This document shows, one piece after another, positions 1 through 64,000 of a DNA stretch of 64,000 nucleotides. Source of the DNA: Macrostomum lignano. Taxonomy: Eukaryota. The notes below the pieces were generated by a model. That model searched no databases. It had not been told where the DNA came from and saw only the letters and a list, made by a program, of their open reading frames with translations. Both the position numbers and the translations under genes were made by a program. Position 1 is the first letter of the stretch. Every line of letters starts with the position of its first letter. The stretch spans positions 62,001-126,000 of the forward strand of contig NIVC01000672.1 of the NCBI GenBank assembly GCA_002269645.1, given 5' to 3'.

Positions 1-689
1 CTGAAGTTACGTTATATATATACGTTATATATATATATATATACTACTTAAGTTGTCCTTGGTACTTGCTTGCTTACCCAGGATTGCCGCCATTTGCTTT
101 CACCACTGGTTGCCAAATTAATTAGTTGTACCGTGTACAATGCTTTGTACACTCTTCCTTCTGGGGTGGGAAAGATTTCTTAGTAGCTCACCGCACACTT
201 GAATAGACTGAGTTGTACCTTGTGCGTTCAGTCCTATTTGGTTTCCGTTTTAGTTGCTTTTCTCTACAGTATATCTTGGGCATGACGCATGCAGACGACC
301 ACTTGTGATGCGAGCAGTACTACCGCATTAGTTTAGTGCGTGTTTTATACCTGATCGCCTTCAATGAGTAAGTAGCTGATGCCTAATGACGTAGTTATGT
401 GGTACCTAAATTAGTGATTTGGAATCCAACACTTCTACTAAATGCGGAGCTAAAGCGCAAATTTCTGAAGTTTTCTTAACTGAATTGCGTATGTAAAATT
501 ACTGAAGTAGCAGAAAATAGAATCAAAGACAGCCGTAAAGTTTGTCCCAAACTCCTCATTTTTGCTGAAACTGATTTTTGCGGACTGTCTTTGTCGAGAA
601 TTTCAGTGCATTTAAAGTTTTCCATATTATAACTATGCTCAGGTTGCGTTCACAACAACAGCAAACAGAATAAGCTTTCCGGTCTTAAT

Positions 690-1010
690 AAAGCAGCGTC
701 ACAAGATGCGTCTCTGAGCAAACCTGAGTCTGGGACGCCGGCGTCATCCAGCAGGCAGTCGACAAAACTCTGAGTGCCTGCCTGTTCCCGCCGGTAGGGT
801 GCCTACAGTGTCAGCAGCAGCAGCTCTTGCATCGGCTGCAGGCAGTGAGACTGGGCGCAGATGATGTGTCGGCGTAGCGATTGGGTGCCGCATTGTTGAC
901 TCGCTCGTCGCTGGTCTTGAAGCGCGCCACGTTAACATGCTGTTCGAGCGAGTCCGTCAGCTTTCCAGTCTCGACATTGTAAAGCAAGACGGTCTCAAAA
1001 GCTGCCTGTG
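690..1010 (-). mobile_element. Degraded 3' fragment of a non-LTR (RTE-like) retrotransposon ORF
   Basis: Broken minus-strand frames read AAFETVLLYNVETGKLTDSLEQHV...DERVNNAA and QPMQELLLLTL*APYRREQA...FVDCLLDDAGVPDS. This resembles the post-RT ETVLLY..ETW.LT region of RTE-type LINEs. Contains stops and frameshifts. Confidence 0.5.
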
Positions 1011-1438
1011 ACGTCGACTCCCTGACGTACTAAGCTTAGTCGTACTTGATATTTCAAAGTAATTTTCTGAATTCCTTTTTTTCTAGTAAAAATCCGAACC
1101 AGCTGAGCTTTTTAGCAAATTTTATAATGTAACTCTGTACAGTGGATGGAATGGAGTACAGTAGTATAATCATTTGTTCATAAAAAGCGCGAAAAAGTCA
1201 ACGAAGCAGTATAGTTGGGCAAATACTCGTATGTTAAATATTTAACACAACCTCGATAAAGTATATGCGTTTGCTCGTGACCCCTGGAAGGTTTTGACAT
1301 TTTCGTCAAAAGTGGTCCCTCTTCGGGTGTCTGTATAAAATCTATTTTCTATACTATTGAGCAATGAGATTACTAATACTGCTGAGAGCAGATTTTAAAT
1401 CTGAGTAATACGCCACAGACACTGAGTTCCGAGTTCAT

Positions 1439-2209
1439 TCAGACGCGCTCTGGCACTGCAAGCAGCTCCAGCAGCTGCGAGTCCGGATGCGGCAGGGGGC
1501 AGGCGGACAGACCCGGACGGTCAGACCTGCAGCTCCAGCTCTTTTCCGCGGCGCAGTCTATGGCAATTCTGCCGTTGACTTCGCACTCAAGCCACTGGCC
1601 AGTCTGGAATTTTAGCCGCAGGCCGAACTGGGCTAACCAGTGCCAGAAGTTGAGGTCCAGCTGCCTCTGCAGACTCTGGCCGGCTGCGATTCTGCATCCC
1701 GTCAGCTGGTGGCACGGCGACCTGGCGCCCCAGTCTTCTTCATCCAGGACCCACGCGACAACTCGAGTAACGGCCTCTGGCGTCGCGTTCTTTATCTTGA
1801 GCTGCATCTGCACGGGCAGGCACGAGCCCTCGGTGCCCCCCTGCATAGGCCACTGGCTGGGCAGGTACGGCTCCACCAGGATCTCGAAGCTCTCGTGCCA
1901 ACCAGCGGCTGTGCAGTCTCCGATCCACTTTAGGTACGGCTTCTTTCTGAGGAAGAGCTCCGTCTTGCTCTTCGCATCCCGGCTGTCGGATGTGCTTCCA
2001 ACGGACACCACGATGCTCCCCTCAGAGGAGACCTCAATCTCGGTCAGCCTGCCGTCCCGGATGGCCTTCCAGGAGCCCAGCCACCGCAGGCCCGGGTTCG
2101 CCGCCATGTAGGCAAGCGCCTTTGAATTCGCGTCCGCTGCGTCGGTGACGGGGCCGAGCTGTACCGTCCAGTGCACGGCCGGCGGGACTGGGAGGGTGAG
2201 CACCATGTC
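1439..2209 (-). CDS. Protein with two MVL-like (mannan-binding lectin) repeats plus an unassigned C-terminal beta-rich domain, paralog 1
   Basis: 255-aa GC-rich ORF preceded by a strong acceptor (tttccgctctcctactcacccag|GAC ATG, exon starts 2209). Repeats VQLGPVTDAADANSKA...GLRWLGSWKAIRDGRLTEIEV and VSVGSTSDSRDAKSK...PYLKWIG. Collinear paralog at 7218-7976. The ORF is well supported; the lectin label less so. Confidence 0.75.
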   Translation of the reverse strand, partial: DMVLTLPVPPAVHWTVQLGPVTDAADANSKALAYMAANPGLRWLGSWKAIRDGRLTEIEVSSEGSIVVSVGSTSDSRDAKSKTELFLRKKPYLKWIGDCTAAGWHESFEILVEPYLPSQWPMQGGTEGSCLPVQMQLKIKNATPEAVTRVVAWVLDEEDWGARSPCHQLTGCRIAAGQSLQRQLDLNFWHWLAQFGLRLKFQTGQWLECEVNGRIAIDCAAEKSWSCRSDRPGLSACPLPHPDSQLLELLAVPERV

Positions 2210-3191
2210 CTGGGTGAGTAGGAGAGCGGAAACCAGTCACAATTAATTCAGTTCCGATGTACTACTGCAGGGTACTACTCCCTGTCTTGTATCTAACATG
2301 GTTTGCAGCAGACGTGATGACCATATATAAAATGCTCGATCTGGTGCACTGACTCTGACAGTTTGAACAATACGAGCAAATCTCTGTGAGTGAGCCACGA
2401 GCACTGCACCAGCAATCCGCTACACTATGTGCATTTGTAGAGAAAAGAGTGAGGGCAAAAACAAGTATTAAGCTTTTTTGACTTCGATGAAAATAAAGAT
2501 CGAGTAAATAAACTAGTGAGTGGGAAGAGACTGTCAGAAGTAAGAAAAAGAAAGAGACGATAATAAGAAGAATCAGATTGAACTAAGCAGAGAGAGAGCA
2601 CAGTAAACAGAGAGGTGAGAACAGAAGAATAAGATAAGCACGAAAGTCGAGACAAGTCTGTAATGTCTATTAATTCTCGTGAAAATTCTCACTCTCATCT
2701 CAGAGTAGTATTTTAAAAAAATTTTGTAATCTGACCAATCGCTTCTTCGTCTACATTCGTGGATTTAGCACAGAAAATAAACATTAAATAGTTTTGCAAG
2801 AGTTGCAAGAGATGCGTCACTCACCTCGATCTCCAAAAATTTAACACCGGGCGGAAGACGCCCCGATCCAAAGGTCGCTTTTCTTAAATAGAGCTTAGCT
2901 CGTATACGTGTATAAACAAATTATACTCGCATGCCACGGGTGCAACTCGTGCAGCCAAGAGACTTATTTGGTTTTGGTTTGGTTTGATTTATTTCTGATA
3001 AAACTCTGATAACAGGCGCTGTAACACCGCGACTTCCACATTAGGTTTAGTTGTTTGACACATTCCAAACCATGCAAAAATGCACTTTTGCCTTAGAGAT
3101 TATAGTATGCGAAATACCAAGGAGGTTGACTATTAAAAACAATTAACCACCAGCCAACGCGTAGCCGCAGCAGGGCGCATGAAAAACAAAA

Positions 3192-3441
3192 TTACCAAGC
3201 GGTCGGACTGCTGCAGAGTCATGCATAGAGGCCACGCATGGTTACCAAGCGGTCGGACTGCTGCAGAGTCATGCATAGAGGCCACGCATGGTTACCAAGC
3301 GGTCGGACTGCTGCAGAGTCATGCATAGAGGCCACGCATGGTTACCAAGCGGTCGGACTGCTGCAGAGTCATGCATAGAGGCCACGCATGGTCACCAAGC
3401 GGTCGGACTGCTGCAGAGTCATGCATAGAGACCATGCATGG
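3192..3441. repeat. 50-bp tandem repeat, 5 copies
   Basis: Unit ttaccaagcggtcggactgctgcagagtcatgcatagaggccacgcatgg starts at 3192, 3242, 3292, 3342, 3392. Confidence 0.95.
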
Positions 3442-4057
3442 TCACTAAAGAATTTTAAGCTAATTGAAGAATTTAAGAAGTACATAACGAAAACGCAGTG
3501 AAGCAGAAAGCTTAATTCCTGAATAAATTGTAAGTTAAAGATTCGAGCAGAGGACCTGGTAGAGGATCTGGCACGCGTCCTTGCTTTCTGAGGGTCCGAT
3601 GGGCCTTGATTTCTTTCAGAGTCCACCGCAGACCCACGAACTAATGCAATGACAAGTCGCAAGGTCGCAATTTTCCAAAATTTCATTGGATAAGATGTAC
3701 AAAATCGAGTCCAATGGTTTATACAATGAGAAAAATGATGGGTATAGGATAGATCTTCTGTCAGGTGAGGCAGCCTCTGTGGTGGGATAACCAGCTAATA
3801 CGGAGGGTTGGATCTTTCTTGCCGAAAAAAATCGCTGTGAGCCTTACTACAGCATCAAGTCGGCTCCGCCAGACTGCAGCACATTCGGCTTCAGCTGCCA
3901 TCAAAAAAGTTCCAATAGAAGGTCTCCTGAACCGCAAAAGCAGAATTTTGTAAGTCAAAGGATCCAAGAGACATGGATTGCATCAACACTCGAGTGCATC
4001 ACGCTGCCGAAATCTCATACATCAGCTTCCAATGTGAATTCAGTTCATCAGTCAAAA

Positions 4058-5298
4058 CTATTGACTGCGCTGAGCCTGCTGCACCTGCTGCTGGAGTTGC
4101 TGCACCTGCTGCTGGAGCTGCTGCACCTGCTGCAGGAGCTGCTCGACGCTCCTCGTCCGCTCGTCCAGTCCGCTCAGCAGAGTCCGCAGCTGCGAGACGC
4201 CTCCGAACCTGTCAGCCATCTGCTCGAGCTCCATAGTGCTGTGAGCCCAGTTCGCCACGTTGACCTGCAGCTTCTTGAACTGCTCGAAGACGCTGCCGAC
4301 TCGCCTCTTCACGTCGGCCACCTCGAGACCGTCGGCGGTTGTGACGGCGGGAGCTGCGGAACCTACATAAGACTGCGGCACGGCGGCTGCTGAAAATAGG
4401 AAAAAAAAATAAACCACAGAACAGCATCTTCTGCGTGATTTTATTACTGATTTTGACACCAGTTCTTACAGGGACTCTGCTGAGCTATTGCTGCCTGCTT
4501 GAGTTTTGAGTCCATGAGCTCAAGGTGAGAGTCCACGCTCTCCCTGTAGTGCCTCTCCAGATCGGACCTGCGCACCATCGCCCTGCAGCCCAGGTGAGAG
4601 TACTTGCACTCTACCGGTCTCTCGGGACACTCCGACAGGTGAGCAACATATCCCCGCCTGTCCATCGGTGTGCTCCGCTCCGAGCAGTGAGGACAGCGAG
4701 CTGAGAATCTCGGACAGCACACATCGGACTGCAGATTCCTGTGACTGGTCTCCATCTCGCTGTGTGTGACCAGCTGAGAGCACAGGTCGCAGGTCTCCTT
4801 CCTGTGGCGACACTCGCTGCTGGTGTGTCGCTGCATGTCCTTCTTCAGGATGAGCTCTTTGCACTGCTCACAGCGGAGTGAGTGCCAGTCGCAGCTCTGT
4901 TGCACATGCTGGTCTATGCGAGCCCATTCCAGTTGGACAGAGCAGCCGGCGTCGCAGTTCGGACAGCGGACTCGCAGCTTGGCGACCTCGCGTCTAGTCG
5001 CCATGTCGGGAAAGCAGGTAGCATGGCTCACCTCGGTCTCGACATCGCCGCCGCTGCCACCGCCGCCAACGTCCTCCTCCGAGTGGTGGTCTCTGAGTGT
5101 GCAGGCCTCGGTGTGTCCGGGACAGGGCCGCTTCTCCACCTCGTGCAGCAGGCCGGTGACGCAGGCCTGGCACAGGCGGCACCCGTGCGGAGTCTGTCGG
5201 GCGTTGAAGAGCGGCTTGGAGCAGCTGCTGCACTGCAGGTGAGCCGGCAGAGCGGAGACCGGCCTCGCAACCGACACACTCGAAGGCAGCTCCGACAT
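4058..5298 (-). CDS. TRAF-like copy 1: RING + zinc fingers + coiled coil, no MATH (exons 5298-4470, 4389-4058; 386 aa)
   Basis: ATG 5298; phase-1 donor CCC T|GTAAGA; acceptor ttttcag|CA; in-frame join to the coiled-coil exon ending LQQQVQQAQRSQ*. TRAF-type fingers such as CEQCKELILKKDMQRHTSSEC and CKYSHLGC...ERH...HLELM. Confidence 0.88.
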
Positions 5299-5716
5299 TG
5301 TTGTCCAAACGTCCTAAGAGTCAGACTGCAATTTAAAAGTGGCATGCAAATATTTTTTATGAGCGTGGTGCCCAGACAGAGAGGGATCGAAGACGGAATA
5401 TTTAAATTGACGGAAAGCGTCGATCAAGGCAGCCTCCTTATTTGATTTATGCCTGCAATAAAATCGTTCCATAGTTTTATATGAAGCAGAAATAGGATTT
5501 TTGAGGCACAAATTTTGGTATTAATACTGGTAGCTTTTTAGGTATTTATAGTAGATCAAGTCTGCAATTTTACTGAAAACTTCTAATGGCTACTCTAAAA
5601 TTGATCGTGATTGATGTATTTCTAGCACGATTCTATCATTTTCTGCGGTTTTGTAAACTCGCGAGGCGGCAACTCGGCAGGGCATTCAGTTTTCAGGACT
5701 AAAAATAGTTTTCCTT

Positions 5717-6122
5717 TCAACATTAAATTAATTCAATTGAACTACGCGTTTCGCATGATACTGTGCATCTTTAGGTTTATTTTTTAGCGAAAGAAACGAG
5801 TGAGATCGGCAGTAAACAAATACAAAATTTCGGGGTGCAAATTCAATCAATATTTGAAGTACATGTTTGTTGGTCCAAAAGTCGAGAGGAAAAGTCCAGG
5901 GACGGAATGATAGCGATATAGTTTGAAGTACATAATGTACATACAGTGTCCCCTCCCTCAGAACACACGGAGAACAAATTCAAAAATATTGATTGAATTT
6001 GCACCCCGAAATTTTGTATTTATTTACTGCCGATCTCACTCGTTTCTTTCGCTCAAAAATAAACCTAAAGATGCACAGTATCGTGCGAAACGCGTAGTTC
6101 AATTGAATTAATTTATTGTTGA
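5717..6122. mobile_element. Foldback/MITE-like element, arms about 145 bp, spacer about 115 bp
   Basis: 5717-5860 is the near-perfect reverse complement of 5978-6122 (caattgaactacgcgtttcgc...gcaaattcaatcaatattt). No clear TSD found. Confidence 0.8.
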
Positions 6123-6269
6123 TTTTTGCCTTCCTATTCATCATACTTGCCAAGCGAGCAACTTTACCTGAGTTTTCCTTTCTGTCGATATTTCACTGCA
6201 AATGGCGAGTTTCTGTGCCGGCTAAAGGATAAATTTGAGCTCTCTGTCATCAGTTATTCGCTCAGTTCA

Positions 6270-6625
6270 GGTATCAGACAGAGCAGCTCAGCGTTAAACG
6301 CGTCTGATTCGTGTCACGACCCCTGGTTCGATTCCTCTCGGCTTGTGCGTTTGTGATTAAATTGACTGAGTTATTGTCATGCAATTCATACGAGGTACTT
6401 ATGAGGGCCAGCCAACGATGTACACTCGGTACACGCTACACCCTGTGTGAGCTGAGTGCACGAGTGCGTGCCTGTGTGTGGTATTGGCGCGCTTGTATTT
6501 GCTTGGGAGTCTGCGGAATGGGCAGAATGTCCTCAGCGCTGGTTGGGTTGTGCAGACGATGCCGCCGAGAGCGTTGCAACAGGGTGCCCCACAGCCCTCC
6601 TGCATCCTTCATCAGCCCTTATTGT
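6270..6625 (+). mobile_element. tRNA-headed SINE-like element
   Basis: B-box GGTTCGATTCC at about 6324 with an A-box-like agctcagcg upstream. Body (gggagtc..cggaatgg.cag...cagggtgc.cacagccctc) is shared with minus-strand copies at about 9690, 23150 and 44570. Confidence 0.55.
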
Positions 6626-7217
6626 GATTTGCGAGTGTAGCCCAAACCCTCCAGCGATTATTCATGAAATTTCCCGCAGATGTACTTTCTGTTGGGGCTG
6701 CTTTCAACCTGGAGACCCGGGGCTGGCAGGGTGGGCGATGGGAGCGCAGGTGCAGTGGGCGATGCTGAGCTTAATTTTTTATCCCTTTCAGCAAATACTG
6801 AAGTATGATTATAACAGAGAAGCCACGCACTTGCTTCCTGCTTGAGTTGAGTTCGAGCTCGGCAGCCAACTTCAGGTCGCAGTCCGCCTGGCCTGGCTGC
6901 TCTGGCTGGCGGCTGCTTAAAATAGACATTTCTGTCACATGATTTGTTGGAACTGTACAATAACCAAAGTTTTTTCCATGGAAAATCCGTGCGGTAGAGA
7001 GCTGCGACCGTGGCAAAAACATGGCTCTCAGGTGTATTTTCGTTTCTATTTTTGTTCTGTACAGTACAATACAATGTCAAGTATTTTGATTGTATGCTTA
7101 GCGTTGTTTACAAATTATAAAATCAATCGTACACTATAATAAGTCAGTTGTCAGGCAATTTACGCTCCTATTTAACATTTGTACAAGAAGTGCCGCGCGT
7201 CTTTGAGCGGTGCGGCG

Positions 7218-7976
7218 TCATGAGTCGCACACGACCACCTCTAGCAGGCGGGCTCCGGGTTCCACCTTGTGGTAAACCGACAGGCCAGCTCCAGAGGAGA
7301 ATTTCCAATGATTTTTCGCCGAGCTGTCGATGGCCAGCCGGCTGTTCACCTGGAACTGCAGGTAGCGGCCGCTCTGGAAGCCGAGCCAGACCGCCAGCTT
7401 GGCCGTGTGGCTCCAGAAGTTCACGTCCAGCTCCTTCTCCAGGACGCCTCGCTCGGCGATATGCCCGTCGGAGAACTGGAGGCAGGGCCGCCGCTGGCCC
7501 CAGTCGCTGGGCTCCAAGCCCCTTGCAGTAATCCTGGTCACCTTCTCGGAGGTCAGGTTCCTCAGCCGCAGGCTGGTGGTCACTGGTAGGCAGATCCCAA
7601 CTGTGCCTTCCTTCATGTGCCACTCGGTGGGCAGGAAAGCTTCGACCACAATCTGGAAGTTCTGGAGCCAGCCGAGCTCTGAGCAGCTGGCTGTCCACTT
7701 CAGGTAGGGATGCTTTGCGATGAAGGCTTCAGCCTTGTCTTGCGCATCTCTGCGGCTGGAGGTGGCGCCCAGAGAGACAATAATTGACCCCGCGGAGGCG
7801 ACCTCGATGGAGCAGAGCTTTGAGTTCGGGGCGGAGTTCCAGCTGCCAGTGTACTTTAGTCCCGGATGACGGGCCTCAAACAGCTGAGCCTGGGACAGGG
7901 CCTCAGCCTGGCTGGAGATGCGACCGACTGGGACCCACCAGGACTGCTGGGTGTTCTGGAAGCTTCTGACCATCAA
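7218..7976 (-). CDS. MVL-like tandem-repeat protein, paralog 2
   Basis: 252-aa ORF collinear with 1439-2206 (shared IEV.S.GSI.VS.G, PYLKW, CLPV, DW...P, LD.NFW). Frame stays open to about 8035, with candidate acceptors at 7992 (phase 2) and 8020 (phase 1). Confidence 0.75.
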   Translation of the reverse strand: MMVRSFQNTQQSWWVPVGRISSQAEALSQAQLFEARHPGLKYTGSWNSAPNSKLCSIEVASAGSIIVSLGATSSRRDAQDKAEAFIAKHPYLKWTASCSELGWLQNFQIVVEAFLPTEWHMKEGTVGICLPVTTSLRLRNLTSEKVTRITARGLEPSDWGQRRPCLQFSDGHIAERGVLEKELDVNFWSHTAKLAVWLGFQSGRYLQFQVNSRLAIDSSAKNHWKFSSGAGLSVYHKVEPGARLLEVVVCDS

Positions 7977-8879
7977 TGAGTTGGAGGTGCCGCTGGATAA
8001 AACCCTGCTTTTGTGATAAGCTGTCGCAGGAATTCACTTGGCTGATGTCGCATTTACTTTAGGTTCACTTGTTAGTGAACTATACGAGCCAGTCTCGACT
8101 CTTGGCAGCTCTTTCTATATTGCCTTGCCAGACTTAATAAAAGGAATCATGCTTCCTATGACTGAAAGTCACGTGACAGAAAAATTGTCTGCGAGTTGTG
8201 GAAAATTCCATTAATTTGAACATCACATATATCTTGCTTATTAAAATTCTAGCTTATAACGTACGTGTGAGTAGGGAAATAAGATACGTCCTGTTCCAAA
8301 TGTAAACTCCAACACGTACCCAGTGTACTTGTCAGTCCCACACATGCAGTGTACATTCAATTCATTTCAGTCAAATTGCCTGTCTGGAAACGCAAGTTCT
8401 ATTTTTAGAATCAAAACCCGGCCACGAGTGAAGCCTCGTGTGCCAGATAAACAGGACAAGTGAGCTGTGTTTTTTCAGTTCTGGGCGAGGCCTGAAGGCA
8501 TGAAGCCGCTCATTCTAAATAGAAATTTAGAATGCTCGTCTGAATAGCTGGCCGACAAATCGCTTTTTTAAGATGAGAGCGGGGAACAGTAATGAGTAAT
8601 CATGAAATAAAATAGTATTAATAGCAAGGACTACTTAAGCAGAAGATAATGCAATAAACATTCACTGGGCCACACTTGATATGGACGATAAAAGGGTTTA
8701 AAGTCTACATATAAATGTGATCAGCCTTAACATACCCGGTATGTTAAAATGAGTTTTCTCTATCTACGAGTATCTAGGTATCTAGGTAGGTATGCGATTA
8801 ATTTCAGAAAAAAACGGCTCAACCGATTTTCATGAAACTTGTTCTGTTCGATCAGAAATTTTCCGGTTTCCGGTTCTTG

Positions 8880-9180
8880 GGGAATTGCTGAGATGTCAAG
8901 GATCGTGGGGGAATTGCTGAGATGTCCAGGGTCAGGGGGGAATTGCTGAGATGCCAAGGCTCAGGGGAGAATTGCTGAGATGCCAATGCTCAGGGGGGAA
9001 TAGCTGCGATGCCAAGGCTCAGGGGAGAATTGCTGAGATGCCAAGGCTCAGGGGTAAATTGCTGAGATGTCAAGGCTCAGGGGTAAATTGCTGAGATGCC
9101 AAGGCTCAGGGGAGAATTGCTGAGATGCCAAGGCTCAGGGGTAAATTGCTGAGATGCCAAGGCTCATGGGGAAATCACTG
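8880..9180. repeat. 29-bp minisatellite, about 10 copies
   Basis: Unit aattgctgagatgccaaggctcaggggta/ag with period 29. Confidence 0.9.
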
Positions 9181-9689
9181 AAATTCTGTGGGTCAGTGAG
9201 AATTGGTGAAATAGCAAGGTTCATGTGGGAAATTGCTGTGATCTCAATGCTCATGGAGGTATTCGTGTAATGCTGTTAGCTCTATGGCAGGAAGGGAGAC
9301 AACGAAAAGCGCTTGGTGAGAACACAGGTGGCACAATCGAGCCCGTCAAGGTATATTTTATTGTAATATGAACACAAAAAAAAAATCAACGCCGCGAGAA
9401 CAAGCAATCTCAGCTCAAAGCGAGGCCTAAAAGGCACGGAACACAACCGTGGGCAGATGGAGCAAAAGCTCATGGGATCCCATATCTTAGGCTAAGATAG
9501 CTGGCGTCAGAGCGCATGATTTTTGCTTTAAACATAATTTTCCTTTAGATAATAATAAAACGACAGTATAGCAACTCTAAATTGTACAAAGTCAAAATCT
9601 ACATGCCCCCTGCAGTTACTCTTATTTTTATTCCTTTTTTGCCTCCCCACCGGGAGGGGCACAGATTGCGAGTTAACTGGACATGAAGA

Positions 9690-9985
9690 ACTGAGCCTTT
9701 TTGTAGAGACAGGGGGGCTGTATGCACCCTGGCGCGCTGCACTTTAATCGACAATGTGACACAGCCGGTGAGAGGCATTACTGCCCATTCCGCCGACTCC
9801 TCTGAGCAGGCAGTCATTTGCACAGGCACACACACACACACACACAGGATTCTCACTTTATTTATCTTTAGGCATGTACACTTTACTGCACCTTGGGGGT
9901 TGGCCATCAAGGGTGTTAATTGCCGAGCAGAGCCAAGCTGAGATTCCAATTTAGCCTCAAATTAACCTTACTGCACTTGGAATGC
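9690..9985 (-). mobile_element. SINE-like repeat copy; head region abuts the 40-bp satellite
   Basis: Collinear with 23170-23480 (gggctgt.tgcaccctgg...ccattccg.cgactcc...ccttgggggttggcc...gattccaattt...actgcacttg). Confidence 0.6.
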
Positions 9986-11722
9986 AGTGAAGAGACTTCA
10001 GTGCAGACTTAGGTGGGCAGTGCACACTGGAGAGACTTCAGTGCAGACTTAGGTGGGCAGTGCACACTGGAGAGACTTCAGTGCAGACTTAGGTGGGCAG
10101 TACACACTGGAGAGACTTCAGTGCAGACTTAGGTGGGCAGTACACACTGGAGAGACTTCAGTGCAGACTTAGGTGGGCAAGTGCACACTGGAGAGACTTC
10201 AGTGCAGACTTTGGTGGGCAGTACACACTGGAGAGACCTCAGTACAGACTTTGGTGGGCAGTACACACTGGAGAGACCTCAGTGCAGACTTAAGTGGGCA
10301 GTACACACTGGAGAGACTTCAGTGCAGACTTTGGTGGGCAGTACACACTGGAGAGACCTCAGTGCAGACTTTGGTGGGCAGTACACACTGGAGAGACTTC
10401 AGTGCAGACTTAGGTGGGCAGTACACACTGGAGAGACCTCAGTGCAGACTTAGGTGGGCAGTACACACTGGAGAGACCTCAGTGCAGACTTAAGTGGGCA
10501 GTACACACTGGAGAGGCTTCAGTGCAGACTTAGGTGGGCAGTACACACTGGAGAGACCTCAGTGCAGACTTAAGTGGGCAAGTGCACACTGGAGAGACCT
10601 CAGTGCAGACTTAAGTGGGCAGTACACACTGGAGAGACGTCAGTGCAGACTTAGGTGGGCAGTACACACTGGAGAGACCTCAGTGCAGACTTTGGTGGGC
10701 AGTACACACTGGAGAGACCTCAGTGCAGACTTTGGTGGGCAGTACACACTGGAGAGACTTCAGTGCAGACTTAGGTGGGCAGTACACACTGGAGAGACCT
10801 CAGTGCAGACTTAGGTGGGCAGTACACACTGGAGAGACCTCAGTGCAGACTTAAGTGGGCAGTACACACTGGAGAGGCTTCAGTGCAGACTTAGGTGGGC
10901 AAGTGCACACTGGAGAGACTTCAGTGCAGACTTTGGTGGGCAGTACACACTGGAGAGACCTCAGTACAGACTTTGGTGGGCAGTACACACTGGAGAGACC
11001 TCAGTGCAGACTTAAGTGGGCAGTACACACTGGAGAGACTTCAGTGCAGACTTTGGTGGGCAGTACACACTGGAGAGACCTCAGTGCAGACTTTGGTGGG
11101 CAGTACACACTGGAGAGACTTCAGTGCAGACTTAGGTGGGCAGTACACACTGGAGAGACCTCAGTGCAGACTTAGGTGGGCAGTACACACTGGAGAGACC
11201 TCAGTGCAGACTTAAGTGGGCAGTACACACTGGAGAGGCTTCAGTGCAGACTTAGGTGGGCAGTACACACTGGAGAGACCTCAGTGCAGACTTAAGTGGG
11301 CAAGTGCACACTGGAGAGACCTCAGTGCAGACTTAAGTGGGCAGTACACACTGGAGAGACGTCAGTGCAGACTTAGGTGGGCAGTACACACTGGAGAGAC
11401 CTCAGTGCAGACTTAGGTGGGCAGTACACACTGGAGAGACCTCAGTGCAGACTTAAGTGGGCAGTACACACTGGAGAGACTTCAGTGCAGACTTAGGTGG
11501 GCAGTGCACACTGGAGAGACTTCAGTGCAGACTTTGGTGGGCAGTACACTCTGGAGATACTTCAGTGCAGACTTAGGTTGGCAGTACACACTGGAGAGGC
11601 TTCAGTGCAGACTTAGGTGGGCAGTACACACTGGAGAGACCTCAGTGCAGACTTAGGTGGGCAAGTGCACACTGGAGACCTCAGTGCAGACTTAGGTGGG
11701 CAAGTGCACACTGGAGACCTCA
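9986..11722. repeat. 40-bp satellite, about 43 copies, with a 722-bp higher-order period
   Basis: Unit gtgggcagtacacactggagagacttcagtgcagacttag. Rare variants recur 722 bp apart (10241/10963, 10511/11233, 10634/11356). Confidence 0.95.
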
Positions 11723-12113
11723 GTAGCTCGTAGAGGCCGACTGGAAGGTTAGTACATGTAAAAATTCAGAATATACTGAAGCGGTCAGCGCGGACTTCAG
11801 AGTCGGGCACACTCTGAGGATATCAAAACACTTGTTTATTAGTTGATAACAATTGCACGAAAATGTTCTGTCAACGAAGTCAGGAAAGTGTTTTAAAACT
11901 GCTTAAAATTTTAAATAGGTTTTTAAATATTCAAAACTTAAAACCCGACTCGGATTTGATCAGTTTGCTGGAAAAAACTCACATTTCTATCTGAATAATA
12001 ATCGTCAAAGGCTTTTTCTCATTCATAAACATCACATCGATACTGGCCGATTAGGTACGATGCAATGAAGCAATCGAATGCACACATTTTTTCCTCGTTG
12101 AAAATTTTAAGCA

Positions 12114-13353
12114 TCAAGCTCTCTGTTGCAGCTGCTGCACCTGCTGCTGGAGCTGCTGCACCTGCTGCTGCAGCTGCTCGACGCTCCTTGTCCGCTCGTC
12201 CAGTCCGCTCAGCAGAGTCCGCAGCTGCGAGACGCCTCCGAACCTGTCAGCCAGCTGCTCGAGCTCCATGGTGCTGTGAGCCCAGTTCGCCACGTTGACC
12301 TGCAGCTTCTTGAACTGCTCGAAGACGCTGCCGACTCGCCGCTTCACATCGGCCACCTCGCGACCGTCGGCGGTAGTGGCGGTGGGAGCTGCGGCACCGA
12401 CAGAGGACTGCGGGACCGCAGCTGCTGGAAATGAACAATTAAACATTATTGCAATAGCGACCAACAAAACATTCGCATCCAACCACCTTAATGTATTAGC
12501 GCACATTGATCTTTGCTATTATTCAACAGAAAAGCTTACCAGAATTCGATGGAACAACAGCTGCCTGCTTGAGCTTCGAGTCCATGAGCTCAAGGTGAGA
12601 GTCCATGCTGTCCCTGTAGTGCCTCTCCAGATCGGACCTGCTTACCATCTCCCCGCAGCCCAGGTGAGAGTACTTGCATTCTACCGTTCTCTCGGGACAC
12701 TCCGACAGGTGAGCAACATATCCCCGCCTGTCCATCGGTGTGCTCCGCTCCGAGCAGTGAGGACAGCGAGCTGAGAATCTCGGACAGCACACATCGGACT
12801 GCAGATTCCTGTGACTGGTCTCCATCTCGCTGTGTGTGACCAGCTGAGAGCACAGGTCGCAGGTCTCCTTCCTGTGGCGACACTCGCTGCTGGTGTGTCG
12901 CTGCATGTCCTTCTTCAGGATGAGCTCTTTGCACTGCTCACAGCGGAGTGAGTGCCAGTCGCAGCTCTGTTGCACATGCTGGTCCATGCGAGCCCATTCG
13001 AGTTGGACAGAGCAGCCGGCGTCGCAGTTCGGACAGCGGACTCGCAGCTTGGCGACCTCGCGTCTCGTCGCTATGTCGGGATAGCAGGTAGCTCGGCTCA
13101 CCTCGGTCTCGACCCCGCCGCCAACGTCCTCCTCCGAGTGGCGGTCTCTGAGTGTGCAGGCCTCGGTGTGTCCGGGACAGGGCCGCTTCTCCACCTCGTG
13201 CAGCAAGCCGGTGACGCAGGCGTGGCACAGGCGGCACCCGTGCAGAGTCTGTTGGGCGTTGAAGAGCGGCTTGGAGCAGCTGCTGCACTGCAGGTGAGCC
13301 GGCAGATCGGAGACCGGTCGGGCTCCCGACACTCGCTCTGGAAGTTCTGACAT
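12114..13353 (-). CDS. TRAF-like copy 2: RING + ZF + coiled coil, no MATH (exons 13353-12540, 12424-12114; 374 aa)
   Basis: ATG 13353; donor TCT G|GTAAGC; acceptor catttccag|CA; ends LQQRA*; AATAAA on the minus strand at 11835-11840. Confidence 0.88.
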
Positions 13354-15656
13354 GACGCATGTGTCCTGCTGAAAAGTGAGAAGTCTTTTATTAAAAACTT
13401 TAGGCGTTTTTGTGAAAGGGTGTGGCTCTGTTTTTGTCATCAAACGCTGCAATGTTCCTTTTTAGCTGCGTGCTGAGTCCATAAAACACGGAAGCTTGCT
13501 CATGACTCATTTTGGCACAAAAATTTTTAGAGATTCGTTTAGGTAAAATTGGCCTGTTACTAGTGTCATGCCATTGTCCATAAGGCACAGCCTGGTGTAA
13601 TGACAAACTCAACTGGCCATTATTTCAGCTTTAGCAGGCGTTTGAACCATAAACGATTAGTTAAATATGCATTTGTTAACTGACATATGAGAATAATCGC
13701 AAACAGTCTACATGGAATTCTGGAATACACTGAAAAAACGGTTCGTTCAGTCGTCGACAAGAAGATATTCCAATTAATAAGCGGGGCTGTTTGACGAGAT
13801 GCACCAGCCATAGTTGCTTGACAAGACAAATAGCTTTTACTCGTACTACCCACTTTCCTGATTTCTTGCAAGACGCAAACGAAATCGGCACTCATCACAG
13901 TGTTGTCTATGGTCAAACTAAGACACACATCTCAGTCATCTATGGGTAAAATAACTCTCAAAACAGCCAATTAAAGCGTGATAAAAAGTGTGAAATAATG
14001 ACCGCTTCCGGCACGCTGAAATAATGGCCGTCAGACTACGCTATGCTGAAATAATGGCCTCTATGTGCCATAGACTTTGTTTGGCCATTATTTCAGTCCC
14101 TTACCTACTACGCAATCTACCATTATGTCCAATATTCATAAAACTTTTACCGTTTTCACCAGACTTCATCGAACAAAAAAACTTAATTACTTTTTAAGGC
14201 GTTAAAAACATTTGTCACACAATCGTTTTTGTTCTCAATACGAAATGTTGACGCGTCTTGTGGGAATTATTTCTATAATCTTAATCTAACAGTTTCGAAG
14301 TTGCAAAATCAGGGGTAGCTACAACTAATTAAAACTTTGAGATGAAGGCTTATGCTGGAAGATTTGCTCACCTGTCGGATTTGAGAAGCAACTGATAGGC
14401 CTAAAAGAGAGCCGGAAGGGTCAAATTAAAGGCTGTTGTGACCTCTGCTGTTCTGGCAATTGACAACGACTATTATAAATTGCCTAATAAAAATTCTAAA
14501 TTCTTTAACAAAGTCGTTTTTGTTCTAGTTAACCTAGTTAAATCCAAGACACGAAAGTCCGCAGTTGCGCGGCATAAAAGATAAAAAAGTATATAAAATA
14601 AAGACATTGAGTAATAAGACTATTGGCCGCAAAAACAATGAAAAAGCCAACCAAGCTCATTTAAGCAAAGAAATCAAGTTTCACTGTTTCACTGAAGAAA
14701 ACTTCCAAACTGCAGTGTATTTCTTTACTCAAAATGAAGCAAGTACGTCGTACATGAGACTCGCGAGCAATTGATAGATAAAATTTATAGCCTAATTCTA
14801 GTCAGTTACCTGATTAAGATTATTGTGACTTTAATAAGAAACTGGTTTGTTTCTAAACTACGATTGATTATAATCGTAGTTTTAAATGCTCAAATTTAAA
14901 AAAGCCTATCTTCTGCCAACTCAAACAGCCGCAGGATTCTTTTAAACAGCAAGCGAGCTTTTCAATGTCAAACGTAAGTTCTACGCTTTCCACAACTGGC
15001 TTAAATAGTCGTAATGGGTGAGAGAGAATAATCACGTGCTGTGCTATGTGCTTCTGTTTATAGATAACGCGCAGATATGTGAATTGTCTAAAAATAGAAA
15101 CAGATGTCATTCTGGGCTAAAAATATCCATGAGCATTAGATAGCTCATTCTGTAGCTGGGGCTCACTCTGTATCTTGGACTCATTCTGTAGCTGTCGCCC
15201 CCCCCCTCTGTAGCTGGCGCTGGCCCCTCTGTGCTGTGTACTCGGCTCTATGTGAGGGTCTGCAGCATCTCAACAATAACTAGCTGTATACCAATAAATT
15301 TCAGACTGTATCTGACCTACTTAAAGCAGATATAAACGTGTACAAGTTTTTCTTTCTAGTCAAAAGTGAAGAAAGCGAAAGAAATGTACATTTCTGTCAC
15401 TGTAGCTAATAGTGTACTCACAGCACTGCCGTACATTTAATTTTAGACGTTCAAATTAAAGAGAACTTCATCCAAAATGAAAATTTTCCGCAGCGATTCC
15501 ACGGCAGTTCCGTGGAAAGAAATTTCTGTCGGCTACAGACAGGTGAGTAAAATCACAAACGCTCGACGAGCAAAGGCAGTTCCAAACGGCAGAAGCACAT
15601 ATGAAAAAGAGGATACTACGTGGGTACTGCGATCATTACTAAAGCAGTTGAGCACC

Positions 15657-18600
15657 ATGTCAGGACTTCCTCAGCGAGTGTCGGCAGCCCGACCGGTCTC
15701 CGATCTGCCGGCTCACCTGCAGTGCAGCAGCTGCTCCAAGCCGCTCTTCAACGCCCGACAGACTCCGCACGGGTGCCGCCTGTGCCACGCCTGCGTCACC
15801 GGCCTGCTGCACGAGGTGGAGAAGCGGCCCTGTCCCGGACACACCGAGGCCTGCACACTCAGAGACCACCACTCGGAGGAGGACGTCGGCGAAGTCGAGG
15901 TCGAGGTGAGCCAGGCTACCTGCTTTCCCGACATGGCGACGAGACGCGAGGTCGCCAAGCTGCGAGTCCGCTGTCCGAACTGCGACGCCGGCTGCTCTGT
16001 CCAACTCGAATGGGCTCGCATGGACCAGCATGTGCAACAGAGCTGCGACTGGCACTCACTCCGCTGTGAGCAGTGCAAAGAGCTCATTCTGAAGAAGGAC
16101 ATGCAGCGACACACCAGCAGCGAGTGTCGCCACAGGAAGGAGACCTGCGACCTGTGCTCTCAGCTAGTCACACACAGCGAGATGGAGACCAGTCACAGGA
16201 ATCTGCAGTCCGATGTGTGCTGTCCGAGATTCTCAGCTCGCTGTCCTCACTGCTCGGAGCGGAGCACACCGATGGACAGGCGGGGATATGTTGCTCACCT
16301 GTCGGAGTGTCCCGAGAGACCGGTAGAGTGCAAGTACTCTCACCTGGGCTGCAGGGCGATGGTGCGCAGGTCCGATCTGGAGAGGCACTACAGGGAAAGC
16401 ATGGACTCTCACCTTGAGCTCATGGACTCGAAACTGAAGCAGACAGCGATATCTCATTCGAATTCCGGTATGTCAGTATTGTGTCGGGTTAATGGATTTT
16501 TTTGTTGAGACAAATTTTATGCACTGCTACTCCAAAAATTTTATTTTTTGGTCAGCTGTTTTCAGTGGCCGATGGCAGTTTATGGACGCTCCTGTGGGCG
16601 ACCGAAGCCGACACGACGCACAGCTGGCCTCCGTGCCGCGAGACCCCGGCCAAGATCCGGTAGAATCGCCTGTGAGCTCTGAATCGTTCCTTCACAGGCC
16701 GCATGCGTTGGGTGGAGCTCTGCAGTTGCAGAATGTGAGCTGCTTTGCGATTTTTTAACTCATTTGCATCTTTATTCATTTAGACGAAAGTCCTGTCACT
16801 GAGCCCATTCCACATTTTTAGCCAATTTGCAACTCCATTGCTGCCGACTCGCCTGTCCGAATGCTGGGCAGGCCGAAACAGCTGCTGTCCGAGCTGGTGT
16901 TCAGTCGGGGCCATGCTGGCCGAGTCACGTCTGCCTGCTCTCTAGACGGGCGGCAGATTTTTGTTTCGGGAGGCGCGGACGGAATCGCGGTGCTGTGGCA
17001 CCTCGGCTCAATGCGTCTCCAGAGTCGAGTCCGGGCCCCTGCGAGTTGGGGTTCAATCACCTGTCTGGTGTCTCCGGCATCTGACATTCTGTTGGCCGGC
17101 TGGGAGAATCTGAATGGACTCGTGCGACTCCGGTGCCCGGAGGGGTATCTGTGCGACACTGATGCTGAGCTGGAGCACCTCTTGAGCACTGGACAGGCGG
17201 AGCTGCTTCAAGGCAACTCACCTGTGGCGGCCATGTGCACAGTTCCCGAATCTGCTGAGGTCATTGTCGCCCTCACCAACAGAAGCCTCGCACTGGTGCC
17301 AGCCGAAGGAGGTCTTCAGCCGCTGGTTGGGCTCACCGGTTTCGACCCTCTGGCTGGCCCGCCGGTGTTTTTGCGGATTCTGGAGCCCGGGTGGCTGCTG
17401 GCATGCCAGCTCAGTAGCCCTGTGCTCCGCTCCGCTCAGCTGCACACGGCTCAGGATGGCAGGATGGCTGTCAGCGGCTGGCGAACCTTCCAGTGCTTCG
17501 ACGAGATGGCGGCGGATGCTTCTCCAGTGATTCGGGCGTGCGCTGCAGGCTGCGGTCCCGGAGTTGCCATTGTGGCGTTTCGGTGCCAAAGTCGCAATCG
17601 GATCGCCATCGTTAAACTCGGCTCCGATGCGAAAATTCATCCCGTCTTGACGGGTTTTATGGTGAATGTGTTTCTTTTTAATATTTGATGTCTGAATTTC
17701 TAACCTTATAATATTGCTTCAAGTTGCTGCATGCTGAAGTTCAATTCTGAAACTGAGGATGTTTTCCATTTTTCACCAAATTCACCCAGAACTTCCTCAA
17801 GATTTCACCCCGATCTCACCCCGATCTCACCCCGATCTCACCCCGATCTCACCCCGATCTCACACCGATCTCACCCTGATCTCACCCCGATCTCACCCCG
17901 ATCTCACCCCGATCTCACCCCGATCTCACCCCGATCTCACCCCGATCTCACCCCGATCTCATCCCGATTTCATCACGATCTCACCCCGATTTCATCCCGA
18001 TCTCACACTGATCTCACCTCGATCTCACCCCGATCTCACCCCGGTTTCACCCTGATCTCACACCGAACTCACCCCGATCTCACCCCGATCTCATCCCGAT
18101 CTCACCCCGATCTCACCCCGATCTCACCCCGATCTCACCCCGATCTCACCCCGATCTCACCCCGATCTCACCCCGATTTCATCCCGATCTCACACTGATC
18201 TCACCTCGATCTCACCCCGATCTCACCCCGGTTTCACCCTGATCTCACACCGAACTCACCCCGATCTCACCCCGATCTCATCCCGATCTCACCCCGATCT
18301 CACCCCGATCTCACCCCGATCTCACCCCGATCTCATCACGATCTCACCCCGATCTCACCCCGATTTCATCCCGATCTCACACCGATCTCACCTCGATCTC
18401 ACCCCGATCTCACCCCGGTTTCACCCTGATCTCACACCGAACTCACCCCGATCTCCCTGCGATTTGTCTCCCTTTCCGCAGTGCCACACCCGGCCGATAC
18501 GAGCCATCAGCCTGCTGACGAGCGACCTCACGGGCGCCCTGCCGCTCCTGGCCACGGCCTCTGCTCAAGGGAAAGTCAGCGTTTGGCGCATGCAGAGCGG

Positions 18601-18857
18601 GGTCAATCAGCTGGCTGAGGTCAGGCATCATGCAGTCATTTTTCGTTTCGCTTCTAATCAAACTTCTCGCCAATTTCTAACCCGCCCCTGCCACTCAGGT
18701 TTCTCACTTCGAGCACGGCCACGAGGTTACCACCCTGGGGCTGCACCTCACAGCCACCGACCGGCCTCTGCTGCTTGTCGGGGATGCTGGCGGGAACACC
18801 TTCTCTCTGGAGCTTCCTTGGCTTGATGCGAACGCATTTCATCAGACTGCATTTTGA
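15657..18857 (+). CDS. TRAF-like copy 3: RING + ZF + linker + WD40-like propeller (exons 15657-16467, 16556-16734, 16822-17661, 18482-18619, 18699-18857; 708 aa)
   Basis: All four introns are GT-AG with phases 1,0,0,0 and the joined frame is open. WD-like repeats SRGHAGRVTSAC...VSGGADGIAVLW and CHTRPIRAI...LATASAQGKVSVW. Confidence 0.85.
17796..18452. repeat. 11-bp minisatellite (ctcaccccgat)n in intron 3, with a 187-bp higher-order period
   Basis: Variant ggtttcaccctg recurs at 18043, 18230 and 18417. Confidence 0.95.
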
Positions 18858-19331
18858 TGCTTTATGGAAATTTATTTTAAAGGATTTTCCGTTTTTTCGA
18901 TTTTACGAGACTGGTCCTTGTGGGGTGATGCGGCTTTTTACCCATCACCTTTTTAGGCTTGGCCTTGGCCTCGTGCATATAACCTGACTACCGAATGATC
19001 TATTAGTATATGTATATGGTTTACTCATGTGCTCTGTACAAACCGCTCCGCTCTTGCCGGCGAAATGACGCTCCGGCAAAATAAACAGCTTCCAATAACG
19101 AATTTTTCTAGTTTTGTTTCGTAATGCTGGATAAAATATTGTCGTACGCTCGTATATCGAATTTCTGTTTTGGGAAAGCGCCCTTCTGGAACTCGCATGC
19201 ATATCAGGGGCCTGTTGTGAAGGGGCGCTGAAATTACTGTGAGGGGGCGTCATTATTTTTGTCACAATCCCTTAGGCCCCCTGTCAATGCTAGGTGTATC
19301 AATACCTAAACCTGCCGATAGGCGAATCCGC

Positions 19332-19950
19332 CTTCCCTCTGCCTTCACTCTGCCTTCACTCTGCCTTCCCTCTGCCTTCCCTCTGCCTCCCTCTGCTTTC
19401 ACTCTGCCTTCCCTCTGACTTCCCTCTGCCTTCCCTCTGACTTCCCTCTGCCTTCCCTCTGCCTTCCTTCTGCCTTCCCTCTGCTTTCACTCTGCCTTCC
19501 CTCTGCCTCCCTCTGCTTTCACTCTGCTTTCACTCTGCCTTCCCTCTGCCTTCCCTCTGCCTTCCCTCTGACTTCCCTCTGCCTTCCCTCATCCCTCTGA
19601 CTTCCCTCTGCCTTCCCTCTGCCTTCCCTCTGACTTCCCTCTGCCTTCCCTCATCCCTCTGACTTCCCTCTGCCTTCCCTCTGACTTCCCTGTGCCTTCC
19701 CTCTGCCTTCCCTCTGCCTTCCCTCTGCTTTCACTCTGCCTTCCCTCTGCCTCCCTCTGCTTTCACTCTGCTTTCACTCTGCCTTCCCTCTGCCTTCTCT
19801 CTGCCTTCCCTCTGCCTTCTCTCTGCCTTCCCTCTGCCTTCACTCTGCCTTCCCTCTGCTTTCACCCTGCCTTCACTCTGCCTTCCATCTGCCTTCACTC
19901 TGCCTTCACTCTTCCTTCCCTCTGCCTTCTCTCTGCCTTCCCTCTGCCTC
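19332..19950. repeat. 11-bp minisatellite (cttccctctgc)n
   Basis: Direct reading; shorter paralogous array at 41395-41690. Confidence 0.95.
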
Positions 19951-20417
19951 TTACAATTCAGGGGCTTTGGGACTCCCATTGGGACTCCAAAGATAAACTG
20001 GGACACCACTTTGTCTGCATAGAGATTTACAACAGGCTCTCTAAATCGAAAGTACATGAATGAATGCGCGGCCGAATCCTTGGTCCTTGGAGCGGGAGTC
20101 GCTCGGCCACCCAGCCCTGAATTCTGAAAGCTGGAAGCAAGTCGCTCAGAAGAGGAAAAGTAACGAGAACTGAAGTATGCAGTGAGAAGACCTTGAGAAA
20201 AGGCAGAAAATAAGAAAACCAAAACCGAGCTTCTCAAATCTAATTAGCACTGAAGATTTTATTTGTTCAAAAAGCCGCTTGAAAAAAGCACTATTTCGGC
20301 AATCGGCAATCCAAGGTTCGATTAAAACAGCTTTTAAACTGCTCTTATTAACTTCGTCAGGAGCGTAGGACGGCCCGATAACGCATCTTGGGCAGGATGC
20401 GACGCTTCCTTCTCACC

Positions 20418-21758
20418 TCACGTCAGATGCTCGCAGAAGTCGCCCAGCGGCAGGACCAGCCGGATGAACACCAGGCCGTGCTGATCGGCGTTGCCGCCCG
20501 TGGTGCCGCTGCAGCCGCTGCCGGAGCAGAAGGAGCCGCCGCCGCCTCCAGACTGGCTGGTGGTGAACCCGGCCCCGCCTCCGCTGAAGCCGCCGCCGGC
20601 CCCGGCAGCGCCCCAGTTGGGGTTCGTCGTGCCGCCGCCTCCGCCGCCGCCGAACCCGCCGTCGCCGGTGTTAGAGCCGCCGGCGTCGCCGCCGACCCAG
20701 CCTTCAGCCCGACTGCCTCCTCCGTCGCCATCGCTCGGCCCCCGCCTGGCGTTCACCGGCTTCCCCAGCCAGCCGGCGCCGCAGCCGCCGTGGTTGTGGC
20801 TGGTGGGCATGGCGCTCGGGTTGTTGAAGCCCGGCTGTCCGTTGCTGCCTCCGTAGCTCTTGGGGCTCGTGCTTGGCGCTGTGTCATCTGTTCCATTCGG
20901 GCCGGCTTCGCCCAGCAGGCCTGAAACAAATCAAAATTTGCTCTGCACCACTCAAGCGGCAATGATGATGCTCACGTTCGATCACTGTTTGAGTTGCTAG
21001 AATGACTCACCAGCTGAGCTGTAGGTGCCGGCACCGCCGCCTCCGGCCGCAGCCAGCAGCAGCTCGTCTGCCGTCCTGTACACGAAGCTGCCGCCGCCTC
21101 CACCGCCTCCCTTGTAGTTCGAGCTGGGCGGACCGCCGGCCTGTCCGACCACGACGCTCAGCTGGGTGCCGGCCGTCAGGTTGAAGGCGCCGGACACGAA
21201 GGCGCCGCTGCCGCCAGCCTTGCCTGAGAAGGAGTTGGTGCCGCCTCTGGCGCCCGACACTTCGATCCGGTAGCAGCCGGTCGAGGGATCGTCACGGACT
21301 GGATGGAGCCGGCCCTGCCCGTGCCGCTGTCTGCAGTGAGAGAGGGCGCCATTTGGACTCTCAAAGCACAGCATGAGTGTTTAGATCGCAGTGACATCTA
21401 GCCATGAGGTGGAGTGACTCACTTCTCAGCTCAATGGTGACATTCAGCATCCTCTTCCTCATGGTGAAGTTCTCGGCCGTCCACAGCCTGGCGCCGGGCT
21501 CGGAGCCCACGAGTCTCTGCACGTGAGTCCCGGCCGGTCCCGGCGCCTGAGACGCGTTTTTCAGCAGCAGCAGCTGGCAGACGCTCGAGCTGGGGATGAG
21601 CGAAGCCAGCAGGCAGCCGTTCCGCTGGCACGCTGCCAGACACAGCAGCCGCGACTTGACGCCGGTCAGGTTGACGAGTTCGCTGCTGGAGGCGTTGCCG
21701 ATCCGGACGGGTCCGGTGTCCAAGGCGAAGAAGCGGCTGGAAATGTCTGGCTGCAAGC
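20418..21758 (-). CDS. PAN/apple-like + ALK/LTK-type glycine-rich protein, copy A (exons 21758-21423, 21330-21011, 20920-20418; 1-nt frameshift at about 21285)
   Basis: CLAACQRNGC...VCQL (PAN-like); YRIEVSGARGG...GAFVSGAFNLTAGTQLSVVVGQAGG...GGGGGGSFV...AAAGGGG (Gly-rich domain). Phase-1 GT-AG introns. Possible signal-peptide exon MLFGIMSLLCCTALGKCNAE at about 21943-21883 with a weak donor. Confidence 0.75.
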
Positions 21759-22147
21759 CTGTGAAATTTCAGTTTGAGTCGAAAGTATTGAGCTTTAGTC
21801 TCTCATATGATGAAGTGAGTCAGTCAAACCATCGGTTTGAAATGCGAGTTGAAACTGCGACTATTCAGGGCTTAGAATTGACATTCGGCGTTGCACTTTC
21901 CGAGGGCGGTGCAGCAGAGAAGTGACATGATTCCGAATAACATTTCAGAGCTAGTAGAAATTTCTCGGCAAATCTCAGGCTGCCGCTCATTTAGGCGAGG
22001 CAGTGGAAATTTCCTCTTCCGCTGTTCATCGTCCGTTGCGTGGAGACAGTGAGCAGTTTATCTTTATGGCTTGGCAATTTCTCATTGGCTGTCTTCCACG
22101 TATGCGCTTGAGCTGCATGACGGCGGCTTTTCGATAGGTGGATCCAC

Positions 22148-22465
22148 CGTCTCTCTGCTATCACTCTGCTGTCTCTCTGCTGTCACTCTGCTGTCTCTCT
22201 GGTGTCTCTCTGGTGTCTCTCTGGTGTCTCTCTGCTGTCTCTCTGCTGTCTCTCTGCTGTCTCTCTGCTGTCTCTCTGCTGTCGCTCTGTTGTCTCTCTG
22301 GTTTCTCTCTGTTGTCTCTCTGCTGTCACTCTGCTGTCTCTCTGCTGTCTCTCTGGTGTCTCTCTGCTGTCTCTCTGGTGTCTCTCTGCTGTCTCTCTGC
22401 TGTCTCTCTGTTGTCTCTCTGTTGTCTCTCTGCTGTCTCTCTGTTGTCTCTCTGCTGTCTCTCCG
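22148..22465. repeat. 10-bp minisatellite (ctgtctctct/g)n
   Basis: Direct reading; expanded paralogous array at 43497-44160. Confidence 0.95.
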
Positions 22466-23149
22466 CTATGCAGGGAGTATTTTGACATCAAGCTCAACCG
22501 TCATCCTGTTGTGAATCAGATATGATTTCGCAACTGCAGCTGCTTTTTTTAACTCAGTAGGTATTCTGATCCCAGCGCCGATCTGTTGACTTCCCCATTC
22601 TAAACTGTAGAAGCCGCGTGTCGAGCAGAACGGGAAGTTCCGCTTGCCGAACTTTTTGAATTGAAAGCAGCTTTTTTATAGCAAGACTGCAGGCTGAAGC
22701 AGATCCCGAAAAATACGCAATGCAACGGAGAGAATCCCAGCCAAGCGTTGCAAGCGCCACAAACCACAGGCAGGTCGGTACAAGCGTAGAGGAAAGTTGA
22801 CGAGGAATGAGTTGAGCTGAGCTGAGCAGGACTCGGTTAAAAAGTCTGTTGACGTTTCGGATAACATGAACAGCCGTTCCACCACAGCAGAAACGCAAAT
22901 TTGCAGACGCCCAGCAAAACATGGCTAATTCAAAACCTGGCTTAGGCAAAGTCCGGAAGCGCAGCTCGCTTACAAAAAGTTAACAGAGAGAGGGGGAGCT
23001 ACCGAACCAAGGAGTGGGATGGGCTTGGACAAAATACAAAATATACAAAACATTATAATTATACACAAACGTGCTATGAAAGACTGCTTAAAGAGAACGC
23101 AGTGATGTGTTCGGCACTTTTGCGGTGCAAGCCTCATTTCAATTCATTT

Positions 23150-23540
23150 TAATAAGATTTGCTCTGAAAATTACTTTTTTGTTAGAGGCAGAGGGCTGTG
23201 TGCACCCTGGTGCACTTTCAGCGACATTGTCACACAACCGGCGATAGGCACTACTGTCCATTCCGTCGACTCCCTTGAGAAGGCACACAAGCGCGCGGAT
23301 ACGTTTGCAGTCATGCGCACAGGCATGCATTCACACAGGAGTGTACAGCGGCCCAACTTTATGAATGTTACTTCACTGTGCCTTGGGGGTTGGCCCACAA
23401 GGTCGTTTATTGCACCAGCAGATGCAAACCAAGATTCCAATTTCCAATTCAGCCCCGAAATACTGTGACTGCACTTGAAATCGAGCCTGTGTCTTCGAGC
23501 ACATCAGAACGTCGCGCTGGACCACGGGAGTGCGGCCCCT
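23150..23540 (-). mobile_element. tRNA-headed SINE-like element
   Basis: Minus strand has A-box-like tggtccagcg and B-box-like ggctcgatttc, followed by the conserved body also seen at 6270-6625. Confidence 0.55.
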
Positions 23541-24285
23541 AAAAAATATCCTATATACTAAATTTTATCTAAAAACAAGGTACAAGTAAGGTCGCATTTT
23601 ATTGATCACATAAAAGATTAAAGTCTCCAACGACACTTAGTGCTTTGATTGACCGCTCTGCTTTACATTGAGATGCAACAGTAGTGAAGTAAACCAACTG
23701 TTTCTGAAGTGTATTCGGATGAGTTTGTCTTTCGACAGCATTTCGGCTCCCAGTGAAGTGCGAAAATCCCTTGGCTCGGTTGCATCATTGCTCATTGCTC
23801 ATTGTTTCAGTGGGGTTCTATTTGAAGCCGCTCTGATTTGACTCAAGACATCTTAGAGCATGGTTCTATTTGAACGCTAATTCTCAAGAGAAGCAGGACA
23901 TGGTGTCACAAGTCATCGAGCGGTCTTGCATTCGACCTCTGCGATTTGGGACCGAATGCAACCTGAAGGCAAGCACAGCTCGAGCATTGCATGCGCTGGC
24001 GCATTTTCGTGACAAGGACCACTGGAAGATGACGTTACATCTACTTAAGAAGATCTACTTAAGTAGTCCTTGTCTCGGAACTGGACATCGGGTTGTCGAA
24101 TTCCGCGCATTACCTGTAGTCCGATCATCGACTGCTCGTCTGCCGCGAAATAAAGGGAGGCAAACGTGGAAGCATCGATCGAATACGCAGATGTTGCACT
24201 GATTCAACCCTCTCGGGATTGCGCAGCCGGTCTAGCTGGACGAATTCGCGATCCAGGAAGCGAAGGAAGAGATGGAGTGCTCAAA

Positions 24286-25232
24286 TTCAGCAGGTAATCA
24301 ATTCAGCAGGTAATCAATTCAGCAGGTAATCAATTCGGCAGGTAATCAATTCAGCAGGTAATCAATTCAGCAGGTAATCAATTCAGCAGGTAATCAATTC
24401 AGCAGGTAATCAATTCAGCAGGTAATCAATTCAGCAGGTAATCAATTCAGCAGGTAATCAATTCAGCAGGTAATCAATTCAGCAGGTAGTCAATTCAGCA
24501 GGTAATCGATTCAGCAGGTAATCAATTCAGCAGGTAATCAATTCAGCAGGTAATCAATTCAGCAGGTAATCAATTCAGCAGGTAATCAATTCAGCAGGTA
24601 ATCAATTCAGCAGGTAATCAATTCAGCAGGTAATCAATTCAGCAGGTAATCAATTCAGCAGATAATCAATTCAGCAGGTAATCAATTCAGCAGGTAATCA
24701 ATTCAGCAGGTAGTCAATTCAGCAGGTAATCAATTCAGCAGGTAATCAATTCGGCAGGTAATCAATTCAGCAGGTAGTCAATTCAGCAGGTAATCAATTC
24801 AGCAGATAATCAATTCAGCAGGTAGTCAATTCAGCAGATAATCAATTCAGCAGGTAATCAATTCAGCAGGTAATCAATTCAGCAGGTAATCAATTCAGCA
24901 GGTAATCAATTCAGCAGGTAGTCAATTCAGCAGATAATCAATTCAGCAGGTAGTCAATTCAGCAGGTAGTCAATTCAGCAGATAATCAATTCAGCAGGTA
25001 GTCAATTCAGCAGATAATCAATTCAGCAGGTAGTCAATTCAGCAGGTAATCAATTCAGCAGATAATCAATTCAGCAGGTAATCAATTCAGCAGGTAATCA
25101 ATTCAGCAGGTAATCAATTCAGCAGGTAATCAATTCAGCAGGTAATCAATTCAGCAGGTAATCAATTCAGCAGGTAATCAATTCAGCAGGTAATCAATTC
25201 AGCAGGTAATCAATTCAGCAGGTAGTCAATTA
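24286..25232. repeat. 16-bp minisatellite (aattcagcaggtaatc)n, about 59 copies
   Basis: Direct reading; the paralogous array at 45706-45962 has only about 16 copies. Confidence 0.97.
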
Positions 25233-25856
25233 TTCAGTTACCTGGTCCTCTACTAGATTTTCTGATGGGCACTACGGAGAATTCCACCCAGCCAAGCCTA
25301 CCATTTTCAGATTTATGAACAAAAAAGACAATAATCGTTCCTTTTTCAATCTGGTCTGTGTGGCCACCATTTTGAGTGTGGTGGCCCCCAATTGGGTTGT
25401 TTGACCTTTTTTACTTGTGTCTCGATAATTTGGGCTCTCCTCACGCGTGGCGCACTAAGAGTTCCAGTTCATTTTCTAAATATAGCCTCGCTCGCGCCCT
25501 GATGGGTCCGTGCTAGTCATTTAGTTCCGTGTTCGTTTATTTGTCCTACTAGAAATTCGACAAAACGGACCTCCTGATATAATCAAGCTAGACAGCCAAA
25601 ACAGCCAAAATTTGCGTCAAGACTGGCAGCTCTCCTTTGTTCGTCCATTTCAGGGTACGAACTGATTCTGGATATGAAATCATACGCTTGTATATGAAGC
25701 ATGAATTTTAAATTAATAGACATAAATCAGACAAGCAATTAATTGCCAGTTGCTGCTAGAAATTAGAAATGCTTTTACATTGCAGGTGCTCTAGAAAGTG
25801 AATCTAGGAACTGAACTAAAAATTGAGTCGTACACGGTAAGAATATTAGCTGTAAA

Positions 25857-27145
25857 TCAGGCTCGATGTCGCTGCAGCTCCTGCACCTGCTGCTGGAGCT
25901 GCAGCACCTGTTGCTGCAGCTGCTCGACGCTCCTCGTCCGCTCGTCCAGTCCGCTCAGCAGAGTCCGCAGCTGCTCGACGCTCCTCGTCCGCTCGTCCAG
26001 TCCGCTCAGCAGAGTCCGCAGCTGCGAGACGCCTCCGAACCTGTCAGCCAGCTGCTCGAGCTCCATGGTGCTGTGAGCCCAGTTCGCCACGTTGACCTGC
26101 AGCTTCTTGAACTGCTCGAAGACGCTGCCGACTCGCCGCTTCACGTCGACCACATCGCGTCCATCGGTGGCTGTGGTGGCAGGAACTCCGGTACCGACAG
26201 AAGAATGCGGGACCGCGGATGCTAAAAGTTTAAAAAAATTAATTTAATATCCGAGAATACGTTCGTAGCCGCTTTTACTGCATAACCACTTTACTGGTTT
26301 AGAAAGCAAATCTTACCAGGACTCTGCTGAGCTATCGCTGTCTGCTTCAGTTTCGAGTCCATGAGCTCAAGGTGAGAGTCCATGCTTTCCTTGTAGTGCC
26401 TCTCCACATCGGACCTGCGCACCATCGCCCTGCAGCCCAGGTGAGAATACTTGCACTCTACCGGTCTCTCGGGACACTCCGACAGGTGAGCAACATATCC
26501 CCGCCTGTCCATCGGTGTGCTCCGCTCCGAGCAGTGAGGACAACGAGCTGAGAATCTCGGACAGCACACATCGGACTGCAGATTCCTGTGACTGGTCTCC
26601 ATCTCGCTGTGTGTGACCAGCTGAGAGCACAGGTCGCAGGTCTCCTTCCTGTGGCGACACTCGCTGCTGGTGTGTCGCTGCATGTCCTTCTTCAGGATGA
26701 GCTCTTTGCACTGCTCACAGCGGAGTGAGTGCCAGTCGCAGCTCTGTTGCACATGCTGGTCCATGCGAGCCCATTCGAGTTGGACAGAGCAGCCGGCGTC
26801 GCAGTTCGGACAGCGGACTCGCAGCTTGGCGACCTCGCGTCTCGTCGCCATGTCGGGAAAGCAGGTAGCATGGCTCACCTCGGTCTTGACCTCGCCGCCG
26901 CTGCCACCGCCGCCAACGTCCTCCTCCGAGTGGTGGTCTCTGAGTGTGCAGGCCTCGGTGTGTCCGGGACAGGGCCGCTTCTCCACCTCGTGCAGCAGGC
27001 CGGTGACGCAGGCCTGGCACAGGCGGCACCCGTGCGGAGTCTGTCGGGCGTTGAAGAGCGGCTTGGAGCAGCTGCTGCACTGCAGGTGGGCCGGCAGATC
27101 GGAGACTGGCCGGGCTCCCGACACACTCGAAGGCAGCTCGGACAT
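25857..27145 (-). CDS. TRAF-like copy 4: RING + ZF + coiled coil (exons 27145-26317, 26221-25857; 397 aa)
   Basis: Donor CCT G|GTAAGA; acceptor cttttag|CA; the coiled coil carries a 51-bp internal duplication (LRTLLSGLDERTRSVEQ twice); ends LQRHRA*. Confidence 0.88.
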
Positions 27146-29837
27146 TGCGGTTGAAGCAGTGAACTGCAAGTTCTTTCTATTCCTTGGTAAGTCCTATATA
27201 GCCATTTTCTAGTTAAGAGGGTTCGTTGCTTTACAGGGTTCTACCTGAACTCTTTAGAACTGCCTTTGCATTTCAACTGTACTGCTGCTCTTACTTCTGA
27301 ATAGGCTTTTTTCATAGCGCGTGCGTTGCTTCCCTGTTAAAGGCTGACTGTGCTGCTTCTATTTTTAGGCTTTATGATTTAAGGTCCTGGTTTACGATGG
27401 TATTGCTCAATTTTCGTTTTTCATTTTTTCCGTCTCATCAGTGACTACTTATGGCTATTTGCTTTAATCTATATCAGATACTCCAAGTCTGTAGACTTTA
27501 ACTATGATTCTTTCGTTTTTAAGAGTCAGAGTTTGTAATATTTATATCGTGAATATCATCTGTCCGGAACAAATTTGTGCATAAATTTGTAGACAAATGC
27601 TTCGGGTTGAAAGTTGATGCTCATTGTATGTTGCTCATGCACACTGAGCAGCTTGAGTAGTGCGATGCAGTTCTTGGCCTAGTACTCAACCTCTGTCAGT
27701 TCCTTTCGAGAGTGAGCATCTCTTGTAATTTCTATAAATAGCTCAACGATCTCGGCAATTTCTCTGAAAAGCTTAATGGTAAAACGTAGTCAATTCTATT
27801 TATGTATTCTAGTAACCTACTTTTAGTAGTGTATGAATTCCAGTAATAAAGTCTTGTCTGGGCAAAATTAAAGACAACGAATGAGGGCAAAGAATGAAGG
27901 CAACAGATGAAAAATTCTGCTTTGTTCGAATTTTTGTATTGTCAATTTCATAGTTTTACCCCTTTAACACTTAAATATTCCTGATACATAATAAAGAATT
28001 GCCTATGAATTTTTCAAGTTCTATTTACATAGGATTTATATAGGAGTGTAGAAGCATAAAAGATATTAAAATGTTATTTTTCTTATATCATTCACAATAC
28101 TCTTCAGTGATATTTCAATAATACACAATGAGCCTTGCAAACTTTATTTAGAATACTTGCCCAACTTCTATTTGAAAAACTGGGCTGCGCAGCCACAGCA
28201 CACTGCATGTTCAGTTCACTCTCTCTATCTACCTGTAGATGTAAAATCAAATACTCATAATGCACTACTGTACAGCTCAGGGTCCTGTGTACTCATCTCT
28301 ATGTGAGGGAATGCTCTCAACTATACTATACCAGCTGTATGCAAAAATGTCATACGCTCGTAGATTGTAGCTGATCATGTTTTAAGCAGATTTACAAGTG
28401 TGTGCAAGTTTTTCTCTTGCACAAGTGTACATTTCCATCACTGTAGCTAATGTTGCGTATTGCTATGACTGCTGCAAAGTATAGACTTTTACTTCGGAAA
28501 TAGTCTATGGTTTATGCGACGCGATACGGTACTCTCCCTTTGTTTGCTAAGCTTCGAATCTTTTCATTTAGGAGCACAAGCCCCTAGGAGCGCGCTGCCG
28601 CTAAAATATAGCTTAATTTCAAACTACCATAATTCATTGACTTGGCGTTTTTCAAACAACACAGCTAATAGTGTACTTGCAGCACCGCAGTACATTTAAT
28701 TTTAGACATACATAAATAGGAGAACTTTGGAGTCTTTGCAACTTCCCCAGGAGTTGTGTTTGATGTTTCCAAAAATAGATCACACGCCGTGATACAAATA
28801 GCACACGGCTCGATCCAGGTTGTTTTGTAGGCAGTGCACCAAGCAGAATGCATTTTAGCTTGAATCTGGCGCGCTCCTAAATACTGTATACTTAGTGATC
28901 TAGAACAAAGGCTACCACGCTCTTTACTGCAGCTTCATGGTGACTGTGAGACATAGTCCACAGTCGGGGAGGAATTCTTATTACGTTGGTAGAAACACAG
29001 AATGTAGAAACTATAGACAGTCAAAAAACTTGATTTTCTATAGCCATACCAGCATGATAGCAATACACCGATGCGGGTAGTACATGCTGTTTTGTGTCTG
29101 CTCATAGGAGTGACGCCGCAATCTCATTTGGCTAAGGAGAAGTACCTTGGTTTCGAAAATGTACTACCCCTAAGCCAGGGACAACTTAAACTACCGGGAC
29201 GCGAAACAAGCCAAATCATGGCGAAAAAAGTTGAGGGCTCGTTTGTTTGTCTATGGCTGTGCAAAATTTAATGTGTTTTGCTTTGTGATACGCGCCTTCT
29301 TCGTTCTAGTACGTCTAGTAAGTAAGTCGACTGCTAAGGGGCTTCTATTATTTTTAACAAGCTCTAAGAATCATGCGCCTGTAGTTAAGAGACAAAGCCA
29401 TGCCACGAAAGTGCAGCATCTGGGGATGCAGATCAAACTACAATTCTGAAACTAAACGAACAAGATGCGCTGCTATTGACGAAAATGAATTGTTTAACTT
29501 GTCCCTGCCCTAAGCATAAATTTTTATATTTTTAATAGATAAAATTATTCAGAACTAAAAAGTCTAAACTTTCAGAAAACTTCAAGAGAAGAGACCAAAC
29601 AGATTGAGTAATAATTGAGTAATAAACCAGTACCTTATATAAAGCCTAAAAATAGAAGCAGTATGAGCAGCCCTTAACAAGGAAGCAACGCACGCGCTAT
29701 AAAAAGCCCTATTTCAACTGCAGTGCATAGGGAGTTCAGGTAGAACCCTGTAAAGCAACTGACCCTCTAAACTAGAAAATGGCTATATAGGACTTAACAA
29801 GGAATAGAAGAACTTGCAGTTCACTGCTTCAACCGCC

Positions 29838-32800
29838 ATGTCCGAGCTGCCTTCGAGTGTGTCGGCAGCCCGGCCAGTCTCCACTGTGCCGGCTCACCTG
29901 CAGTGCAGCAGCTGCTCCAAGCCGCTCTTCAACGCCCGACAGACTCCGCACGGGTGCCGCCTGTGCCAGGCCTGCGTCACCGGCCTGCTGCACGAGGTGG
30001 AGAAGCGGCCCTGTCCCGGACACACCGAGGCCTGTACACTCAGAGACCACCACTCGGAGGAGGACGCTAGCGGCCAGGTCGAGGTCGAGGTGAGCCAGGC
30101 TACCTGCTTTACCGACATGGCGACGAGACGCGAGGTCGCCAAGCTGCGAGTCCGCTGTCCGAACTGCGACGCCGGCTGCTCTGTCCAACTCGAATGGGCT
30201 CGCATGGACCAGCATGTGCAACAGAGCTGCGACTGGCACTCACTCCGCTGTGAGCAGTGCAAAGAGCTCATCCTGAAGAAGGACATGCAGCGACACACCA
30301 GCAGCGAGTGTCGCCACAGGAAGGAGACCTGCGACCTGTGCTCTCAGCTAGTCACACACAGCGAGATGGAGACCAGTCACAGGAATCTGCAGTCCGATGT
30401 GTGCTGTCCGAGATTCTCAGCTCGCTGTCCTCACTGCTCGGAGCGGAGCACACCGATGGACAGGCGGGGATATGTTGCTCACCTGTCGGAGTGTCCCGAG
30501 AGACCGGTAGAGTGCAAGTACTCTCACCTGGGCTGCAGGGCGATGGTGCGCAGGTCCGATCTGGAGAGGCACTACAGGGAAAGCATGGACTCTCACCTTG
30601 AGCTCATGGACTCGAAACTGAAGCAGACAGCGATATCTCATTCGAATTCCGGTATGTCAGTATTGTGTCGGGTTAATGGATTTTTTTGTTGAGACAAATT
30701 TTATGCACTGCTACTCCAAAAATTTTATTTTTTGGTCAGCTGTTTTCAGTGGCCGACGGCAGTTTATGGACGCTCCTGTGGGCGACCGAAGCCGACACGA
30801 CGCACAGCTGGCCTCCGTGCCGCGAGACCCCGGCCAAGATCCGGTAGAATCGCCTGTGAGCTCTGAATCGTTCCTTCACAGGCCGCATGCGTTGGGTGGA
30901 GCTCTGCAGTTGCAGAATGTGAGCTGCTTTGCGATTTTTTAACTCATTTGCATCTTTATTCATTTAGACGAAAGTCCTGTCACTGAGCCCATTCCACATT
31001 TTTAGCCAATTTGCAACTCCATCGCTGCCGACTCGCCTGTCCGAATGCTGGGCAGGCCGAAACAGCTGCTGTCCGAGCTGGTGTTCAGTCGGGGCCATGC
31101 TGGCCGAGTCACGTCTGCCTGCTCTCTAGACGGGCGGCAGATTTTTGTTTCGGGAGGCGCGGACGGAATCGCGGTGCTATGGCAGATCGACTCAATGCGT
31201 CTCCAGAATCGTGTCCGGGCCCCTGCGAGTTGGGGTTCAATCACCTGCCTGGTGTCTCCGGCATCTGACATTCTGTTGGCCGGCTGGGAGAATCTGAATG
31301 GACTCGTGCGACTCCGGTGCCCGGAGGGGTACCTGTGCGACACTGATGCTGAGCTGGAGCACCTCTTGAGCGCTGGACAGGCGGACCTGCTTCAAGGCAA
31401 CTCACCTGTGGCGGCCATGTGCACAGTTCCCGAATCTGCTGAGGTCATTGTCGCCCTCACCAACAGAAGCCTCGCACTGGTGCCAGCCGAAGGAGGTCTT
31501 CAGCCGCTGGTTGGGCTCACCGGTTTCGACCCTCTGGCTGGCCCGCCGATGTTTTTGCGGATTCTCGAGCCCGGGTGGCTGCTGGCCCGCCAGCTCAGTA
31601 GCCCTGTGCTCCGCTCCGCTCAGCTGCACACGGCTCAGGACGGCAGGATGGCTGTCAGCGGCTGGCGAACCTTCCAGTGCTTCGACGGGACGGCGACCGA
31701 TGATCCTCCAGTGATTCAGGCGTGCGCTGCAGGCTGCGGTCCCGGGGTTGCCATTGTGGCGTTTCGGTGCCAAAGTCGCAATCGGATCGCCATCGTTAAA
31801 CTCGGCCCCGATGCCAAAATTCATCCCGTCTTGACGGATTTTATGGTGAATCGTGTCTGTTTAATATCTGATGTCTGAATTTCTAACCTAAAATTATTGT
31901 TTCAAGTTGCTGCAGGCTAAAGTTCAATTCTGAAACTGGGGATGTCTTCCATTTCTCCCCAAATTCACCCAGAATTTCCTCAAGATTTCACCCCGATCTC
32001 ACCCCGATCTCATCACGATCTTACCCTGATCTCACTCCGATCTCACACCGATCTCACCCCGATCTCAACACGATCTCAACCCGATCTCAGCCCGATCTCA
32101 CTAATATCTCATCCCGATCTCACTACGATCTCACTACGATCTCACCCGATCTCACCCCGATCTCAACACGATCTCACCCCGATCTCAGCCTGATCTCACT
32201 AAGATCTCATCCCGATCTCACTACGATCTCACTACGATCCCACTACGATCTCACCCGATCTCACTCCGATCTCACCCGATATCACCCGATCTCACCCCGA
32301 TCTCAACCCGATCTCACCCCGATCTCACACCGATCTCACACCGATCTCACACCGATCTCACACCGATCCCACACCGATCTCACCCCGATCTCACCTAGAT
32401 CTCACTCCGATCTCATTCCGGTTTCAACCCGATCTCACCCAGATTTTTCGATCAAAACACCTGGAAGCATTTGTTTCCCTTTCCGCAGTGCCACACCCGG
32501 CCGATTCGAGTCATCAGCCTGCTGACGAGCGACCTCACGGGCGCCCTGCCGCTCCTGGCCACGGCCTCTGCTCAAGGGAAAGTCAGCATTTGGCGCATGC
32601 AGAGCGGGACAAATCGGCTGGCTGAGGTCAGGCATCGTGCAGTGATTTTTCATTTCGCTTCTAATCAAACTTCTCGCCAATTTCTAACCCGCCCCTGCCA
32701 CTCAGGTTTCTCACTTCGAGCACGGCCACGAGGTTACCACCCTGGGGCTGCACCTCACAGCCACCGACCGGCCTCTGCTGCTTGTCGGGGATGCTGGCGG

Positions 32801-32864
32801 GAACACCTTCTCTCTGGAGCTTCCTTGGCTTGATGCGAACGCATTTCATCAGACTGCATTTTGA
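29838..32864 (+). CDS. TRAF-like copy 5: RING + ZF + WD40-like (exons 29838-30651, 30740-30918, 31006-31845, 32489-32626, 32706-32864; 709 aa)
   Basis: Same splice sites as copy 3 (exons 2-3 offset by 14184 bp); open joined frame. Confidence 0.85.
31985..32440. repeat. (ctcaccccgat)n-type intronic minisatellite, more degenerate copy
   Basis: Lies in intron 3 of copy 5. Confidence 0.9.
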
Positions 32865-33101
32865 TGCTTTATGGAAATTTATTTTAAAGGATTTTCCTTT
32901 TTTGTCGATTTCACGAGACTGGTCCTTGTGGGGTGATGCGGCTTTTTACATGTGACGGTGGACTTTTCTTTGTGCCACCCCATTTTTGATAAGTCTATAA
33001 ATAGACCTGGTGCGCGCCAGAGGGCGATACTTGTTTTTGTCTTTGTTGCGGCTCAGTTAGGAGCCTTTGGACAATCATCTCATTCTTACTTATTTACAAG
33101 A

Positions 33102-34140
33102 ATGCAACATGGTGGCAGCGGTGCGGGCTCGAAGCACCCGTACAACCTGTGTTCCCAAGACGGGGCGCTCGGAGAAGGCTCCGAAGACAATGCTGAAGAA
33201 GCCAGCGGAATCCAAGATTCAGCTACGCTGGAGGGCGCGAATCTGATGGAGACAATGAAGATGCTCCTGACGCACCAGAGTCAGCAGCTACAAGAAATGA
33301 CTCGCGCGCAAGAAAGACAGTCAGCATTCTACCTGGAGCAACTGGCTCGTCAGCAAGCGGAGTTCACGAAGCTCCTGGCCGAGTCCAAGCCACGACCACA
33401 AGCAGTGGAGCCCAAGCTGTTTAAGCTGACGGACTCTGATGACATCGAGGCATTCCTGATGACCTTTGAAAGGGCAGCGGCATCGTGTGGATGGCAAAAG
33501 TCAGAGTGGACGATTCGGCTGGCACCGCTACTGACGGGCGTCGCGCAGAGCGCATTCCACAGTCTGACGACAGCGGCGAGCGCGGACTACGACTTGGCAA
33601 AGGCGACTATCTTAGCGAGATACAACATCGGCGAGGAGACCTACCGACAGCGATTTCGGTCTTTGCGGAAGGCGCCTGAAGAGACCTTCCAGGTGTTCGC
33701 GACAAAGCTGGAAGACCTGTTTGTCCGATGGATGACAGCTGGGCTGGACGAGGATCAGAGAGAGGAACTGATAAGTGGCGACTCCATCGTCAGGCAGAAA
33801 GTGCTTCTGGAGCAGTTTACGGACTCTCTGACAAAATGACTCCAGGTGTGGATGCGAGAGAGAAAACCGAAGGACATCAAAGAGGCTGCGAAACTGGCCG
33901 ATGCCTACGCAATGGCAAGAAACAGCGACAAGGGCGGCGGAACACCAGGACACCCGAGCCAAGAGACCGCTGGGGGGGCGACGGCGTCCAATGCTATGGA
34001 CAAACAAAGGACGATTCAGAGACCGCAAAGCCTAAAGCCTAAGATTAGCTGCTTCAACTACGGAGGCCCCCACAAGAAGTTTCAGTGTACCAACAAGCCC
34101 GCCAATGTCCACTTGGCCTCAGAGGAAAGAGCTATGGATG
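33102..34140 (+). pseudogene. gag: gag (SCAN-like capsid region, degenerate zinc knuckle CFNYGGPHKKFQC)
   Basis: DDIEAFLMTFER...W...LAPLLTG.AQ.AF...YRQRFR...LLEQF; in-frame TGA at 33837-33839, then LQVWMRERKPK. Confidence 0.8.
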
Positions 34141-35663
34141 CTGCTTCGGGCAGGTTCATCACCGGACATGCGGATGGCAAAGAACTGCGGTTCCTGATGG
34201 ATACTGGAGCTGATCGAACTACGATTCGGCGTAGCTGTCTGTCTGAAAACATTAATTGGACAGGACATCATGCACTATTGCGTTGTTTTGGCGGCGACCT
34301 ACACCGTCTTCCAATCGCTAAAGTGGAGCTGCACCTAAAGGGCTACAATAGAACCACTGAGGTTTGTGTGGCTGACTCACTACCCGTAAGCGCGCTGGTT
34401 GGACTGGATTTGATTAGCCAGCTCAAGTTGGAGGGTGGAGACGCCCCGAGTACAGTGCTTGGAAGAGAGACGCGCGAGGGGGTTCACGGCCAACCCCTCT
34501 TAGCCAATGAGAGAGAAGGGGTGGGTGCGCCGCACCGCCCAATGCCCCAGTCAGAGGGGGACGAGAGGCTCTTCGCGGAGGGCATCGTGGCTAGCGGCCT
34601 TAACCAGATCGATCCGGAGCCGGCTGGCAAAACAAAATCAAGAATAACTAGAGCCCAAGCGCGTAAACAACGGCAAGAGTACAACAAAACGAGACAAGAA
34701 ACTGCAATGCGCCCTATTACATTGGATTACGAGGCGGCCCTACAAGACGACAAGGAGTTGCAAGCAGCGGTACAAACCAACGACTTGGTGAAGGAAAGCC
34801 GCGGCCGACTGTTTCGGCATCAAGCAGCTGGAGAGGACCAACTGGTGCTTCCGAAGGCTCTGCGTGCTACGGCGCTGTCCCAGGCCCACGAGAGTGCATT
34901 CGCTGGCCACTTGGGAACAAGGAAGACTTGTCAACGACTGGAACAGCGATTCTGGTGGCAAACGATGACAAAGGACGTGAAGGACTTCGTAGCAACGTGC
35001 GACAAGTGTCAGAAGACGGCTCGAGTCCCAGGCAATCACAAGGTACCACTAGTCCAAGTGCCTGAAGTGCCTGGAGGCCTTCACCAAAGTTATCATCGAT
35101 ATCAGTGGACCGTATACGAGGACTGCGAGTGGTAACCAGTACATCCTGTCGATTATCGATGCGGCTACTCGATTCCCCGAAGGAGTCCCGCTGCGAAAGA
35201 TCGATGCTGAGTCTGTAGCGAAGGCATTGGTGGACTGCTTCGTGAGGACCGGATTCCCGAGGGAGATCCAGAGCGATAAGGGTACTAACTTTTCATCAGC
35301 ACTGCTGCAGGCCCTGGGGCTTGTGCTATAAACCACTCTTGACTCCTAATTCTTCAAGAGCATCCTAGCTCCTTGCTCCTAGTCAGTTTTTCTGTTCAAT
35401 AAACACTAGGAGTCCTAGCTAGGAGTAAGGAGACTCTTAATCAGCCAAGGAGTCTCCTAAATGAACTTAGGAGTGCTAATTAAAGTATGTAGTGTTCAAT
35501 AAACCTAGGAGTTTTTGCAAGGAGTAAGGAGTGTTTTTAGAACAGCTAGGAGCCATTTCTAGGCGTGCACGTTCAATAAACAAGTAAGAAATTGCTCCGC
35601 CCTCCTTACTCCTAGTCAAGAGTTCAAGGGCCGAATTTGATGCACAGAGTTCCTAGGAGTATA

Positions 35664-36851
35664 ATGCTTTCTGACTCAGATTCTGACTTCGAACGCGAAG
35701 TTCGTCGACCCAGACGCTTCAAGGAACGAATAAACTTCTTTGAGGGCGATTTGGAAACGCAATCTCGCTTTAGGCTAACAGAGCAGCAGCTTTCTCATCT
35801 CACTGAAAGAATTCGGCATCTTATTGAACATCCTTCTCGTCGGAACCATGCATTGACACCCGAGCAGCAAGTCAGGCTATCAATTCGTTTCCTAGCTACC
35901 GGAACGGACTACAAAGTAGTTGGTGATGCTCATGGCGTCTCAAAGAGTACTGTGTTTAACACAGTTCATCGATTTGTCACGGCGGTAAATGACACTATAT
36001 ACTTTGATGTCGTTAAATTTCCTACCGACTTTCAAGCAGTTGTTGAGGGATTTCAAGCCAGAGGTGAGTGTAAAACGATGTCTATAAATAGGAATACTTT
36101 AAAGTACGCTCGTAGTAGTATTTTGTACGGCTATACGTGAGTCTTGATTTATTGTCGTTCTATTCAGTTGTCTATAACAAAAACTTGACAGCCAACTTCC
36201 CGTGCGTGATCGGCTGTGTGGACGGAACGCACATTGAGATTTTTCGACCAGCGATAAATGAAGAGCAATATGTCAACCGCCATGCTTGTCTGTGGCCCTG
36301 ATTACAAAATCTACTTCGCGACTGCTAGATGGCCGGGTGCGGTAAGCGATGCCAGAGTTTTTCGCAATTCGCACGTCGCCCAGCGTCTAAGAAGCGGATG
36401 GCGTCCTGTTCCTGGCGGCCTTCTTTTGGCAGACTCCGGCTACTGGAACGACGACTACCTCATTACACCGCTGTTGAATCCACAGAGTGATCAGGAGCGC
36501 CGTTTCAATGAGGCCCACAAGGCCACAAGAAGCATCGTAGAATGCACCATCGGCATTCTTAAGCAGCGATTGCGTTGTCTACTGCGTCCACTGCAGGTTC
36601 GACCAATTTTCGCTGCAAATATTTTTCGGTGCTGTGTCGTGCTGCACAACCTGGCGCTTCAAAATAGGCAGCCGTACCTTGAACTCGAAGCTCCTGCACA
36701 ACTGCTGGACACAATGGACGACGACCAGGATGGCATTGTGGTTGACAACAATAACCGACGAAACCAAATCGTGCAACTTTTCAACTTTCCTTTGTTTGCT
36801 GTTTTAGATGTAGAAAATTTTCTTATACGAGCGTACTTCAAACTTCAATGA
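35664..36851 (+). pseudogene. Harbinger DDE transposase (exons 35664-36063 and 36192 onward), frameshifted at about 36278
   Basis: FPCVIGCVDGTHI, RWPGAVSDARVF, LADSGY, FNEAHKATRSIVECTIGILKQR. The YVNR-to-AMLVC segment is deleted with a frame change. Confidence 0.85.
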
Positions 36852-37297
36852 TGAAAACTAAATTCCTCTAAATTAGACAAACTTAGTTCGTTTGACATTA
36901 GACAAGCATGCAACAAAGCGCAACAAAGCCTTTCTACAGAAGCATATTCGAATTTATTCATCCATGAAATATATTTTTGAGCACCAACAAACCTATTCCA
37001 TCTTCATTGACTGCTTGGCCGATGGGCAGGCTAACTCACAGGATAAGGCTATAATTGGTTCCATAAATGCGCGTCAATCACTCGGTTGACTGCTTTTCAT
37101 TGAACAATACCATGTATTTACTCGGTAAAGAGAAAAAAGTATGCAAGGAACACCAGCTAAACGTAAATGTTAAACATGCGTTTGTAGGATGAGATGCGCT
37201 TGTATCCCTCGACACACACAGTACATATCAAACTGTTCTCAGCAATGCCTGTTTAGATTTTCATTCTGTTTCATTTCATAGTAGACTAAAAAGTCTA

Positions 37298-38264
37298 CTA
37301 CTTCGATTGCATGTTCCAACTGTCATATGCAAACAAACTGGCTGCTAGCTGTTCGGGGTCATCGTTGGGAGTCGGCAATTGCACTGCAGATTGCAATTTT
37401 CTTCTCAGTTTTTCGTTCTTCAGCTCCAAGTTCTGGCAGCGCAGCTCCGCTTCACGAATGTCCAAGCGCAGTCTTGTAACTTTTAGCTGGCGAAACTCCT
37501 CGTCGTAGTCATCTCGGGAAGTCTGCTGTCGCTTACAACCAATCCGAGATGTACTCGTAACTGTCTTCGCAGTTGGTCGCTCGGAAATTTCACTTTGCGA
37601 CGCATTAGCAGTCATTTCCGTTGAGACGGCCTTACCGCTGAGCTGTTGCTTCTGCCAAGTCTGTTCCTCGACACTCTCCGGCACATCCAGACCTTCAACG
37701 GTTGGCGAATCGCGGCCAATAGTGTCTAGTACAACGGCTTCCAACTCCGTCCACTTGGCTGCTGATGTACCCTCGGCGCCAGTTTGTTGGAATTTGTCCC
37801 TTTTTGCCTAGAAATGAAAAACAGTATTAGTATTTAAAGAGATTTAGTATATTGTGATTATTCTGAACCACCGTGACGAGTAGGTATGAGGCATGGAGAG
37901 CCACGCCATTATTTCCTCCATAGTCTGCGCTTCTAAGTTATTTAATTAAATCTACAGTTATGGCTTTAGATAGTGCGTTACTAATTTTCATAACAATTTA
38001 TATTCGTCAACAATAAGCATTGTGTACTAACAGACTCACCAAGACACTGCTCTTCAGATTTCCCCACACCTTGTCTCGGACATACTTCCAGTCCTTCTTC
38101 GGAGGCGTCGGATCAAAGCCGTGTTGCTGTCGGCATGCTTCAATCGCAGCCTTCCATGCCTCAATTTTCACTTGTTTCGTTAATATGCTTGAAAACGAAC
38201 CAAACAAGACGTCTTTGCGCGTGAAGACTTCCCTAACAAATAAAACTTTCTGTGATGGCTGCAT
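37298..38264 (-). CDS. Harbinger Myb/SANT-like DNA-binding protein (exons 38264-38040, 37807-37298; about 244 aa)
   Basis: KDVLFG...KIEAWKA...KKDWKYVRDKVWGNLK; phase-0 TTG|GTGAGT and tttctag|GCA join in frame; intact. Confidence 0.8.
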
Positions 38265-40598
38265 TGATGGCTAACTACACTGAAGAGCTACTCCTTCGGA
38301 GAACTCCTTAAGGTGTGCATTTTTAGGAGTGTTGTATAGCACGCTCACACCTAGCACTCCTAGAAAAATTACGTAACATTCCATTCTCCTTGGACTTCAC
38401 TCCTAGCTTGCACTCCTAACGCAACTCCTAAATGAACTCTTTGCTCCTTGTGTTTATTGAACGCAATTCACGATTACTCCTTGACTTAGGACACTCCTCA
38501 CTCCTTACTCCTAGCTCCTGACTCCTTGTTTTATAGCACAGGCCCCTGTACCGGTGTACCGGGGTTGAGGGCATCCAGTCGACGCCGTACCATCCGCAAA
38601 GCCAGGCGTTGGTGGAGAGGTTCCACGGCACTCTCAAGAGACTACTTTTGTTGCTGTTGAGGAGACTACCAGCTCGCGAGAAAAAGAAGTGGGACCAGTA
38701 CCTACCGTATCTGCTGTTCGCCATTCGGGAGGTGCCCAACGAAACAACTGGCTTCTCCCCATTCGAACTGCTGTACGGACGCACTGTGCGGGGACCGCTA
38801 GATCTACTGCGGCAGACCTGGGATGAGCAGCTCTCTGAAGAGAAGAAGGACATCATCTCGTTCGTGCTGGCCCAGAGAGACCGACTGCGGGCTGGCCAGG
38901 AAGCAGCATGGAACAACGAAGAGCTAGCACGGAAGCGTCAGAAACTCTGGTACGACCGGCAGTCGCGGGAACGAGAGTTGCAGCCCGGAGATCAGGTACT
39001 GCTGCTGCTGCCATCGTCATCCAAGAAGCTTCACGCTGAATGGCGCGGTCCCTATGAAGTACTGGAGAGGTGCAGCGATGTGAACTACCGGATCCGGATG
39101 GGCCCTGCGACAAACACGTTTCATGTCAACCTGCTTAAGAAGTACAATTCACGAGAGACGGTTTTGATGCAGCTTCCAGCGGCAGCTACGAGTGCTCCTG
39201 AGTTGTCCGAACATCTGACACCGGCCGAGAGAGATCATCTCCTGCAGCTGGTGCAGGACTTCGCGGGTGTCTTCAGCGAGATCCCGGGCAGGACTGACCT
39301 AGTGGAGCACCGTATCCGGACGACATCTGACCGCGTAGTGCGCATCCGGCCGCGACGGGAGCCGCAGGCGCATCGGCAGGTGCTCCAAGAGGAGATTCAA
39401 CGCATGCTGGACCTCGGGTGATCGAACCATCTGACAGTGACTACTGCTCCCCGGTCTGTCTGGTGACCAAGAAGGACGGCTCAGTCCGTTTCACTGTCAA
39501 CTTCAAGGCGCTGAATGAGCTGGTGGCCTTCGACTCCTATCCGATGAAGAACATCGAGGACCTACTGGAGCGGGTTGCCAAGGCCAAGTTTATATCTAAG
39601 CTAGACTGCTGCAAGGGCTACTGGCAAATTCCACTGTACGAGGATTCAAAGCGATTGACGGCTTTCGCGGCCTGCGGCAACTTGTACCAATTTACTGTGA
39701 TGCCCATGGGCTTAAACTGCAGCAGCGCGACGTACCAGAGGCTCATGGACAAGCTGTTCCAAGGGCTGGACAACGCGGACTCCTACATCGATGACATCGC
39801 CGTGTTTAGCGCGACTTTCGAGCAGCACGTCAAGGACCTGAGGGAAGTATTCGGTCGCCTTAAGGCTGCCGGTCTAACGGTGCAGCCCCGAAAGTGCTAC
39901 CTGGGCGCCGGGCGGCAACTCTGCTGACTACCTGGGTTTCAAGTTCGGCGGAGGCGAGATCGGTACAAGCGAGGACCGAGTGCGGACAATCACGGCGCTG
40001 GCTCAGCCCCGGACCAAGGCTCAGCTGCCATCTGTGCTCGGAGTGCTCAACCACTACCGTCGGTTCGTGCCCGATTACTCAGAAAAGGTGGCGGCCCTGA
40101 CGGACCTCACGAAGAAGTCGGCACCCGATGACCTGACGGCGGCCTGGAGAGAGCAGCAGACGCGAGCCTTCGAGACTGTGAAATCTCTGCTGGCGAGCGA
40201 GCCGGTGCTGCGCGCGCCGGACTACAGTCGGCAGTTCACCTTGGAGACTGACAGCTCGGAGACTGGGATCGGCGCGGTGCTAACGCAAGAGTTCGAGGAC
40301 GGCATCCATCCCGTGCTATTCGTATCTCGGTGGCTGACTTCGGCGGAGCGGAGCTACGCGATGATCGAGAAGGAGTGCCTCACCATGCGCTGGGCGGTCG
40401 AGAAGCTGCGGCACTACCTGCTAGGCCGCCGGTTCGTCATCAAGTCCGACCATAAGCCGCTGCAGTACCTGCAGATGGACCACGCCAACCCACGACTCCA
40501 GCGGTGGGCCTTCTATCTGTCTGGCTATGACTACGAGATCCAGTACCAGCCAGGCGAAAGCAACACGGTGGCCGATGGTCTCAGCAGGATCTGGGCTA

Positions 40599-40690
40599 GT
40601 GACCGACCAAGTGATTTAGTGACCGACCAAGTGATTTAGTGACCGACCAAGTGATTTAGTGACTGACCAAGTGATTTAGAGACTGACTGA
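40599..40690. repeat. 20-bp tandem repeat (gtgaccgaccaagtgattta), about 4 copies, at the pol 3' end
   Basis: Direct reading. Confidence 0.9.
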
Positions 40691-41394
40691 GCGATTTAAC
40701 TTTTATTCAAGTCATTAGTGGCCAAGTTTGTTTTGTAAGACATATCCGAACTTTGCGTGACCCTGCGATTGATTTTTGGCTTGCGATTTTTCCGGCTTCG
40801 ATCTTTTGGTGGAGGGTGTGACGGTGGACTTTTCTTTGTGCCACCCCATTTTTGATAAGTCTATAAATAGACCTGGTGCGCGCCAGAGGGCGATACTTGT
40901 TTTTGTCTTTGTTGCGGCTCAGTCAGGAGCCTTTGGACAATCATCTCATTCTTACTTATTTACAAGAATGACACATTACCCTTCATCTTTTTAGGATTGG
41001 CCTTGACCTTTTGCTTATAAACTGACTACCGTATGATCTATTAGTATATTTATATGGTTTACTCGTGTACTCTGTACAAACCGCTCCGCTCTTGACGGCG
41101 AAATGACGCTCTGACAAAATAAACAGCTTCCAGTTAACGGAATCTTTCTAGTTTTGTTTCGTAATGCTAGATAATTACTTGATATTGTCGTATATCAATT
41201 TTCTGTTTTGGGAAAGAGCCCTTCAGGTAATCGCATGCACATCAGGGGCCTGCTGTGAAGGGGCGCTGAAATTACTGTTAGGGGGCGCCATTATTTTTGT
41301 CACAGTCCCCTAGGCCCCTTATCAATGCTCTGATGTAAGAGCTAATATTTTAATATTGATAAATTTAGATGCAACCTTGCCGATAGGCGAATCC

Positions 41395-41690
41395 GCCTTC
41401 CCTCCGCCTTCACACCTCCTTCACCCTGCCTTCACTCTGCCTTCCCTCTGCCTTCCCTCTGCCCTCCCTCTGCCTTCCCTCTGTCTTCACTCTGCCCTCC
41501 CTCTGCCTTCACTCTGCCTTCACTCTGCCTTCACTCTGCCTTCACTCTGCCTTCCCTCTACCTTAACTCTGCCTTCACTCTGCCTTCCCTCTGCCTTAAC
41601 TCTTTCCTTCACTCTGCCTTAACTCTTTCCTTCACTCTGCCTTAACTCTTTCCTTCACTCTGCCTTCACTCTGCCTTCACTCTGCCTCTT
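41395..41690. repeat. (cttccctctgc/cttcactctgc)n minisatellite
   Basis: Paralog of 19332-19950. Confidence 0.9.
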
Positions 41691-42145
41691 ACAATTCAGG
41701 GGCTTTGGGACTCCCATTGGGACTCCAAAAATAAACCGGGACACCACTTTGTCTGCATAGAGATTTACAACAGGCTCTCTAAATAGAATGAATGGGCGGC
41801 CAAATCCTTGATCCTTGGAGCAGGAGTCGCTCGGCCACCCAGCCCTGAATTCTGAAAGCTGGAAGCAAGTCGCTCAGAAGAGGAAAAGTAACGAGAACTG
41901 AAGTATGCAGTGAGAAGACCTTGAGAAAAGGCAGAAAATAATAAAAACAAAACCGAGCTTCTCAAATCTAATTAGCACTGAAGATTTTATTTGTTCAAAA
42001 AGCCGCTTGAAAAAAGCACTATTTCGGCAATAAGCAATCCAAGGTTCGATTAAAACAGCTTTTAAACTGCTCTTATTAACTTCGTCAGGGGCGTAGGACG
42101 GCCCGATAACGCAGCTTGGGCAGGATGCGACGCTTCCTTCTCACC

Positions 42146-43486
42146 TCACGTCAAATGCTCGCAGAAGTCGCCCAGCGGCAGGACCAGCCGGATGAACACC
42201 AGGCCGTGCTGGTCGGCGTTGCCGCCCGTGGTGCCGCTGCAGCCGCTGCCGGAGCAGAAGGAGCCGCCGCCGCCTCCAGACTGGCTGGTGGTGAACCCGG
42301 CCCCGCCTCCGCTGAAGCCGCCGCCGGCCCCGGCAGCGCCCCAGTTGGGGTTCGTCGTGCCGCCGCCTCCGCCGCCGCCGAACCCGCCGTCGCCGGTGTT
42401 AGAGCCGCCGGCGTTGCCGCCGACCCAGCCTTCAGCCCGACTGCCTCCTCCGTCGCCATCGCTCGGCCCCGCCTGGCGTTCACCGGCTTCCCCAGCCAGC
42501 CGGCGCCGCAGCCGCCGTGGTTGTGGCTGGTGGGCATGGCGCTCGGGTTGTTGAAGCCCGGCTGTCCGTTGCTGCCTCCGTAGCTCTTGGGGCTCGTGCT
42601 TGGCGCTGTGTCATCTGTTCCATTCGGGCCGGCTTCGCCCAGCAGGCCTGAAACAAATCAAAATTTGCTCTGCACCACTCAAGCGGCAATGATGATGCTC
42701 ACGTTCGATCACTGTTTGAGTTGCTAGAATGACTCACCAGCTGAGCTGTAGGTGCCAGCACCGCCGCCTCCGGCTGCAGCCAGCAGCAGCTCGTCTGCCG
42801 TCCTGTACACGAAGCTGCCGCCGCCTCCACCGCCTCCCTTGTAGTTCGAGCTGGGCGGACCGCCGGCCTGTCCGACCACGACGCTCAGCTGGGTGCCGGC
42901 CGTCAGGTTGAAGGCGCCGGACACGAAGGCGCCGCTGCCGCCAGCCTTGCCTGAGAAGGAGTTGGTGCCGCCTCTGGCGCCCGACACTTCGATCCGGTAG
43001 CAGCCGGTCGAGGGGATCGTCACGGACTGGATGAAGCCGGCCCTGCCCGTGCCGCTGTCTGCAGTGAGAGAGGGCGCCATTTGGACTCTCAAAGCACAGC
43101 CAGAGTGCTCAGATCGCAGTGACATCTAGCCATGAGGTGGAGTGACTCACTTCTCAGCTCAATGGTGACATTCAGCATCCTCTTCCTCATGGTGAAGTTC
43201 TCGGCCGTCCACAGCCTGGCGCCGGGCTCGGAGCCCACGAGTCTCTGCACGTGAGTCCCGGCCGGTCCCGGCGCCTGAGACGCGTTGTTCAGCAGCAGCA
43301 GCTGGCAGACGCTCGAGCTGAGGATGAGCGAAGCCAGCAGGCAGCCGTTCCGCTGGCACGCTGCCAGACACAGCAGCCGCGACTTGACGCCGGTCAGGTT
43401 GACGAGTTCGCTGCTGGAGGCGTTGCCGATCCGGACGGGTCCGGTGTCCAAGGCGAAGAAGCGGCTGGAAATGTCTGGCTGCAAGC
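42146..43486 (-). CDS. PAN/apple-like + glycine-rich protein, copy B (exons 43486-43151, 43058-42738, 42647-42146; 1-nt frameshift at about 42467)
   Basis: Exon 2 is intact (321 nt) but exon 3 is 502 nt versus 503 nt in copy A. The roughly 380 bp upstream region holding the putative signal exon in copy A is absent here. Confidence 0.7.
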
Positions 43487-43496
43487 CTGTGAAATT

Positions 43497-44160
43497 TCTC
43501 TCTGCTGTCTCTCTGCTGTCTCTCTGCTGTCTCTCTGTTGTCTCTCTGCTGTCTCTCTGCTGTCGCTCTGTTGTCTCTCTGCTGTCTCTCTGCTGTCTCT
43601 CTGCTGTCTCTCTGGTGTCTCTCTGCTGTCTCTCTGCTGTCTCTCTGCTGTCTCTCTGGTTTCTCTCTGTTGTCTCTCTGCTGTCTCTCTGCTGTCTCTC
43701 TGGTGTCTCTCTGTTGTCTCTCTGCTGTCTCTCTGCTGTCTCTCTGCTGTCTCTCTGGTGTCTCTCTGTTGTCTCTCTGCTGTCTTTCTGGTGTCTCTCT
43801 GCTGTCTCTCTGGTGTCTCTCTGGTGTCTTTCTGGTGTCCCTCTGCTGTCTCTCTGGTGTCTCTCTGGTGTCTCTCTGTTGTCTTTCTGGTGTCTCTCTG
43901 CTGTCTCTCTGGTGTCTCTCTGCTGTCTCTCTGCTGTCTCTCTGCTGTCTCTCTGCTGTCTCTCTGCTGTCTCTCTGGTGTCTCTCTGGTGTCTCTCTGT
44001 TGTCTCTCTGCTGTCTTTCTGGTGTCTCTCTGCTGTCTCTCTGGTGTCTCTCTGGTGTCTCTCTGTTGTCTTTCTGCTGTCTCTCTGGTTTCTCTCTGTT
44101 GTCTCTCTGCTGTCTCTCTGCTGTCTCTCTGCTGTCTCTCTGCTTTCTGCTGTCTCTCCG
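43497..44160. repeat. 10-bp minisatellite (ctgtctctct/g)n
   Basis: Direct reading. Confidence 0.95.
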
Positions 44161-44571
44161 CTATGCAAGGAGTATTTTTTGAAATCAAGCTCAACCGTCA
44201 TCCTGTTGTAAATCAGATGTGATTTCGCAACTGCAGCTGCTTTTTTTAACTCAGCAGGCATTCTGATCCCAGCGCCGATCAACGACTTCCCCATTCCAAA
44301 CTGTAGAAGCCGCGTGTCGAGCAGAATGGGAAGTTCCGCTTGCCGAACTTTTTGAATTGAAAGCAGCTTTTTTATAGCAAAAAGTTAACAGAGAGAGGGG
44401 GAGCTACCGAACCAAGGAGTGGGATGGGCTTGGACAAAATGCAAAATATTACAAAATACAAAATATACAAAACATTATAATTATACACAAACGTGCTATG
44501 AAAGACTGCTTAAAGAGAACGCAGTGATGTGTTCGGCACTTTTGCGGTGCAAGCCTCATTTCAATTCATTT

Positions 44572-44962
44572 TAATAAGATTTGCTCTGAAAATTACTTTT
44601 TTGTTAGAGGCAGAGGGCTGTGTGCACCCTGGTGCACTTTCAGCGACATTGTCACACAACCGGCGATAGGCACTACTGTCCATTCCGTCGACTCCCTTGA
44701 GAAGGCACACAAGCGCGCGGATACGTTTGCAGTCATGCGCACAGGCATGCATTCACACAGGAGTGTACAGCGGCCCAACTTTATGAATGTTACTTCACTG
44801 TGCCTTGGGGGTTGGCCCACAAGGTCGTTTATTGCACCAGCAGATGCAAACCAAGATTCCAATTTCCAATTCAGCCCCGAAATACTGTGACTGCACTTGA
44901 AATCGAGCCTGTGTCTTCGAGCACATCAGAACGTCGCGCTGGACCACGGGAGTGCGGCCCCT
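44572..44962 (-). mobile_element. SINE-like element, duplicate of 23150-23540
   Basis: Essentially identical at an offset of 21422 bp. Confidence 0.55.
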
Positions 44963-45705
44963 AAAAAATATCCTATATACTAAATTTTATCTAAAAACAA
45001 GGTACAAGTAAGGTCGCATTTTATTGATCACATAAAAGATTAAAGTCTCCAACGACACTTAGTGCTTTGATTGACCGCTCTGCTTTACATTGAGATGCAA
45101 CAGTAGTGAAGTAAACCAACTGTTTCTGAAGTGTATTCGGATGAGTTTGTCTTTCGACAGCATTTCGGCTCCCAGTGAAGTGCGAAAATCCCTTGGCTCG
45201 GTTGCATCATTGCTCATTGCTCATTGTTTCAGTGGGGTTCTATTTGAAGCCGCTCTGATTTGACTCAAGACATCTTAGAGCATGGTTCTATTTGAACGCT
45301 AATTCTCAAGAGAAGCAGGACATGGTGTCACAAGTCATCGAGCGGTCTTGCATTCGACCTCTGCGATTTGGGACCGAATGCAACCTGAAGGCAAGCACAG
45401 CTCGAGCATTGCATGCGCTGGCGCATTTTCGTGACAAGGACCACTGGAAGATGACGTTACATCTACTTAAGATGATCTACTTAAGTAGTCCTTGTCTCGG
45501 AACTGGACATCGGGTTGTCGAATTCCGCGCATTACCTGTAGTCCGATCATCGACTGCTCGTCTGCCGCGAAATAAAGGGAGGCAAACATGGAAGCATCGA
45601 TCGAATACGCAGATGTTGCACTGATTCAACCCTCTCGGGATTGCGCAGCCGGTCTAGCTGGACGAATTCGCGATCCAGGAAGCGAAGGAAGAGATGGAGT
45701 GCTCA

Positions 45706-45962
45706 AATTCAGCAGGTAGTCAATTCAGCAGGTAATCAATTCAGCAGGTAATCAATTCGGCAGGTAATCAATTCAGCAGGTAATCAATTCAGCAGGTAAT
45801 CAATTCAGCAGGTAATCAATTCAGCAGGTAATCAATTCAGCAGGTAATCAATTCAGCAGGTAATCAATTCGGCAGGTAATCAATTCAGCAAGTAATCAAT
45901 TCAACAGGTAATCAATTCAGCAGGTAATCAATTCAGCAGGTAATCAATTCAGCAGGTAATCA
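45706..45962. repeat. 16-bp minisatellite (aattcagcaggtaatc)n
   Basis: Direct reading. Confidence 0.95.
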
Positions 45963-46594
45963 TTTAATCAGTTACCTGGTCCTCTACAAATTTTCCTGAC
46001 AGGCACTACGGAGCATTCCACCCAGCCAAGTCCACAGTTTCCAGATTTATGAATAAAAACAGACAATAATCGTTCCTTTTCCTATTTCGTCTGTGTAGTT
46101 TTGAGTGTTGGTGGCCCCCATTGGACCGTTTGATCTTTTTTACTTGTGTTTGTGTATGTGGCATGTCCTATTAAATAGTTGCACGATCGACAATTTGGTC
46201 TCACAAAGAGGTCCAGTCCATTTTCTAAATATAGCCTCGCTCACACGCTGATGGGTCCGTGCTAGTCATTTAGTTCCGTGTTCGTGTATTTGTTCTACTA
46301 GCAATTGGACTGACCTCCGGATGTGTTCCGAACAAAAAATTAATTTAGTCAGCCAAAACAGCCGAACTTTGCGCAAAGACTGGCAGCTCTCCTTTGGTCG
46401 TCATTTGAGCGTACGAACTGATTCTGGATATGAAAATCATATATGAAGCATAAAGCATGAATTTTCTAGTGAACAATTTAGCAATGGGATATACTTCGTC
46501 ATTCCACATTGCAGCGGTTCTAGGAAGTGAATCCAGGGACTGAACAAGGAACTGAGTCATACACAGTAAAATACGAGCGTATTAGTTTTATTCA

Positions 46595-47815
46595 TCAGGC
46601 TCGATGTCGCTGCAGCTGCTGCACCTGCTGCTGGAGCTCCTGCACCTGCTGCTGCAGCTGCTCGACGCTCCTCGTCCGCTCGTCCAGTCCGCTCAGCAGA
46701 GTCCGCAGCTGCGAGACGCCTCCGAACCTGTCAGCCAGCTGCTCGAGCTCCATGGTGCTGTGAGCCCAGTTCGCCACGTTGACCTGCAGCTTCTTGAACT
46801 GCTCGAAGACGCTGCCGACTCGCCGCTTCACGTCGACCACATCGCGTCCATCGGTGGCTGTGGCGGCAAGAGCTCCGGCACCGACAGAAGACTGCGGGAC
46901 CGCAGATACTAAAAGTATAAATTTTTTTTTAATATCCGAAAATACGCTCGTAGCAGCTTTTTCTGGTTAACCAATTTACTGATTTGGAAAGCAAATCTCA
47001 CCAGGACTCTGCTGAGCTATCGCTGCCTGCTTCAGTTTCGAGTCCATGAGCTCAAGGTGAGAGTCCATGCTTTCTCTGTAGTGCCTCTCCAGATCGGACC
47101 TGCGCACCATCGCCCTGCAGCCCAGGTGAGAGTACTTGCACTCTACCGGTCTCTCGGGACACTCCGACAGGTGAGCAACATATCCCCGCCTGTCCATCGG
47201 CGTGCTCCGCTCCGAGCAGTGAGGACAGCGAGCTGAGAATCTCGGACAGCACACATCGGACTGCAGATTCCTGTGACTGGTCTCCATTTCGCTGTGTGTG
47301 ACCAGCTGAGAGCACAGGTCGCAGGTCTCCTTCCTGTGGCGACACTCGCTGCTGGTGTGTCGCTGCATGTCCTTCTTCAGGATGAGCTCTTTGCACTGCT
47401 CACAGCGGAGTGAGTGCCAGTCGCAGCTCTGTTGCACATGCTGGTCCATGCGAGCCCATTCGAGTTGGACAGAGCAGCCGGCGTCGCAGTTCGGACAGCG
47501 GACTCGCAGCTTGGCGACCTCGCGTCTCGTCGCCATGTCGGGAAAGCAGGTAGCCTGGCTCACCTCGACCTCGACCTGGCCGCTAGCGTCCTCCTCCGAG
47601 TGGTGGTCTCTGAGTGTACAGGCCTCGGTGTGTCCGGGACAGGGCCGCTTCTCCACCTCGTGCAGCAGGCCGGTGACGCAGGCCTGGCACAGGCGGCACC
47701 CGTGCGGAGTCTGTCGGGCGTTGAAGAGCGGCTTGGAGCAGCTGCTGCACTGCAGGTGAGCCGGCAGATCGGAGACCGGCCGGGCAGCCACGACACTCGA
47801 AGGCAGCTCGGACAT
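46595..47815 (-). CDS. TRAF-like copy 6: RING + ZF + coiled coil (exons 47815-47002, 46908-46595; 375 aa)
   Basis: Donor CCT G|GTGAGA; acceptor cttttag|TA; TGA TGA followed immediately by AATAAA (46587-46592). Confidence 0.9.
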
Positions 47816-48354
47816 GGCGGTTGAAGCAGTGAACTGTTTTCAAACGTTTTCAATTGTCAGTCTTAAATATGTTGCCTTCACTTTACTAGGGTTACTGCTA
47901 ATGCCACAGGGTTCTACCTAAACTCTTCAGTACTGTCTACTGTACTGCAGCTCTTCCTCTGAATAAGGTTGTTCATATCGCGTGCGTTGCTTCCTTGTTA
48001 AAGGCTTCTGTGATTCTGTTTATAGGCTTTATGAGTTACGGTTCTCGTTTTATTACTATTACTCAATTTTCGTTTTTCATTTTTCAATTTACTCACACAT
48101 CACTGACTACTCACCGTTAGTGTAGAAGAAAGCTTTAGTTTTAAGTAGAAGGTTTCATGTTTCAGGAAGAACTTTGATCAATTTCGCTTCTTTTACGTTG
48201 CTGATGTACACTGAGTAGCGTGAGCAGTGCGATGCATTTGTTGGCCATGTACTCACTCAGCTTCTGATAGTTTTTTTTGAGATTGAGCATCTCATTGTAA
48301 TTTCTATAAATAGCTCAGGCAATTTTTATAAACGGCTTGAAGGTAAAACGTAGT

Positions 48355-48905
48355 GAATTCTAGTAATGAATTCTAGTAACCTATTCTAGTAGTCTATGAA
48401 CTCTGGAAATGAATTCTAGTAACCTATTCTAGTAGTCTATGAACTCTGGAAATGAATTCTAGTAACCTATTCTAGTAGTCTATGAACTCTGGAAATGAAT
48501 TCTAGTAACCTATTCTAGTAGTCTATGAACTCTGGAAATGAATTCTAGTAACCTATTCTAGTAGTCTATAAGCTCTAGTAATTAATTCTAGTAACCTATT
48601 CTAGTAGTCTATGAGCTCTAGTAATGAATTCTAGTAACCTATTCTAGTAGTCTATGAGCTCTAGTAACCTATTCTAGTAGTCTATGAGCTCTAGTAACCT
48701 ATTCTAGTAGTCTATGAGCTCTAGTAACCTATTCTAGTAGTCTATGAGCTCTAGTAACCTATTCTAGTAGTCTATGAGCTCTAGTAACCTATTCTAGTAG
48801 TCTATGAGCTCTATTAATTAATTCTAGAAACCTATTCGAGTAGTCTATGAACTCTGGAAATGAATTCTAGTAACCTATTCTAGTAGTCTATGAATTCTAG
48901 TACTG
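48355..48905. repeat. Compound 43-bp/30-bp minisatellite in the intergenic region of a head-to-head pair
   Basis: gaattctagtaacctattctagtagtctatgaactctggaaat and ctagtaacctattctagtagtctatgagct; a single related copy sits at about 27805-27845. Confidence 0.9.
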
Positions 48906-50533
48906 AATTCTTGTCTGGGCAAAATTAAAGACAAAAAATGAAGGCAAAGAATTATCAGGCAACAGATGACAAATTCTGCTTTTGTTAGAATTTTTCTATT
49001 GTCAATTTCATAGTTTTATCCCTTTAACACTCGGATATTCATGAATATTTAGCTGGGATTGAGAATACCTAAACAAGTAGCTATTACCTATGAATTTTTA
49101 AGTTCTGTTTACAGAAGTGTAGAAGCATAAAAGATAGTAACGTTATTTTTCTAATATCTTTCACATTACTCTTTAGTGATATTTCAATAATACACAATGA
49201 GCCTTTCATACCTATTTACCAGCTGTATGCAAAAACGTCATAGATTGTACTCGTATCTGATCATGTTTTAAGCAGATATATAAATGTGTTTTTATATCTG
49301 TTCAAAAGTTAAGAAAGCGAAGGAAGTGTACATTTCTATCACGGTAGCTGATAGTGTACTTACAGCACCGCAGTACATTTAATTTTAGACGTACATAAAA
49401 AGTAGAACTTCATCCAAAATGAATAAAGCCTATAAATAGATGCATGCAGGCAGCCTTTAACAAGGAAGACATCGTACAAATACTTACTCTGCACCTCATT
49501 ACTTGCAGTTTAACAGATACAGGGTTTAGTAATCATATAGTTATTCTGATATCAGTAATGCAATTATCCAAATCAGATCACATCAATCATTTCATAAAAC
49601 TAGCCAGCAATTCTTGCGGGATTTCTTTAGAAGTTCTGGGCCTCTTTTGAGGTGTTGCTTAATTTTTTGTTGACACAATGCTGAGAAACCTATACGCGTT
49701 TATAAAGCAGCAAAACTCCATCGCTTGGTTGCGAAAAACTTAGTGTACTAACTTTGCGTACAATGCCAAGCGCAAAAAACAAGTTCCCTTTTAAACGTGC
49801 AGTGTTGACTGTACTTAGTTGCAATGTGCAATACAAAAACACTTTGTGGCGTACACCATGTTTCACTCTACTGCGAGCTAAGTAGAGTCTGCATTTCGCC
49901 TTTTAACTGGGCGGCAACTGTGTGCGCATGCACTGTACTCACGTTTTCTTTGAAGTTCTTTTCTTTGAAACATTACCATTCTGATTTAGCCGGAAAAGCC
50001 GTAGAATAGCCTCGTACGAGTATTGAATGCGTTCTTCACTGCTGGAGAATCCACGGAATTGCTATGGGCTTCACTTGGACTTGCCGCTTGCGATGAGATA
50101 TTAAGGATTATCCGTGGAAAGCCGCTTAAAATATCAACAGCTTAAAAATCTGGTTCCCAAGCACATCGGTGGCTTCTAATTGTGCCTACGAGTACGCACC
50201 ACTACTGTGAGTTGAGTATAATTTTGCACACTGAGTTAAAGTTGAAGAAATTTGATCATGATTTTTGACCTCTTCCTGACGAAAACATGTCACCTCAATT
50301 GCGAATGGGTGGCCTGAATTGCGAGCCATAAAAATGTCTTAAGTTTTGTCAATCTTTTGATTTGATGCCAATATTAAAGAGTGCTATTTGCCAAATCATA
50401 TTCACGGACTACTTAATTGTCGTTTATATCGTCTACTTAAGTAGTCCGTGAAATGTCATAGGTTGTACCTGATCATGTTTTAAGCAGATATACGCTCGAA
50501 TCTGTTCAAAGTGAAGAAAGCGAAGGAAATTTA

Positions 50534-50675
50534 CATTTCCATCACTGTAGCTAATAGTGTACTCACGACACCGCAGTACATTTGCATCACTGTAGCTAAT
50601 AGTGTACTCACGACACCGCAGTGCATTTCCATCACTGTAGCTAATAGTGTACTCGCAGCACCGCAGTACATTTAA
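50534..50675 (+). repeat. 45-bp motif triplicated upstream of copy 7; single copies upstream of other TRAF genes
   Basis: catcactgtagctaatagtgtact...gcaccgcagtacattt also at about 15395, 28435/28665 and 49335. Confidence 0.85.
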
Positions 50676-50934
50676 TTTTAGACGTTTTGTAAAAAAGGAA
50701 AACTTCATCTAAAATGAAAACGCCTATAAACAGAATCACAGGCAGCCTTTATCAAGGAAGCAACGCACGCCATATGAACAACCTTATAAGAGGAAATAAC
50801 TGCAGTACAATAGACAGTACTGAAGAGTTCAGGTAGAACCCTGTGGCATTAGCAGTAACCCTAGTAAAGTGAAGGCAGCCTATTTAGAACTGACAATTAA
50901 AAACGTTTGAAAACAGTTCACTGCTTCAACCGCC

Positions 50935-53402
50935 ATGTCCGAGCTGCCTTCGAGTGTGACGGCCGCACGGCCGGTCTCCGATCTGCCGGCCCACCTGCAG
51001 TGCAGCAGCTGCTCCAAGCCGCTCTTCAACGCCCGACAGACTCCGCACGGGTGCCGCCTGTGCCACGCCTGCGTCACCGGCCTGCTGCACGAGGTGGAGA
51101 AGCGGCCCTGTCCCGGAAACACCGAGGCCTGCACACTCAGAGACCACCACTCGGAGGAGGACGCTGGCGGCGAGGTCGAGGTCGAGGTGAGCCAGGCTAC
51201 CTGCTTTCCCGACATGGCGACGAGACGCGAGGTCGCCAAGCTGCGAGTCCGCTGTCCGAACTGCGACGCCGGCTGCTCTGTCCAACTCGAATGGGCTCGC
51301 ATGGACCAGCATGTGCAACAGAGCTGCGACTGGCACTCACTCCGCTGTGAGCAGTGCAAAGAGCTCATCCTGAAGAAGGACATGCAGCGACACACCAGCA
51401 GCGAGTGTCGCCACAGGAAGGAGACCTGCGACCTGTGCTCTCAGCTGGTCACACACAGCGAGATGGAGACCAGTCACAGGAATCTGCAGTCCGATGTGTG
51501 CTGTCCGAGATTCTCAGCTCGCTGTCCTCACTGCTCGGAGCGGAGCACACCGATGGACAGGCGGGGATATGTTGCTCACCTGTCGGAGTGTCCCGAGAGA
51601 CCTCGTGGCGCTTCGATCGCACCTCAGCGCCAAATTGCCTCTTCTCAACGGCTGCAGCGAGCTATTGGTAAGTGAAACATTTTTAAATACAAATTTATGT
51701 CATGTGTGTTTCTGGCTTCAATTTTCTGAAAAGTAGCAAACTATTCAACTTCACGGATTCTCAGGCAACTCTGGGAGCCGACCAGCGCGTGACTCCGCCA
51801 CGGACAGCAGCAGAATTTTGTTTGACGAAAGGCTGACTGATTCGCCGCAGGAGCCTGTCCAGGATCCAGCAGCGCCTTCAGCGAATTTTATTGCAACCGG
51901 CGGGTCGATTGCGACGCAACATTTTCCTCTTCCTTTTGGTGGAGCCGAACAAGTGCATGTTGTAAGACTTGCAAGTACACTGTGTTCGTAGCTTAGCCAG
52001 TACATTGTGTTAGCTTAGCAAGTACACTGTGTTAGCTTAGCAAGTGTAGTTTGTTAGCTTAGCAAGTGCAGTGTGTTAGCTTTTTCGCCTTCAACTTGCA
52101 GCCCGTTCGCGACCCCGAGTCGTCTGACCGCCCAGTGCAGTTGCTGCATCCTTCAAACTTGCCACCCGCTGAGCTGGGCTTCAGCCGAGGTCACAGCAGT
52201 CGAGTCGCCGCAGTCTGCCGTCTTGGAAACATTTCTTTTGTTGCCACTGGCGGCGCGGACGGGTCCGTGCTGCTGTGGCACCTGGACTCCATGTGTCTGC
52301 AGCATCGAATGCTGGCGCCATCAGCTTGGGGAGCCGTGACCCATCTGAACTCGCCGACGGGTAGCCTTCTGTTGCTCAGCTGGCAGCAGCGGACAGGCCT
52401 GGTCAGAATCCGCTGTGGGCAGCTCCTACTTCAAGGCATTGAGTCGCTTCTGCGTGACATGTTGAATGCCGGAGTCGCAGAGCTGCTGGACAGCCACTCG
52501 CCCGTGACAGCCCTCTGCCCCATCCCTGAGAATCACGCGGCAGTCGTAGGCTTTGAAGATTCCACTTTGGCTTTGGTGGCAGCGCAGGGCAGTTTCGTCG
52601 CCCTTCGGCACCAAAGTGCCGGCGACCTGGATGCGACGGCTGGGCCGCCGGTGCTTCTGCGGATCGTGGAGCCGGGCTACATGCTCTGCTTGCAGCTCGG
52701 CAACCCCAGGCTTTACTTGGCGACGCTGCGCACCGCGTTGCCGGGTCCTGCCATTGTTGGAGGCTGGCGAGCTTCAGACCGACTCGACTTGCTGGACGAA
52801 GCTGCGGCCTTGCTGCAGGCATTCGCTGCCGGCGACTTGCCCGGAGAAGCCTGTCTGATATTCCCTTGTGGGATACCCGGGCGGATCTCGGTGCTCAGAG
52901 TGGACTCCAACATGCAGCTCTGCCCAGTGGTCAGCAGATTTCTGGTAAGCTTTTTGAACAGCTGCAGAGAATTTCAACGTCTTGAAAATCTGACCTCAGA
53001 AGAAATATTTGATCGCACTGTGCTCACCGCCCGTTGCAGTGCCACGCGCAGCCAATCACCGCCCTCTGCCGGCTGACGGACGATCTGAGCGGCGCCCTGC
53101 CGTTCCTCGCCACGGCCTCGGCCGGCGGGGAAGTCAGCGTCTGGCGCATGCAGGCCGGAGCTGCACTGAACCAGCTCGCTGAGGTGCGGCTTAAAATCTC
53201 CCTCATGAGCTTCTATCGCATTGTGTTTTTTATTATCAGAATATTTCGAACCCTGCAATTTTTGCAGGTGTCGCACTTCAAGCACAGCTGCGAAGTTACT
53301 ACGATGAAGCTGCTGTCATTCGATGCTCAGCTGCATCTGCTTGTCGGAGATGCTCGGGGCAACGTTTTCTGCCTGAAGTTGCCAGTTGGTTCAAGCTTGT
53401 AA
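50935..53402 (+). CDS. TRAF-like copy 7: RING + ZF (last finger lost) + divergent WD40-like propeller (exons 50935-51667, 51765-51961, 52102-52944, 53040-53183, 53268-53402; 683 aa)
   Basis: ATT G|GTAAGT, tctcag|GC, GTT|GTAAGA, ttgcag|CCC, CTG|GTAAGC, tgcag|TGC, GAG|GTGCGG, ttgcag|GTG; phases 1,0,0,0; open joined frame. Confidence 0.83.
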
Positions 53403-55605
53403 TATTCACTTTTCAATGCATTTTAAACTTAGCGTAAAACATGCATTGCAAAGGCATCTGCAGTTATTCTACCCATTTCTTTACAAGCTCGTGATTACTT
53501 AAAATCATAATTTTGCTTCTTACATGTCTCCTTGTCTTTGATTGATTTTTCCACTCACGGAATGGCTTGACTTGTTGGATTTTAAAATAGCTCGGGAGAA
53601 TTGTTTATGAATACTCATATGATATCTGAAATTGCTCCGCTGCGTACTTTTAGTGCGTGAAAAAGTACACATTGCCTTTTTGTTTACTCTACTATTATTT
53701 CGGACGAGTGGTTTTCCGTTCAATCAGGTCAACTGTGCTTTCGACTGAGTTGCCGATTCGAATGCGTGTATTTATGGGTTAGCGGACTTGAAAGAATGCG
53801 TACAGACGCTGTAGTAAACAGCTGAACTTTCGTATTGACCGCGAGACGCTCAGCTCTTTTATTTTTTCATTCATTTTACAGCGAACAGTAGGCATTAGGG
53901 ATCTCTCTATAATGTTTCTTGTGCATAAGTCTCTCCTGAGGTTTGATATTTGTGTCCCGATAAATGCAGCTCCATGGGAAATTCTAAAGTAGGTTGTCAG
54001 ATTTTTGCACAAACAAAATTGCCAATAAATTTTTTTTCTATCTCGTCCGTATAATTTTGCGTATATGGCGGCCCCAAATAGGTCGTTTTATTTTTGTGCG
54101 TTTTGTGTGCACGGGCTTTTTAAAGCAATTAAAAAAAATAGTCGCGTGGCGCACGATGAGGTCCAGTTTTATTACTTCTAATTATAGTCTGGCTCTTGCC
54201 TCAGTTTTCCATCTTTCGATTTTTTGCTAAATTAAAAGCTTCAATTGTTAGTTCTGTCTTTGTTATTTGTTATATTAGCAAGTTGAAACACATTGAAAAC
54301 GTTAAGTAGCGGGACAAGAATCGCTAGAGTCATACCAAATATTACTGTAGCAGCTCTGGGGCGACTCTTGTGACGTTTTACCAACTCAAGTGACTGTAAT
54401 GCGGCTTAGAAGCGACTTTTAAGTCGTAGAATCGTATGAGTCGCAAAAAAGTTGTGTAATAGTCGTTATATTCACGCATAGCTTCATACTAACTCGAGTA
54501 GACTGAATAGAGTTGTTATAAGTTCGAAATGCGATTCTAATTCATCAAGTGACACATCCTTCAAACAAGTCGTCTAGGGAGACTAGAGTCGCTTCTTTTC
54601 TATTTTACCTGTGTTACCTGCAATGCCCGTTGAGGATCTAAGAGTAGAAGCAAGATTTCTATATCGATTTTAATCATAAAAGTGCTCGTATCAAACGGTT
54701 TTTAGTCATCTGGTATTTCCCCTAGAAAATAAACAACCTAATTGCTTTAAGGAGCGCTTAGTGAAGATTCTTGTCAATATGGGGTAGTCAGAGTGAATCC
54801 CAGAAGTGCGCATTGAAAAGCGCTTTAGTCTTGCCAATAAATAGTTGAGCAGTTTTCCTGCGTACAAAAGAATGGTCAGACAGACGAAAAGTTTTACCAT
54901 CTAGTGTGTACTATTTAAAGTGCAAAGTAAGTCATTGAGATGCAGCTGTAGTACCTTGTGTAGCTTTTCAAGGATTTTCAAGAACAGAGCTGCATTATTT
55001 GCTGTCCGAAGTTATAATTATAGCACTGAAAATCACAAACTTATTCTCGTCGTGCAACGCAGCATGGCTACAAGGTAGTACCGAATTAGCCTTAGAAATG
55101 TCACATTTCTCATTCTAGTTATGTTTCCATGACCTGCAAGCCACTTCTGACCTTCAGTGCACTTTCTGATGATGCTTCTGTAGCGAAGAATTCTCGATCC
55201 ATCAGCATACAAGAAAACTTCCAAAGTTCGAACGTTTGATTTGGCGCTTTTGATAGGCATGATATTAAGAAATATGAGTAACAAAGTATCAAGTACAGAA
55301 AAAGCTCGAAGTAATTCGATAAGCTTGCCAGATCGGTCACCAAGTTCAGGACGCAAAACCGACTGCCTCAGAATGACGCAATTCGAGTAGCTAAAATGGG
55401 AGAAACATTTTGAATTCGTTTAGCAAATTACTAAATGACCAGCTGTTCGGTAGATGACTCGATCCTGGCGCCCGTACCCGCTGTTGAAATTGTTCAAGAC
55501 TCTGAAAAGCTGCTGCAAACCTCACAGCAGCTTCCGACGCTGAAGAATGTAGCTCGTTCAATGGAAAACTTTTCTGAATTATAAAATCTCCATAGACGCC
55601 ACCAA

Positions 55606-55700
55606 AATCTGTCAGCCAGCTGCTCGAGCTGCCCAGTTCGCCGCATTGACCTCCTTGAACTGCAAGCACTCTTGAACTGCTCGAAGACGCTGCCGACACA
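55606..55700 (-). pseudogene. Degenerate coiled-coil exon relic
   Basis: CVGSVFEQFK...NAANWA...LEQLADRF with frameshifts. Confidence 0.8.
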
Positions 55701-55807
55701 TCGCAATCATCGACTGCACGAACGCAATTCCAAAAAAATGGATAAAATTGTAGAATGCGATTCCAAATCTGAATCTAATGCATAATGGTATAACAAATAT
55801 CAATTAT

Positions 55808-56435
55808 AGTGTTAGCTTAGCATGTACACTAAGTTAGCTTAGCATGTACACTGAGTTAGCTTAGCATGTACACTGAGTTAGCTTAGCATGTACACTGAGT
55901 TAGCTTAGCATGTACACTGAGTTAGTTTAGCATGTACACAGAGTTAGCTTAGCATGTACACTGAGTTAGCTTAGCATGTACACTGAGTTAGCTTAGCATG
56001 TACACTGAGTTAGCTTAGCAAGTACACTGAGTTAGCTTAGCATGTACACTGAGTTAGCTTAGCAAGTACACTGAGTTAGCTTAGCATGTACACTGAGTTA
56101 GCTTAGCATGTACACAGAGTTAGCTTAGCATGTACACTGAGTTAGCTTAGCATGTACACTGAGTTAGCTTAGCATGTACACTGAGTTAGCTTAGCATGTA
56201 CACTGAGTTAGCTTAGCATGTACACTGAGTTAGCTTAGCATGTACACTGAGTTAGCTTAGCATGTACACTGAGTTAGCTTAGCATGTACACTGAGTTAGT
56301 TTAGCATGTACACTGAGTTAGTTTAGCATGTACACTGAGTTAGCTTAGCATGTACACTGAGTTAGCTTAGCATGTACACTGAGTTAGCTTAGCATGTACA
56401 CTGAGTTAGTTTAGCAAGTACACTGTGTTAGCTTT
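55808..56435. repeat. 22-bp minisatellite (gttagcttagcatgtacactga)n, about 28 copies
   Basis: Degenerate seed copies occur in intron 2 of copy 7 (about 51990-52080). Confidence 0.95.
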
Positions 56436-56489
56436 TCGGAACTGGGAATGTAGTGGAGGTGAGTCAAATTTCAGTTACAACAGCATTTT

Positions 56490-56580
56490 GTTCAACATGC
56501 AGCCAGTTCGTGAGTCCGAGTCGTCAGACCGCCCAGTGGCAGTTGCTGCATCCTTCAAACTTGCCACTTTCAGCCGAGGA
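56490..56580 (+). pseudogene. Relic of the 5' end of the copy-7 WD40 exon
   Basis: tgcagccagttcgtgagtccgagtcgtcagaccgcccagtggcagttgctgcatccttcaaacttgccac matches 52097-52170. Confidence 0.8.
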
Positions 56581-58168
56581 TAGCTTCAAGTGTAGGTTCC
56601 GTCTTTTTGATTTGTTCTATTGGCGATTGGACACACGCTGAAAACGTCAAAGTCTTGGACAAGAATCGCTATCGTTTAGCAGGAGTTGTAGCAAAAATGA
56701 CTCGAGCAACTCAGGGGCGACTCTTGTAACGACTCAAGCGACTGCAATGCGGCTTAGAGGAGACTCTTGAATCTCAAGCGCATCAAGTAAGTTGTTGAAT
56801 CGTATGAGTCGCGAGAAAGTTGTCCAAGAGTCGTATTCACGTAACTTATTACTATATCAAGTAGACCAAACAGATTTTATATAAACGCAAAATGTAACGC
56901 AGACGCGCCGGCCCCAGAGTCAGTATAAAAGCGCCACAGAGTCACTTGCATCACACACTAAAGGCATTTCAGGGTCGCAGACAATCAAACACATCAGATT
57001 GAGCCTTAAGTGACTCTTTGATGACTTTTCGGCGAAGTTTGACAGTGACATCTCACCGTTTTAGAGTCATTTAGAGTCACCTCTTTCCTATTTTACCTGT
57101 GTTACCTGCAACGGCTCTGAAACAACTTTGGGGCGTGACTCTGGGGCGCTTCTTAGCCTTGGTACAGTTTTTTATCGGGAACGGCCTGTTAAGGAGCTGA
57201 GAGTAGAAGTGAATTTTCGATGTCGATTTTAATTAATCATAAAAGCGCTCGAAGCAAACCTTTTTTAGTCAAACTGACGAACTAGTCTAGCCAAATCGCA
57301 AAATTTTTCCTGTATACTAATGAAACTTGCTAGACGAAAAGATTTAACTTTTAGTGCGTACTATTTAAAGTGCATAGGCTTTTAATAAAGTGCAGCTGTA
57401 GTACCTTGTAGCTTTTCCATATAGAACGAAGCTGCATTAGGTACTGTGGAAATTTATAATTATAGCAGTGGTGAATCAACTTTTTATTCTAGTAGAGAAA
57501 TACAGGAAGGCTACAAAGCAGTACCGAACAAGCCGTTCCTCGTGGTAGTCATGTGTTACCATGACCTGTACGCCAATTCAGTGCACTTTTGATGATGCTT
57601 TCATAGCGAAGAATATTGGATAAATTTCACAACAACTGAGACATAAATCAATAAGCATGCAAAAACAGCAAAAATTCGAACGCTTAATTTAGCGAATTTA
57701 CAGCGATCTTAGCTCGCAATAGGCTTAATATTAGGAAGCGCGAGTAATAATATCATTATCAAGTTCCAAGTTCAGGCAGCAGAATCCACTGGCTCAGAGT
57801 TCCGCAGTTCGAGTAGCTGAAAAATGGTAATGCCTCTCTACTTTTTAGAAGCGTTTAACAACTCACTAGAACATAAAAATTTGAAGGCTCACAAGAATTA
57901 CTAGCTGTTCGGCAGGTGACTCGATCCTGGCGCCACGTGGGCAATTTCGAAATTGTTCAAGACTCTGGAAAGCCGCTACAGTCCTCACAGACGCTGACAA
58001 ATGATTAAAAAACTTTTCCGCATTATAAAATCTCAGTTTAAAAAACATTAGGGAAGTCGGCCTGCCTCATCTTCTGCAACAAAGACTCACTTGAACTCAA
58101 CGACATACCTTGGGGCTGTTGTAATGAAAGTCTAAAATATTTTTTATTATAAAAAAGTTCTTATTTAC

Positions 58169-58999
58169 CTGTACTCCGCTGAGCTATCACGGCCTGTCAG
58201 AGCCTCGAGTCCATGAGCGCAAGGTGAGAGTCCACGCTGTCGATGTGGTGCCTCTCCAGATCGGACCTGCGCACCATCGCCCTGCAGCCCAGGTGAGAGT
58301 ACTTGCACTCTACCGGTCTCTCGGGACACTCCGACAGGTGAGCAACGTAAGCACGTCAATCCAGTTTTTTTCTACTGTTGCAGTGAGGACAGCGAGCAGA
58401 GTATCTCGGACAGCACACATCGGACTGCAGATTCCTGTGACTGGTCTCCATCTCGCTGTGTGTGACCAGCTGAGAGCACAGGTCGCAGGTCTCCTTCCTG
58501 TGGCGACACTCGCTGCTGGTGTGTCGCTGCATGTCCTTCTTCAGAATGAGCTCTTTGCACTGCTCACAGCGGAGTGAGTGCCAGTCGCAGCTCTGTTGCA
58601 CATGCTGGTCCATGCGAGCCCATTCGAGTTGGACAGAGCAGCCGGCGTCGCAGTTCGGACAGCGGACTCGCAGCTTGGCGACCTCGCGTCTCGTCGCCAT
58701 GTCGGGAAAGCAGGTAGCCTGGCTCACCTCGATCTCGACCTCGCCGCCGCCAACGTCCTCCTCCGAGTGGTGGTCTCTGAGTGTGCAGGCCTCGGTGTGT
58801 CCGGGACAGGGCCGCTTCTCCACCTCGTGCAGCAGGCCGGTGACGCAGGCCTGGCACAGGCGGCACCCATGCGGAGTCTGTCGGGCGTTGAAGAGTTGAA
58901 GGCGTTGAACTGGGCGTTGGAGCAGCAGCTGCACTGCAGGTGAGCCGGCAGATCGGAGACCGGCCGGGCTTCCGACACACTCGAAGGCAGCTCGGACAT
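58169..58999 (-). pseudogene. TRAF-like copy 8 exon 1 (pseudogene)
   Basis: Frameshifting micro-duplication in the RING (ttcaacgcc repeats, about 58890-58920); in-frame TGA at 58356-58358 and at about 58198-58200; phase-1 donor ACA G|GTAAAT retained. Confidence 0.88.
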
Positions 59000-59194
59000 G
59001 GTTGAAGTTGATGCAGACAATCTAATTTAATTCGAAAATCTTCAGAGCGGAACTTGAAGCAGAGCCAGTGGGATCAGGAATTTATAGAGTTAGTTTCATT
59101 TCACAATGTACATGTACAATGTAGTTGCTAGTTTGTCCGGTCAGAAATGCTAAGAATAGCGAATAATGTATTTTTAGAAAAACAATGAAATGAC

Positions 59195-59330
59195 TGCGAG
59201 GAGAGCAGCAGGCTGGTGACGCAGGTCTGGCGCAGGCGGCACCTATGCGGAGTCTCTTGTAAGTTGAAGAGCGGCTTGGTGCAGAGTGGATATACAAATG
59301 TAGGGTGGTTGGAGCAGTGAACAGCAATTA
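59195..59330 (-). pseudogene. Old diverged RING relic
   Basis: LCTKPLFNLQETPHRCRLRQTCVTSLL versus CSKPLFNARQTPHGCRLCQACVTGLL. Confidence 0.75.
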
Positions 59331-59619
59331 TAAGGTCTATTCGATTGATTTCCTTTTGTTCGATCCAGTTGTTTAGCAGTTCTGCAGTGAGTTTTTTATG
59401 GCTATTGTGGAAGAATTGAGGGACCTTGGAGATAAAAGTATACGGAGGAACAAGTTTCATTGTTTCCACGGATTTTTTGTTGAACTGACTTTTTGTATTC
59501 AAAGTGGTTTTCTTCAAATGAAGCAAACCTTTTCCATCTGCTTACAAAGATTTTGCCTAAAGTTTTCTGCGGATTCAGTTTTGTCTTTTCCTAATCTTGG
59601 GTATCAAGTGGTAGGTGGC

Positions 59620-60157
59620 TCTGCAAATCTTTCTACCTGTGAGTGGCTCTGCAACTCTTTCTACCTGTGAGTGGCTCTGCAACTCTTTCTACCTGTGAGT
59701 GGCTCTGCAACTCTTTCTACCTGTGAGTGGCTCTGCAACTCTTTCTACCTGTGAGTGGCTCTGCAAATCTTTCTACCTGTGAGTGGCTCTGCAACTCTTT
59801 CTACCTGTGAGTGGCTCTGCAACTCTTTCTACCTGTGAGTGGCTCTGCAACTCTTTCTACCTGTGAGTGGCTCTGCAACTCTTTCTACCTGTGAGTGGCT
59901 CTGCAAATCTTTCTACCTGTGAGTGGCTCTGCAAATCTTTCTACCTGTGAGTGGCTCTGCAAATCTTTCTACCTGTGAGTGGCTCTGCAAATCTTTCTAC
60001 CTGTGAGTGGCTCTGCAACTCTTTCTACCTGTGAGTGGCTCTGCAACTCTTTCTACCTGTGAGTGGCTCTGCAACTCTTTCTACCTGTGAGTGGCTCTGC
60101 AAATCTTTCTACCTGTGAGTGGCTCTGCAACTCTTTCTACCCGTGAGTGGCTCTGCT
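59620..60157. repeat. 28-bp minisatellite (gtgagtggctctgcaactctttctacct)n, about 19 copies
   Basis: Direct reading. Confidence 0.95.
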
Positions 60158-62140
60158 GAGTGTTTCAGCAGACTTCATAGTTTTTACCGAGAAGAACGGC
60201 AAGAAGCAGCTGTCAAACAGCTTGGGAGTTGTTCAAAGTTAGCTCCAACGTCATGTTTAATTTTAGACGGCTCAAGTGCTGTCTGTTCAGATTAATTTGC
60301 AGTTGGTCTGAGTCATGCAGTTCAATAAAATGATATACAAAATAGATACGAGTGTACTGGGACTAAAAAATGGTACTATAGCTCTTATTTTTATGGAAGA
60401 CGTGGGTTCTAAATCGGTATTCTTGTTTGCTTAACGACAGGAGATCCCTAAACCAATGTTCAATGGCGTTTTCATTTTCAAAGCACTTGCGACGCTGAAA
60501 GCTACTACGAGTAGTACCTTGTTTTATTTCGGTTCAACCATGCCATCCATAATTTTATCAAATTTGCCGACAGTTTTCGTTTCTGCTGTCAGTACGAGAG
60601 GTGTTGCTCTGACCAAATGAGAAAACAGTAATGCCCATTTGAGCTGAGATTTGAGCCAAAGCACAAAGCCAAAGCAGCAAAATTAATTGGTAAAACTGCA
60701 AATCGATTCTGCTAAGAAAAACTTAGATATTAAAGTTTTAAGCGTTGGTTTCTTACATGACTTTCCAATTTGAGCAACCCAATTAGTGCTGCTATTTTTC
60801 TCATGAAAGCTCTGCATGCGAAAGTCGGGGCGTTTCCCCAATTCGTAATACCAAGACAGACTAAATGTCCTTAAGGCAGAATATTAAAAACAAACTCGCT
60901 CATGGTTTGCACAGAAATAGAACCCCACGCAGTTCCCCGAAATAGCGCGTCAAGGTACTTCTGACTGTAACTACAGTGCCAGTAGAACAAGTTTGTAACT
61001 CTGCTCATATTATACTCGTACATGTATACTCGCATTCCTTATTCTGGCATAAATATGGCAATTATAGTTTCTAATAACAGTGGGATGATTTTTCTGAGCC
61101 AGAGACAAGTGATCCCATTTGATTTGTCTCAAAAGTAGCAGGCAGGTTGTGCTGCAAACAGCCAGCATGACAAATGGATTGAGGCCTGTGATACTTGAAC
61201 ATGTATTCCTATCGAAGCGAACGCACGAGCGAACAAAATCTGTTTTTTAAAAGAAGAGCAACAAAGCATAAAAAACTTATAAAAATCATAAAACAGTCTG
61301 ACGCATTGGACAAAAAAGAATGTTAAACTACCGGCCTGCATTGAAGCTACTATTGAAGAGTAAAAATAAACCTTGTTTTATTTTAAATTCACACGCAATA
61401 GCTAAAATTAAACATTTTTTAACAAATTAGGTAGAATTTTATGCGGAAAACAGAACGCTTATAAAAAGAAACATTCGTTATGGTGGTTCTCAATGTTACG
61501 AGTGCAGTTGAATGTGCAATTCTTTACTAATTTAATTTTTACGAATGTATCAATCGAGTGCATTGGAATTTCAGTTTTTATATTGGCTCTCAGATCTGAA
61601 GGCGGCAGTGTCATTCTAACTTTTGGTTCACTTTCACTTGCAGCAAACGGTTCAACTATTCACTCTGAAATTTAGTTCAATGCGAAAGTCGTCAAATTTA
61701 CGCAGCCCTCGTACCCGAAAATGAACTGCGAAATGCACGAAACAATTCCCGAATCCACTTGTTCGTCTTTCAGTAGAGCTGTGTCGTTCAAAGTCTAAAA
61801 ATAGAACAGGGAAATCCCTGCCCAGAGCACTCTCTAACTTTCTATTATTAAAAAAGCAGAAACCAGAACTGACAAAAAATCATTTATATTTTTTATAATA
61901 CGACAAACTGCCTCGCATAGTGAAAAGTGCCCACATCATGCACACAATTCAAGAATGCACATAATTAGTAATTCAGAGCTTGCTTCAGACCTGTACGCTT
62001 GTACACTTGTATAAAATGAATTCGGAACAGCATCAAACAGGAATTCAAACATAAACTGACAAATTTTGTTCAAAAATCCGGCAGTATCATTGCAACAGCT
62101 TATTTATTTTATCAGAAACATTAAACCCTCTCTGTGAGAC

Positions 62141-63393
62141 ATGTCCCAGTTGGAACTTCCCCAAAGAGTGTCGGTCGCCAGGCCAGTCTCCAATCTGCCG
62201 GCTCACCTGCAGTGCAGCAGCTGCTCCAAGCCGCTCTTCAACGCCCGACAGACTCCGCACGGGTGCCGCCTGTGCCAGGCCTGCGTCACCGGCCTGCTGC
62301 ACGAGGTGGAGAAGCGGCCCTGTCCCGGACACACCGAGGCCTGCACACTCAGAGACCACCACTCGGAGGAGGACGTTGGCGGCGGCGAGGTCGAGATCGA
62401 GGTGAGCCAGGCTACCTGCTTTCCCGACATGGCGACGAGACGCGAGGTCGCCAAGCTGCGAGTCCGCTGTCCGAACTGCGACGCCGGCTGCTCTGTCCAA
62501 CTCGAATGGGCTCGCATGGACCAGCATGTGCAACATAGCTGCGACTGGCACTCACTCCGCTGTGAGCAGTGCAAAGAGCTCATTCTGAAGAAGGACATGC
62601 AGCGACACACCAGCAGCGAGTGTCGCCACAGGAAGGAGACCTGCGACCTGTGCTCTCAGCTGGTCACACACAGCGAGATGGAGACCAGTCACAGGAATCT
62701 GCAGTCCGATGTGTGCTGTCCGAGATTCTCAGCTCGCTGTCCTCACTGCTCGGAGCGGAGCACACCGATGGACAGGCGGGGATATGTTGCTCACCTGTCG
62801 GAGTGCCCCGAGAGACCGGTAGAGTGCAAGTACTCTCACCTGGGCTGCAGGGCGATGGTGCGCAGGTCCGATCTGGAGAGGCACTGCAAGGACAGCGTGG
62901 ACTCTCACCTTGAGCTCATGGACTCGTTTATGCAGTTCATTGTCTTTCGTATCTTCATACTTCGGTCTCATGGTGAGTTTTCTGTTGGGAGTAATAAAGT
63001 GTCTGCTTTAGGAATTTATTAGTCTATTTCGACTCTTCATAGTACTACAGTGTGTACCCAATCGCTGCGCTGCTACATTGATTCTAGAACCATCAGCTGA
63101 TGAGAGTCCGCAGCGGTCCCATCGCTATTTAGTCACATCGGCTCAGGATTCCATCACCAGTGCCGCAGTGTCTGTTGATCAGCTGCTTTATTCGGTGGGT
63201 TGCAGTTTTGCATGCAGTTTTTATGTTGAATATCCTATATACTAAAAATGGTCTGTCTTTGATTTCTAAAAAACGGCCCACGCTGTCTTTTCAGCTGTCC
63301 GAGCTGCAAACAGCCGACTCTCCTGTGCGACTCTACTCCACACCGGTGCTACCCATGTGCGAGCTCCAGCTTCATCCTTTGCAGTTTTCTTAG
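62141..63393 (+). CDS. TRAF-like copy 9, WD40-class but truncated (exons 62141-62972, 63088-63194, 63295-63393)
   Basis: Phase-1 donor CAT G|GTGAGT; phase 1-0 linker exon (ttctag|AA...TCG|GTGGGT); exon 3 LSELQTADSPVRLYSTP..CEL matches AADSPVRMLGRP..SEL of the other WD exons, then stops at TAG. Confidence 0.6.
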
Positions 63394-64000
63394 ATTGAGA
63401 GCATGTAAGAAAGTCAATGTATAGGTAGAATATTCAAAAACTGGTCGCATCATGACAACGGAGGGATAGCCATGGCCTTTTTCTATATTGCCTCAGAATC
63501 TCTGTACTATTCATGATTTGTACTTTAAAGCTGGCTGTTGGAATGCCTATTGGGCAAAGCGCAAAAATACAAACACATGTGCAGTTCACCTACCGAGAGC
63601 TGTTTGGTGATGCTAAAAATAGATCACACGCCGTGATAAAAATAGTACACGGCACGTAACCACCAGGCATACATGTAGTAGGTACAAGCAGAATGAATCT
63701 TAGCTTGAATCTGACGTGCTCCTAAATATATTTAGTGAGTTACAACAATGGCAACTGAGCTCTTTAGCTTCACGGATACTATAAGACTGGGCATGAGGTG
63801 AAGAATTATTATTCTATAGTAGCGACTGGCTAACAAAAGAAACGCTTTAGAAAGGCAGGATGCTATAGTTTTTAGGTAACGAGGTACAGCCTGCTGAAAA
63901 TATAGCTGGTAATTTGAAGGAAAAATTCGAGGCGATTGCTATTATAAAAACTAAATAGAAAACTTGGTGTTTAATTTTGTCTTTCTTGTCAAGTTAAGAC

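Follow-up and report, generated by a model that had tools for sequence, protein, structure and literature searches.

Two Macrostomum lignano paralogs with diverged MVL-type lectin repeats and a predicted aegerolysin-like beta-sandwich

The closest described counterpart of the N-terminal part of the proteins considered here is MVL, the mannan-binding lectin of the cyanobacterium Microcystis viridis (PF12151; PDB 1zhq/1zhs), a stand-alone protein of 113 aa in which a unit of about 50 aa occurs twice in tandem (known properties from PMC3407925). For the C-terminal part, the nearest described proteins are the aegerolysins (PF06355; ostreolysin A6, Cry34Ab1/Gpp34, AfIP-1A, RahU), beta-sandwiches of about 120-135 aa that recognize particular sphingolipids of membranes, often together with a partner protein. 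The actinoporins (PF06369; sticholysin II, FraC, equinatoxin II, bryoporin), which are about 175 aa long, and the fungal fruit-body lectins (XCL, SRL, BEL) belong to the same beta-sandwich fold class. In actinoporins and fruit-body lectins, one face of the sandwich holds the ligand, a phosphocholine lipid or a glycan, the actinoporin pore being formed by an N-terminal amphipathic helix, and all three groups, the aegerolysins included, dock onto membrane lipids or glycans. We found no description in the literature of an MVL module combined with an aegerolysin-like sandwich.

Two genes that appear to combine them lie in a stretch of 64,000 nucleotides of the genome of the flatworm M. lignano, hereafter the window. 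ORF A (1439..2206, minus strand) is a single exon of 255 aa running from an ATG at 2206 to a TGA at 1441-1439, and ORF B (7218..7976, minus strand) is a single exon of 251-252 aa closed by a TGA at 7220-7218; its start is given as a TTG at 7976 in the ORF list, an ATG at 7973 being likelier. Both are situated where the initial annotation had placed them. The two proteins are 43% identical over 237 aa (BLASTP, E 2e-72), and so are diverged paralogs, as had been claimed, if somewhat closer than the 35-40% estimated by eye. Their reading frames are uninterrupted (252-255 codons) and end at a common domain boundary, with the hydrophobic core and the invariant residues of the sandwich kept in both. 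GC3 is 0.80 in each ORF, as compared with 0.75-0.82 in the TRAF exons nearby and a GC content of about 0.49 in the window. Because this value is the same as in the TRAF exons, and because there are two intact paralogs, we take ORF A and ORF B, on the composition and integrity of their frames, to be real coding sequence. No annotated protein matching either one was found among the roughly 15 billion proteins searched.

The ATG precedes the first strand by 10-12 codons in both ORFs, and in the AF2 model of ORF B the first strand of repeat 1 begins at residue 12, which leaves no room for a signal peptide; none is seen in either ORF, as the initial annotation had noted. Just upstream of ORF A, a pyrimidine tract with a CAG acceptor (2207..2235, minus strand, with the AG at 2211-2210, read from the sequence) stops 3 nt short of the ATG in the same frame, and may be a spliced-leader or 5'UTR acceptor. 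The spliced leader of M. lignano itself carries an ATG at its 3' end (PMC8629364). In ORF B, an in-frame TTCCAG|AAC (7955..7962, minus strand) stands 5 codons ahead of the first strand and, as read from the sequence, fits the YTNCAG motif that is enriched at trans-splice acceptors in M. lignano (PMC8629364), making it a candidate trans-splice acceptor.

The MVL-type repeats occupy residues 12-61 and 64-113 of each protein. To score them, we built a repeat HMM from 21 bona fide MVL repeats, with the sequences of the window excluded, and applied it within a set of 39 sequences. Repeat 1 is clear in both ORF A (2024..2173, minus strand; 35.8 bits, i-E 9e-12) and ORF B (7794..7943, minus strand; 26.0 bits), while repeat 2 by itself is barely detectable (7.8 bits for the more degenerate copy of ORF A at 1868..2017 and 16.6 bits for that of ORF B at 7638..7787, both on the minus strand). 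Repeat 2 of ORF A is nevertheless backed by the internal-repeat score and by hhalign: repeat 1 against repeat 2 gives z = 9-11, a score reached in 0 of 2000 shuffles, so that the claim of two repeats per ORF holds. The peptides quoted in support of that claim are exact, although both come from repeat 1, one in ORF B and the other in ORF A, and so are not the pair from one ORF.

The resemblance to MVL that had been proposed proves to be true homology by profile search, hhalign, repeat HMM and fold, and each repeat can be aligned to MVL without a shift in register. The MVL sequence given in the initial annotation agrees with PDB chain 1zhq_A. The sequence-profile check that had been suggested gave a divided answer. 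The Pfam PF12151 model, whose gathering score is 25 bits, does not match ORF A or ORF B even at E<=1, and it gives the nearest full-length relatives only 16.9 bits (P0001) and 23.4 bits (P0003). By contrast, hhalign of the ORF A+B profile against a profile of 8 MVL-family proteins, none of them from the window, gives 98.9% probability and E 2.8e-17. Searched against 1.84 billion proteins, the ORF A+B profile finds 26 matches at E<=1e-3, including 3 full-length relatives and short proteins that carry MVL repeat sequence; a Pseudoalteromonas "lectin MVL" is among the matches. When 10 of them were scanned with PF12151, 6 scored above the cut-off, 2 full-length relatives fell below it and 2 were unmatched, and the PF12151 proteins matched by our profile in the 1.84 billion range from E 5e-14 to 5e-4. 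MVL 1zhq is also the top PDB match by sequence, at E 0.09.

In the AF2 model, residues 9-120 (pLDDT 86) form a duplicated strand-helix-strand-strand unit spanning residues 12-61 and 65-113, in keeping with the MVL fold, where every domain packs a single helix onto a three-stranded sheet. The only significant Foldseek match of the repeats is MVL 1zhq_A (E 1.4e-3, prob 1.0; the next is at E 0.4), so the structural comparison with MVL that had been proposed came out in favor of homology, although the input alignment of the model included MVL relatives, so that the fold and sequence tests are not independent of each other. The low TM of 0.46 (rmsd 8.4 A across both repeats) reflects two domains that are oriented differently. 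MVL and the ORFs have in common a tandem pair of repeats, each of about 50 aa, their topology and the lack of a signal peptide, together with the G of GP, a DA/EA at the helix start, HPxL, W-x-G-x-W in repeat 1 and a closing I/V-E-V strand. The tandem repeats of the ORFs are thus truly homologous to those of MVL, though too diverged for the Pfam model. They differ from MVL in making up the first 45% of a protein with two domains, and in being encoded by an animal rather than a cyanobacterium.

What has not been kept is most of the family signature, GP[IL]W[NS] ... WTGxWxTT ... MSV, which is near-invariant in the MVL family. Judged by column frequencies over 55 MVL-family repeats, the positions replaced in ORF A and ORF B are 80-99% conserved. 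The Trp of GPIW, conserved at 80-90% in the family, is T or S in all four ORF repeats; the Trp of GxW has become Cys in repeat 2 of both ORFs; TT reads AI or SA, and MS reads LT or LC. The scaffold positions are kept, namely the Gly, the Ala, the Trp/Tyr before TG and, mostly, the Gly of TG. The sugar contacts of MVL lie at the signature positions, and in the 2005 structure of MVL with Man3GlcNAc2 by Williams, both Trp residues and the adjacent Asn/Thr reportedly line the sugar cleft. The initial annotation had remarked on the missing LW of the glycan site, but more of the site is lost than it saw. With most signature positions replaced and the first Trp lost in every repeat, MVL-type glycan binding by ORF A and ORF B is doubtful.

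The C-terminal half of the proteins (residues about 130-251) had been overlooked in the initial annotation. In ORF B it lies at 7224..7589 (minus strand, residues 130-251) and is predicted to adopt an aegerolysin/actinoporin-like fold; the homologous domain of ORF A lies at 1457..1819 (minus strand, residues about 130-250), and the ORF B model suggests the same fold for it. That model has a mean pLDDT of 84 and a pTM of 0.73, with the sandwich mostly at or above 85 (block means 78-97), the sandwich being modeled from 7 sequences. Its best Foldseek matches are aegerolysins: 6myi ostreolysin A (E 7e-5), 4jox Cry34Ab1 (E 7.6e-5, TM 0.64 on the target, rmsd 3.9 A) and 5v3s AfIP-1A (E 9e-4). A second tier, at E 1e-3 to 0.3, consists of actinoporins and fruit-body lectins, with sticholysin II, FraC, bryoporin and the lectin XCL among the PDB matches. 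The matches form one coherent structural group, though with TM values of 0.5-0.64 in a fold class whose members readily cross-match, and the modeled domain of ORF B has the size of the aegerolysin sandwich fold (about 13-15 kDa). At the sequence level, no Pfam match was found for any of the 7 members of the domain alignment and no PDB match at E<=10; neither Pfam nor PDB reveals sequence or profile similarity to the aegerolysins of PF06355, there is no sequence match to actinoporins, and the searches returned no sequence relatives of known function. The assignment of residues about 130-251 to a predicted aegerolysin/actinoporin/fungal fruit-body-lectin fold is thus a purely structural one.

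Fungal aegerolysins are not known to have a signal peptide, and in this they resemble the ORFs. Unlike them, the ORFs carry the sandwich behind a lectin-type module, and their lipid binding is putative; the window's long ORFs, taken one by one, include no MACPF-like or other partner gene. The ORFs also differ from the actinoporins, with their N-terminal helix, in having a low-confidence linker (residues 114-131), and DSSP of the ORF B model shows this segment, from residue 113 up to the start of the sandwich strands at 132, to be free of helix. Of the polar and aromatic residues that never vary in the family, most are found in the sandwich (N140, D158-W159, N186, R213, D217 and W224); F/Y187 and W188 are conserved but not invariant.

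The closest relatives (P0029/P0001, P0002, P0003 and P0053) come from environmental and Logan contigs, and share the architecture of two MVL repeats followed by a sandwich, with some 240 aa aligning at 28-37% identity (E 8e-39 to 6e-21). Like the ORFs, they are single exons that begin at the MVL repeat, without a signal peptide; in each of the four the Met stands 1-4 residues ahead of strand 1 of a single ORF. They differ from the ORFs in keeping GPIW/GTFW in repeat 2 (in both repeats of P0029), and since GPIW and TGxWxTT are retained in at least one repeat of the nearest relatives, the ancestor was probably a lectin. All four full-length relatives also continue into an extra hydrophobic helical domain of some 190-250 aa at the C-terminus. 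This domain is absent from the flatworm genes, and tblastn finds no trace of it in the window. Their contigs are gene-poor, with a DEG/ENaC exon, microsatellites and an apparent retrotransposon tail. This animal-like content suggests a small animal gene family.

As the initial annotation had observed, both ORFs are preceded by a TRAF gene, which encodes a zinc finger and a coiled coil and lies on the same strand. TRAF A (4058..5298, minus strand) has a RING/zinc-finger exon at 5298-4470 and a coiled-coil exon at 4389-4058, with its junction QQSP|SAAVPQ confirmed by UniRef A0A1I8G627, and ORF A starts 1.85 kb beyond it. ORF B starts 4.1 kb beyond TRAF B (12114..13353, minus strand; zinc-finger exon 13353-12540, coiled-coil exon 12424-12114). 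The adjoining TRAF exon is 100% identical to an M. lignano protein, which bears out the description of the ORFs as animal genes. One TRAF exon is present in 9 copies in the window, however, so a TRAF neighbor is expected by density alone, and no TRAF is found next to the homologs on their contigs; the immune cluster was thus an assumption. Behind two further TRAF-CC genes of the window stands another kind of gene, one that encodes an ALK/LTK Gly-rich domain.

The initial annotation had proposed cytosolic glycan-sensor candidates in an immune cluster. On such a reading, the proteins would be working MVL-type lectins that sense N-glycan cores or a related sugar through the MVL repeats and feed TRAF signaling. 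The real homology, the lack of a signal peptide, the TRAF genes directly upstream of both paralogs and the signature motifs kept by the nearest relatives are in keeping with this proposal, but it relies on a site whose family-invariant residues are lost in all four repeats, TT and MS included, and the TRAF adjacency, missing next to the homologs, is expected by chance with 9 copies in 64 kb; we regard the proposal as unlikely. It is also conceivable that the ORFs are alternative 3' exons of the TRAF genes, which would then encode a RING/zinc finger, a coiled coil, MVL repeats and a sandwich in one protein, the MVL-sandwich module replacing the MATH domain. The coiled-coil exon has phase-0 CAG|GTGCAG donor-like sites, the strong pyrimidine tract of ORF A leads to a phase-0 CAG acceptor, so that splice phases permit a join into ORF A, and there are phase-0 acceptor candidates in ORF B; strand and order are alike in both pairs, and the plus-strand TRAF copies appear to be spliced into a different, WD40-like C-terminus. 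Yet the annotated M. lignano TRAF proteins (P0055, P0056) stop after the coiled coil, both ORFs have their own ATG, and the four homologs start with Met at the MVL repeat with no TRAF upstream. The TRAF parts, moreover, are about 89% identical in DNA whereas the ORFs are 43% identical in protein, implying separate histories. We consider exon status quite unlikely, and ORF A and ORF B are probably independent genes.

Loss of both the helical tail and the sugar site, along with the absence of an annotated counterpart, might suggest non-functional relics of a longer lectin-cytolysin gene in decay, which seems to us very unlikely given two intact paralogs at 43% identity that end at the same domain boundary, the conserved core and invariant sandwich residues, a GC3 like that of expressed neighbors and a confident AF2 model. 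Least credible, and indeed highly improbable, is recent transfer from a cyanobacterium or other bacterium, or an assembly contaminated by bacterial DNA. Many bacteria do carry MVL repeats and the genes have no introns, but the ORFs share their contig with the M. lignano TRAF genes and host repeats that surround them, their codon usage is the host's, the closest relatives are on animal-like contigs rather than in bacteria, the strongest match to a bacterial MVL is much weaker (E 5e-4), and the sandwich is found only with eukaryote-like relatives. The horizontal origin once suggested is thus not supported for these genes, though it is plausible that the MVL repeat passed between bacteria and eukaryotes long ago. 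The observation of two paralogous repeat ORFs is confirmed, and the initial interpretation as a whole is partly supported, recent transfer and an immune role being unsupported.

We think it reasonably probable, instead, that ORF A and ORF B are old intron-less M. lignano paralogs in which a degenerate MVL pair is joined to a predicted aegerolysin-like sandwich, the upstream TRAF genes being separate genes. The sandwich, with its invariant polar and aromatic residues, is proposed as the working binding module, and its target would be a membrane lipid head group or a glycoconjugate. As MVL itself is an interlocked homodimer, the degenerate MVL pair may be a dimerizing or scaffold module, or else it may bind with an altered specificity. 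In fungi, aegerolysins and fruit-body lectins act in the cytosol or are exported with no signal peptide, and the flatworm proteins might do either. Lipid or glycan binding, dimerization and a partner protein are all putative, and the two proteins would be defense or membrane-recognition factors of the flatworm, possibly needing a partner as aegerolysins do.

Both open reading frames reported in the initial annotation are present exactly as described on the minus strand, ORF A at 1439..2206 (255 aa) and ORF B at 7218..7976 (252 aa, with the likely ATG at 7973). The two are paralogous, with 43% identity over 237 aa (E 2e-72), and at that level of protein identity the synonymous sites between them are saturated. 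GC3 reaches 0.80 in both, against about 49% GC for the window as a whole, and because this bias equals that of the adjoining TRAF exons (GC3 0.75-0.82), we take both ORFs to be true coding sequence that follows the codon usage of the host. The internal tandem repeat that had been noted holds up statistically (repeat 1 against repeat 2, z = 9-11; 0 of 2000 shuffles reach the observed score), and a signal peptide is absent from both two-module proteins. About 15 billion collected proteins include neither ORF, and thus both seem to have escaped annotation. With ORF B alone as the query, a word-indexed search of 5.8 billion proteins gave no match; the same kind of search with a five-sequence profile matched only P0003 and P0053, two uncharacterised full-length relatives.

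The repeats had been likened to those of MVL, the mannan-binding lectin of Microcystis viridis, with a profile search against Pfam PF12151 suggested as a check. Taken literally, that check goes against the likeness, as PF12151, a model only 36 positions long, matches neither ORF even at E<=1, and scans of both ORFs with Pfam and NCBIfam found no domain, but four more sensitive tests agree on MVL. When the N-terminal halves of the ORFs were compared by hhalign with eight MVL-family proteins, a set including no window sequence, the match had 98.9% probability (E 2.8e-17), with both repeats in register with the family. An HMM of the single repeat, trained on 21 bona fide MVL repeats, scored repeat 1 at 35.8 bits in ORF A and 26.0 bits in ORF B, with repeat 2 much weaker. 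MVL (1zhq) also ranks first when PDB sequences are searched with a profile of the two ORFs (E 0.09). The structural comparison that had been proposed points the same way: when residues 9-120 were modelled with AlphaFold2 (pLDDT 86), 1zhq was the sole significant match in Foldseek (E 1.4e-3, probability 1.0, TM 0.46; next match E 0.4). The fold and sequence tests are not independent here, as the AlphaFold2 input alignment contained MVL relatives.

Against 1.84 billion representative proteins, the two-ORF profile gave 26 matches at E<=1e-3, including three full-length relatives and short proteins of 2-4 repeats with MVL repeat sequence. One match, P0024 from Pseudoalteromonas, is annotated as "mannan-binding lectin / Lectin MVL". 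Ten of the matches were scanned with Pfam, and six pass the PF12151 cut-off, two (both full-length relatives) fall below it and two have no match. Homology of the ORF repeats to MVL is well supported, and we hold it with high confidence; an entire diverged branch of the MVL family goes undetected by the PF12151 model.

Across 55 repeats of the family, each of the columns G-P-[IL]-W, A, W-T-G-x-W-x-T-T and M-S-V shows 80-99% conservation, and this is our support for Trp13, Trp37, Asn15 and Thr38/39 of MVL, which we take to be the sugar-contacting residues. The window ORFs keep scaffold positions (Gly, Ala, the Trp/Tyr before TG and, mostly, Gly). The loss of the glycan-binding Trp reported in the initial annotation is complete, the Trp of GPIW having given way to Thr or Ser in each of the four repeats, and it extends to other signature positions: repeat 2 has Cys for the Trp of GxW in both paralogs, TT is replaced by AI or SA, and MS by LT or LC. 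In the MVL-Man3GlcNAc2 crystal structure of Williams et al. 2005, the signature Trp and the flanking Asn/Thr are said to line the sugar cleft. Since these are the residues replaced, MVL-type binding of the N-glycan core by either protein seems unlikely from the sequences, and an altered sugar specificity is possible. The suggested role of "glycan sensor" is unproven.

A full-length AlphaFold2 model of ORF B (mean pLDDT 84.3, pTM 0.73) places the MVL repeats at residues 12-61 and 65-113 and, after a linker of low confidence, a beta-sandwich at residues 132-251 (block pLDDT 78-97). In the PDB, Foldseek returned a coherent set of matches to this sandwich, with ostreolysin A (E 7e-5), Cry34Ab1 (E 7.6e-5, target TM 0.64, rmsd 3.9 A) and AfIP-1A, followed by sticholysin II, FraC, bryoporin and further actinoporins, and by the fungal lectin XCL. 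With moderate confidence, the predicted sandwich can be assigned to the aegerolysin and actinoporin/fruit-body-lectin fold class, members of which dock on membrane lipids or glycans. The likeness is one of fold and not of family membership, because sequence and profile searches of Pfam and the PDB with an alignment of the domain gave no match; the sandwich of the ORFs also lacks the N-terminal helix of actinoporins. A fold search of BFVD matched uncharacterised giant-virus proteins only. Most of the family-invariant residues fall in the sandwich (N140, D158-W159, N186, R213, D217 and W224, with F/Y187 and W188 conserved, not invariant), and for this reason we place the working binding site there.

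The closest relatives of the ORFs (P0029/P0001, P0002, P0003 and P0053; 28-37% identity) are uncharacterised proteins on environmental or Logan contigs, and have two MVL repeats and a sandwich in common with the flatworm genes. Unlike these, they add a conserved helical, hydrophobic C-terminal extension of about 190-250 aa, located at 4200-4977 in locus L004, 2650-3350 in L005, 3000-3622 in L001 and 1350-1932 in L003, with motifs FWRxL... and YA..T..R. The tail has no Pfam or PDB match, and tblastn found no trace of it in the window. Each relative is a single uninterrupted ORF with a Met 1-4 residues ahead of the first strand. Their contigs are gene-poor, carrying a DEG/ENaC exon, microsatellites and an apparent non-LTR retrotransposon tail, and thus the DNA looks animal-like. 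Two metagenome scans were made, the first confirming nothing and the second giving 14 loci that match the MVL repeats only, with no further full-length relatives.

The ORFs had been called animal genes, correctly, as the adjacent zinc-finger exon (4444-5298) has 100% identity with a "TRAF-type domain-containing protein" (UniRef A0A1I8G627) of Macrostomum lignano, a free-living flatworm, and 86-97% with NCBI BOX15_Mlig proteins. This RING/zf-TRAF exon occurs in nine copies in the 64-kb window, at 88-97% DNA identity, five on the minus strand (4444-5298, 12526-13353, 26291-27145, 46976-47815 and 58164-58895) and four on the plus strand (15657-16454, 29838-30638, 50935-51603 and 62153-62935). A Gln-rich coiled-coil exon continues four of the minus-strand copies, and WD40-like exons follow three of the plus-strand copies in a TRAF7-like layout; of the remainder, one is truncated and one lies close to the edge of the window. 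The 3' parts are diverse, whereas the N-terminal exon seems to have been homogenised or to have been amplified recently. The plus-strand WD40-like ORFs (275-336 aa; 16861-17688, 31045-31878 and 52066-53076) have one detectable WD40 repeat each (Pfam E 1e-4 to 2e-5), and short exons with GT/AG borders (around 16566-16737) lie between the plus-strand TRAF exons and these ORFs, which are probably the C-terminal part of the plus-strand TRAF genes.

As claimed, a gene made of the TRAF zinc-finger and coiled-coil exons (TRAF-CC) lies upstream of each ORF, with ORF A 1.85 kb downstream of 5298-4058 and ORF B 4.1 kb downstream of 13353-12114; much of the latter distance is a 1.7-kb minisatellite array (9985-11724). 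A different gene lies downstream of the remaining two TRAF-CC copies, namely a minus-strand fragment with an ALK/LTK-type glycine-rich domain (42724-43125 and 43089-43500, PF12810 E 3e-9, with a weak PAN-like stretch; duplicate around 20900-21770). We considered the possibility that ORF A and ORF B are joined to the TRAF coiled-coil exon by splicing, for which phase-0 donor-like and acceptor sites do exist, but this is unlikely: annotated M. lignano TRAF proteins end with a stop after the coiled coil, and the contigs of the relatives carry no TRAF gene. Because the relatives are stand-alone, Met-started ORFs, and because of where the annotated TRAFs end, we regard the two ORFs as genes in their own right and not as TRAF exons. 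In-frame acceptor candidates are found just upstream, cag/GAC before the ORF A ATG and TTCCAG/AAC in ORF B, and trans-splicing of the ORFs, perhaps out of a transcript in common with the TRAF gene, would be a reasonable idea. The "immune cluster" of the initial annotation is unproven.

In eukaryotes, the MVL repeat was found on animal-like contigs and in the brown alga Ectocarpus. P0033 (Ectocarpus sp., CAB1102798.1) has six repeats, and P0005, on an ENA contig, has three fused to a C-terminal RING finger. The possible horizontal origin raised earlier is unsupported as a recent transfer, given the host-like codon usage and animal-like nearest relatives. The presence of the repeat in both Pseudoalteromonas and Ectocarpus makes an ancient spread between bacteria and eukaryotes plausible.

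Elsewhere in the window, two blocks are duplicated at 96-98% identity (19663-21770 at 41397-43498, and 22973-24552 at 44378-45974). A plus-strand Ty3/Gypsy-type LTR retrotransposon (32952-40639), with gag, protease, RT, RNase H and integrase ORFs in rearranged order, is interrupted by a plus-strand PIF/Harbinger DDE transposase (35637-36851, PF13359 E 6e-26). Long minisatellite arrays lie at 9985-11724, 17774-18465, 24284-25231, 31951-32446, 43495-44160, 55808-56434 and 59615-60156, and in several of them long ORFs arise spuriously in a number of frames, as in a 33-nt array at 43.5-44.2 kb reading ERQQRDSRETA.

By analogy of fold, we infer a role in defence or membrane recognition. In a mechanism that we propose with low confidence, a membrane lipid or glycoconjugate would be the target of the aegerolysin-like sandwich, and the degenerate MVL pair would be a dimerising or scaffold module, or a binder with changed specificity; the dimerising or scaffold role is proposed because MVL itself is an interlocked homodimer (PMC3407925). 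A more speculative reading, which we think improbable, is that a bacterial-type MVL pair, an aegerolysin-like lipid-binding sandwich and an ancestral membrane-inserting hydrophobic helical tail together make up an unrecognised animal membrane-attack or membrane-sensing family, a new modular lectin-guided cytolysin or immune effector. Macrostomum would then have lost the tail and the sugar site, and its paralogs might have been taken on as sensors inside the cell, transcribed together (SL trans-spliced, operon-like) with a TRAF family that is expanding.

In a full-text literature search, neither an MVL domain in animals nor an MVL-aegerolysin combination was described, and PF12151 itself is named in a single paper; MVL is treated there as a curiosity of cyanobacteria and as a lectin active against HIV. 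The MVL family was already known, and what we class as new is a diverged animal branch with a new domain partner, a family proposed as a whole from prediction. The annotation of M. lignano gains two gene models, and the flatworm copies are a natural experiment in which the scaffold was retained after the sugar-binding signature was lost. If confirmed, the family would join a lectin to a lipid-binding or cytolysin-type module, the logic that underlies pore-forming toxins and innate-immune effectors.

What the first reader, a model, noticed from the sequence alone, without database searches (positions are those of the whole stretch)
4470..62972. TRAF exon 1 is homogenised (gene conversion) while the attached C-termini are strongly diverged
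Seen: a 134-aa stretch (CFPDMATRRE...CPERP) is identical in copies 3, 4, 6 and 7 and differs by only a few residues in copies 1, 2, 5 and 9. Yet WD exon 3 of copies 3 and 7 is only about 45% identical over its first ~105 aa (hand count). Similarity tracks physical pairing. Copies 4/5 share about 200+ bp of inverted upstream sequence (aaaatggctatataggactta...gaacttgcagttcactgc), and 6/7 share a different version (ccctagtaaagtgaaggca...tttgaaaacagttcactgc). Copies 8/9 share the GGGEVEIEV loop, 2/3 share P[EQ]RVS, LCHAC and SNSG, and 5/6 share ASGQVEVEV. Inference: arm-to-arm conversion between inverted copies keeps a constant signalling module on variable recognition modules.
Basis: partly seen in the sequence, partly recalled or inferred. 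Interest (0 to 1): 0.8.

Follow-up and report, generated by a model that had tools for sequence, protein, structure and literature searches.

The report
Homogenised first exon in flatworm TRAF cluster
A flatworm (Macrostomum lignano) gene cluster holds at least 14 copies of a TRAF6-like first exon that stay almost identical in DNA while the rest of each gene has diverged, which is a clear but conceptually familiar case of DNA copying between neighbouring gene copies (gene conversion).

Summary
The window is Macrostomum lignano contig NIVC01000672.1, positions 62001-126000. It holds nine copies of an ~810-bp first exon encoding a TRAF6-like RING plus TRAF zinc fingers. Five more copies lie just to the left.

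Exon 1 is 95-98% identical in DNA among the intact window copies. A 402-nt core differs by 0-6 nt among 11 copies. Similarity stops within about 20 nt of the ATG and the splice donor.

The same genes are old paralogues elsewhere:
- Copy 7's WD-like exons differ from copies 3/5 at dS 0.6-2.2, against dS 0.04-0.09 in exon 1.
- Copy e's coiled-coil exon differs at dS 0.7-1.0, against 0.02 in exon 1.

Recombination tests, triplet breakpoints inside exon 1 and a 36:0 site pattern upstream show mosaic histories. Non-allelic gene conversion or recombination is therefore well supported.

- Homogenisation is cluster-wide, not only between inverted arms.
- It also covers the coiled-coil core of exon 2.
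- The C-terminal parts fall into only two classes, each with two subtypes.

One caveat stands: the assembly was Pilon-polished with Illumina and RNA-seq reads. This may exaggerate the core identity, and I could not check it against reads.

It is a new example of a known process, of moderate interest.

The parts
4470..5298 (-). Copy 1, exon 1 (RING + TRAF zinc fingers). It belongs to a two-exon coiled-coil (CC1) gene.
   Evidence: ORF. It is 100% identical to UniRef protein P0001 over 281 aa, spliced to exon 2.
4058..4389 (-). Copy 1, exon 2 (linker plus Q-rich coiled coil, ending in a stop codon).
   Evidence: Splice junction from P0001. ORF and stop codon. The homogenised ~230-nt core is shown.
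12540..13353 (-). Copy 2, exon 1 (CC1 gene).
12114..12424 (-). Copy 2, exon 2 (coiled coil).
15657..16467 (+). Copy 3, exon 1 (WD1-type five-exon gene).
   Evidence: The junction to exon 2 is given by P0006.
16556..18857 (+). Copy 3, exons 2-5 (16556-16734, 16822-17661, 18482-18619, 18699-18857): WD-like C-terminal part.
   Evidence: Exons mapped with P0006 and P0008. The spliced frame is open. A single sub-threshold WD40 repeat is present.
26317..27145 (-). Copy 4, exon 1 (CC1 gene).
25857..26221 (-). Copy 4, exon 2 (coiled coil with an internal 51-nt duplication).
27146..27252 (-). Upstream arm of copy 4, shared in inverted orientation with copy 5.
29732..29837 (+). Upstream arm of copy 5, the inverted partner of copy 4's arm.
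29838..30651 (+). Copy 5, exon 1 (WD1 gene). It is a chimera: like copies 4/6 at the 5' end and like copy 3 at the 3' end.
   Evidence: Triplet breakpoints lie at 240-513.
30740..32864 (+). Copy 5, exons 2-5 (30740-30918, 31006-31845, 32489-32626, 32706-32864).
   Evidence: Mapped with P0007 at 96-99% identity. The spliced frame is open.
47002..47815 (-). Copy 6, exon 1 (CC1 gene).
46595..46908 (-). Copy 6, exon 2 (coiled coil).
47816..48030 (-). Upstream arm of copy 6, shared in inverted orientation with copy 7.
50718..50934 (+). Upstream arm of copy 7.
   Evidence: copy 7 matches copy 6 from -212 onwards.
50935..51667 (+). Copy 7, exon 1 (WD2 gene). Positions 50935-51602 are homogenised. The last 65 nt (51603-51667) are unrelated to the other copies.
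   Evidence: dS to copies 3/5/6 is 0.04-0.09.
51765..53402 (+). Copy 7, exons 2-5 (51765-51961, 52102-52944, 53040-53183, 53268-53402): an old WD-like paralogue with the same intron phases as copies 3/5.
   Evidence: dS 0.6-2.2, amino-acid identity 32-72% to copies 3/5. It is absent from the protein database.
58169..58999 (-). Copy 8, an exon-1 pseudogene (17-nt insertion, replaced patch, stop codons). No exon 2 was found.
59205..59284 (-). Degenerate fragment of the RING-coding part of exon 1 (85% identity over 80 nt).
62141..62956 (+). Copy 9, exon 1. Its 3' end diverges after ...LELMDS. The donor site and downstream exons were not identified within the window.

Best explanation
The locus is a lineage-specific cluster of at least 14 TRAF6-like genes in Macrostomum lignano. 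They share an ancestral first exon (RING plus TRAF-type zinc fingers, ending in a phase-1 intron). That exon is joined either to a short coiled-coil second exon (types CC1 and CC2) or to four exons encoding a WD-like domain (types WD1 and WD2).

The gene lineages are old. Repeated non-allelic homologous recombination nevertheless keeps the domain-coding blocks nearly identical. This is mostly short-tract interlocus gene conversion, together with crossovers or rearrangements whose breakpoints fall inside exon 1. The homogenised blocks are exon 1 in all gene types and the coiled-coil core of exon 2 within the CC1 genes.

Introns, linkers and flanks accumulate substitutions and indels. These end the homology and so bound the conversion tracts. 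Inverted neighbours additionally exchange 100-215 bp of upstream sequence.

Shown here: the identity pattern, the dS contrasts, the mosaicism and the breakpoints.

Inferred: the molecular mechanism (double-strand-break repair using a paralogous template), and any selective reason for it, such as keeping a common E3-ligase or oligomerisation module compatible across paralogues.
For: 1. Exon-bounded identity. Identity is 93-99.5% inside exon 1 and random outside it. For most of the 91 pairs, similarity ends within about 20 nt of the ATG and of the donor.

2. Within-gene dS contrasts. For copy 3 or 5 versus copy 7, exon 1 has dS 0.04-0.09 while exons 2-5 have dS 0.6-2.2. For d versus e, exon 1 has dS 0.024, while e's coiled-coil core differs from the CC1 genes at dS 0.7-0.97. 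Core dS averages 0.025 (maximum 0.05) across 12 copies.

3. Block structure in the CC1 genes. The exon-1 core and the exon-2 core have dS 0-0.13. Between them, intron 1 is 55-68% identical against 50-60% for shuffled controls, and the linker has dS 0.3-1.4. A single duplication event cannot produce this pattern.

4. Exon 1 is not intrinsically slow. A diverged relative (L004) lies at dS ~0.5 and dN ~0.22 from every copy.

5. Mosaicism. PHI p=0.002. There are 195-345 site pairs failing the four-gamete test, giving Rmin 15-22. Copy d is e-like at the 5' end and b-like at the 3' end. Copy 5 is 4/6-like then 3-like. Copy 6 is 7-like then 4-like. All breakpoints lie inside exon 1, with Fisher p from 1e-32 to 1e-82. 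The upstream quartet splits 36:0. Copy f carries a 60-nt patch with about 20 differences inside an otherwise near-identical core.

6. Shared ancestry. The phase-1 intron sits at the same position in all gene types, and copy 7 has homologous exons 2-5. This points to shared ancestry rather than capture of a foreign exon.

7. Structural variation. A second contig (L003) carries the same exon 1 e (99.4% identical) joined to a CC1-type exon 2 instead of a CC2-type one. This is a rearrangement at inverted exon-1 copies.
Against: No read-level validation was possible. The assembly (Canu on PacBio reads) was polished with Pilon using Illumina and RNA-seq reads (PMC5730564). This could have erased some true copy-specific differences in the most similar exonic stretches.

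A GC-biased-conversion signature is not clear. GC3 is 0.72-0.90 in the homogenised blocks, 0.66-0.69 in WD exon 3, and 0.78-0.80 in unrelated neighbouring genes.

No orthologous cluster from a sister species was available, so the classical test (paralogues grouping by species) rests on one 1.2-kb contig of unknown species.

Conversion cannot be cleanly separated from crossover or segmental duplication with breakpoints inside exon 1.
Confidence: 0.75

Rival explanations
1. Assembly or polishing artefact. Canu read correction and Pilon polishing with multi-mapping Illumina and RNA-seq reads pushed similar exonic stretches of all copies towards a family consensus. On this view the near-identity, especially of the 402-nt core, is exaggerated or false.
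For: The assembly was polished with Pilon using Illumina and RNA-seq reads. The homogenised blocks are exonic. The core is star-like, with copies a and d equal to the consensus.
Against: Copy-specific substitutions and indels survive throughout exon 1, including the loop indels, the tail differences and 1-3 private sites per copy in the core. Copy f's 60-nt patch also survives.

Copies 3 and 5 keep about 5% differences over 2.6 kb despite being cross-mappable.

Private residues of copy 1 recur in a protein from the other assembly, ML2 (P0001, 100% over 281 aa). Copies a, e and f recur at 99.2-99.4% on a second contig.

Polishing cannot make sequences alike unless they were already more than about 90% identical. 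The contrast with dS above 0.6 in the 3' exons would therefore remain.
Confidence: 0.1
2. Recent duplication and exon shuffling without conversion. A promoter-plus-exon-1 segment spread recently by segmental or inverted duplication, landing in front of older, unrelated or diverged 3' gene parts.
For: Exon-1 dS (0.02-0.17) is similar to the dS of the youngest whole-gene duplicates, copies 3/5 at ~0.05. Recent segmental duplication exists in the locus (19663-24540 versus 41397-45962, at 96-98% identity). Copy 7's exon 1 loses similarity abruptly at 51602.
Against: This needs many independent insertions, each ending within about 20 nt of the same ATG and the same phase-1 donor.

It cannot explain two homogenised blocks separated by a saturated intron and linker in the CC1 genes.

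It cannot explain the multiple incompatible site patterns within 650 nt.

It cannot explain chimeras whose 5' and 3' halves have different closest relatives.
Confidence: 0.1
3. Purifying selection alone, on the protein, on codon usage or on an RNA or DNA element within exon 1, keeps the sequences alike without any exchange.
For: The most conserved stretches coincide with folded domains (RING, zinc fingers, coiled coil), while the linkers vary. GC3 is high.
Against: Synonymous sites are also nearly invariant (core dS 0.025), while the same genes reach dS 0.6-2.2 elsewhere.

The same exon shows dS 0.5 and dN 0.22 against the diverged relative L004. It is therefore not under extreme constraint.

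Selection does not produce mosaic breakpoints or pair-specific upstream blocks.
Confidence: 0.03

Closest known systems
Partial interlocus gene conversion in innate-immunity paralogues: mammalian TLR1/TLR6 (PMC2077338)
   Same: Tandem paralogues in which one region is kept nearly identical at the DNA level by repeated gene conversion while the other domains diverge. In TLR1/TLR6 that region covers LRR16-19, the transmembrane segment and most of the TIR domain. The authors interpret this as limiting divergence of a shared functional module.
   Different: Here there are at least 14 copies rather than 2. The homogenised module is the N-terminal RING/zinc-finger exon. The partners include inverted neighbours. 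The 3' parts are different domain types rather than diverged versions of one domain. Independent conversion in several species has not been shown.
Classical concerted evolution of tandem gene families with exon-limited tracts (for example globin genes). This comparison rests on my own knowledge and was not checked in a paper here.
   Same: Conversion tracts cover coding blocks and are bounded by diverged introns and flanks. Paralogues show mosaic similarity.
   Different: In this cluster, different gene architectures (coiled-coil tail versus WD-like domain) share the converted exon.
Arm-to-arm conversion in large palindromes (for example primate Y-chromosome palindromes). This comparison rests on my own knowledge.
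   Same: Inverted repeats a few kb apart carry gene 5' ends. The pair-specific upstream sequence is shared by the two arms (36:0 informative sites).
   Different: The arms are only 0.9-1.1 kb long and 95.9-96.6% identical, not more than 99.9%. The arm is not each copy's closest relative inside exon 1. Exchange also involves copies that are not palindrome partners.
TRAF6 and TRAF7 (TNF-receptor-associated factors)
   Same: Exon 1 aligns to the TRAF6 RING plus zinc fingers (PDB 5vo0, E 2.6e-9) and passes the Pfam zf-TRAF threshold. The RING - zf-TRAF - WD-like order of copies 3, 5 and 7 resembles the TRAF7 architecture.
   Different: No MATH/TRAF-C domain is present. The WD-like part has one sub-threshold WD40 repeat and no specific relatives outside M. 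lignano among 1.8 billion representative proteins. Orthology to TRAF7 is not shown.

Membership tests
TRAF family (TRAF1-6 type) | N-terminal RING finger followed by TRAF-type zinc fingers | tested here: met
   Pfam zf-TRAF scores 42.5 bits against a cut-off of 27. phmmer aligns residues 22-182 to the TRAF6 RING-ZF structures 5vo0, 8hz2 and 3hcs, with E 2.6e-9 to 9e-9.
TRAF family (TRAF1-6 type) | C-terminal TRAF domain (coiled-coil TRAF-N plus MATH/TRAF-C) | tested here: not met
   No MATH hit was found in the Pfam scans of the exon-1, coiled-coil-exon and WD-exon ORFs. The CC1 genes end in a stop codon after a Q-rich coiled-coil exon. These genes are TRAF-like, not canonical TRAFs.
TRAF7-like (RING, zf-TRAF, WD40 propeller) | C-terminal multi-blade WD40 beta-propeller | tested here: inconclusive
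   There is one WD40 repeat at 22.8-25.4 bits, below the cut-off of 27. The profile search finds only generic WD40 matches to profile positions ~29-63. The AlphaFold2 single-sequence model is all-beta but has pLDDT 39.7.
Concerted evolution by interlocus gene conversion | Segments of the same paralogues show strongly discordant divergence, including at synonymous sites | tested here: met
   Exon 1 has dS 0.02-0.09, against dS 0.6-2.2 in the downstream exons of the same gene pairs. Intron 1 is near saturation between identical coding cores.
Concerted evolution by interlocus gene conversion | Mosaic sequences, phylogenetic incongruence and significant recombination tests | tested here: met
   PHI p=0.002 and Rmin 15-22. 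Triplet breakpoints have p from 1e-32 to 1e-82. The upstream quartet splits 36:0.
Concerted evolution by interlocus gene conversion | Paralogues within a species are closer to each other than to orthologues in a related species | tested here: inconclusive
   All copies are equidistant (dS ~0.5) from one diverged relative, L004, from run SRR24204725. The species of that run and its positional orthology are unknown.
Concerted evolution by interlocus gene conversion | GC-biased composition of converted tracts | tested here: inconclusive
   GC3 is 0.72-0.90 in the converted blocks, 0.66-0.69 in WD exon 3 and 0.78-0.80 in neighbouring unrelated genes.
Concerted evolution by interlocus gene conversion | The identity is real in the genome, not produced by assembly or polishing | not testable with these tools
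Pilon polishing with Illumina and RNA-seq reads is documented. Partial reassurance comes from the ML2-derived protein P0001 and the second contig L003.
Palindrome arm-to-arm conversion | The two inverted arms are each other's closest relatives along the whole arm, at near-complete identity | tested here: not met
   Arm identity is 95.9% (copies 4/5) and 96.6% (copies 6/7). The arms are closest relatives only in the upstream 100-215 bp. Within exon 1, nearest relatives are often other copies.

The most novel reading that the evidence does not exclude
The inverted gene pairs act as a germline shuffling device. Recurrent conversion, crossover and inversion within the invariant exon 1 repeatedly re-pair one E3-ligase module, and the promoters attached to it, with alternative C-terminal modules. 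This would generate and maintain a combinatorial set of innate-signalling adaptors. The contig pair in which the same exon 1 carries either a CC1 or a CC2 second exon would be a snapshot of this process.
Probability: 0.07. Interest if true: 0.7.

Novelty: new member of a known kind. Interest (0 to 1): 0.35.

Why it matters
If the identity holds at read level, this is a clean invertebrate example of module-restricted concerted evolution: one E3-ligase exon kept uniform across genes whose other domains are non-homologous or anciently diverged.

It has three practical consequences.
- Trees built from the N-terminal region of these TRAF-like genes will badly underestimate the age of the gene lineages.
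- Public gene models in this cluster are chimeric (see the noticed items).
- RNAi or CRISPR reagents aimed at exon 1 would hit the whole family at once, while the loop, tail and linker segments are the only copy-specific targets.

It does not reveal a new mechanism.

Tried and rejected
- **GENECONV-like run-length test.** Almost every pair came out 'significant'. This is because copy f's clustered 23-nt patch and the invariant core create long shared runs. I discarded it as uninformative and relied on PHI, the four-gamete count and triplet breakpoints instead.
- **GC-biased conversion.** No clear signal relative to neighbouring genes.
- **Homeologue of copies 6/7.** The protein search with copy 7's WD exon returned nothing, so no second locus could be fetched for that part of the cluster.
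- **WD-like domain identity.** The profile search of 1.84 billion representative proteins gave only generic WD40 repeat matches. The AlphaFold2 single-sequence model was too poor to search with (pLDDT 39.7).
- **Glycine-rich (ALK_LTK_GRD) and 'X' ORFs as C-termini of the minus-strand TRAF genes.** I considered this and rejected it. The coiled-coil exon 2 ends in a stop codon, and database proteins end there.
- **Copy 7's last 65 nt of exon 1 as a diverged relic of the ancestral exon.** No convincing residual similarity was found, so this is left open.
- **Literature searches.** I found no report of gene conversion or concerted evolution in Macrostomum TRAF-like genes. The sequencing-run identifier of L004 appears in no paper.
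- **Self-BLAST of the 96-kb merged region with permissive scoring.** It timed out because of tandem repeats. I replaced it with pairwise comparison of extracted gene regions.

Full report
**Where the window comes from.** Window positions 1-15298 are 100% identical to locus L001. L001 is part of Macrostomum lignano assembly Mlig_3_7 (GCA_002269645.1), contig NIVC01000672.1. The window therefore corresponds to positions 62001-126000 of that contig. The best protein matches are M. lignano 'TRAF-type domain-containing' proteins. One of them (P0001) equals copy 1's exon 1 over 281 residues and continues into copy 1's second exon.

**Anatomy.** The anchor peptide ATRREVAKLRV occurs nine times:
- Copies 1, 2, 4, 6 and 8 lie on the minus strand.
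- Copies 3, 5, 7 and 9 lie on the plus strand.
- This gives head-to-head pairs 2/3, 4/5, 6/7 and 8/9, with 2.3-3.1 kb between their start codons.

Fetching the contig to the left (L002) added five more full copies, which I call a, b, d, e and f. A short degenerate fragment lies at window 59205-59284. There are thus at least 14 copies in 96 kb.

Exon 1 (~810 nt) passes the Pfam zf-TRAF threshold. It aligns to the RING plus zinc fingers of TRAF6 crystal structures, with E 2.6e-9. No MATH domain is present.

Database proteins and open frames define two architectures:
- **Two-exon genes.** Exon 1 is followed by a ~90-120-nt phase-1 intron and an exon encoding a linker plus a Q-rich coiled coil that ends in a stop codon. 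Type CC1 comprises a, b, d, f, 1, 2, 4 and 6. Type CC2 is copy e only, about 57% identical in protein.
- **Five-exon genes.** Exon 1 is followed, through the same phase-1 intron position, by four exons encoding a ~440-aa WD-like region. Type WD1 comprises copies 3 and 5. Type WD2 is copy 7.

Copy 8 is a pseudogene. The 3' part of copy 9 lies outside the window or was not recognised.

The glycine-rich (ALK_LTK_GRD) and 'X' ORFs between the TRAF genes are separate genes.

**Checking the observation.**
- The 134-aa stretch is identical in copies 3, 4, 6 and 7 (and in a and d). It has 1 change in copies 1, 5 and 9, and 3 changes in copy 2.
- WD exon 3 of copies 3 and 7 is 44.8% identical over the first 105 residues and 40.5% overall.
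- The pair-specific upstream blocks are real. In the 110 nt before the ATG, 36 informative sites support (4,5)|(6,7) and none support the alternatives.

At DNA level, exon 1 differs at 12-33 of about 670 ungapped sites among the eight intact window copies. The 402-nt core differs by 0-6 nt among 11 copies. Mean pairwise identity falls to random level outside the exon. For most pairs, similarity ends within about 20 nt of the ATG and of the splice donor.

**Is exon 1 homogenised relative to the rest of the genes?** Yes, on four lines of evidence.

First, Nei-Gojobori estimates give:

| Comparison | Exon 1 dS | Other exons dS |
|---|---|---|
| Copies 3 vs 5 | ~0.05 | ~0.05 in every exon (recent whole-gene duplicates) |
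| Copy 3 or 5 vs copy 7 | 0.04-0.09 | 0.6-2.2 in exons 2-5 |
| d vs e | 0.024 | e's coiled-coil core vs all CC1 genes: 0.7-0.97 |

Copy 7 has the same exon structure and intron phases as copies 3 and 5. It is therefore an old paralogue, not an unrelated gene that captured an exon.

Second, a diverged relative found in a public sequencing run (L004, 63% protein identity) lies at dS ~0.5 and dN ~0.22 from every copy. Exon 1 is therefore not an intrinsically slow-evolving sequence. The copies coalesce more recently than the WD1/WD2 and CC1/CC2 splits.

Among the eight CC1 genes, a ~230-nt core of exon 2 is nearly identical (dS 0-0.13). The intron between the two exons, however, is 55-68% identical in most pairs, against 50-60% for shuffled controls. 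The linker at the start of exon 2 shows dS 0.3-1.4.

Judged by their introns, the CC1 genes fall into old lineages: {a,b,d}, {4,6}, {1}, {2} and {f}. Two near-identical coding blocks separated by saturated sequence cannot result from a single duplication. They require repeated, short, block-wise exchange.

Fourth, there is direct evidence of mosaicism:
- The pairwise homoplasy index is significant (p=0.002). Between 195 and 345 site pairs fail the four-gamete test, giving a minimum of 15-22 recombination events in 650-790 nt.
- Triplet analysis shows clear chimeras with breakpoints inside exon 1:
  - Copy d is e-like upstream and in the 5' exon, and b-like from position ~543-692 onwards.
  - Copy 5 is 4/6-like up to ~240-513, then 3-like.
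  - Copy 6 is 7-like up to ~588-672, then 4-like.
  - Copy 7 is 6-like from -212.
- Copy f carries a 60-nt in-frame patch with about 20 differences inside an otherwise near-identical core. This is what a short unconverted or separately converted tract looks like.
- A second contig (NIVC01001049.1, locus L003) is a homeologue or haplotype of the left end of the cluster. On it:
  - Copies a, e and f are 99.2-99.4% identical to their counterparts.
  - Copy b is absent.
  - A truncated d is fused to the antisense strand of a coiled-coil exon.
  - Exon 1 of e is joined to a CC1-type exon 2 (97-98% identical to d and b) rather than to the CC2 exon.

  If both contigs are correctly assembled, this shows recombination at inverted exon-1 copies re-pairing exon 1 with a different 3' exon.

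**Does similarity track physical pairing?** Only partly.
- Upstream sequence does track pairing: 4/5, 6/7 and also d/e, which are tail-to-tail neighbours.
- For exon 1 itself, neighbours are not significantly closer than random orders (p=0.13).
- For its first 300 nt, p=0.04. With the upstream 120 nt added, p=0.007.
- Several shared states join non-neighbours: the loop insertion in 1/4, the loop in b/e/8/9, and the loop in d/f.
- The core is star-like.

Exchange is therefore cluster-wide, with an added component between inverted neighbours at their 5' ends.

**Mechanism.** The best-supported account has three parts.
- **Cluster-wide exchange.** An old family with a common exon-intron plan exchanges short tracts by repair of breaks from paralogous templates, wherever enough homology remains.
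- **Tract limits.** Constrained domain-coding blocks keep that homology. Unconstrained introns, linkers and flanks lose it through substitutions and indels, and so delimit the tracts.
- **5'-end exchange between inverted neighbours.** Breakpoints or crossovers inside the invariant exon 1 join 5' halves (promoter plus 5' exon) that resemble the inverted neighbour to 3' halves that resemble same-type genes elsewhere.

The pattern is shown. The repair mechanism and any selective benefit, such as keeping a shared E3 or oligomerisation surface compatible, are inferred.

**Rival explanations.**
- **Assembly or polishing collapse.** This is a concrete concern, because Mlig_3_7 was built with Canu from PacBio reads and polished with Pilon using Illumina and RNA-seq reads (PMC5730564). 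It could exaggerate identity in the core. However, many copy-specific differences survive in exon 1. Copies 3 and 5 retain 5% differences. Copy 1's private residues recur in the ML2-derived protein. The second contig reproduces a, e and f. Polishing also cannot create the contrast with dS above 0.6 downstream.
- **Recent spread of an exon-1 segment without conversion.** This fails on the block structure of the CC1 genes, on the common boundaries and on the multiple incompatible site patterns.
- **Purifying selection alone.** This fails on synonymous sites and on the divergence from L004.

**Comparison with known systems.** The closest documented analogue is TLR1/TLR6. There, repeated gene conversion keeps a ~300-aa region identical between tandem paralogues while other parts diverge (PMC2077338). 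Exon-limited conversion in tandem families, and arm-to-arm conversion in palindromes, are related known processes. The strict palindrome criteria are not met here, because the arms are only 96% identical and are closest relatives only upstream.

As proteins, these are TRAF-like, with a TRAF6-type RING and zinc fingers, but not canonical TRAFs, since they lack MATH. Copies 3, 5 and 7 resemble the TRAF7 domain order. Their WD-like part has no specific relatives outside M. lignano, and the structure model was uninformative.

**Verdict.** The gene-conversion interpretation is supported in its core and needs the three corrections set out under the first-reader interpretation. It is a new, well-marked example of a known evolutionary process in a lineage-specific flatworm gene family. 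Interest is moderate, and read-level confirmation is still needed.

Noticed in passing
L002 10001-23933, L001 1946-22694, L003 10001-16725 (NCBI gene models P0002, P0003, P0005): The public gene models in this cluster span 7-14 kb and join exons from different copies. P0002 mixes residues of copies 1, f and e. P0005 reads from a truncated exon 1 into the antisense strand of a coiled-coil exon. The annotation of this family is chimeric.
   Followed up: partly
L003 14532-17621 versus merged L002/window coordinates 21226-26384: The second contig (NIVC01001049.1) differs structurally from the window's contig. It lacks copy b. It has a truncated copy d fused to the reverse complement of a coiled-coil exon. 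Exon 1 of e is joined to a CC1-type exon 2 instead of the CC2 exon. In the window's contig, e has a 1-nt deletion (a frameshift after SECP), but on this contig it is intact.
   Followed up: partly
L002 about 31500-31560 (copy f): A 60-nt in-frame patch (CCPLFLAYCPHCSYRSRKM) carries about 20 nucleotide differences inside an otherwise near-identical core. Copy 8 has a different replaced patch at an overlapping position (window about 58330-58370).
   Followed up: partly
window 1439-2206 (-) and 7218-7976 (-): There are two paralogous ORFs of ~250 aa, 43% identical, with no Pfam match. Each lies downstream of a CC1 gene (copies 1 and 2). Their divergence contrasts with the ~95% DNA identity of the adjacent TRAF genes.
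   Followed up: partly
window 19663-24540 and 41397-45962 (-): This is a recent segmental duplication (96-98% identity). It carries a gene with a weak PAN-like match and an ALK/LTK-type glycine-rich domain (Pfam PF12810, E 3e-9 to 5e-9). In the second copy, an 11-bp-period tandem array lies in an open frame encoding RETAERQQRDS-type repeats.
   Followed up: no
window 32952-40639 (+), with 35637-36851: A Ty3/Gypsy-type retrotransposon (protease, integrase, reverse transcriptase and RNase H by Pfam) lies immediately after the last exon of copy 5. It is interrupted by a PIF/Harbinger-type DDE transposase.
   Followed up: partly
window 17801-18455 and 31984-32444: Intron 3 of copies 3 and 5 holds an array of an 11-bp unit (GATCTCACCCC, 42-60 copies). 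Other large arrays lie at 9991-11724 (40 bp x 43), 24284-25231 (16 bp x 59), 55811-56434 (22 bp x 28) and 59615-60156 (28 bp x 19).
   Followed up: no
window 27146-27170, 29813-29837, 47816-47840, 50910-50934 and equivalents: Most copies have an AG preceded by a pyrimidine-rich stretch 5-25 nt before the ATG (for example ...TTGCAG|TTCACTGCTTCAACCGCC ATG in copies 4-7). The 5' limit of similarity may therefore coincide with a (trans-)splice acceptor. This was not tested.
   Followed up: no
window 50935-53402 (copy 7): The five-exon open frame of copy 7 has no counterpart in the 5.8-billion-protein collection. The gene appears to be unannotated in public records.
   Followed up: partly

Follow-up and report, generated by a model that had tools for sequence, protein, structure and literature searches.

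Why do genes with almost the same first exon stand head to head in a flatworm genome? The window analysed here is a stretch of 64,000 bases from Macrostomum lignano (contig NIVC01000672.1, bases 62001-126000), and all coordinates below are window positions. A sequence-only reading of it had proposed that four divergent pairs of TRAF-like genes are paired modules, each with a WD40 partner and a coiled-coil partner. The question is what made this arrangement, and whether the pairing itself matters.

M. lignano is a neopolyploid, which makes its assembly Mlig_3_7 redundant. The NCBI annotation of the assembly is transcript-derived, and many M. lignano mRNAs are trans-spliced (PMC5730564).

The four pairs

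The paired start codons are indeed at 13353(-)/15657(+), 27145(-)/29838(+), 47815(-)/50935(+) and 58999(-)/62141(+). The spacers between them measure 2303, 2692, 3119 and 3141 bp, so the claimed separation of 2.3-3.1 kb is correct. The features are:

12114..13353, minus strand: CC1, coiled-coil-class gene of pair 1; exons 13353-12540 and 12424-12114; 374 aa
13354..15656, no strand: spacer 1; 2303 bp, GC 0.39, no common promoter arm
15657..18857, plus strand: WD1, WD-class gene of pair 1; exons 15657-16467 (RING-ZF), 16556-16734 (linker), 16822-17661, 18482-18619 and 18699-18857 (WD40-like); 708 aa
25857..27145, minus strand: CC2, coiled-coil-class gene of pair 2; exons 27145-26317 and 26221-25857; 397 aa
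29838..32864, plus strand: WD2, WD-class gene of pair 2; exons 29838-30651, 30740-30918, 31006-31845, 32489-32626 and 32706-32864; 709 aa
46595..47815, minus strand: CC3, coiled-coil-class gene of pair 3; exons 47815-47002 and 46908-46595; 375 aa
50935..53402, plus strand: WD3, WD-class gene of pair 3; exons 50935-51667, 51765-51961, 52102-52944, 53040-53183 and 53268-53402; 683 aa
58150..58999, minus strand: RING-ZF exon pseudogene of pair 4; reading frame broken inside the RING by a 17-bp insertion at 58916, and interrupted by in-frame stops
62141..63022, plus strand: RING-ZF-only ORF of pair 4; 293 aa; likeness to the other copies stops at 62926

The minus gene was said to be always of the coiled-coil class, and the plus gene always of a linker-WD40 class without the coiled-coil exon. 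This is true of pairs 1 to 3. In pair 4 the classes are not assignable, because the minus copy is a frameshifted pseudogene and the plus copy is RING-ZF only; that this pair is decayed had been recognised. The sole coiled-coil trace on its minus side is a faint remnant some 2.5 kb downstream (55605-55703, E 1.5e-4), and on its plus side no linker or WD exon is found up to the window end.

All seven gene models have an uninterrupted reading frame and canonical GT-AG introns; the phase-1 donor after exon 1 is common to the coiled-coil and WD classes. GC content is 0.61-0.65 in exons versus 0.32-0.40 in introns and spacers. Both classes lack MATH, as had been claimed: domain scans found no match in any gene model or ORF scanned, including the D255 ORFs described below and the database models P0001 and P0003.

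A common first exon

Exon 1 encodes a RING-like domain followed by TRAF-type zinc fingers. The zinc fingers match Pfam zf-TRAF (PF02176) at E 2.6e-11, scoring 44.5 bits where the cut-off is 27. Among solved structures, RING-ZF fragments of TRAF6 and TRAF5 come closest (E 1e-10 to 3e-09). TRAF6 ZF1-3 aligns at E 1e-10, and the RING-ZF region as a whole aligns to the TRAF6 fragments 3hcs and 5vo0.

The RING itself is less typical. Residues 17-64 align to the TRAF6 RING with phmmer, a stretch worth only about 12 bits, and all eight metal-ligand positions are occupied (C, C, H, C, C, C, C, H). Pfam RING models give no match even at E <= 10. The residue aligned to the Ile of CPIC in TRAF6, which we take from the TRAF6/Ubc13 literature to be an E2-contact residue, is a Ser here (CSSC). 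Given these last two points, E3 activity of the RING-like domain is uncertain.

There are 14 copies of this exon in 96 kb, with a pairwise nucleotide identity of 92-99.8%. The near-identity of the RING/ZF region between the classes thus stands; across the cluster copies not a single class-specific site is found. The tree of the 14 copies tracks physical proximity, not class.

The coiled-coil class

The second exon of this class carries a V-x2-L-x3 heptad run (VEQLQQQVQQLQQQVQQLQ), and its matches to coiled-coil families are all below threshold. In CC2 the candidate coiled coil contains an internal duplication of 17 aa. The dN/dS of the exon is mostly 0.16-0.48.

Database models agree with much of this. 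The transcript-derived NCBI annotation includes full coiled-coil-class products (P0004, P0157 and P0158), and UniProt model P0160 agrees with CC3 exon 1 and its junction. P0158 has exon 1 and the coiled-coil exon as in CC1 except for one Ala, at a tandem CAGCAG acceptor. Its 3' tail fits the coiled-coil exon of another gene, CC0, and not that of CC1, which makes it a mapping chimera.

CC0 is the fifth coiled-coil gene in the window. It lies outside the range covered by the sequence-only reading and has no plus-strand partner. UniProt model P0002 agrees with its exon 1 and with the junction from there to the coiled-coil exon. An orphan ORF is found downstream of both CC0 and CC1:

4058..5298, minus strand: CC0, unpaired coiled-coil-class TRAF-like gene; exons 5298-4470 and 4389-4058; 386 aa
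1439..2209, minus strand: D255a, orphan 255-aa ORF downstream of CC0, with a phase-0 acceptor (cccag|GAC ATG)
7218..7976, minus strand: D255b, paralogue of D255a downstream of CC1; 41% aa identity, dN/dS 0.46

One UniProt model joins the D255a acceptor to an internal KKLQ donor of the coiled-coil exon; for D255b, no in-phase acceptor for the KKLQ donor was found. A fold search with a low-confidence D255 model returned no MATH structure.

The WD class

In the predicted genes WD1 to WD3 the linker exon (59-66 aa) has no heptad pattern, and the WD40-like exons follow it directly. The WD40 assignment comes from one repeat with 25.6 bits, just below the Pfam cut-off of 27. Matches in the library and PDB are generic WD40 proteins, which cover profile positions 9-47. 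The AlphaFold2 model of the domain is beta-rich and unusable (pLDDT 39). A profile search of 1.84 billion representative proteins gave no specific relative outside M. lignano, and below E 1e-30 only P0006, from M. lignano itself.

The WD part of WD3 is only 44-47% identical to that of WD1 and WD2. The dN/dS of the WD exons is 0.43-0.57. Comparing WD1 or WD2 with WD3 gives a dS of 1.09-1.17 with a dN/dS of 0.43-0.44. By these ratios both the coiled-coil exon and the WD exons are evidently under purifying selection. WD1 intron 3 contains an 11-bp minisatellite.

It may be asked if these are genes at all. The WD class could be a decaying or artefactual by-product, where the inverted exon-1 copies are non-functional and the WD exons belong to a separate, possibly trans-spliced gene, or to none, or where homeologous sequences were mis-assembled. 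This would suit the widespread trans-splicing in M. lignano and its highly redundant assembly (PMC5730564). It would also suit the UniProt WD models P0005, P0006 and P0156, which are 5'-partial, begin inside exon 3 and lack the RING-ZF part; the fragment P0005 agrees with WD2 exons 3-5 and their junctions. Pair 4 shows that copies decay, and WD3 has partly lost its last zinc finger, as exon 1 lacks the segment after ECPERP.

However, three WD genes have complete frames of 683-709 aa in five exons, with GT-AG introns throughout, matching phases and a conserved linker position. Neither the dN/dS of 0.43-0.44 over a dS of about 1.1 nor the sharp GC contrast between exon and intron looks like decay. 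The units also differ by a retroelement insertion and by unique spacers, which would be hard to obtain by a mis-join. In addition, NCBI lists a 684-aa zf-TRAF product on the WD1 strand that begins at the WD1 5' end (start 15465), where the longest single ORF is 343 aa. This model may be chimeric too, as P0003, P0004 and P0158 visibly are between near-identical cluster copies. Taken together, a by-product or artefact is very unlikely.

One cluster, one origin

The cluster extends beyond the window. Just to its left are five further coiled-coil genes, arranged either in tandem or convergently. Of the nine coiled-coil-class genes found across 96 kb, six stand without a WD partner, as do another three on contig NIVC01002933.1.

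Within the window, 15.7-27.4 kb recurs at 29.9-48.1 kb with 82-98% identity, and the second copy contains a retroelement of about 8 kb as an insertion. Pairs 2 and 3 belong to a tandem unit of 14-21 kb which consists of a WD gene, a glycine-rich-domain (GRD) gene and a CC gene. Pair 1 lies where a (D255-CC) array adjoins this (WD-GRD-CC) array.

Spacers 2 and 3 are colinear, with about 78% identity; in spacer 1, only a block of some 250 bp on the WD side resembles them. The colinear spacers and the duplication of the entire unit show that pairs 2 and 3 descend from one ancestral pair. The history is not a simple one. With dS saturated in the WD3 exons, a lower spacer identity would be expected, which means that the history is a mosaic and that any reconstruction of it is tentative.

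As judged from this layout, the four pairs are copies or array boundaries of one tandemly duplicated cluster, and not independent events. Descent therefore explains why there are more pairs than chance would give. The idea that the pairs are separate recurrences does not survive: pairs 2 and 3 have a single origin, other coiled-coil genes are unpaired in the roughly 117 kb of genome covered, and no WD relatives turned up in other species among the 1.84 billion representative proteins. This largely matches the outcome that the sequence-only reading had itself named as refuting it, namely a by-product of one inverted duplication without pairing elsewhere.

Promoter arms and gene conversion

The first exon and the sequence directly upstream form an inverted repeat in pairs 2 and 3:

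26328..27394, minus strand: pair 2, left arm; exon 1 and about 250 bp upstream, with a TATA-like motif GGCTATATAGG
29623..30640, plus strand: pair 2, right arm; promoter-proximal sequence and WD2 exon 1
47148..48030, minus strand: pair 3, left arm; exon 1 and 215 bp upstream
50718..51602, plus strand: pair 3, right arm, from the inverted-repeat comparison

The arms are 95.9% identical over 925 bp in pair 2, and 96.6% over 886 bp in pair 3. Some 230 bp upstream of each ATG, with a TATA-like motif, is an inverted copy between partners. These proximal arms are 87-95% identical between partners, versus 62-73% between pairs. Of the informative sites in the promoter arms, 38 join partners, 1 joins classes and none supports the third grouping. 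In exon 1, pair 1 compared with pairs 2 and 3 has 8-9 sites that join partners and 0-4 that join classes. Exon 1 has a dS of 0.04-0.10, while in the same genes the WD exons reach about 1.1.

These comparisons show that gene conversion keeps exon 1 near-identical across the cluster, and that the proximal arms of pairs 2 and 3 are homogenised within each pair, much like those of a small palindrome. The partner-specific likeness of the promoters could alternatively stem from a separate inverted duplication for each pair.

A shared bidirectional promoter, for which a check had been proposed, is contradicted: the genes of pairs 2 and 3 carry one proximal copy apiece, and those of pair 1 have none in common. 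The related expectation that partners are regulated alike fares better in part. Inverted promoter-proximal copies make similar regulation, and thus co-regulation, plausible for the partners in pairs 2 and 3; pair 1 has no common upstream sequence.

Are the pairs functional units?

The proposal to be weighed is that of a co-expressed pair, in which WD40-like recognition and coiled-coil oligomerisation meet in a RING/ZF heterodimer, and in which selection maintains the pairing. Much of what is described above agrees with it, such as the near-identical inverted promoter arms of pairs 2 and 3 (87-95%, sites 38:1:0), an exon 1 without class-specific sites, and two intact classes under purifying selection. 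The CC-/WD+ layout and its homologous spacer have also persisted despite a WD-exon dS of about 1.1. Finally, the RING-ZF region aligns to the TRAF6 fragments 3hcs and 5vo0, and these dimerise.

Yet the pairing arose once, and adjacency in a tandem array requires no selection. Among the nine coiled-coil genes of the 96 kb, six do without a WD partner, and so do the three on the second contig. The promoters of pair 1 are unlike, pair 4 is decayed, and where promoters are alike each gene has a separate copy, 2.2-2.7 kb from the other. Among 1.84 billion representatives, the WD40-like domain occurs in M. lignano alone. Such a two-component module is thus unlikely.

A stronger version would have the palindromes and their converted arms ensure both co-expression and a common dimerisation surface. 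The products would be ubiquitin ligases that are obligate hetero-oligomers, in which a coiled-coil scaffold receives a WD40-like subunit for recognition. If true, palindromic CC/WD pairs would be the TRAF-based equivalent, in an animal, of paired immune receptors. We hold this to be quite unlikely.

The explanation we prefer, and consider probable, is a lineage-specific expansion of TRAF6-like genes through inverted duplication, exon capture, tandem duplication and gene conversion, with the pairs as a legacy. One 5' module (exon 1, with its RING-like domain, TRAF zinc fingers and phase-1 donor) would have been joined to varied 3' modules. These would be a coiled-coil exon in the common class, a linker exon and a WD40-like beta-rich domain in the other, and possibly a coiled coil spliced to the orphan 255-aa domain.

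The first step may have been an inverted duplication that put the promoter and exon 1 from a coiled-coil gene beside WD40-like exons, which amounts to exon capture. The resulting unit of about 14-21 kb, with its WD, glycine-rich-domain and CC genes, would then have been duplicated in tandem. Given this duplication history and the conversion, the head-to-head geometry is mainly a structural legacy.

Such a legacy would leave partners with similar promoters and identical N-terminal RING/ZF surfaces. These surfaces could permit homo- or heterodimers, as in TRAF6 RING-ZF1. The coiled-coil class would oligomerise, the propeller of the WD class would bind a target, and neither would dock to receptors through a MATH domain. 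By analogy with the family, the products are likely ubiquitin-ligase or adaptor proteins in stress or innate-immune signalling. A sensor/helper partnership of the pairs is not favoured.

Significance

From what is known so far, this is a tidy but ordinary multigene family, and not a new kind of immune system. It is also one that TRAF counts based on the MATH domain would overlook, since it has none, and it extends the picture of adaptor-gene expansion in flatworms.

The cluster is a compact case of how new domain architectures may arise: a promoter and first exon are inverted, and different 3' exons of the same phase are captured. Exon 1 stays uniform through gene conversion while the 3' modules diverge (dS 0.04-0.10 versus 1.1). 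RNAi and transgenesis work in M. lignano, so joint action of the two classes is directly testable.

Comparison with known systems

Like TRAF2, TRAF3, TRAF5 and TRAF6, the cluster proteins have an N-terminal RING-like domain and then several TRAF-type zinc fingers. The common class continues with a candidate heptad coiled coil, as canonical TRAFs do. Unlike these, the cluster proteins have no MATH/TRAF-C domain and no Pfam RING match, and their genes form a species-specific tandem array with a first exon homogenised by conversion. Compared to TRAF6, RING ligands 3 and 4 are swapped (H-x-C for C-x-H), and there is the Ser at the E2-contact Ile.

TRAF7 consists of a RING, zf-TRAF, a coiled coil and WD40 repeats, with no MATH domain (PMC7179693, PMC7586133). 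The WD class similarly puts a RING-like domain and TRAF zinc fingers before a WD40-like C-terminus, also without MATH. It has no coiled coil in between however, and only one of its repeats nears the Pfam WD40 threshold, where a canonical WD40 domain has 4-7. TRAF7 orthology was considered and rejected: the WD class has no specific relatives outside M. lignano among the proteins searched, and its exon 1 is that of the neighbouring coiled-coil genes, so that it looks like local exon shuffling.

Expansions of TRAF and innate-immune genes are known, such as planarian MATH/TRAF genes (PMC6109357) and oyster TRAF6 (PMC4346834). As there, many recent TRAF-like adaptor paralogues are found in a lophotrochozoan. 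Those expansions were catalogued via MATH, whereas the M. lignano family is MATH-less. A literature search found no paper describing Macrostomum TRAF genes.

Plant sensor/helper NLR genes are also found in head-to-head pairs, like RGA4/RGA5 and RRS1/RPS4. These too are divergent related genes which have one domain type in common and differ in another. The M. lignano pairs, by contrast, have no short common promoter and a single origin, and one of their classes is mostly unpaired.

The palindromes of the primate Y chromosome show arm-to-arm gene conversion. The M. lignano pairs resemble such palindromes in having inverted arms of about 0.9-1.1 kb (promoter and exon 1) around a unique spacer of 2.2-2.7 kb, and in arms that are more similar within a pair than equivalent arms are between pairs. 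They differ in that the arms are very short, and in that an arm consists of the 5' end of a gene which has its 3' part beyond the palindrome, that part being of a different class on each side.

RING-ZF exon and its copies

Self-comparison of the window finds nine copies of a ~0.8-kb RING-ZF exon, here called exon 1. The four head-to-head pairs of start codons listed in the sequence-only reading are present at the coordinates it gave, and the spacers of pairs 1 to 4 measure 2303, 2692, 3119 and 3141 bp.

Exon-1 start codons in the window, with their gene models (CC, coiled-coil class, two exons; WD, linker plus WD40-like class, five exons)
5298, minus strand, CC0, 386 aa
13353, minus strand, CC1, 374 aa (pair 1)
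15657, plus strand, WD1, 708 aa (pair 1)
27145, minus strand, CC2, 397 aa (pair 2)
29838, plus strand, WD2, 709 aa (pair 2)
47815, minus strand, CC3, 375 aa (pair 3)
50935, plus strand, WD3, 683 aa (pair 3)
58999, minus strand, pseudogene (pair 4)
62141, plus strand, truncated copy (pair 4)

Exon 1 codes for TRAF-type zinc fingers (PF02176, E 2.6e-11), and the nearest solved structures to its product are the RING-ZF fragments of TRAF6 and TRAF5 (E 1e-10). The Pfam RING models do not match this product. In the alignment with TRAF6, all eight RING metal-ligand positions are occupied, with ligands 3 and 4 swapped. A serine aligns with the E2-contact isoleucine of TRAF6, which makes E3 activity uncertain. 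Protein matches of the RING/zinc-finger ORFs are confined to Macrostomum lignano. Locus L001, which surrounds one of the matched proteins, and the left end of the window agree at 100% over 15,298 bp, which places the window at bases 62001-126000 of NIVC01000672.1 (GCA_002269645.1, Mlig_3_7), plus orientation. The genes had been described as MATH-less, and domain scans of the gene models and ORFs indeed returned no MATH domain.

Codons ~74-90 of exon 1 (e.g. window 15876-15926) encode an acidic, glycine-rich stretch that separates the RING from the first zinc finger. Its variants across all copies include EEDVGGGGSGGDVETEVSH, EEDASGQVEVEVSQ, EEDVGEVEVEVSQ and others. This is the sole indel-rich, variable portion of an otherwise homogenised exon.

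Gene models and their support

The models were assembled from splice sites, and database proteins bear them out in part. Introns are GT-AG throughout, and a phase-1 donor closes exon 1 in both classes. GC content is 0.61-0.65 in exons, versus 0.32-0.40 in introns and spacers. The full coiled-coil exon is present in transcript-derived NCBI proteins (P0004, P0157, P0158). The WD exon 3-5 junctions are reproduced by the UniProt fragments P0005, P0006 and P0156, all starting within exon 3. A plus-strand NCBI zf-TRAF product, known here by length and start only, has 684 aa and begins at window 15465; this exceeds the capacity of exon 1, so the product cannot be exon 1 alone.

The 5' region of WD1 is unlike that of WD2 and WD3, with an in-frame upstream ATG at 15477 and a strong donor (CAG/GTGAGT) at 15541/15542. 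Together with the NCBI gene start at 15465, these features (window 15465-15656, plus strand) suggest that WD1 uses an alternative first exon or has an extended N-terminus.

The Mlig_3_7 annotation derives from a genome-guided transcriptome, and the assembly has known redundancy because M. lignano is a neopolyploid (PMC5730564). The transcript-derived NCBI models PAA78654-PAA78656 (loci L001/L002/L003) are chimeras across two to three near-identical copies. Protein model P0003, for instance, mixes exon 1 of CC0, a segment characteristic of a different copy, and the divergent coiled-coil exon 12 kb off. Given such chimeras, the annotation of the cluster is unreliable copy by copy.

Cluster layout

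Joining the window to L002, a locus at its left, gives 96 kb of surveyed sequence with 14 copies of exon 1.

Exon-1 copies in the 96 kb, left to right
Copies 1-3, plus strand, coiled-coil genes
Copies 4-7, minus strand, divergent coiled-coil gene, then the copy at -266, CC0, CC1
Copies 8-14, WD1, CC2, WD2, CC3, WD3, pseudogene, truncated copy

Within this stretch, only CC1, CC2 and CC3 stand opposite a WD gene. Contig NIVC01002933.1 (L004) matches the cluster's left part at 93-97% identity and has three coiled-coil copies but no WD genes. A 564-aa single-exon ORF lies between TRAF-like copies on this homeologous contig (L004 15268-16962, plus strand), and again at window -4302 to -1422. Its product combines two hydrophobic segments with a central part rich in cysteine.

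Every pair had been said to join a minus coiled-coil gene to a plus WD gene. The gene models agree for pairs 1-3. Pair 4 has no assignable classes and is decayed on both sides, as the same reading held. Its minus copy is frameshifted by a 17-bp insertion inside the RING and has in-frame stops; the only coiled-coil trace is a weak remnant located 2.5 kb downstream. On the plus side lies an ORF of 293 aa that encodes the RING and ZF region alone and has no database record.

Many long minisatellites (periods 11, 16, 22, 28, 40 and 43 bp) occupy the introns and spacers of the cluster.

Long minisatellites in the window
9991-11724
17801-18455
19330-19949
22149-22467
24284-25231
31984-32444
43497-44148
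48354-48902
55811-56434
59615-60156

The 11-bp arrays yield long spurious ORFs in several frames. A 401-aa ORF at 43089-44294, considered as a 'RETAERQQRDS' repeat protein, was rejected: it crosses an 11-bp minisatellite with no stops in any frame, so its repeat part is probably non-coding.

Origin of the pairs

A second copy of window 15.7-27.4 kb lies at 29.9-48.1 kb; the two match in patches that are 82-98% identical, and a ~8-kb retroelement breaks up the second. Each tandem unit holds, in this order, a WD gene (plus), an ALK/LTK-type glycine-rich-domain gene (minus) and a coiled-coil gene (minus).

Other features of the tandem units
20388-21756, minus strand, glycine-rich-domain gene
42116-43484, minus strand, glycine-rich-domain gene
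~32950-40975, plus strand, insertion with Ty3/gypsy-type ORFs
36258-36851, PIF/Harbinger-type DDE_Tnp_4 transposase ORF nested in the insertion

The two glycine-rich-domain genes are 96% identical and match PF12810 (E 5e-09, over the cut-off); a cysteine-containing exon ahead of this part has no Pfam match. A stand-alone glycine-rich-domain protein is unusual for an invertebrate. The Ty3/gypsy-type ORFs are fragmented and in jumbled order, and comprise protease, integrase zinc-binding and C-terminal domains, reverse transcriptase and RNase H.

The spacers of pairs 2 and 3 align colinearly at about 78%. A ~250-bp block on the WD side is all that spacer 1 has in common with them, and spacer 4 has no sequence in common with the others. 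CC0 and CC1 belong to a separate sub-array, where an orphan 255-aa ORF lies downstream of each coiled-coil gene; this makes pair 1 the meeting point of two arrays. Judged by these sequence comparisons, the repeated unit, the colinear spacers and the array junction indicate that the intact pairs descend from one ancestral arrangement, and not from repeated independent pairing.

The orphan ORFs, D255a and D255b, are paralogues.

Orphan ~255-aa ORFs
1439-2209, minus strand, D255a, downstream of CC0
7218-7976, minus strand, D255b, downstream of CC1

They are 41% identical, with dS 1.2 and a dN/dS of 0.46 that implies constraint. D255 has no Pfam match. A word-indexed search gave no homologues, this being an insensitive tool that also missed P0001, which holds part of D255. 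The AlphaFold2 model is of low confidence (pLDDT 63) and has two beta-alpha-beta-beta units, then a beta-sandwich. Its Foldseek matches contain no MATH structures; those to actinoporin-/aegerolysin-like beta-sandwiches (E ~2e-3, TM 0.3-0.6) are too weak for D255 to be assigned there.

In UniProt P0001, the internal donor of the coiled-coil exon is spliced in phase to the D255a acceptor. All UniProt models use this donor; the transcript-derived NCBI models run through it, which leaves the link weak. The adjoining coiled-coil TRAF-like genes may use D255 as an alternative C-terminus.

Concerted evolution and promoter arms

The 14 copies of exon 1 are 92-99.8% identical. No column of their alignment separates the classes, and the tree tracks physical proximity rather than class. 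Comparing WD1 or WD2 with WD3, dS is 1.09-1.17 in the WD exons (dN/dS 0.43-0.44) versus 0.04-0.09 in exon 1. This more than 12-fold gap demonstrates homogenisation of exon 1 by gene conversion, with the 3' modules diverging under moderate constraint.

For pairs 2 and 3, inverted similarity extends 215-250 bp 5' of the ATGs, taking in a TATA-like motif as well as conserved blocks. Informative sites in these arms group partners 38 times, classes once, and the third way never. Identity is 87-95% between partners versus 62-73% across the two pairs. Each of these pairs thus acts like a small palindrome, with promoter and exon 1 as its arms. The upstream regions of pair 1 have no sequence in common.

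Co-regulation of partners, as once proposed, gains some support from the palindromic arms of pairs 2 and 3. An obligate sensor/helper module gains none: the pairing has a single origin, coiled-coil genes are mostly unpaired, the promoter is not shared, and, among the representative proteins searched, the WD class is found in no other species.

Interpretation and relation to known TRAF genes

The reading with the best support is of a young TRAF6-like multigene family specific to this species. Promoter and exon 1 would have been duplicated once, in inverted orientation. Differing 3' exons of compatible phase would then have been captured, followed by tandem duplication with gene conversion still ongoing. 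By analogy with TRAF6, hetero-dimerisation via the identical RING/ZF region is plausible. The cluster illustrates exon shuffling combined with concerted evolution, and lends itself to testing because the flatworm is tractable.

A literature search on Macrostomum TRAF genes, the four BOX15 gene identifiers and the pair arrangement found no description in the library covered. TRAF expansions are on record for flatworms and molluscs (PMC6109357, PMC7586133, PMC4346834).

In the WD region, one repeat falls marginally below the Pfam WD40 cut-off. Among 1.84 billion representative proteins, the WD profile has one specific relative, M. lignano's own P0006. The remaining matches are generic multi-WD40 proteins aligned to the first repeat, and PDB matches are likewise generic. 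An AlphaFold2 model from a three-sequence alignment is beta-rich and unusable (pLDDT 39). The WD class was rejected as a TRAF7 orthologue, given that exon 1 is common to the local coiled-coil genes and specific relatives occur only in M. lignano. Its architecture is nevertheless similar to that of TRAF7 (PMC7179693), from which it differs in having no coiled coil.

What the first reader, a model, noticed from the sequence alone, without database searches (positions are those of the whole stretch)
15657..18857. TRAF7-like RING-ZF-WD40 architecture, apparently built by exon shuffling at a phase-1 intron
Seen: three complete 5-exon genes (copies 3, 5, 7) join the TRAF exon to about 380 aa of degenerate WD40-like sequence; copy 9 retains the start of a third divergent version. 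The same phase-1 donor leads to a coiled-coil exon in the minus-strand genes. Known: TRAF7 is the canonical WD40-bearing TRAF, but it has few zinc fingers and a coiled coil. Here the N-terminus has about five TRAF2/3/6-style fingers and the linker is Pro/Ser/Asp-rich. Inference: independent replacement of MATH by a fast-evolving propeller.
Basis: partly seen in the sequence, partly recalled or inferred. Interest (0 to 1): 0.72.

Follow-up and report, generated by a model that had tools for sequence, protein, structure and literature searches.

The report
Flatworm TRAF gene with WD40-like tail
In a cluster of immune-type TRAF genes of the flatworm Macrostomum lignano, three intact genes join the usual RING/zinc-finger head to a species-restricted, barely recognisable WD40-like tail, an apparently independent re-invention of the TRAF7 layout whose head exon is kept almost identical to that of its neighbours by gene conversion.

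Summary
Window 15657-18857 (+) is an intact five-exon, all GT-AG gene (708 aa) on Macrostomum lignano scaffold NIVC01000672.1. It encodes a variant RING plus five TRAF zinc fingers (exon 1), a Pro/Ser/Asp-rich linker (exon 2) and about 378 aa of beta-rich sequence (exons 3-5).

Two paralogues, copies 5 and 7, share the same exon and phase layout. Only about three of seven putative blades are recognisably WD40. AlphaFold2 confidence was low, so a closed propeller is likely but not shown.

It is not a TRAF7 orthologue. An exhaustive profile search found full-length relatives only in M. lignano.

Exon 1 is 97-99% identical across both gene types. Between copies 3 and 7, synonymous divergence jumps from 0.09 in exon 1 to 1.09 in the WD body. 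This indicates an old fusion whose head was later homogenised by gene conversion.

The neighbouring TRAF genes stop after a coiled coil and lack MATH, so "replacement of MATH" is unsupported.

Splicing of exon 1 to exon 2 is inferred from frame conservation. No transcript evidence was obtainable.

Verdict: a new variant of a known kind, of moderate interest.

The parts
15657..16467 (+). Copy 3 exon 1: variant RING (aa 23-62) plus five TRAF-type zinc fingers. It ends in phase 1 at CCG|GTATGT.
16556..16734 (+). Copy 3 exon 2: 60-aa Pro/Ser/Asp-rich linker, entered in phase 1 and left in phase 0.
   Evidence: Only the phase-1 frame is open and conserved against copy 7 (z 4.6, 0 of 300 shuffles).
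16822..17661 (+). Copy 3 exon 3: 280 aa holding putative blades 1-5 of the WD40-like domain. Blade 1 is canonical.
17801..18455 (.). Minisatellite of 11-bp units (GATCTCACCCC, about 60 copies) filling intron 3 of copy 3. The same array lies in copy 5 intron 3 (31984-32444).
18482..18619 (+). Copy 3 exon 4: putative blade 6 (HTRPIRAISLL...ATASAQGKVSVWRMQ).
   Evidence: The junction is identical in UniRef A0A1I8G7W2 for copy 5.
18699..18857 (+). Copy 3 exon 5: putative blade 7 and the stop codon.
   Evidence: AlphaFold2 pLDDT is 65-75 here.
29838..32864 (+). Copy 5: recent duplicate of copy 3 (709 aa). Exons 29838-30651, 30740-30918, 31006-31845, 32489-32626, 32706-32864.
   Evidence: About 95% nucleotide identity to copy 3, introns included. 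dS 0.045.
50935..53402 (+). Copy 7: old paralogue (683 aa). Exons 50935-51667, 51765-51961, 52102-52944, 53040-53183, 53268-53402. Its exon 1 departs from the shared sequence after 51602, lacks finger 5, and keeps phase 1.
12540..13353 (-). Copy 2 exon 1: head-to-head partner of copy 3. It is a TRAF/coiled-coil gene using the same phase-1 donor.
12114..12427 (-). Copy 2 coiled-coil exon, ending ...QQLQQRA followed by a stop codon.
   Evidence: Matches P0005.
4470..5298 (-). Copy 1 exon 1 (TRAF/coiled-coil gene). Its junction to the coiled-coil exon reproduces UniRef A0A1I8G627 (P0003).
26317..27145 (-). Copy 4 exon 1 (TRAF/coiled-coil gene), head-to-head with copy 5. The inverted repeat extends about 250 bp upstream of the ATG.
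47002..47815 (-). Copy 6 exon 1 (TRAF/coiled-coil gene), head-to-head with copy 7. It is 99.3% identical to copy 5 exon 1.
58170..58999 (-). Copy 8 exon 1: a pseudogene with a frameshift and stop codons.
62141..62930 (+). Copy 9 exon 1: intact. No significant WD body follows before the window ends.

Best explanation
Copy 3, with copies 5 and 7, is a functional protein-coding gene restricted to the Macrostomum lineage. It sits in a tandem, head-to-head TRAF gene cluster.

**Product.**
- A TRAF2/3/5/6-type N-terminal module: a RING with ligands 3 and 4 swapped to His-x-Cys, plus five TRAF zinc fingers.
- A short disordered linker.
- A C-terminal domain of about 370 aa that is most likely a degenerate seven-bladed WD40-type propeller.

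**Likely mode of action (inferred).** It most likely acts as a RING E3 ligase or adaptor. The conserved head would supply E2 binding and dimerisation. The propeller, rather than a coiled coil or MATH domain, would supply partner recognition. That is the same functional logic as TRAF7, arrived at independently.

**History (inferred).** The TRAF exon became joined to the WD exons across a phase-1 intron before copies 3 and 7 split. Since then most of exon 1 has been repeatedly overwritten by gene conversion among all cluster members, of both gene types. The WD body meanwhile diverged under moderate purifying selection.

**Shown:** the ORFs, exon phases, domain matches, divergence numbers and restriction to M. 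lignano. **Inferred:** the exon 1 to exon 2 cis-splice, the closed propeller and the biochemical role.
For: - **Intact genes.** Three five-exon GT-AG models are intact. Every exon-length difference among them is a multiple of 3: 811/814/733, 179/179/197, 840/840/843, 138/138/144, 159/159/135. The chance of that is about 0.004.
- **Coding constraint on the body.** Copies 3 and 7 give dN 0.48, dS 1.09, omega 0.44, with p = 6e-11.
- **Exon 2 needs an upstream phase-1 exon.** It is open and conserved only in the frame set by a phase-1 upstream exon, and in copy 7 it has no in-frame ATG.
- **Donor conservation.** The same phase-1 CCG|GTATG donor is present in a relative whose exon 1 is 63% identical (L001).
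- **Independent support for two junctions.** UniRef A0A1I8G7W2 is an exact substring of the copy 5 model across the exon 3/4 and 4/5 junctions.
- **Head.** It matches TRAF6/TRAF5 RING-zinc-finger structures at E 1e-10.
- **Tail.**
  - Blade 1 matches G-beta, RACK1 and designed WD40 proteins.
  - The last blades match Pfam propeller families below threshold.
  - A generic blade HMM gives seven peaks spaced roughly 40-65 residues apart.
  - The AlphaFold2 models are largely beta (about 27 strands in copy 3, about 20 plus two helices in copy 7), with pLDDT 55-80 in the last two to three blades.
  - All top-50 Foldseek PDB hits for both models are beta-propellers.
- **Not TRAF7, and lineage-restricted.**
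- **Gene conversion.** Exon 1 is 97-99% identical irrespective of gene type, and homology stops at the exon borders. Synonymous divergence is 0.09 in exon 1 against 1.09 in the body.
Against: - No transcript or annotated protein spans the exon 1/2 or exon 2/3 junction. The database holds only N-terminally truncated WD fragments from gene prediction.
- No TRAF-WD product from the NCBI annotation of this assembly appeared among the database hits. The three loci whose called genes I could list (L002, L003, L004) cover only window 1-15298 and flanking cluster segments, so the annotation over copies 3, 5 and 7 was never seen.
- The M. lignano spliced leader ends in ATG, and the exon 3 acceptor is in phase 0. 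A trans-spliced, stand-alone WD protein is therefore frame-compatible.
- AlphaFold2 confidence is low (pLDDT 42-44) and Foldseek TM-scores are only 0.16-0.34.
- The middle 190 aa have no detectable family similarity. Four of the seven putative blades score within shuffle noise.
- omega of 0.44-0.57 is high for a structured domain.
Confidence: 0.6

Rival explanations
1. The WD exons form a separate gene. Exon 3 would be SL trans-spliced, with the leader's terminal ATG as the start codon, or in copies 3 and 5 translation would start at the Met inside exon 2. The adjacent TRAF exon would not be part of the same mRNA.
For: - The M. lignano SL ends in ATG and about 30% of its genes are trans-spliced (PMC8629364).
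- The exon 3 acceptor is in phase 0 in all three copies.
- Database models contain only the WD part.
- No TRAF-WD fusion protein exists in about 15 billion proteins.
Against: - Exon 2 is conserved as protein only in the phase-1 frame. In copy 7 it lacks any ATG, so it needs an upstream phase-1 exon, and the TRAF exon lies 88-97 nt upstream.
- A cis donor upstream normally out-competes SL addition (rule quoted in PMC8629364).
- Copy 7's private exon-1 tail still ends in phase 1.
- All indels across the five exons preserve the reading frame.
Confidence: 0.15
2. One reading: the TRAF exon was recently and repeatedly shuffled onto pre-existing WD bodies. Exon-1 identity would then reflect recent insertion rather than conversion of an old fusion.
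For: - Homology between gene types stops sharply at the exon-1 borders.
- A phase-1 donor is shared by both gene types.
- dS in exon 1 is only 0.06-0.09.
Against: - In copy 7, the last 65 nt of exon 1 plus exon 2 are diverged like the rest of that gene, yet still encode an in-phase bridge. A head exon was therefore already attached when copies 3 and 7 split.
- Exon-1 identities do not follow gene type or duplication history: copy 5 (+) against copy 6 (-) is 99.3%. That is typical of concerted evolution.
Confidence: 0.1
3. The WD-type genes are decaying relics or mispredicted sequence and make no functional protein.
For: - There is no expression evidence.
- Most blades are degenerate.
- Copies 8 and 9 in the same cluster are broken or truncated.
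- For copies 3 and 5, omega is 0.57 and not significantly below 1 (p = 0.12).
Against: - Three ORFs of 683-709 aa stay intact across five exons despite dS of about 1.1.
- omega is 0.44 with p = 6e-11.
- All splice sites are canonical and all indels are in frame.
Confidence: 0.08
4. It is the true TRAF7 orthologue of M. lignano, tandemly duplicated.
For: The gross layout is the same: RING, TRAF finger(s), WD40 repeats, no MATH.
Against: - No full-length WD relative exists outside M. lignano among 1.84 billion representatives. All 149 other listed hits match only blades 1-2, and the 10 scanned are generic WD40 arrays.
- There are five fingers rather than one or two, and no coiled coil.
- Exon 1 is 97-99% identical to the neighbouring TRAF/coiled-coil genes.
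Confidence: 0.03

Closest known systems
TRAF7 (RING, TRAF zinc finger, coiled coil, seven WD40 repeats)
   Same: - An N-terminal RING and TRAF-type zinc finger(s) are followed by a WD40-type C-terminal domain in place of the MATH/TRAF-C domain.
- The presumed logic is the same: an E3/adaptor head with a propeller as the recognition module.
   Different: - Five zinc fingers, against one or two in TRAF7 (my own knowledge of TRAF7).
- No coiled coil; a Pro/Ser/Asp-rich linker stands in its place.
- The WD domain is degenerate, with about three recognisable blades, and has no detectable relatives outside M. lignano.
- The head exon derives from the local TRAF/coiled-coil family.
- The resemblance is therefore convergent, not orthology.
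TRAF6 / TRAF2,3,5 N-terminal region (RING plus four or five zinc fingers)
   Same: - Best solved-structure matches are TRAF6 5vo0, 8hz2, 3hcs and TRAF5 7l3l, at E 1e-10 to 4e-8.
- The finger spacing is the same, and Pfam zf-TRAF scores above its threshold.
   Different: - No TRAF-N coiled coil and no MATH/TRAF-C domain.
- RING ligand positions 3 and 4 read His-Gly-Cys instead of Cys-x-His, and the last pair reads Cys-x2-His.
Neighbouring M. lignano TRAF/coiled-coil genes (PAA78655.1 = BOX15_Mlig029665g1; A0A1I8G627)
   Same: - Exon 1 is 97-99% identical.
- The same phase-1 donor is used.
- They lie in the same cluster, paired head-to-head with the WD-type genes.
   Different: Their second exon is a roughly 100-aa coiled coil followed by a stop codon (378 aa in total). 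The WD-type genes have four further exons instead.
Lineage-specific TRAF expansions in flatworms (planarian MATH/TRAF expansion; PMC6109357, PMC7586133)
   Same: TRAF-family genes are greatly amplified in free-living flatworms, and here there is a tandem cluster. Counting window and locus hits together, I make it at least 14 exon-1 copies on this scaffold.
   Different: The planarian expansion was catalogued by MATH domains. The genes here have no MATH domain at all, and a WD-bearing form is not mentioned in those papers.

Membership tests
TRAF family, canonical (TRAF1-6) | C-terminal TRAF domain: TRAF-N coiled coil plus TRAF-C/MATH | tested here: not met
   No MATH hit at E <= 1 in copy 3 or at E <= 0.1 in copy 7. 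The linker is Pro-rich, not a coiled coil.
TRAF family, canonical (TRAF1-6) | N-terminal RING followed by TRAF-type zinc fingers | tested here: met
   - Pfam zf-TRAF scores 39.4 bits against a cut-off of 27.
- TRAF6/TRAF5 RING-zinc-finger structures match at E 1e-10.
- All eight RING ligand positions are occupied, with His/Cys swapped at positions 3 and 4, and five fingers follow.
TRAF7 | Orthology of the WD40 domain to metazoan TRAF7 | tested here: not met
   - In the exhaustive profile search, only M. lignano P0002 matches the WD body at full-domain strength (the sole hit at E <= 1e-30).
- The other 149 listed hits cover only profile positions of about 1-120. The 10 I scanned are generic WD40 proteins with no zf-TRAF among the families shown (best 25 per protein).
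- A direct reciprocal test against a TRAF7 sequence was not possible.
TRAF7 | Coiled coil between the zinc finger and the WD40 repeats | tested here: not met
   Exon 2 is a 60-66 aa linker with 6-7 Pro and 7-8 Ser. AlphaFold2 predicts no helix at the start of the domain. No dedicated coiled-coil predictor was run.
TRAF7 | Seven WD40 repeats forming a propeller | tested here: inconclusive
   See the WD40 rows below.
WD40-repeat beta-propeller | Several tandem WD40 units detectable by sequence | tested here: inconclusive
   - Pfam WD40 scores 25.6-26.5 bits, below the cut-off of 27, for one unit.
- The blade HMM finds blades 1 and 6 above all shuffles. Copy 7 blade 3 reaches the shuffle maximum. 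The rest are within noise, although the seven peaks are spaced 40-65 aa apart.
- The middle 190 aa have no Pfam hit.
WD40-repeat beta-propeller | Closed propeller fold | tested here: inconclusive
   - The two AlphaFold2 models have pLDDT 44 and 42. They are largely beta (about 27 and about 20 strands), each with two short helices.
- The C-terminal 100 aa reach pLDDT 55-80.
- All top-50 Foldseek hits are propellers, but TM-scores are only 0.16-0.34.

The most novel reading that the evidence does not exclude
The cluster may be a modular 'one head, several tails' system. Gene conversion would keep the RING/zinc-finger exon, and in copies 4-7 its roughly 215-250 bp promoter-proximal flank, nearly identical in head-to-head TRAF/coiled-coil and TRAF/WD gene pairs. 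Their products would then be co-expressed from shared intergenic regions and could hetero-oligomerise through identical heads. They would carry different, quickly diverging recognition tails. That would amount to a combinatorial innate-signalling or ubiquitin-ligase repertoire, with a TRAF7-like member invented independently in a flatworm.
Probability: 0.15. Interest if true: 0.6.

Novelty: new variant of a known kind. Interest (0 to 1): 0.4.

Why it matters
**Domain evolution.** If the fusion is expressed, this is a second, independent origin of the RING, TRAF-finger, WD40 layout otherwise known only from TRAF7. That would bear on whether TRAF7 is a "true" TRAF or a convergent domain combination.

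**Genome dynamics.** One exon is homogenised by conversion across two gene types (dS about 0.09), while the rest of the gene has diverged to saturation (dS about 1.1). This is a clean example for studying exon-limited concerted evolution and exon-phase-compatible domain swapping.

**Annotation.** These genes appear in public protein sets only as truncated fragments. Neighbouring annotated models in the cluster are chimeric or span several copies.

**Limits.** There is no expression evidence and no confident fold, and the family is known from one species. The general importance is therefore moderate.

Tried and rejected
- **Look-up of a window transposase ORF**, tried as a route to the local annotation. 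It was not on record.
- **Other parts of the M. lignano cluster (L003, L004).** They hold only TRAF/coiled-coil genes and no WD body.
- **Structure prediction.** Two AlphaFold2 runs with the only available three-sequence alignments gave pLDDT 44 and 42. I did not pad the alignment with generic WD40 proteins, because that would bias the model towards a propeller.
- **Self and profile comparisons.**
  - hhalign of the alignment against itself found only a weak blade 1 to blade 6 relation.
  - A profile comparison with a canonical WD40 protein aligned blade 1 only (probability 75%).
- **Pfam on the middle 190 aa.** Nothing at E <= 10.
- **Literature.** No paper on Macrostomum TRAF genes or on the gene identifiers Mlig029665, Mlig005209 or Mlig006760.
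- **Rfam.** No match in the window.
- **Rejected readings.**
  - TRAF7 orthology.
  - A MATH domain hidden in the downstream 250-aa ORFs, which have no Pfam or PDB match. The coiled-coil exon also ends in a conserved stop codon.
Full report
**Origin of the window.** The sequence is eukaryotic and intron-bearing. The only close protein matches are from the free-living flatworm Macrostomum lignano. A locus fetched through one of those proteins, NIVC01000672.1 of assembly GCA_002269645.1, is 100% identical to window 1-15298 in reverse. The window therefore corresponds to roughly positions 62001-126000 of that scaffold.

**The observation.**
- Copy 3 exons are 15657-16467, 16556-16734, 16822-17661, 18482-18619 and 18699-18857. 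All have GT-AG borders and together give one 708-aa ORF. Exon 1 ends in phase 1.
- tblastn finds nine copies of the TRAF exon. Five are on the minus strand (starts 5298, 13353, 27145, 47815, 58999). Four are on the plus strand (15657, 29838, 50935, 62141). They form four head-to-head pairs 2.3-3.1 kb apart, plus one unpaired minus-strand copy.
- Copies 5 and 7 yield intact five-exon models of 709 and 683 aa with the same phases.
- The minus-strand genes use the same phase-1 donor to reach a coiled-coil exon of about 100 aa that ends in a stop codon. This reproduces the database proteins P0003, P0004 and P0005.
- Copy 8 is a frameshifted pseudogene.
- Copy 9 has an intact exon 1 but only an insignificant remnant of a WD start (E = 9).

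**The N-terminal module.**
- Exon 1 has a RING-like motif, C-x2-C-x11-H-x-C-x2-C-x2-C-x12-C-x2-H. The third and fourth ligands are swapped relative to C3HC4.
- Five CCHC/CCHH fingers follow.
- It matches TRAF6 and TRAF5 RING-zinc-finger crystal structures at E 1e-10 to 4e-8, and Pfam zf-TRAF above threshold.
- The His-Gly-Cys variant is present in the eight copies with an intact exon-1 frame (copy 8 is frameshifted). It is also present in a 63%-identical exon from another sequencing run (P0006/L001), which has the same phase-1 CCG|GTATG donor.

**The C-terminal region.**
- *Sequence evidence.*
  - One unit (C-terminal positions 23-67) is a canonical WD40 blade. It matches G-beta, RACK1 and designed propellers and scores 25.6-26.5 bits against Pfam WD40, just under the cut-off of 27.
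  - The last 100 aa or so give sub-threshold matches to several Pfam propeller families.
  - They also show a weak internal repeat relation to blade 1.
  - The middle 190 aa match nothing in Pfam even at E = 10.
  - An HMM built from 447 blades of unrelated WD40 proteins, slid along copies 3 and 7, gives seven peaks near positions 25, 74, 122, 187/203, 239, 286 and 326.
  - Only blades 1 and 6 exceed every shuffle, and copy 7 blade 3 reaches the shuffle maximum.
- *Structure prediction.*
  - Two AlphaFold2 runs on the only alignment available (three paralogues) gave low confidence, pLDDT 44 and 42.
  - The models are largely beta (about 27 and about 20 strands), with two short helices at equivalent places.
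  - pLDDT is 55-80 in the last two to three blades.
  - Every one of the top 50 Foldseek PDB hits for both models is a beta-propeller, but TM-scores are only 0.16-0.34.
- *Conclusion.* A degenerate seven-bladed WD40-type propeller is the most likely fold. It is not demonstrated.

**Relatives.**
- A word-indexed search of 5.8 billion clusters found only two M. lignano fragments.
- An exhaustive HMMER profile search of 1.84 billion representatives found one full-length relative, again M. lignano. There were 1893 further hits. The other 149 listed all align only to profile positions of about 1-120, repeatedly.
- The 10 that I scanned are generic WD40 proteins, some with KAP-NTPase or SMEK domains. 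None shows a TRAF finger among the families listed (the best 25 per protein).
- The WD body is therefore lineage-restricted and is not a recognisable TRAF7 orthologue.

**Is it a real, joined gene?**
- *Coding constraint.* Between copies 3 and 7 the WD exons have dN 0.48, dS 1.09 and omega 0.44. The non-synonymous deficit has p = 6e-11.
- *Frame preservation.* All five exons differ in length only by multiples of three, which has a chance of about 0.004.
- *Exon 2.* Of the nine frame combinations for copy 3 against copy 7, only the frame imposed by a phase-1 upstream exon is open in both and similar at protein level (score 48, z 4.6, 0 of 300 shuffles). Copy 7 exon 2 has no in-frame ATG. The TRAF exon, with its phase-1 donor, lies 88-97 nt upstream.
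- *Copy 7's tail.* The last 65 nt of copy 7 exon 1 are private and diverged. They lack finger 5, yet still end in phase 1.
- *Independent prediction.* UniRef A0A1I8G7W2 is an exact substring of my copy 5 model across the exon 3/4 and 4/5 junctions.
- *Against.*
  - No database protein or contig spans the exon 1/2 junction.
  - No TRAF-WD product from the NCBI annotation appeared among the database hits. The loci whose called genes I could list do not cover copies 3, 5 or 7.
  - The M. lignano spliced leader ends in ATG (PMC8629364) and the exon 3 acceptor is in phase 0. A stand-alone, trans-spliced WD protein is therefore a legitimate rival.

**History.**
- Exon 1 is 97-99% identical at nucleotide level among all intact copies, whatever the gene type. 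Copy 5 (+) against copy 6 (-) is 99.3%.
- Homology between gene types stops at the exon borders. In copies 4-7 it stops about 215-250 bp upstream of the ATG.
- Between copies 3 and 7, dS is 0.093 in exon 1 and 1.09 in the body (p = 1e-25).
- The identity ends abruptly at 16321/51602, inside the exon.
- This pattern fits gene conversion homogenising the head of an old fusion better than recent repeated shuffling. The original junction at a phase-1 intron is still, in the broad sense, an exon-shuffling event.
- The neighbouring TRAF genes have no MATH domain, so 'replacement of MATH' is not shown here.

**Likely function (inferred).** The product would be a RING E3 ligase or adaptor. The conserved head would bind the E2 and dimerise, as in TRAF6. 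A propeller would serve as the partner-binding platform, which is TRAF7-like logic reached independently. TRAF families are known to be expanded in free-living flatworms (PMC6109357, PMC7586133). Neither those two papers nor the papers listed by my five literature searches describe a WD-bearing form.

**Verdict.** The gene is best filed as a new variant of a known kind, of moderate interest. The main uncertainties are expression and splicing of exon 1 to exon 2, and the fold of the middle of the C-terminal domain.

Noticed in passing
window 7218-7976 (-) and 1439-2206 (-); also L003 24966-25676: Paralogous single-exon ORFs of about 250 aa, 43% identical to each other, lie 2-4 kb downstream of TRAF/coiled-coil genes on the same strand. 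They have no Pfam or PDB sequence match, are not called as genes in the listing for L002 (which covers window 1-15298), and their function is unknown.
   Followed up: partly
window 15657-16467 aa 23-62, all eight copies with an intact exon-1 frame (copy 8 is frameshifted), and L001: The RING has its third and fourth zinc ligands swapped (QTPHGCRLC instead of the TRAF6-type QTPCGHRFC), and its last pair reads C-x2-H. The variant is conserved in a 63%-identical relative, so it is probably functional.
   Followed up: partly
window 9991-11724, 17801-18455, 19330-19949, 22149-22467, 24284-25231, 31984-32444, 43497-44148, 55811-56434, 59615-60156: The cluster is packed with minisatellites of 11- to 40-bp units, up to 1.7 kb long, mostly in introns or between genes. 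The same 11-bp array fills intron 3 of copies 3 and 5, whereas copy 7 intron 3 is only 95 nt.
   Followed up: no
window 32952-40639 (+): Fragments of a Ty3/gypsy-type LTR retroelement: gag/SCAN-like, protease, integrase, RT and RNase H, in a scrambled order. A PIF/Harbinger-type transposase (HTH plus DDE_Tnp_4, 35637-36851) is nested inside. Together they separate the copy 5 unit from the copy 6 unit.
   Followed up: partly
window 18938-24552 versus 40976-45974: A segmental duplication at 82-98% identity includes a GC-rich stretch (about 60%) at 19663-21770 / 41397-43498. The ORFs there are low-complexity and have no Pfam match, so the content is unidentified.
   Followed up: no
window 4058-13353 (-) and L002 / L003 / L004: Public gene models in this cluster look unreliable. 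One 380-aa product is mapped across 9.3 kb, from copy 2 exon 1 to copy 1's coiled-coil exon. P0007 (BOX15_Mlig006760g2) is a chimera of exon 1 with the antisense of a coiled-coil exon. The likely cause is multi-mapping of near-identical exon 1 copies.
   Followed up: partly
window 26328-27394 / 29623-30640 / 47013-48067 / 50719-51602: In copies 4-7 the inverted repeat shared by head-to-head partners extends about 215-250 bp upstream of the ATG. The 5' UTR and promoter-proximal region may therefore be co-homogenised with exon 1. In the copy 2/3 pair only the exon is shared.
   Followed up: no
window 58170-58999 (-) and 62141-64000 (+): The last head-to-head pair is decaying. Copy 8 exon 1 is frameshifted with stop codons. 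Copy 9 has an intact exon 1 but no recognisable downstream body within the window.
   Followed up: partly
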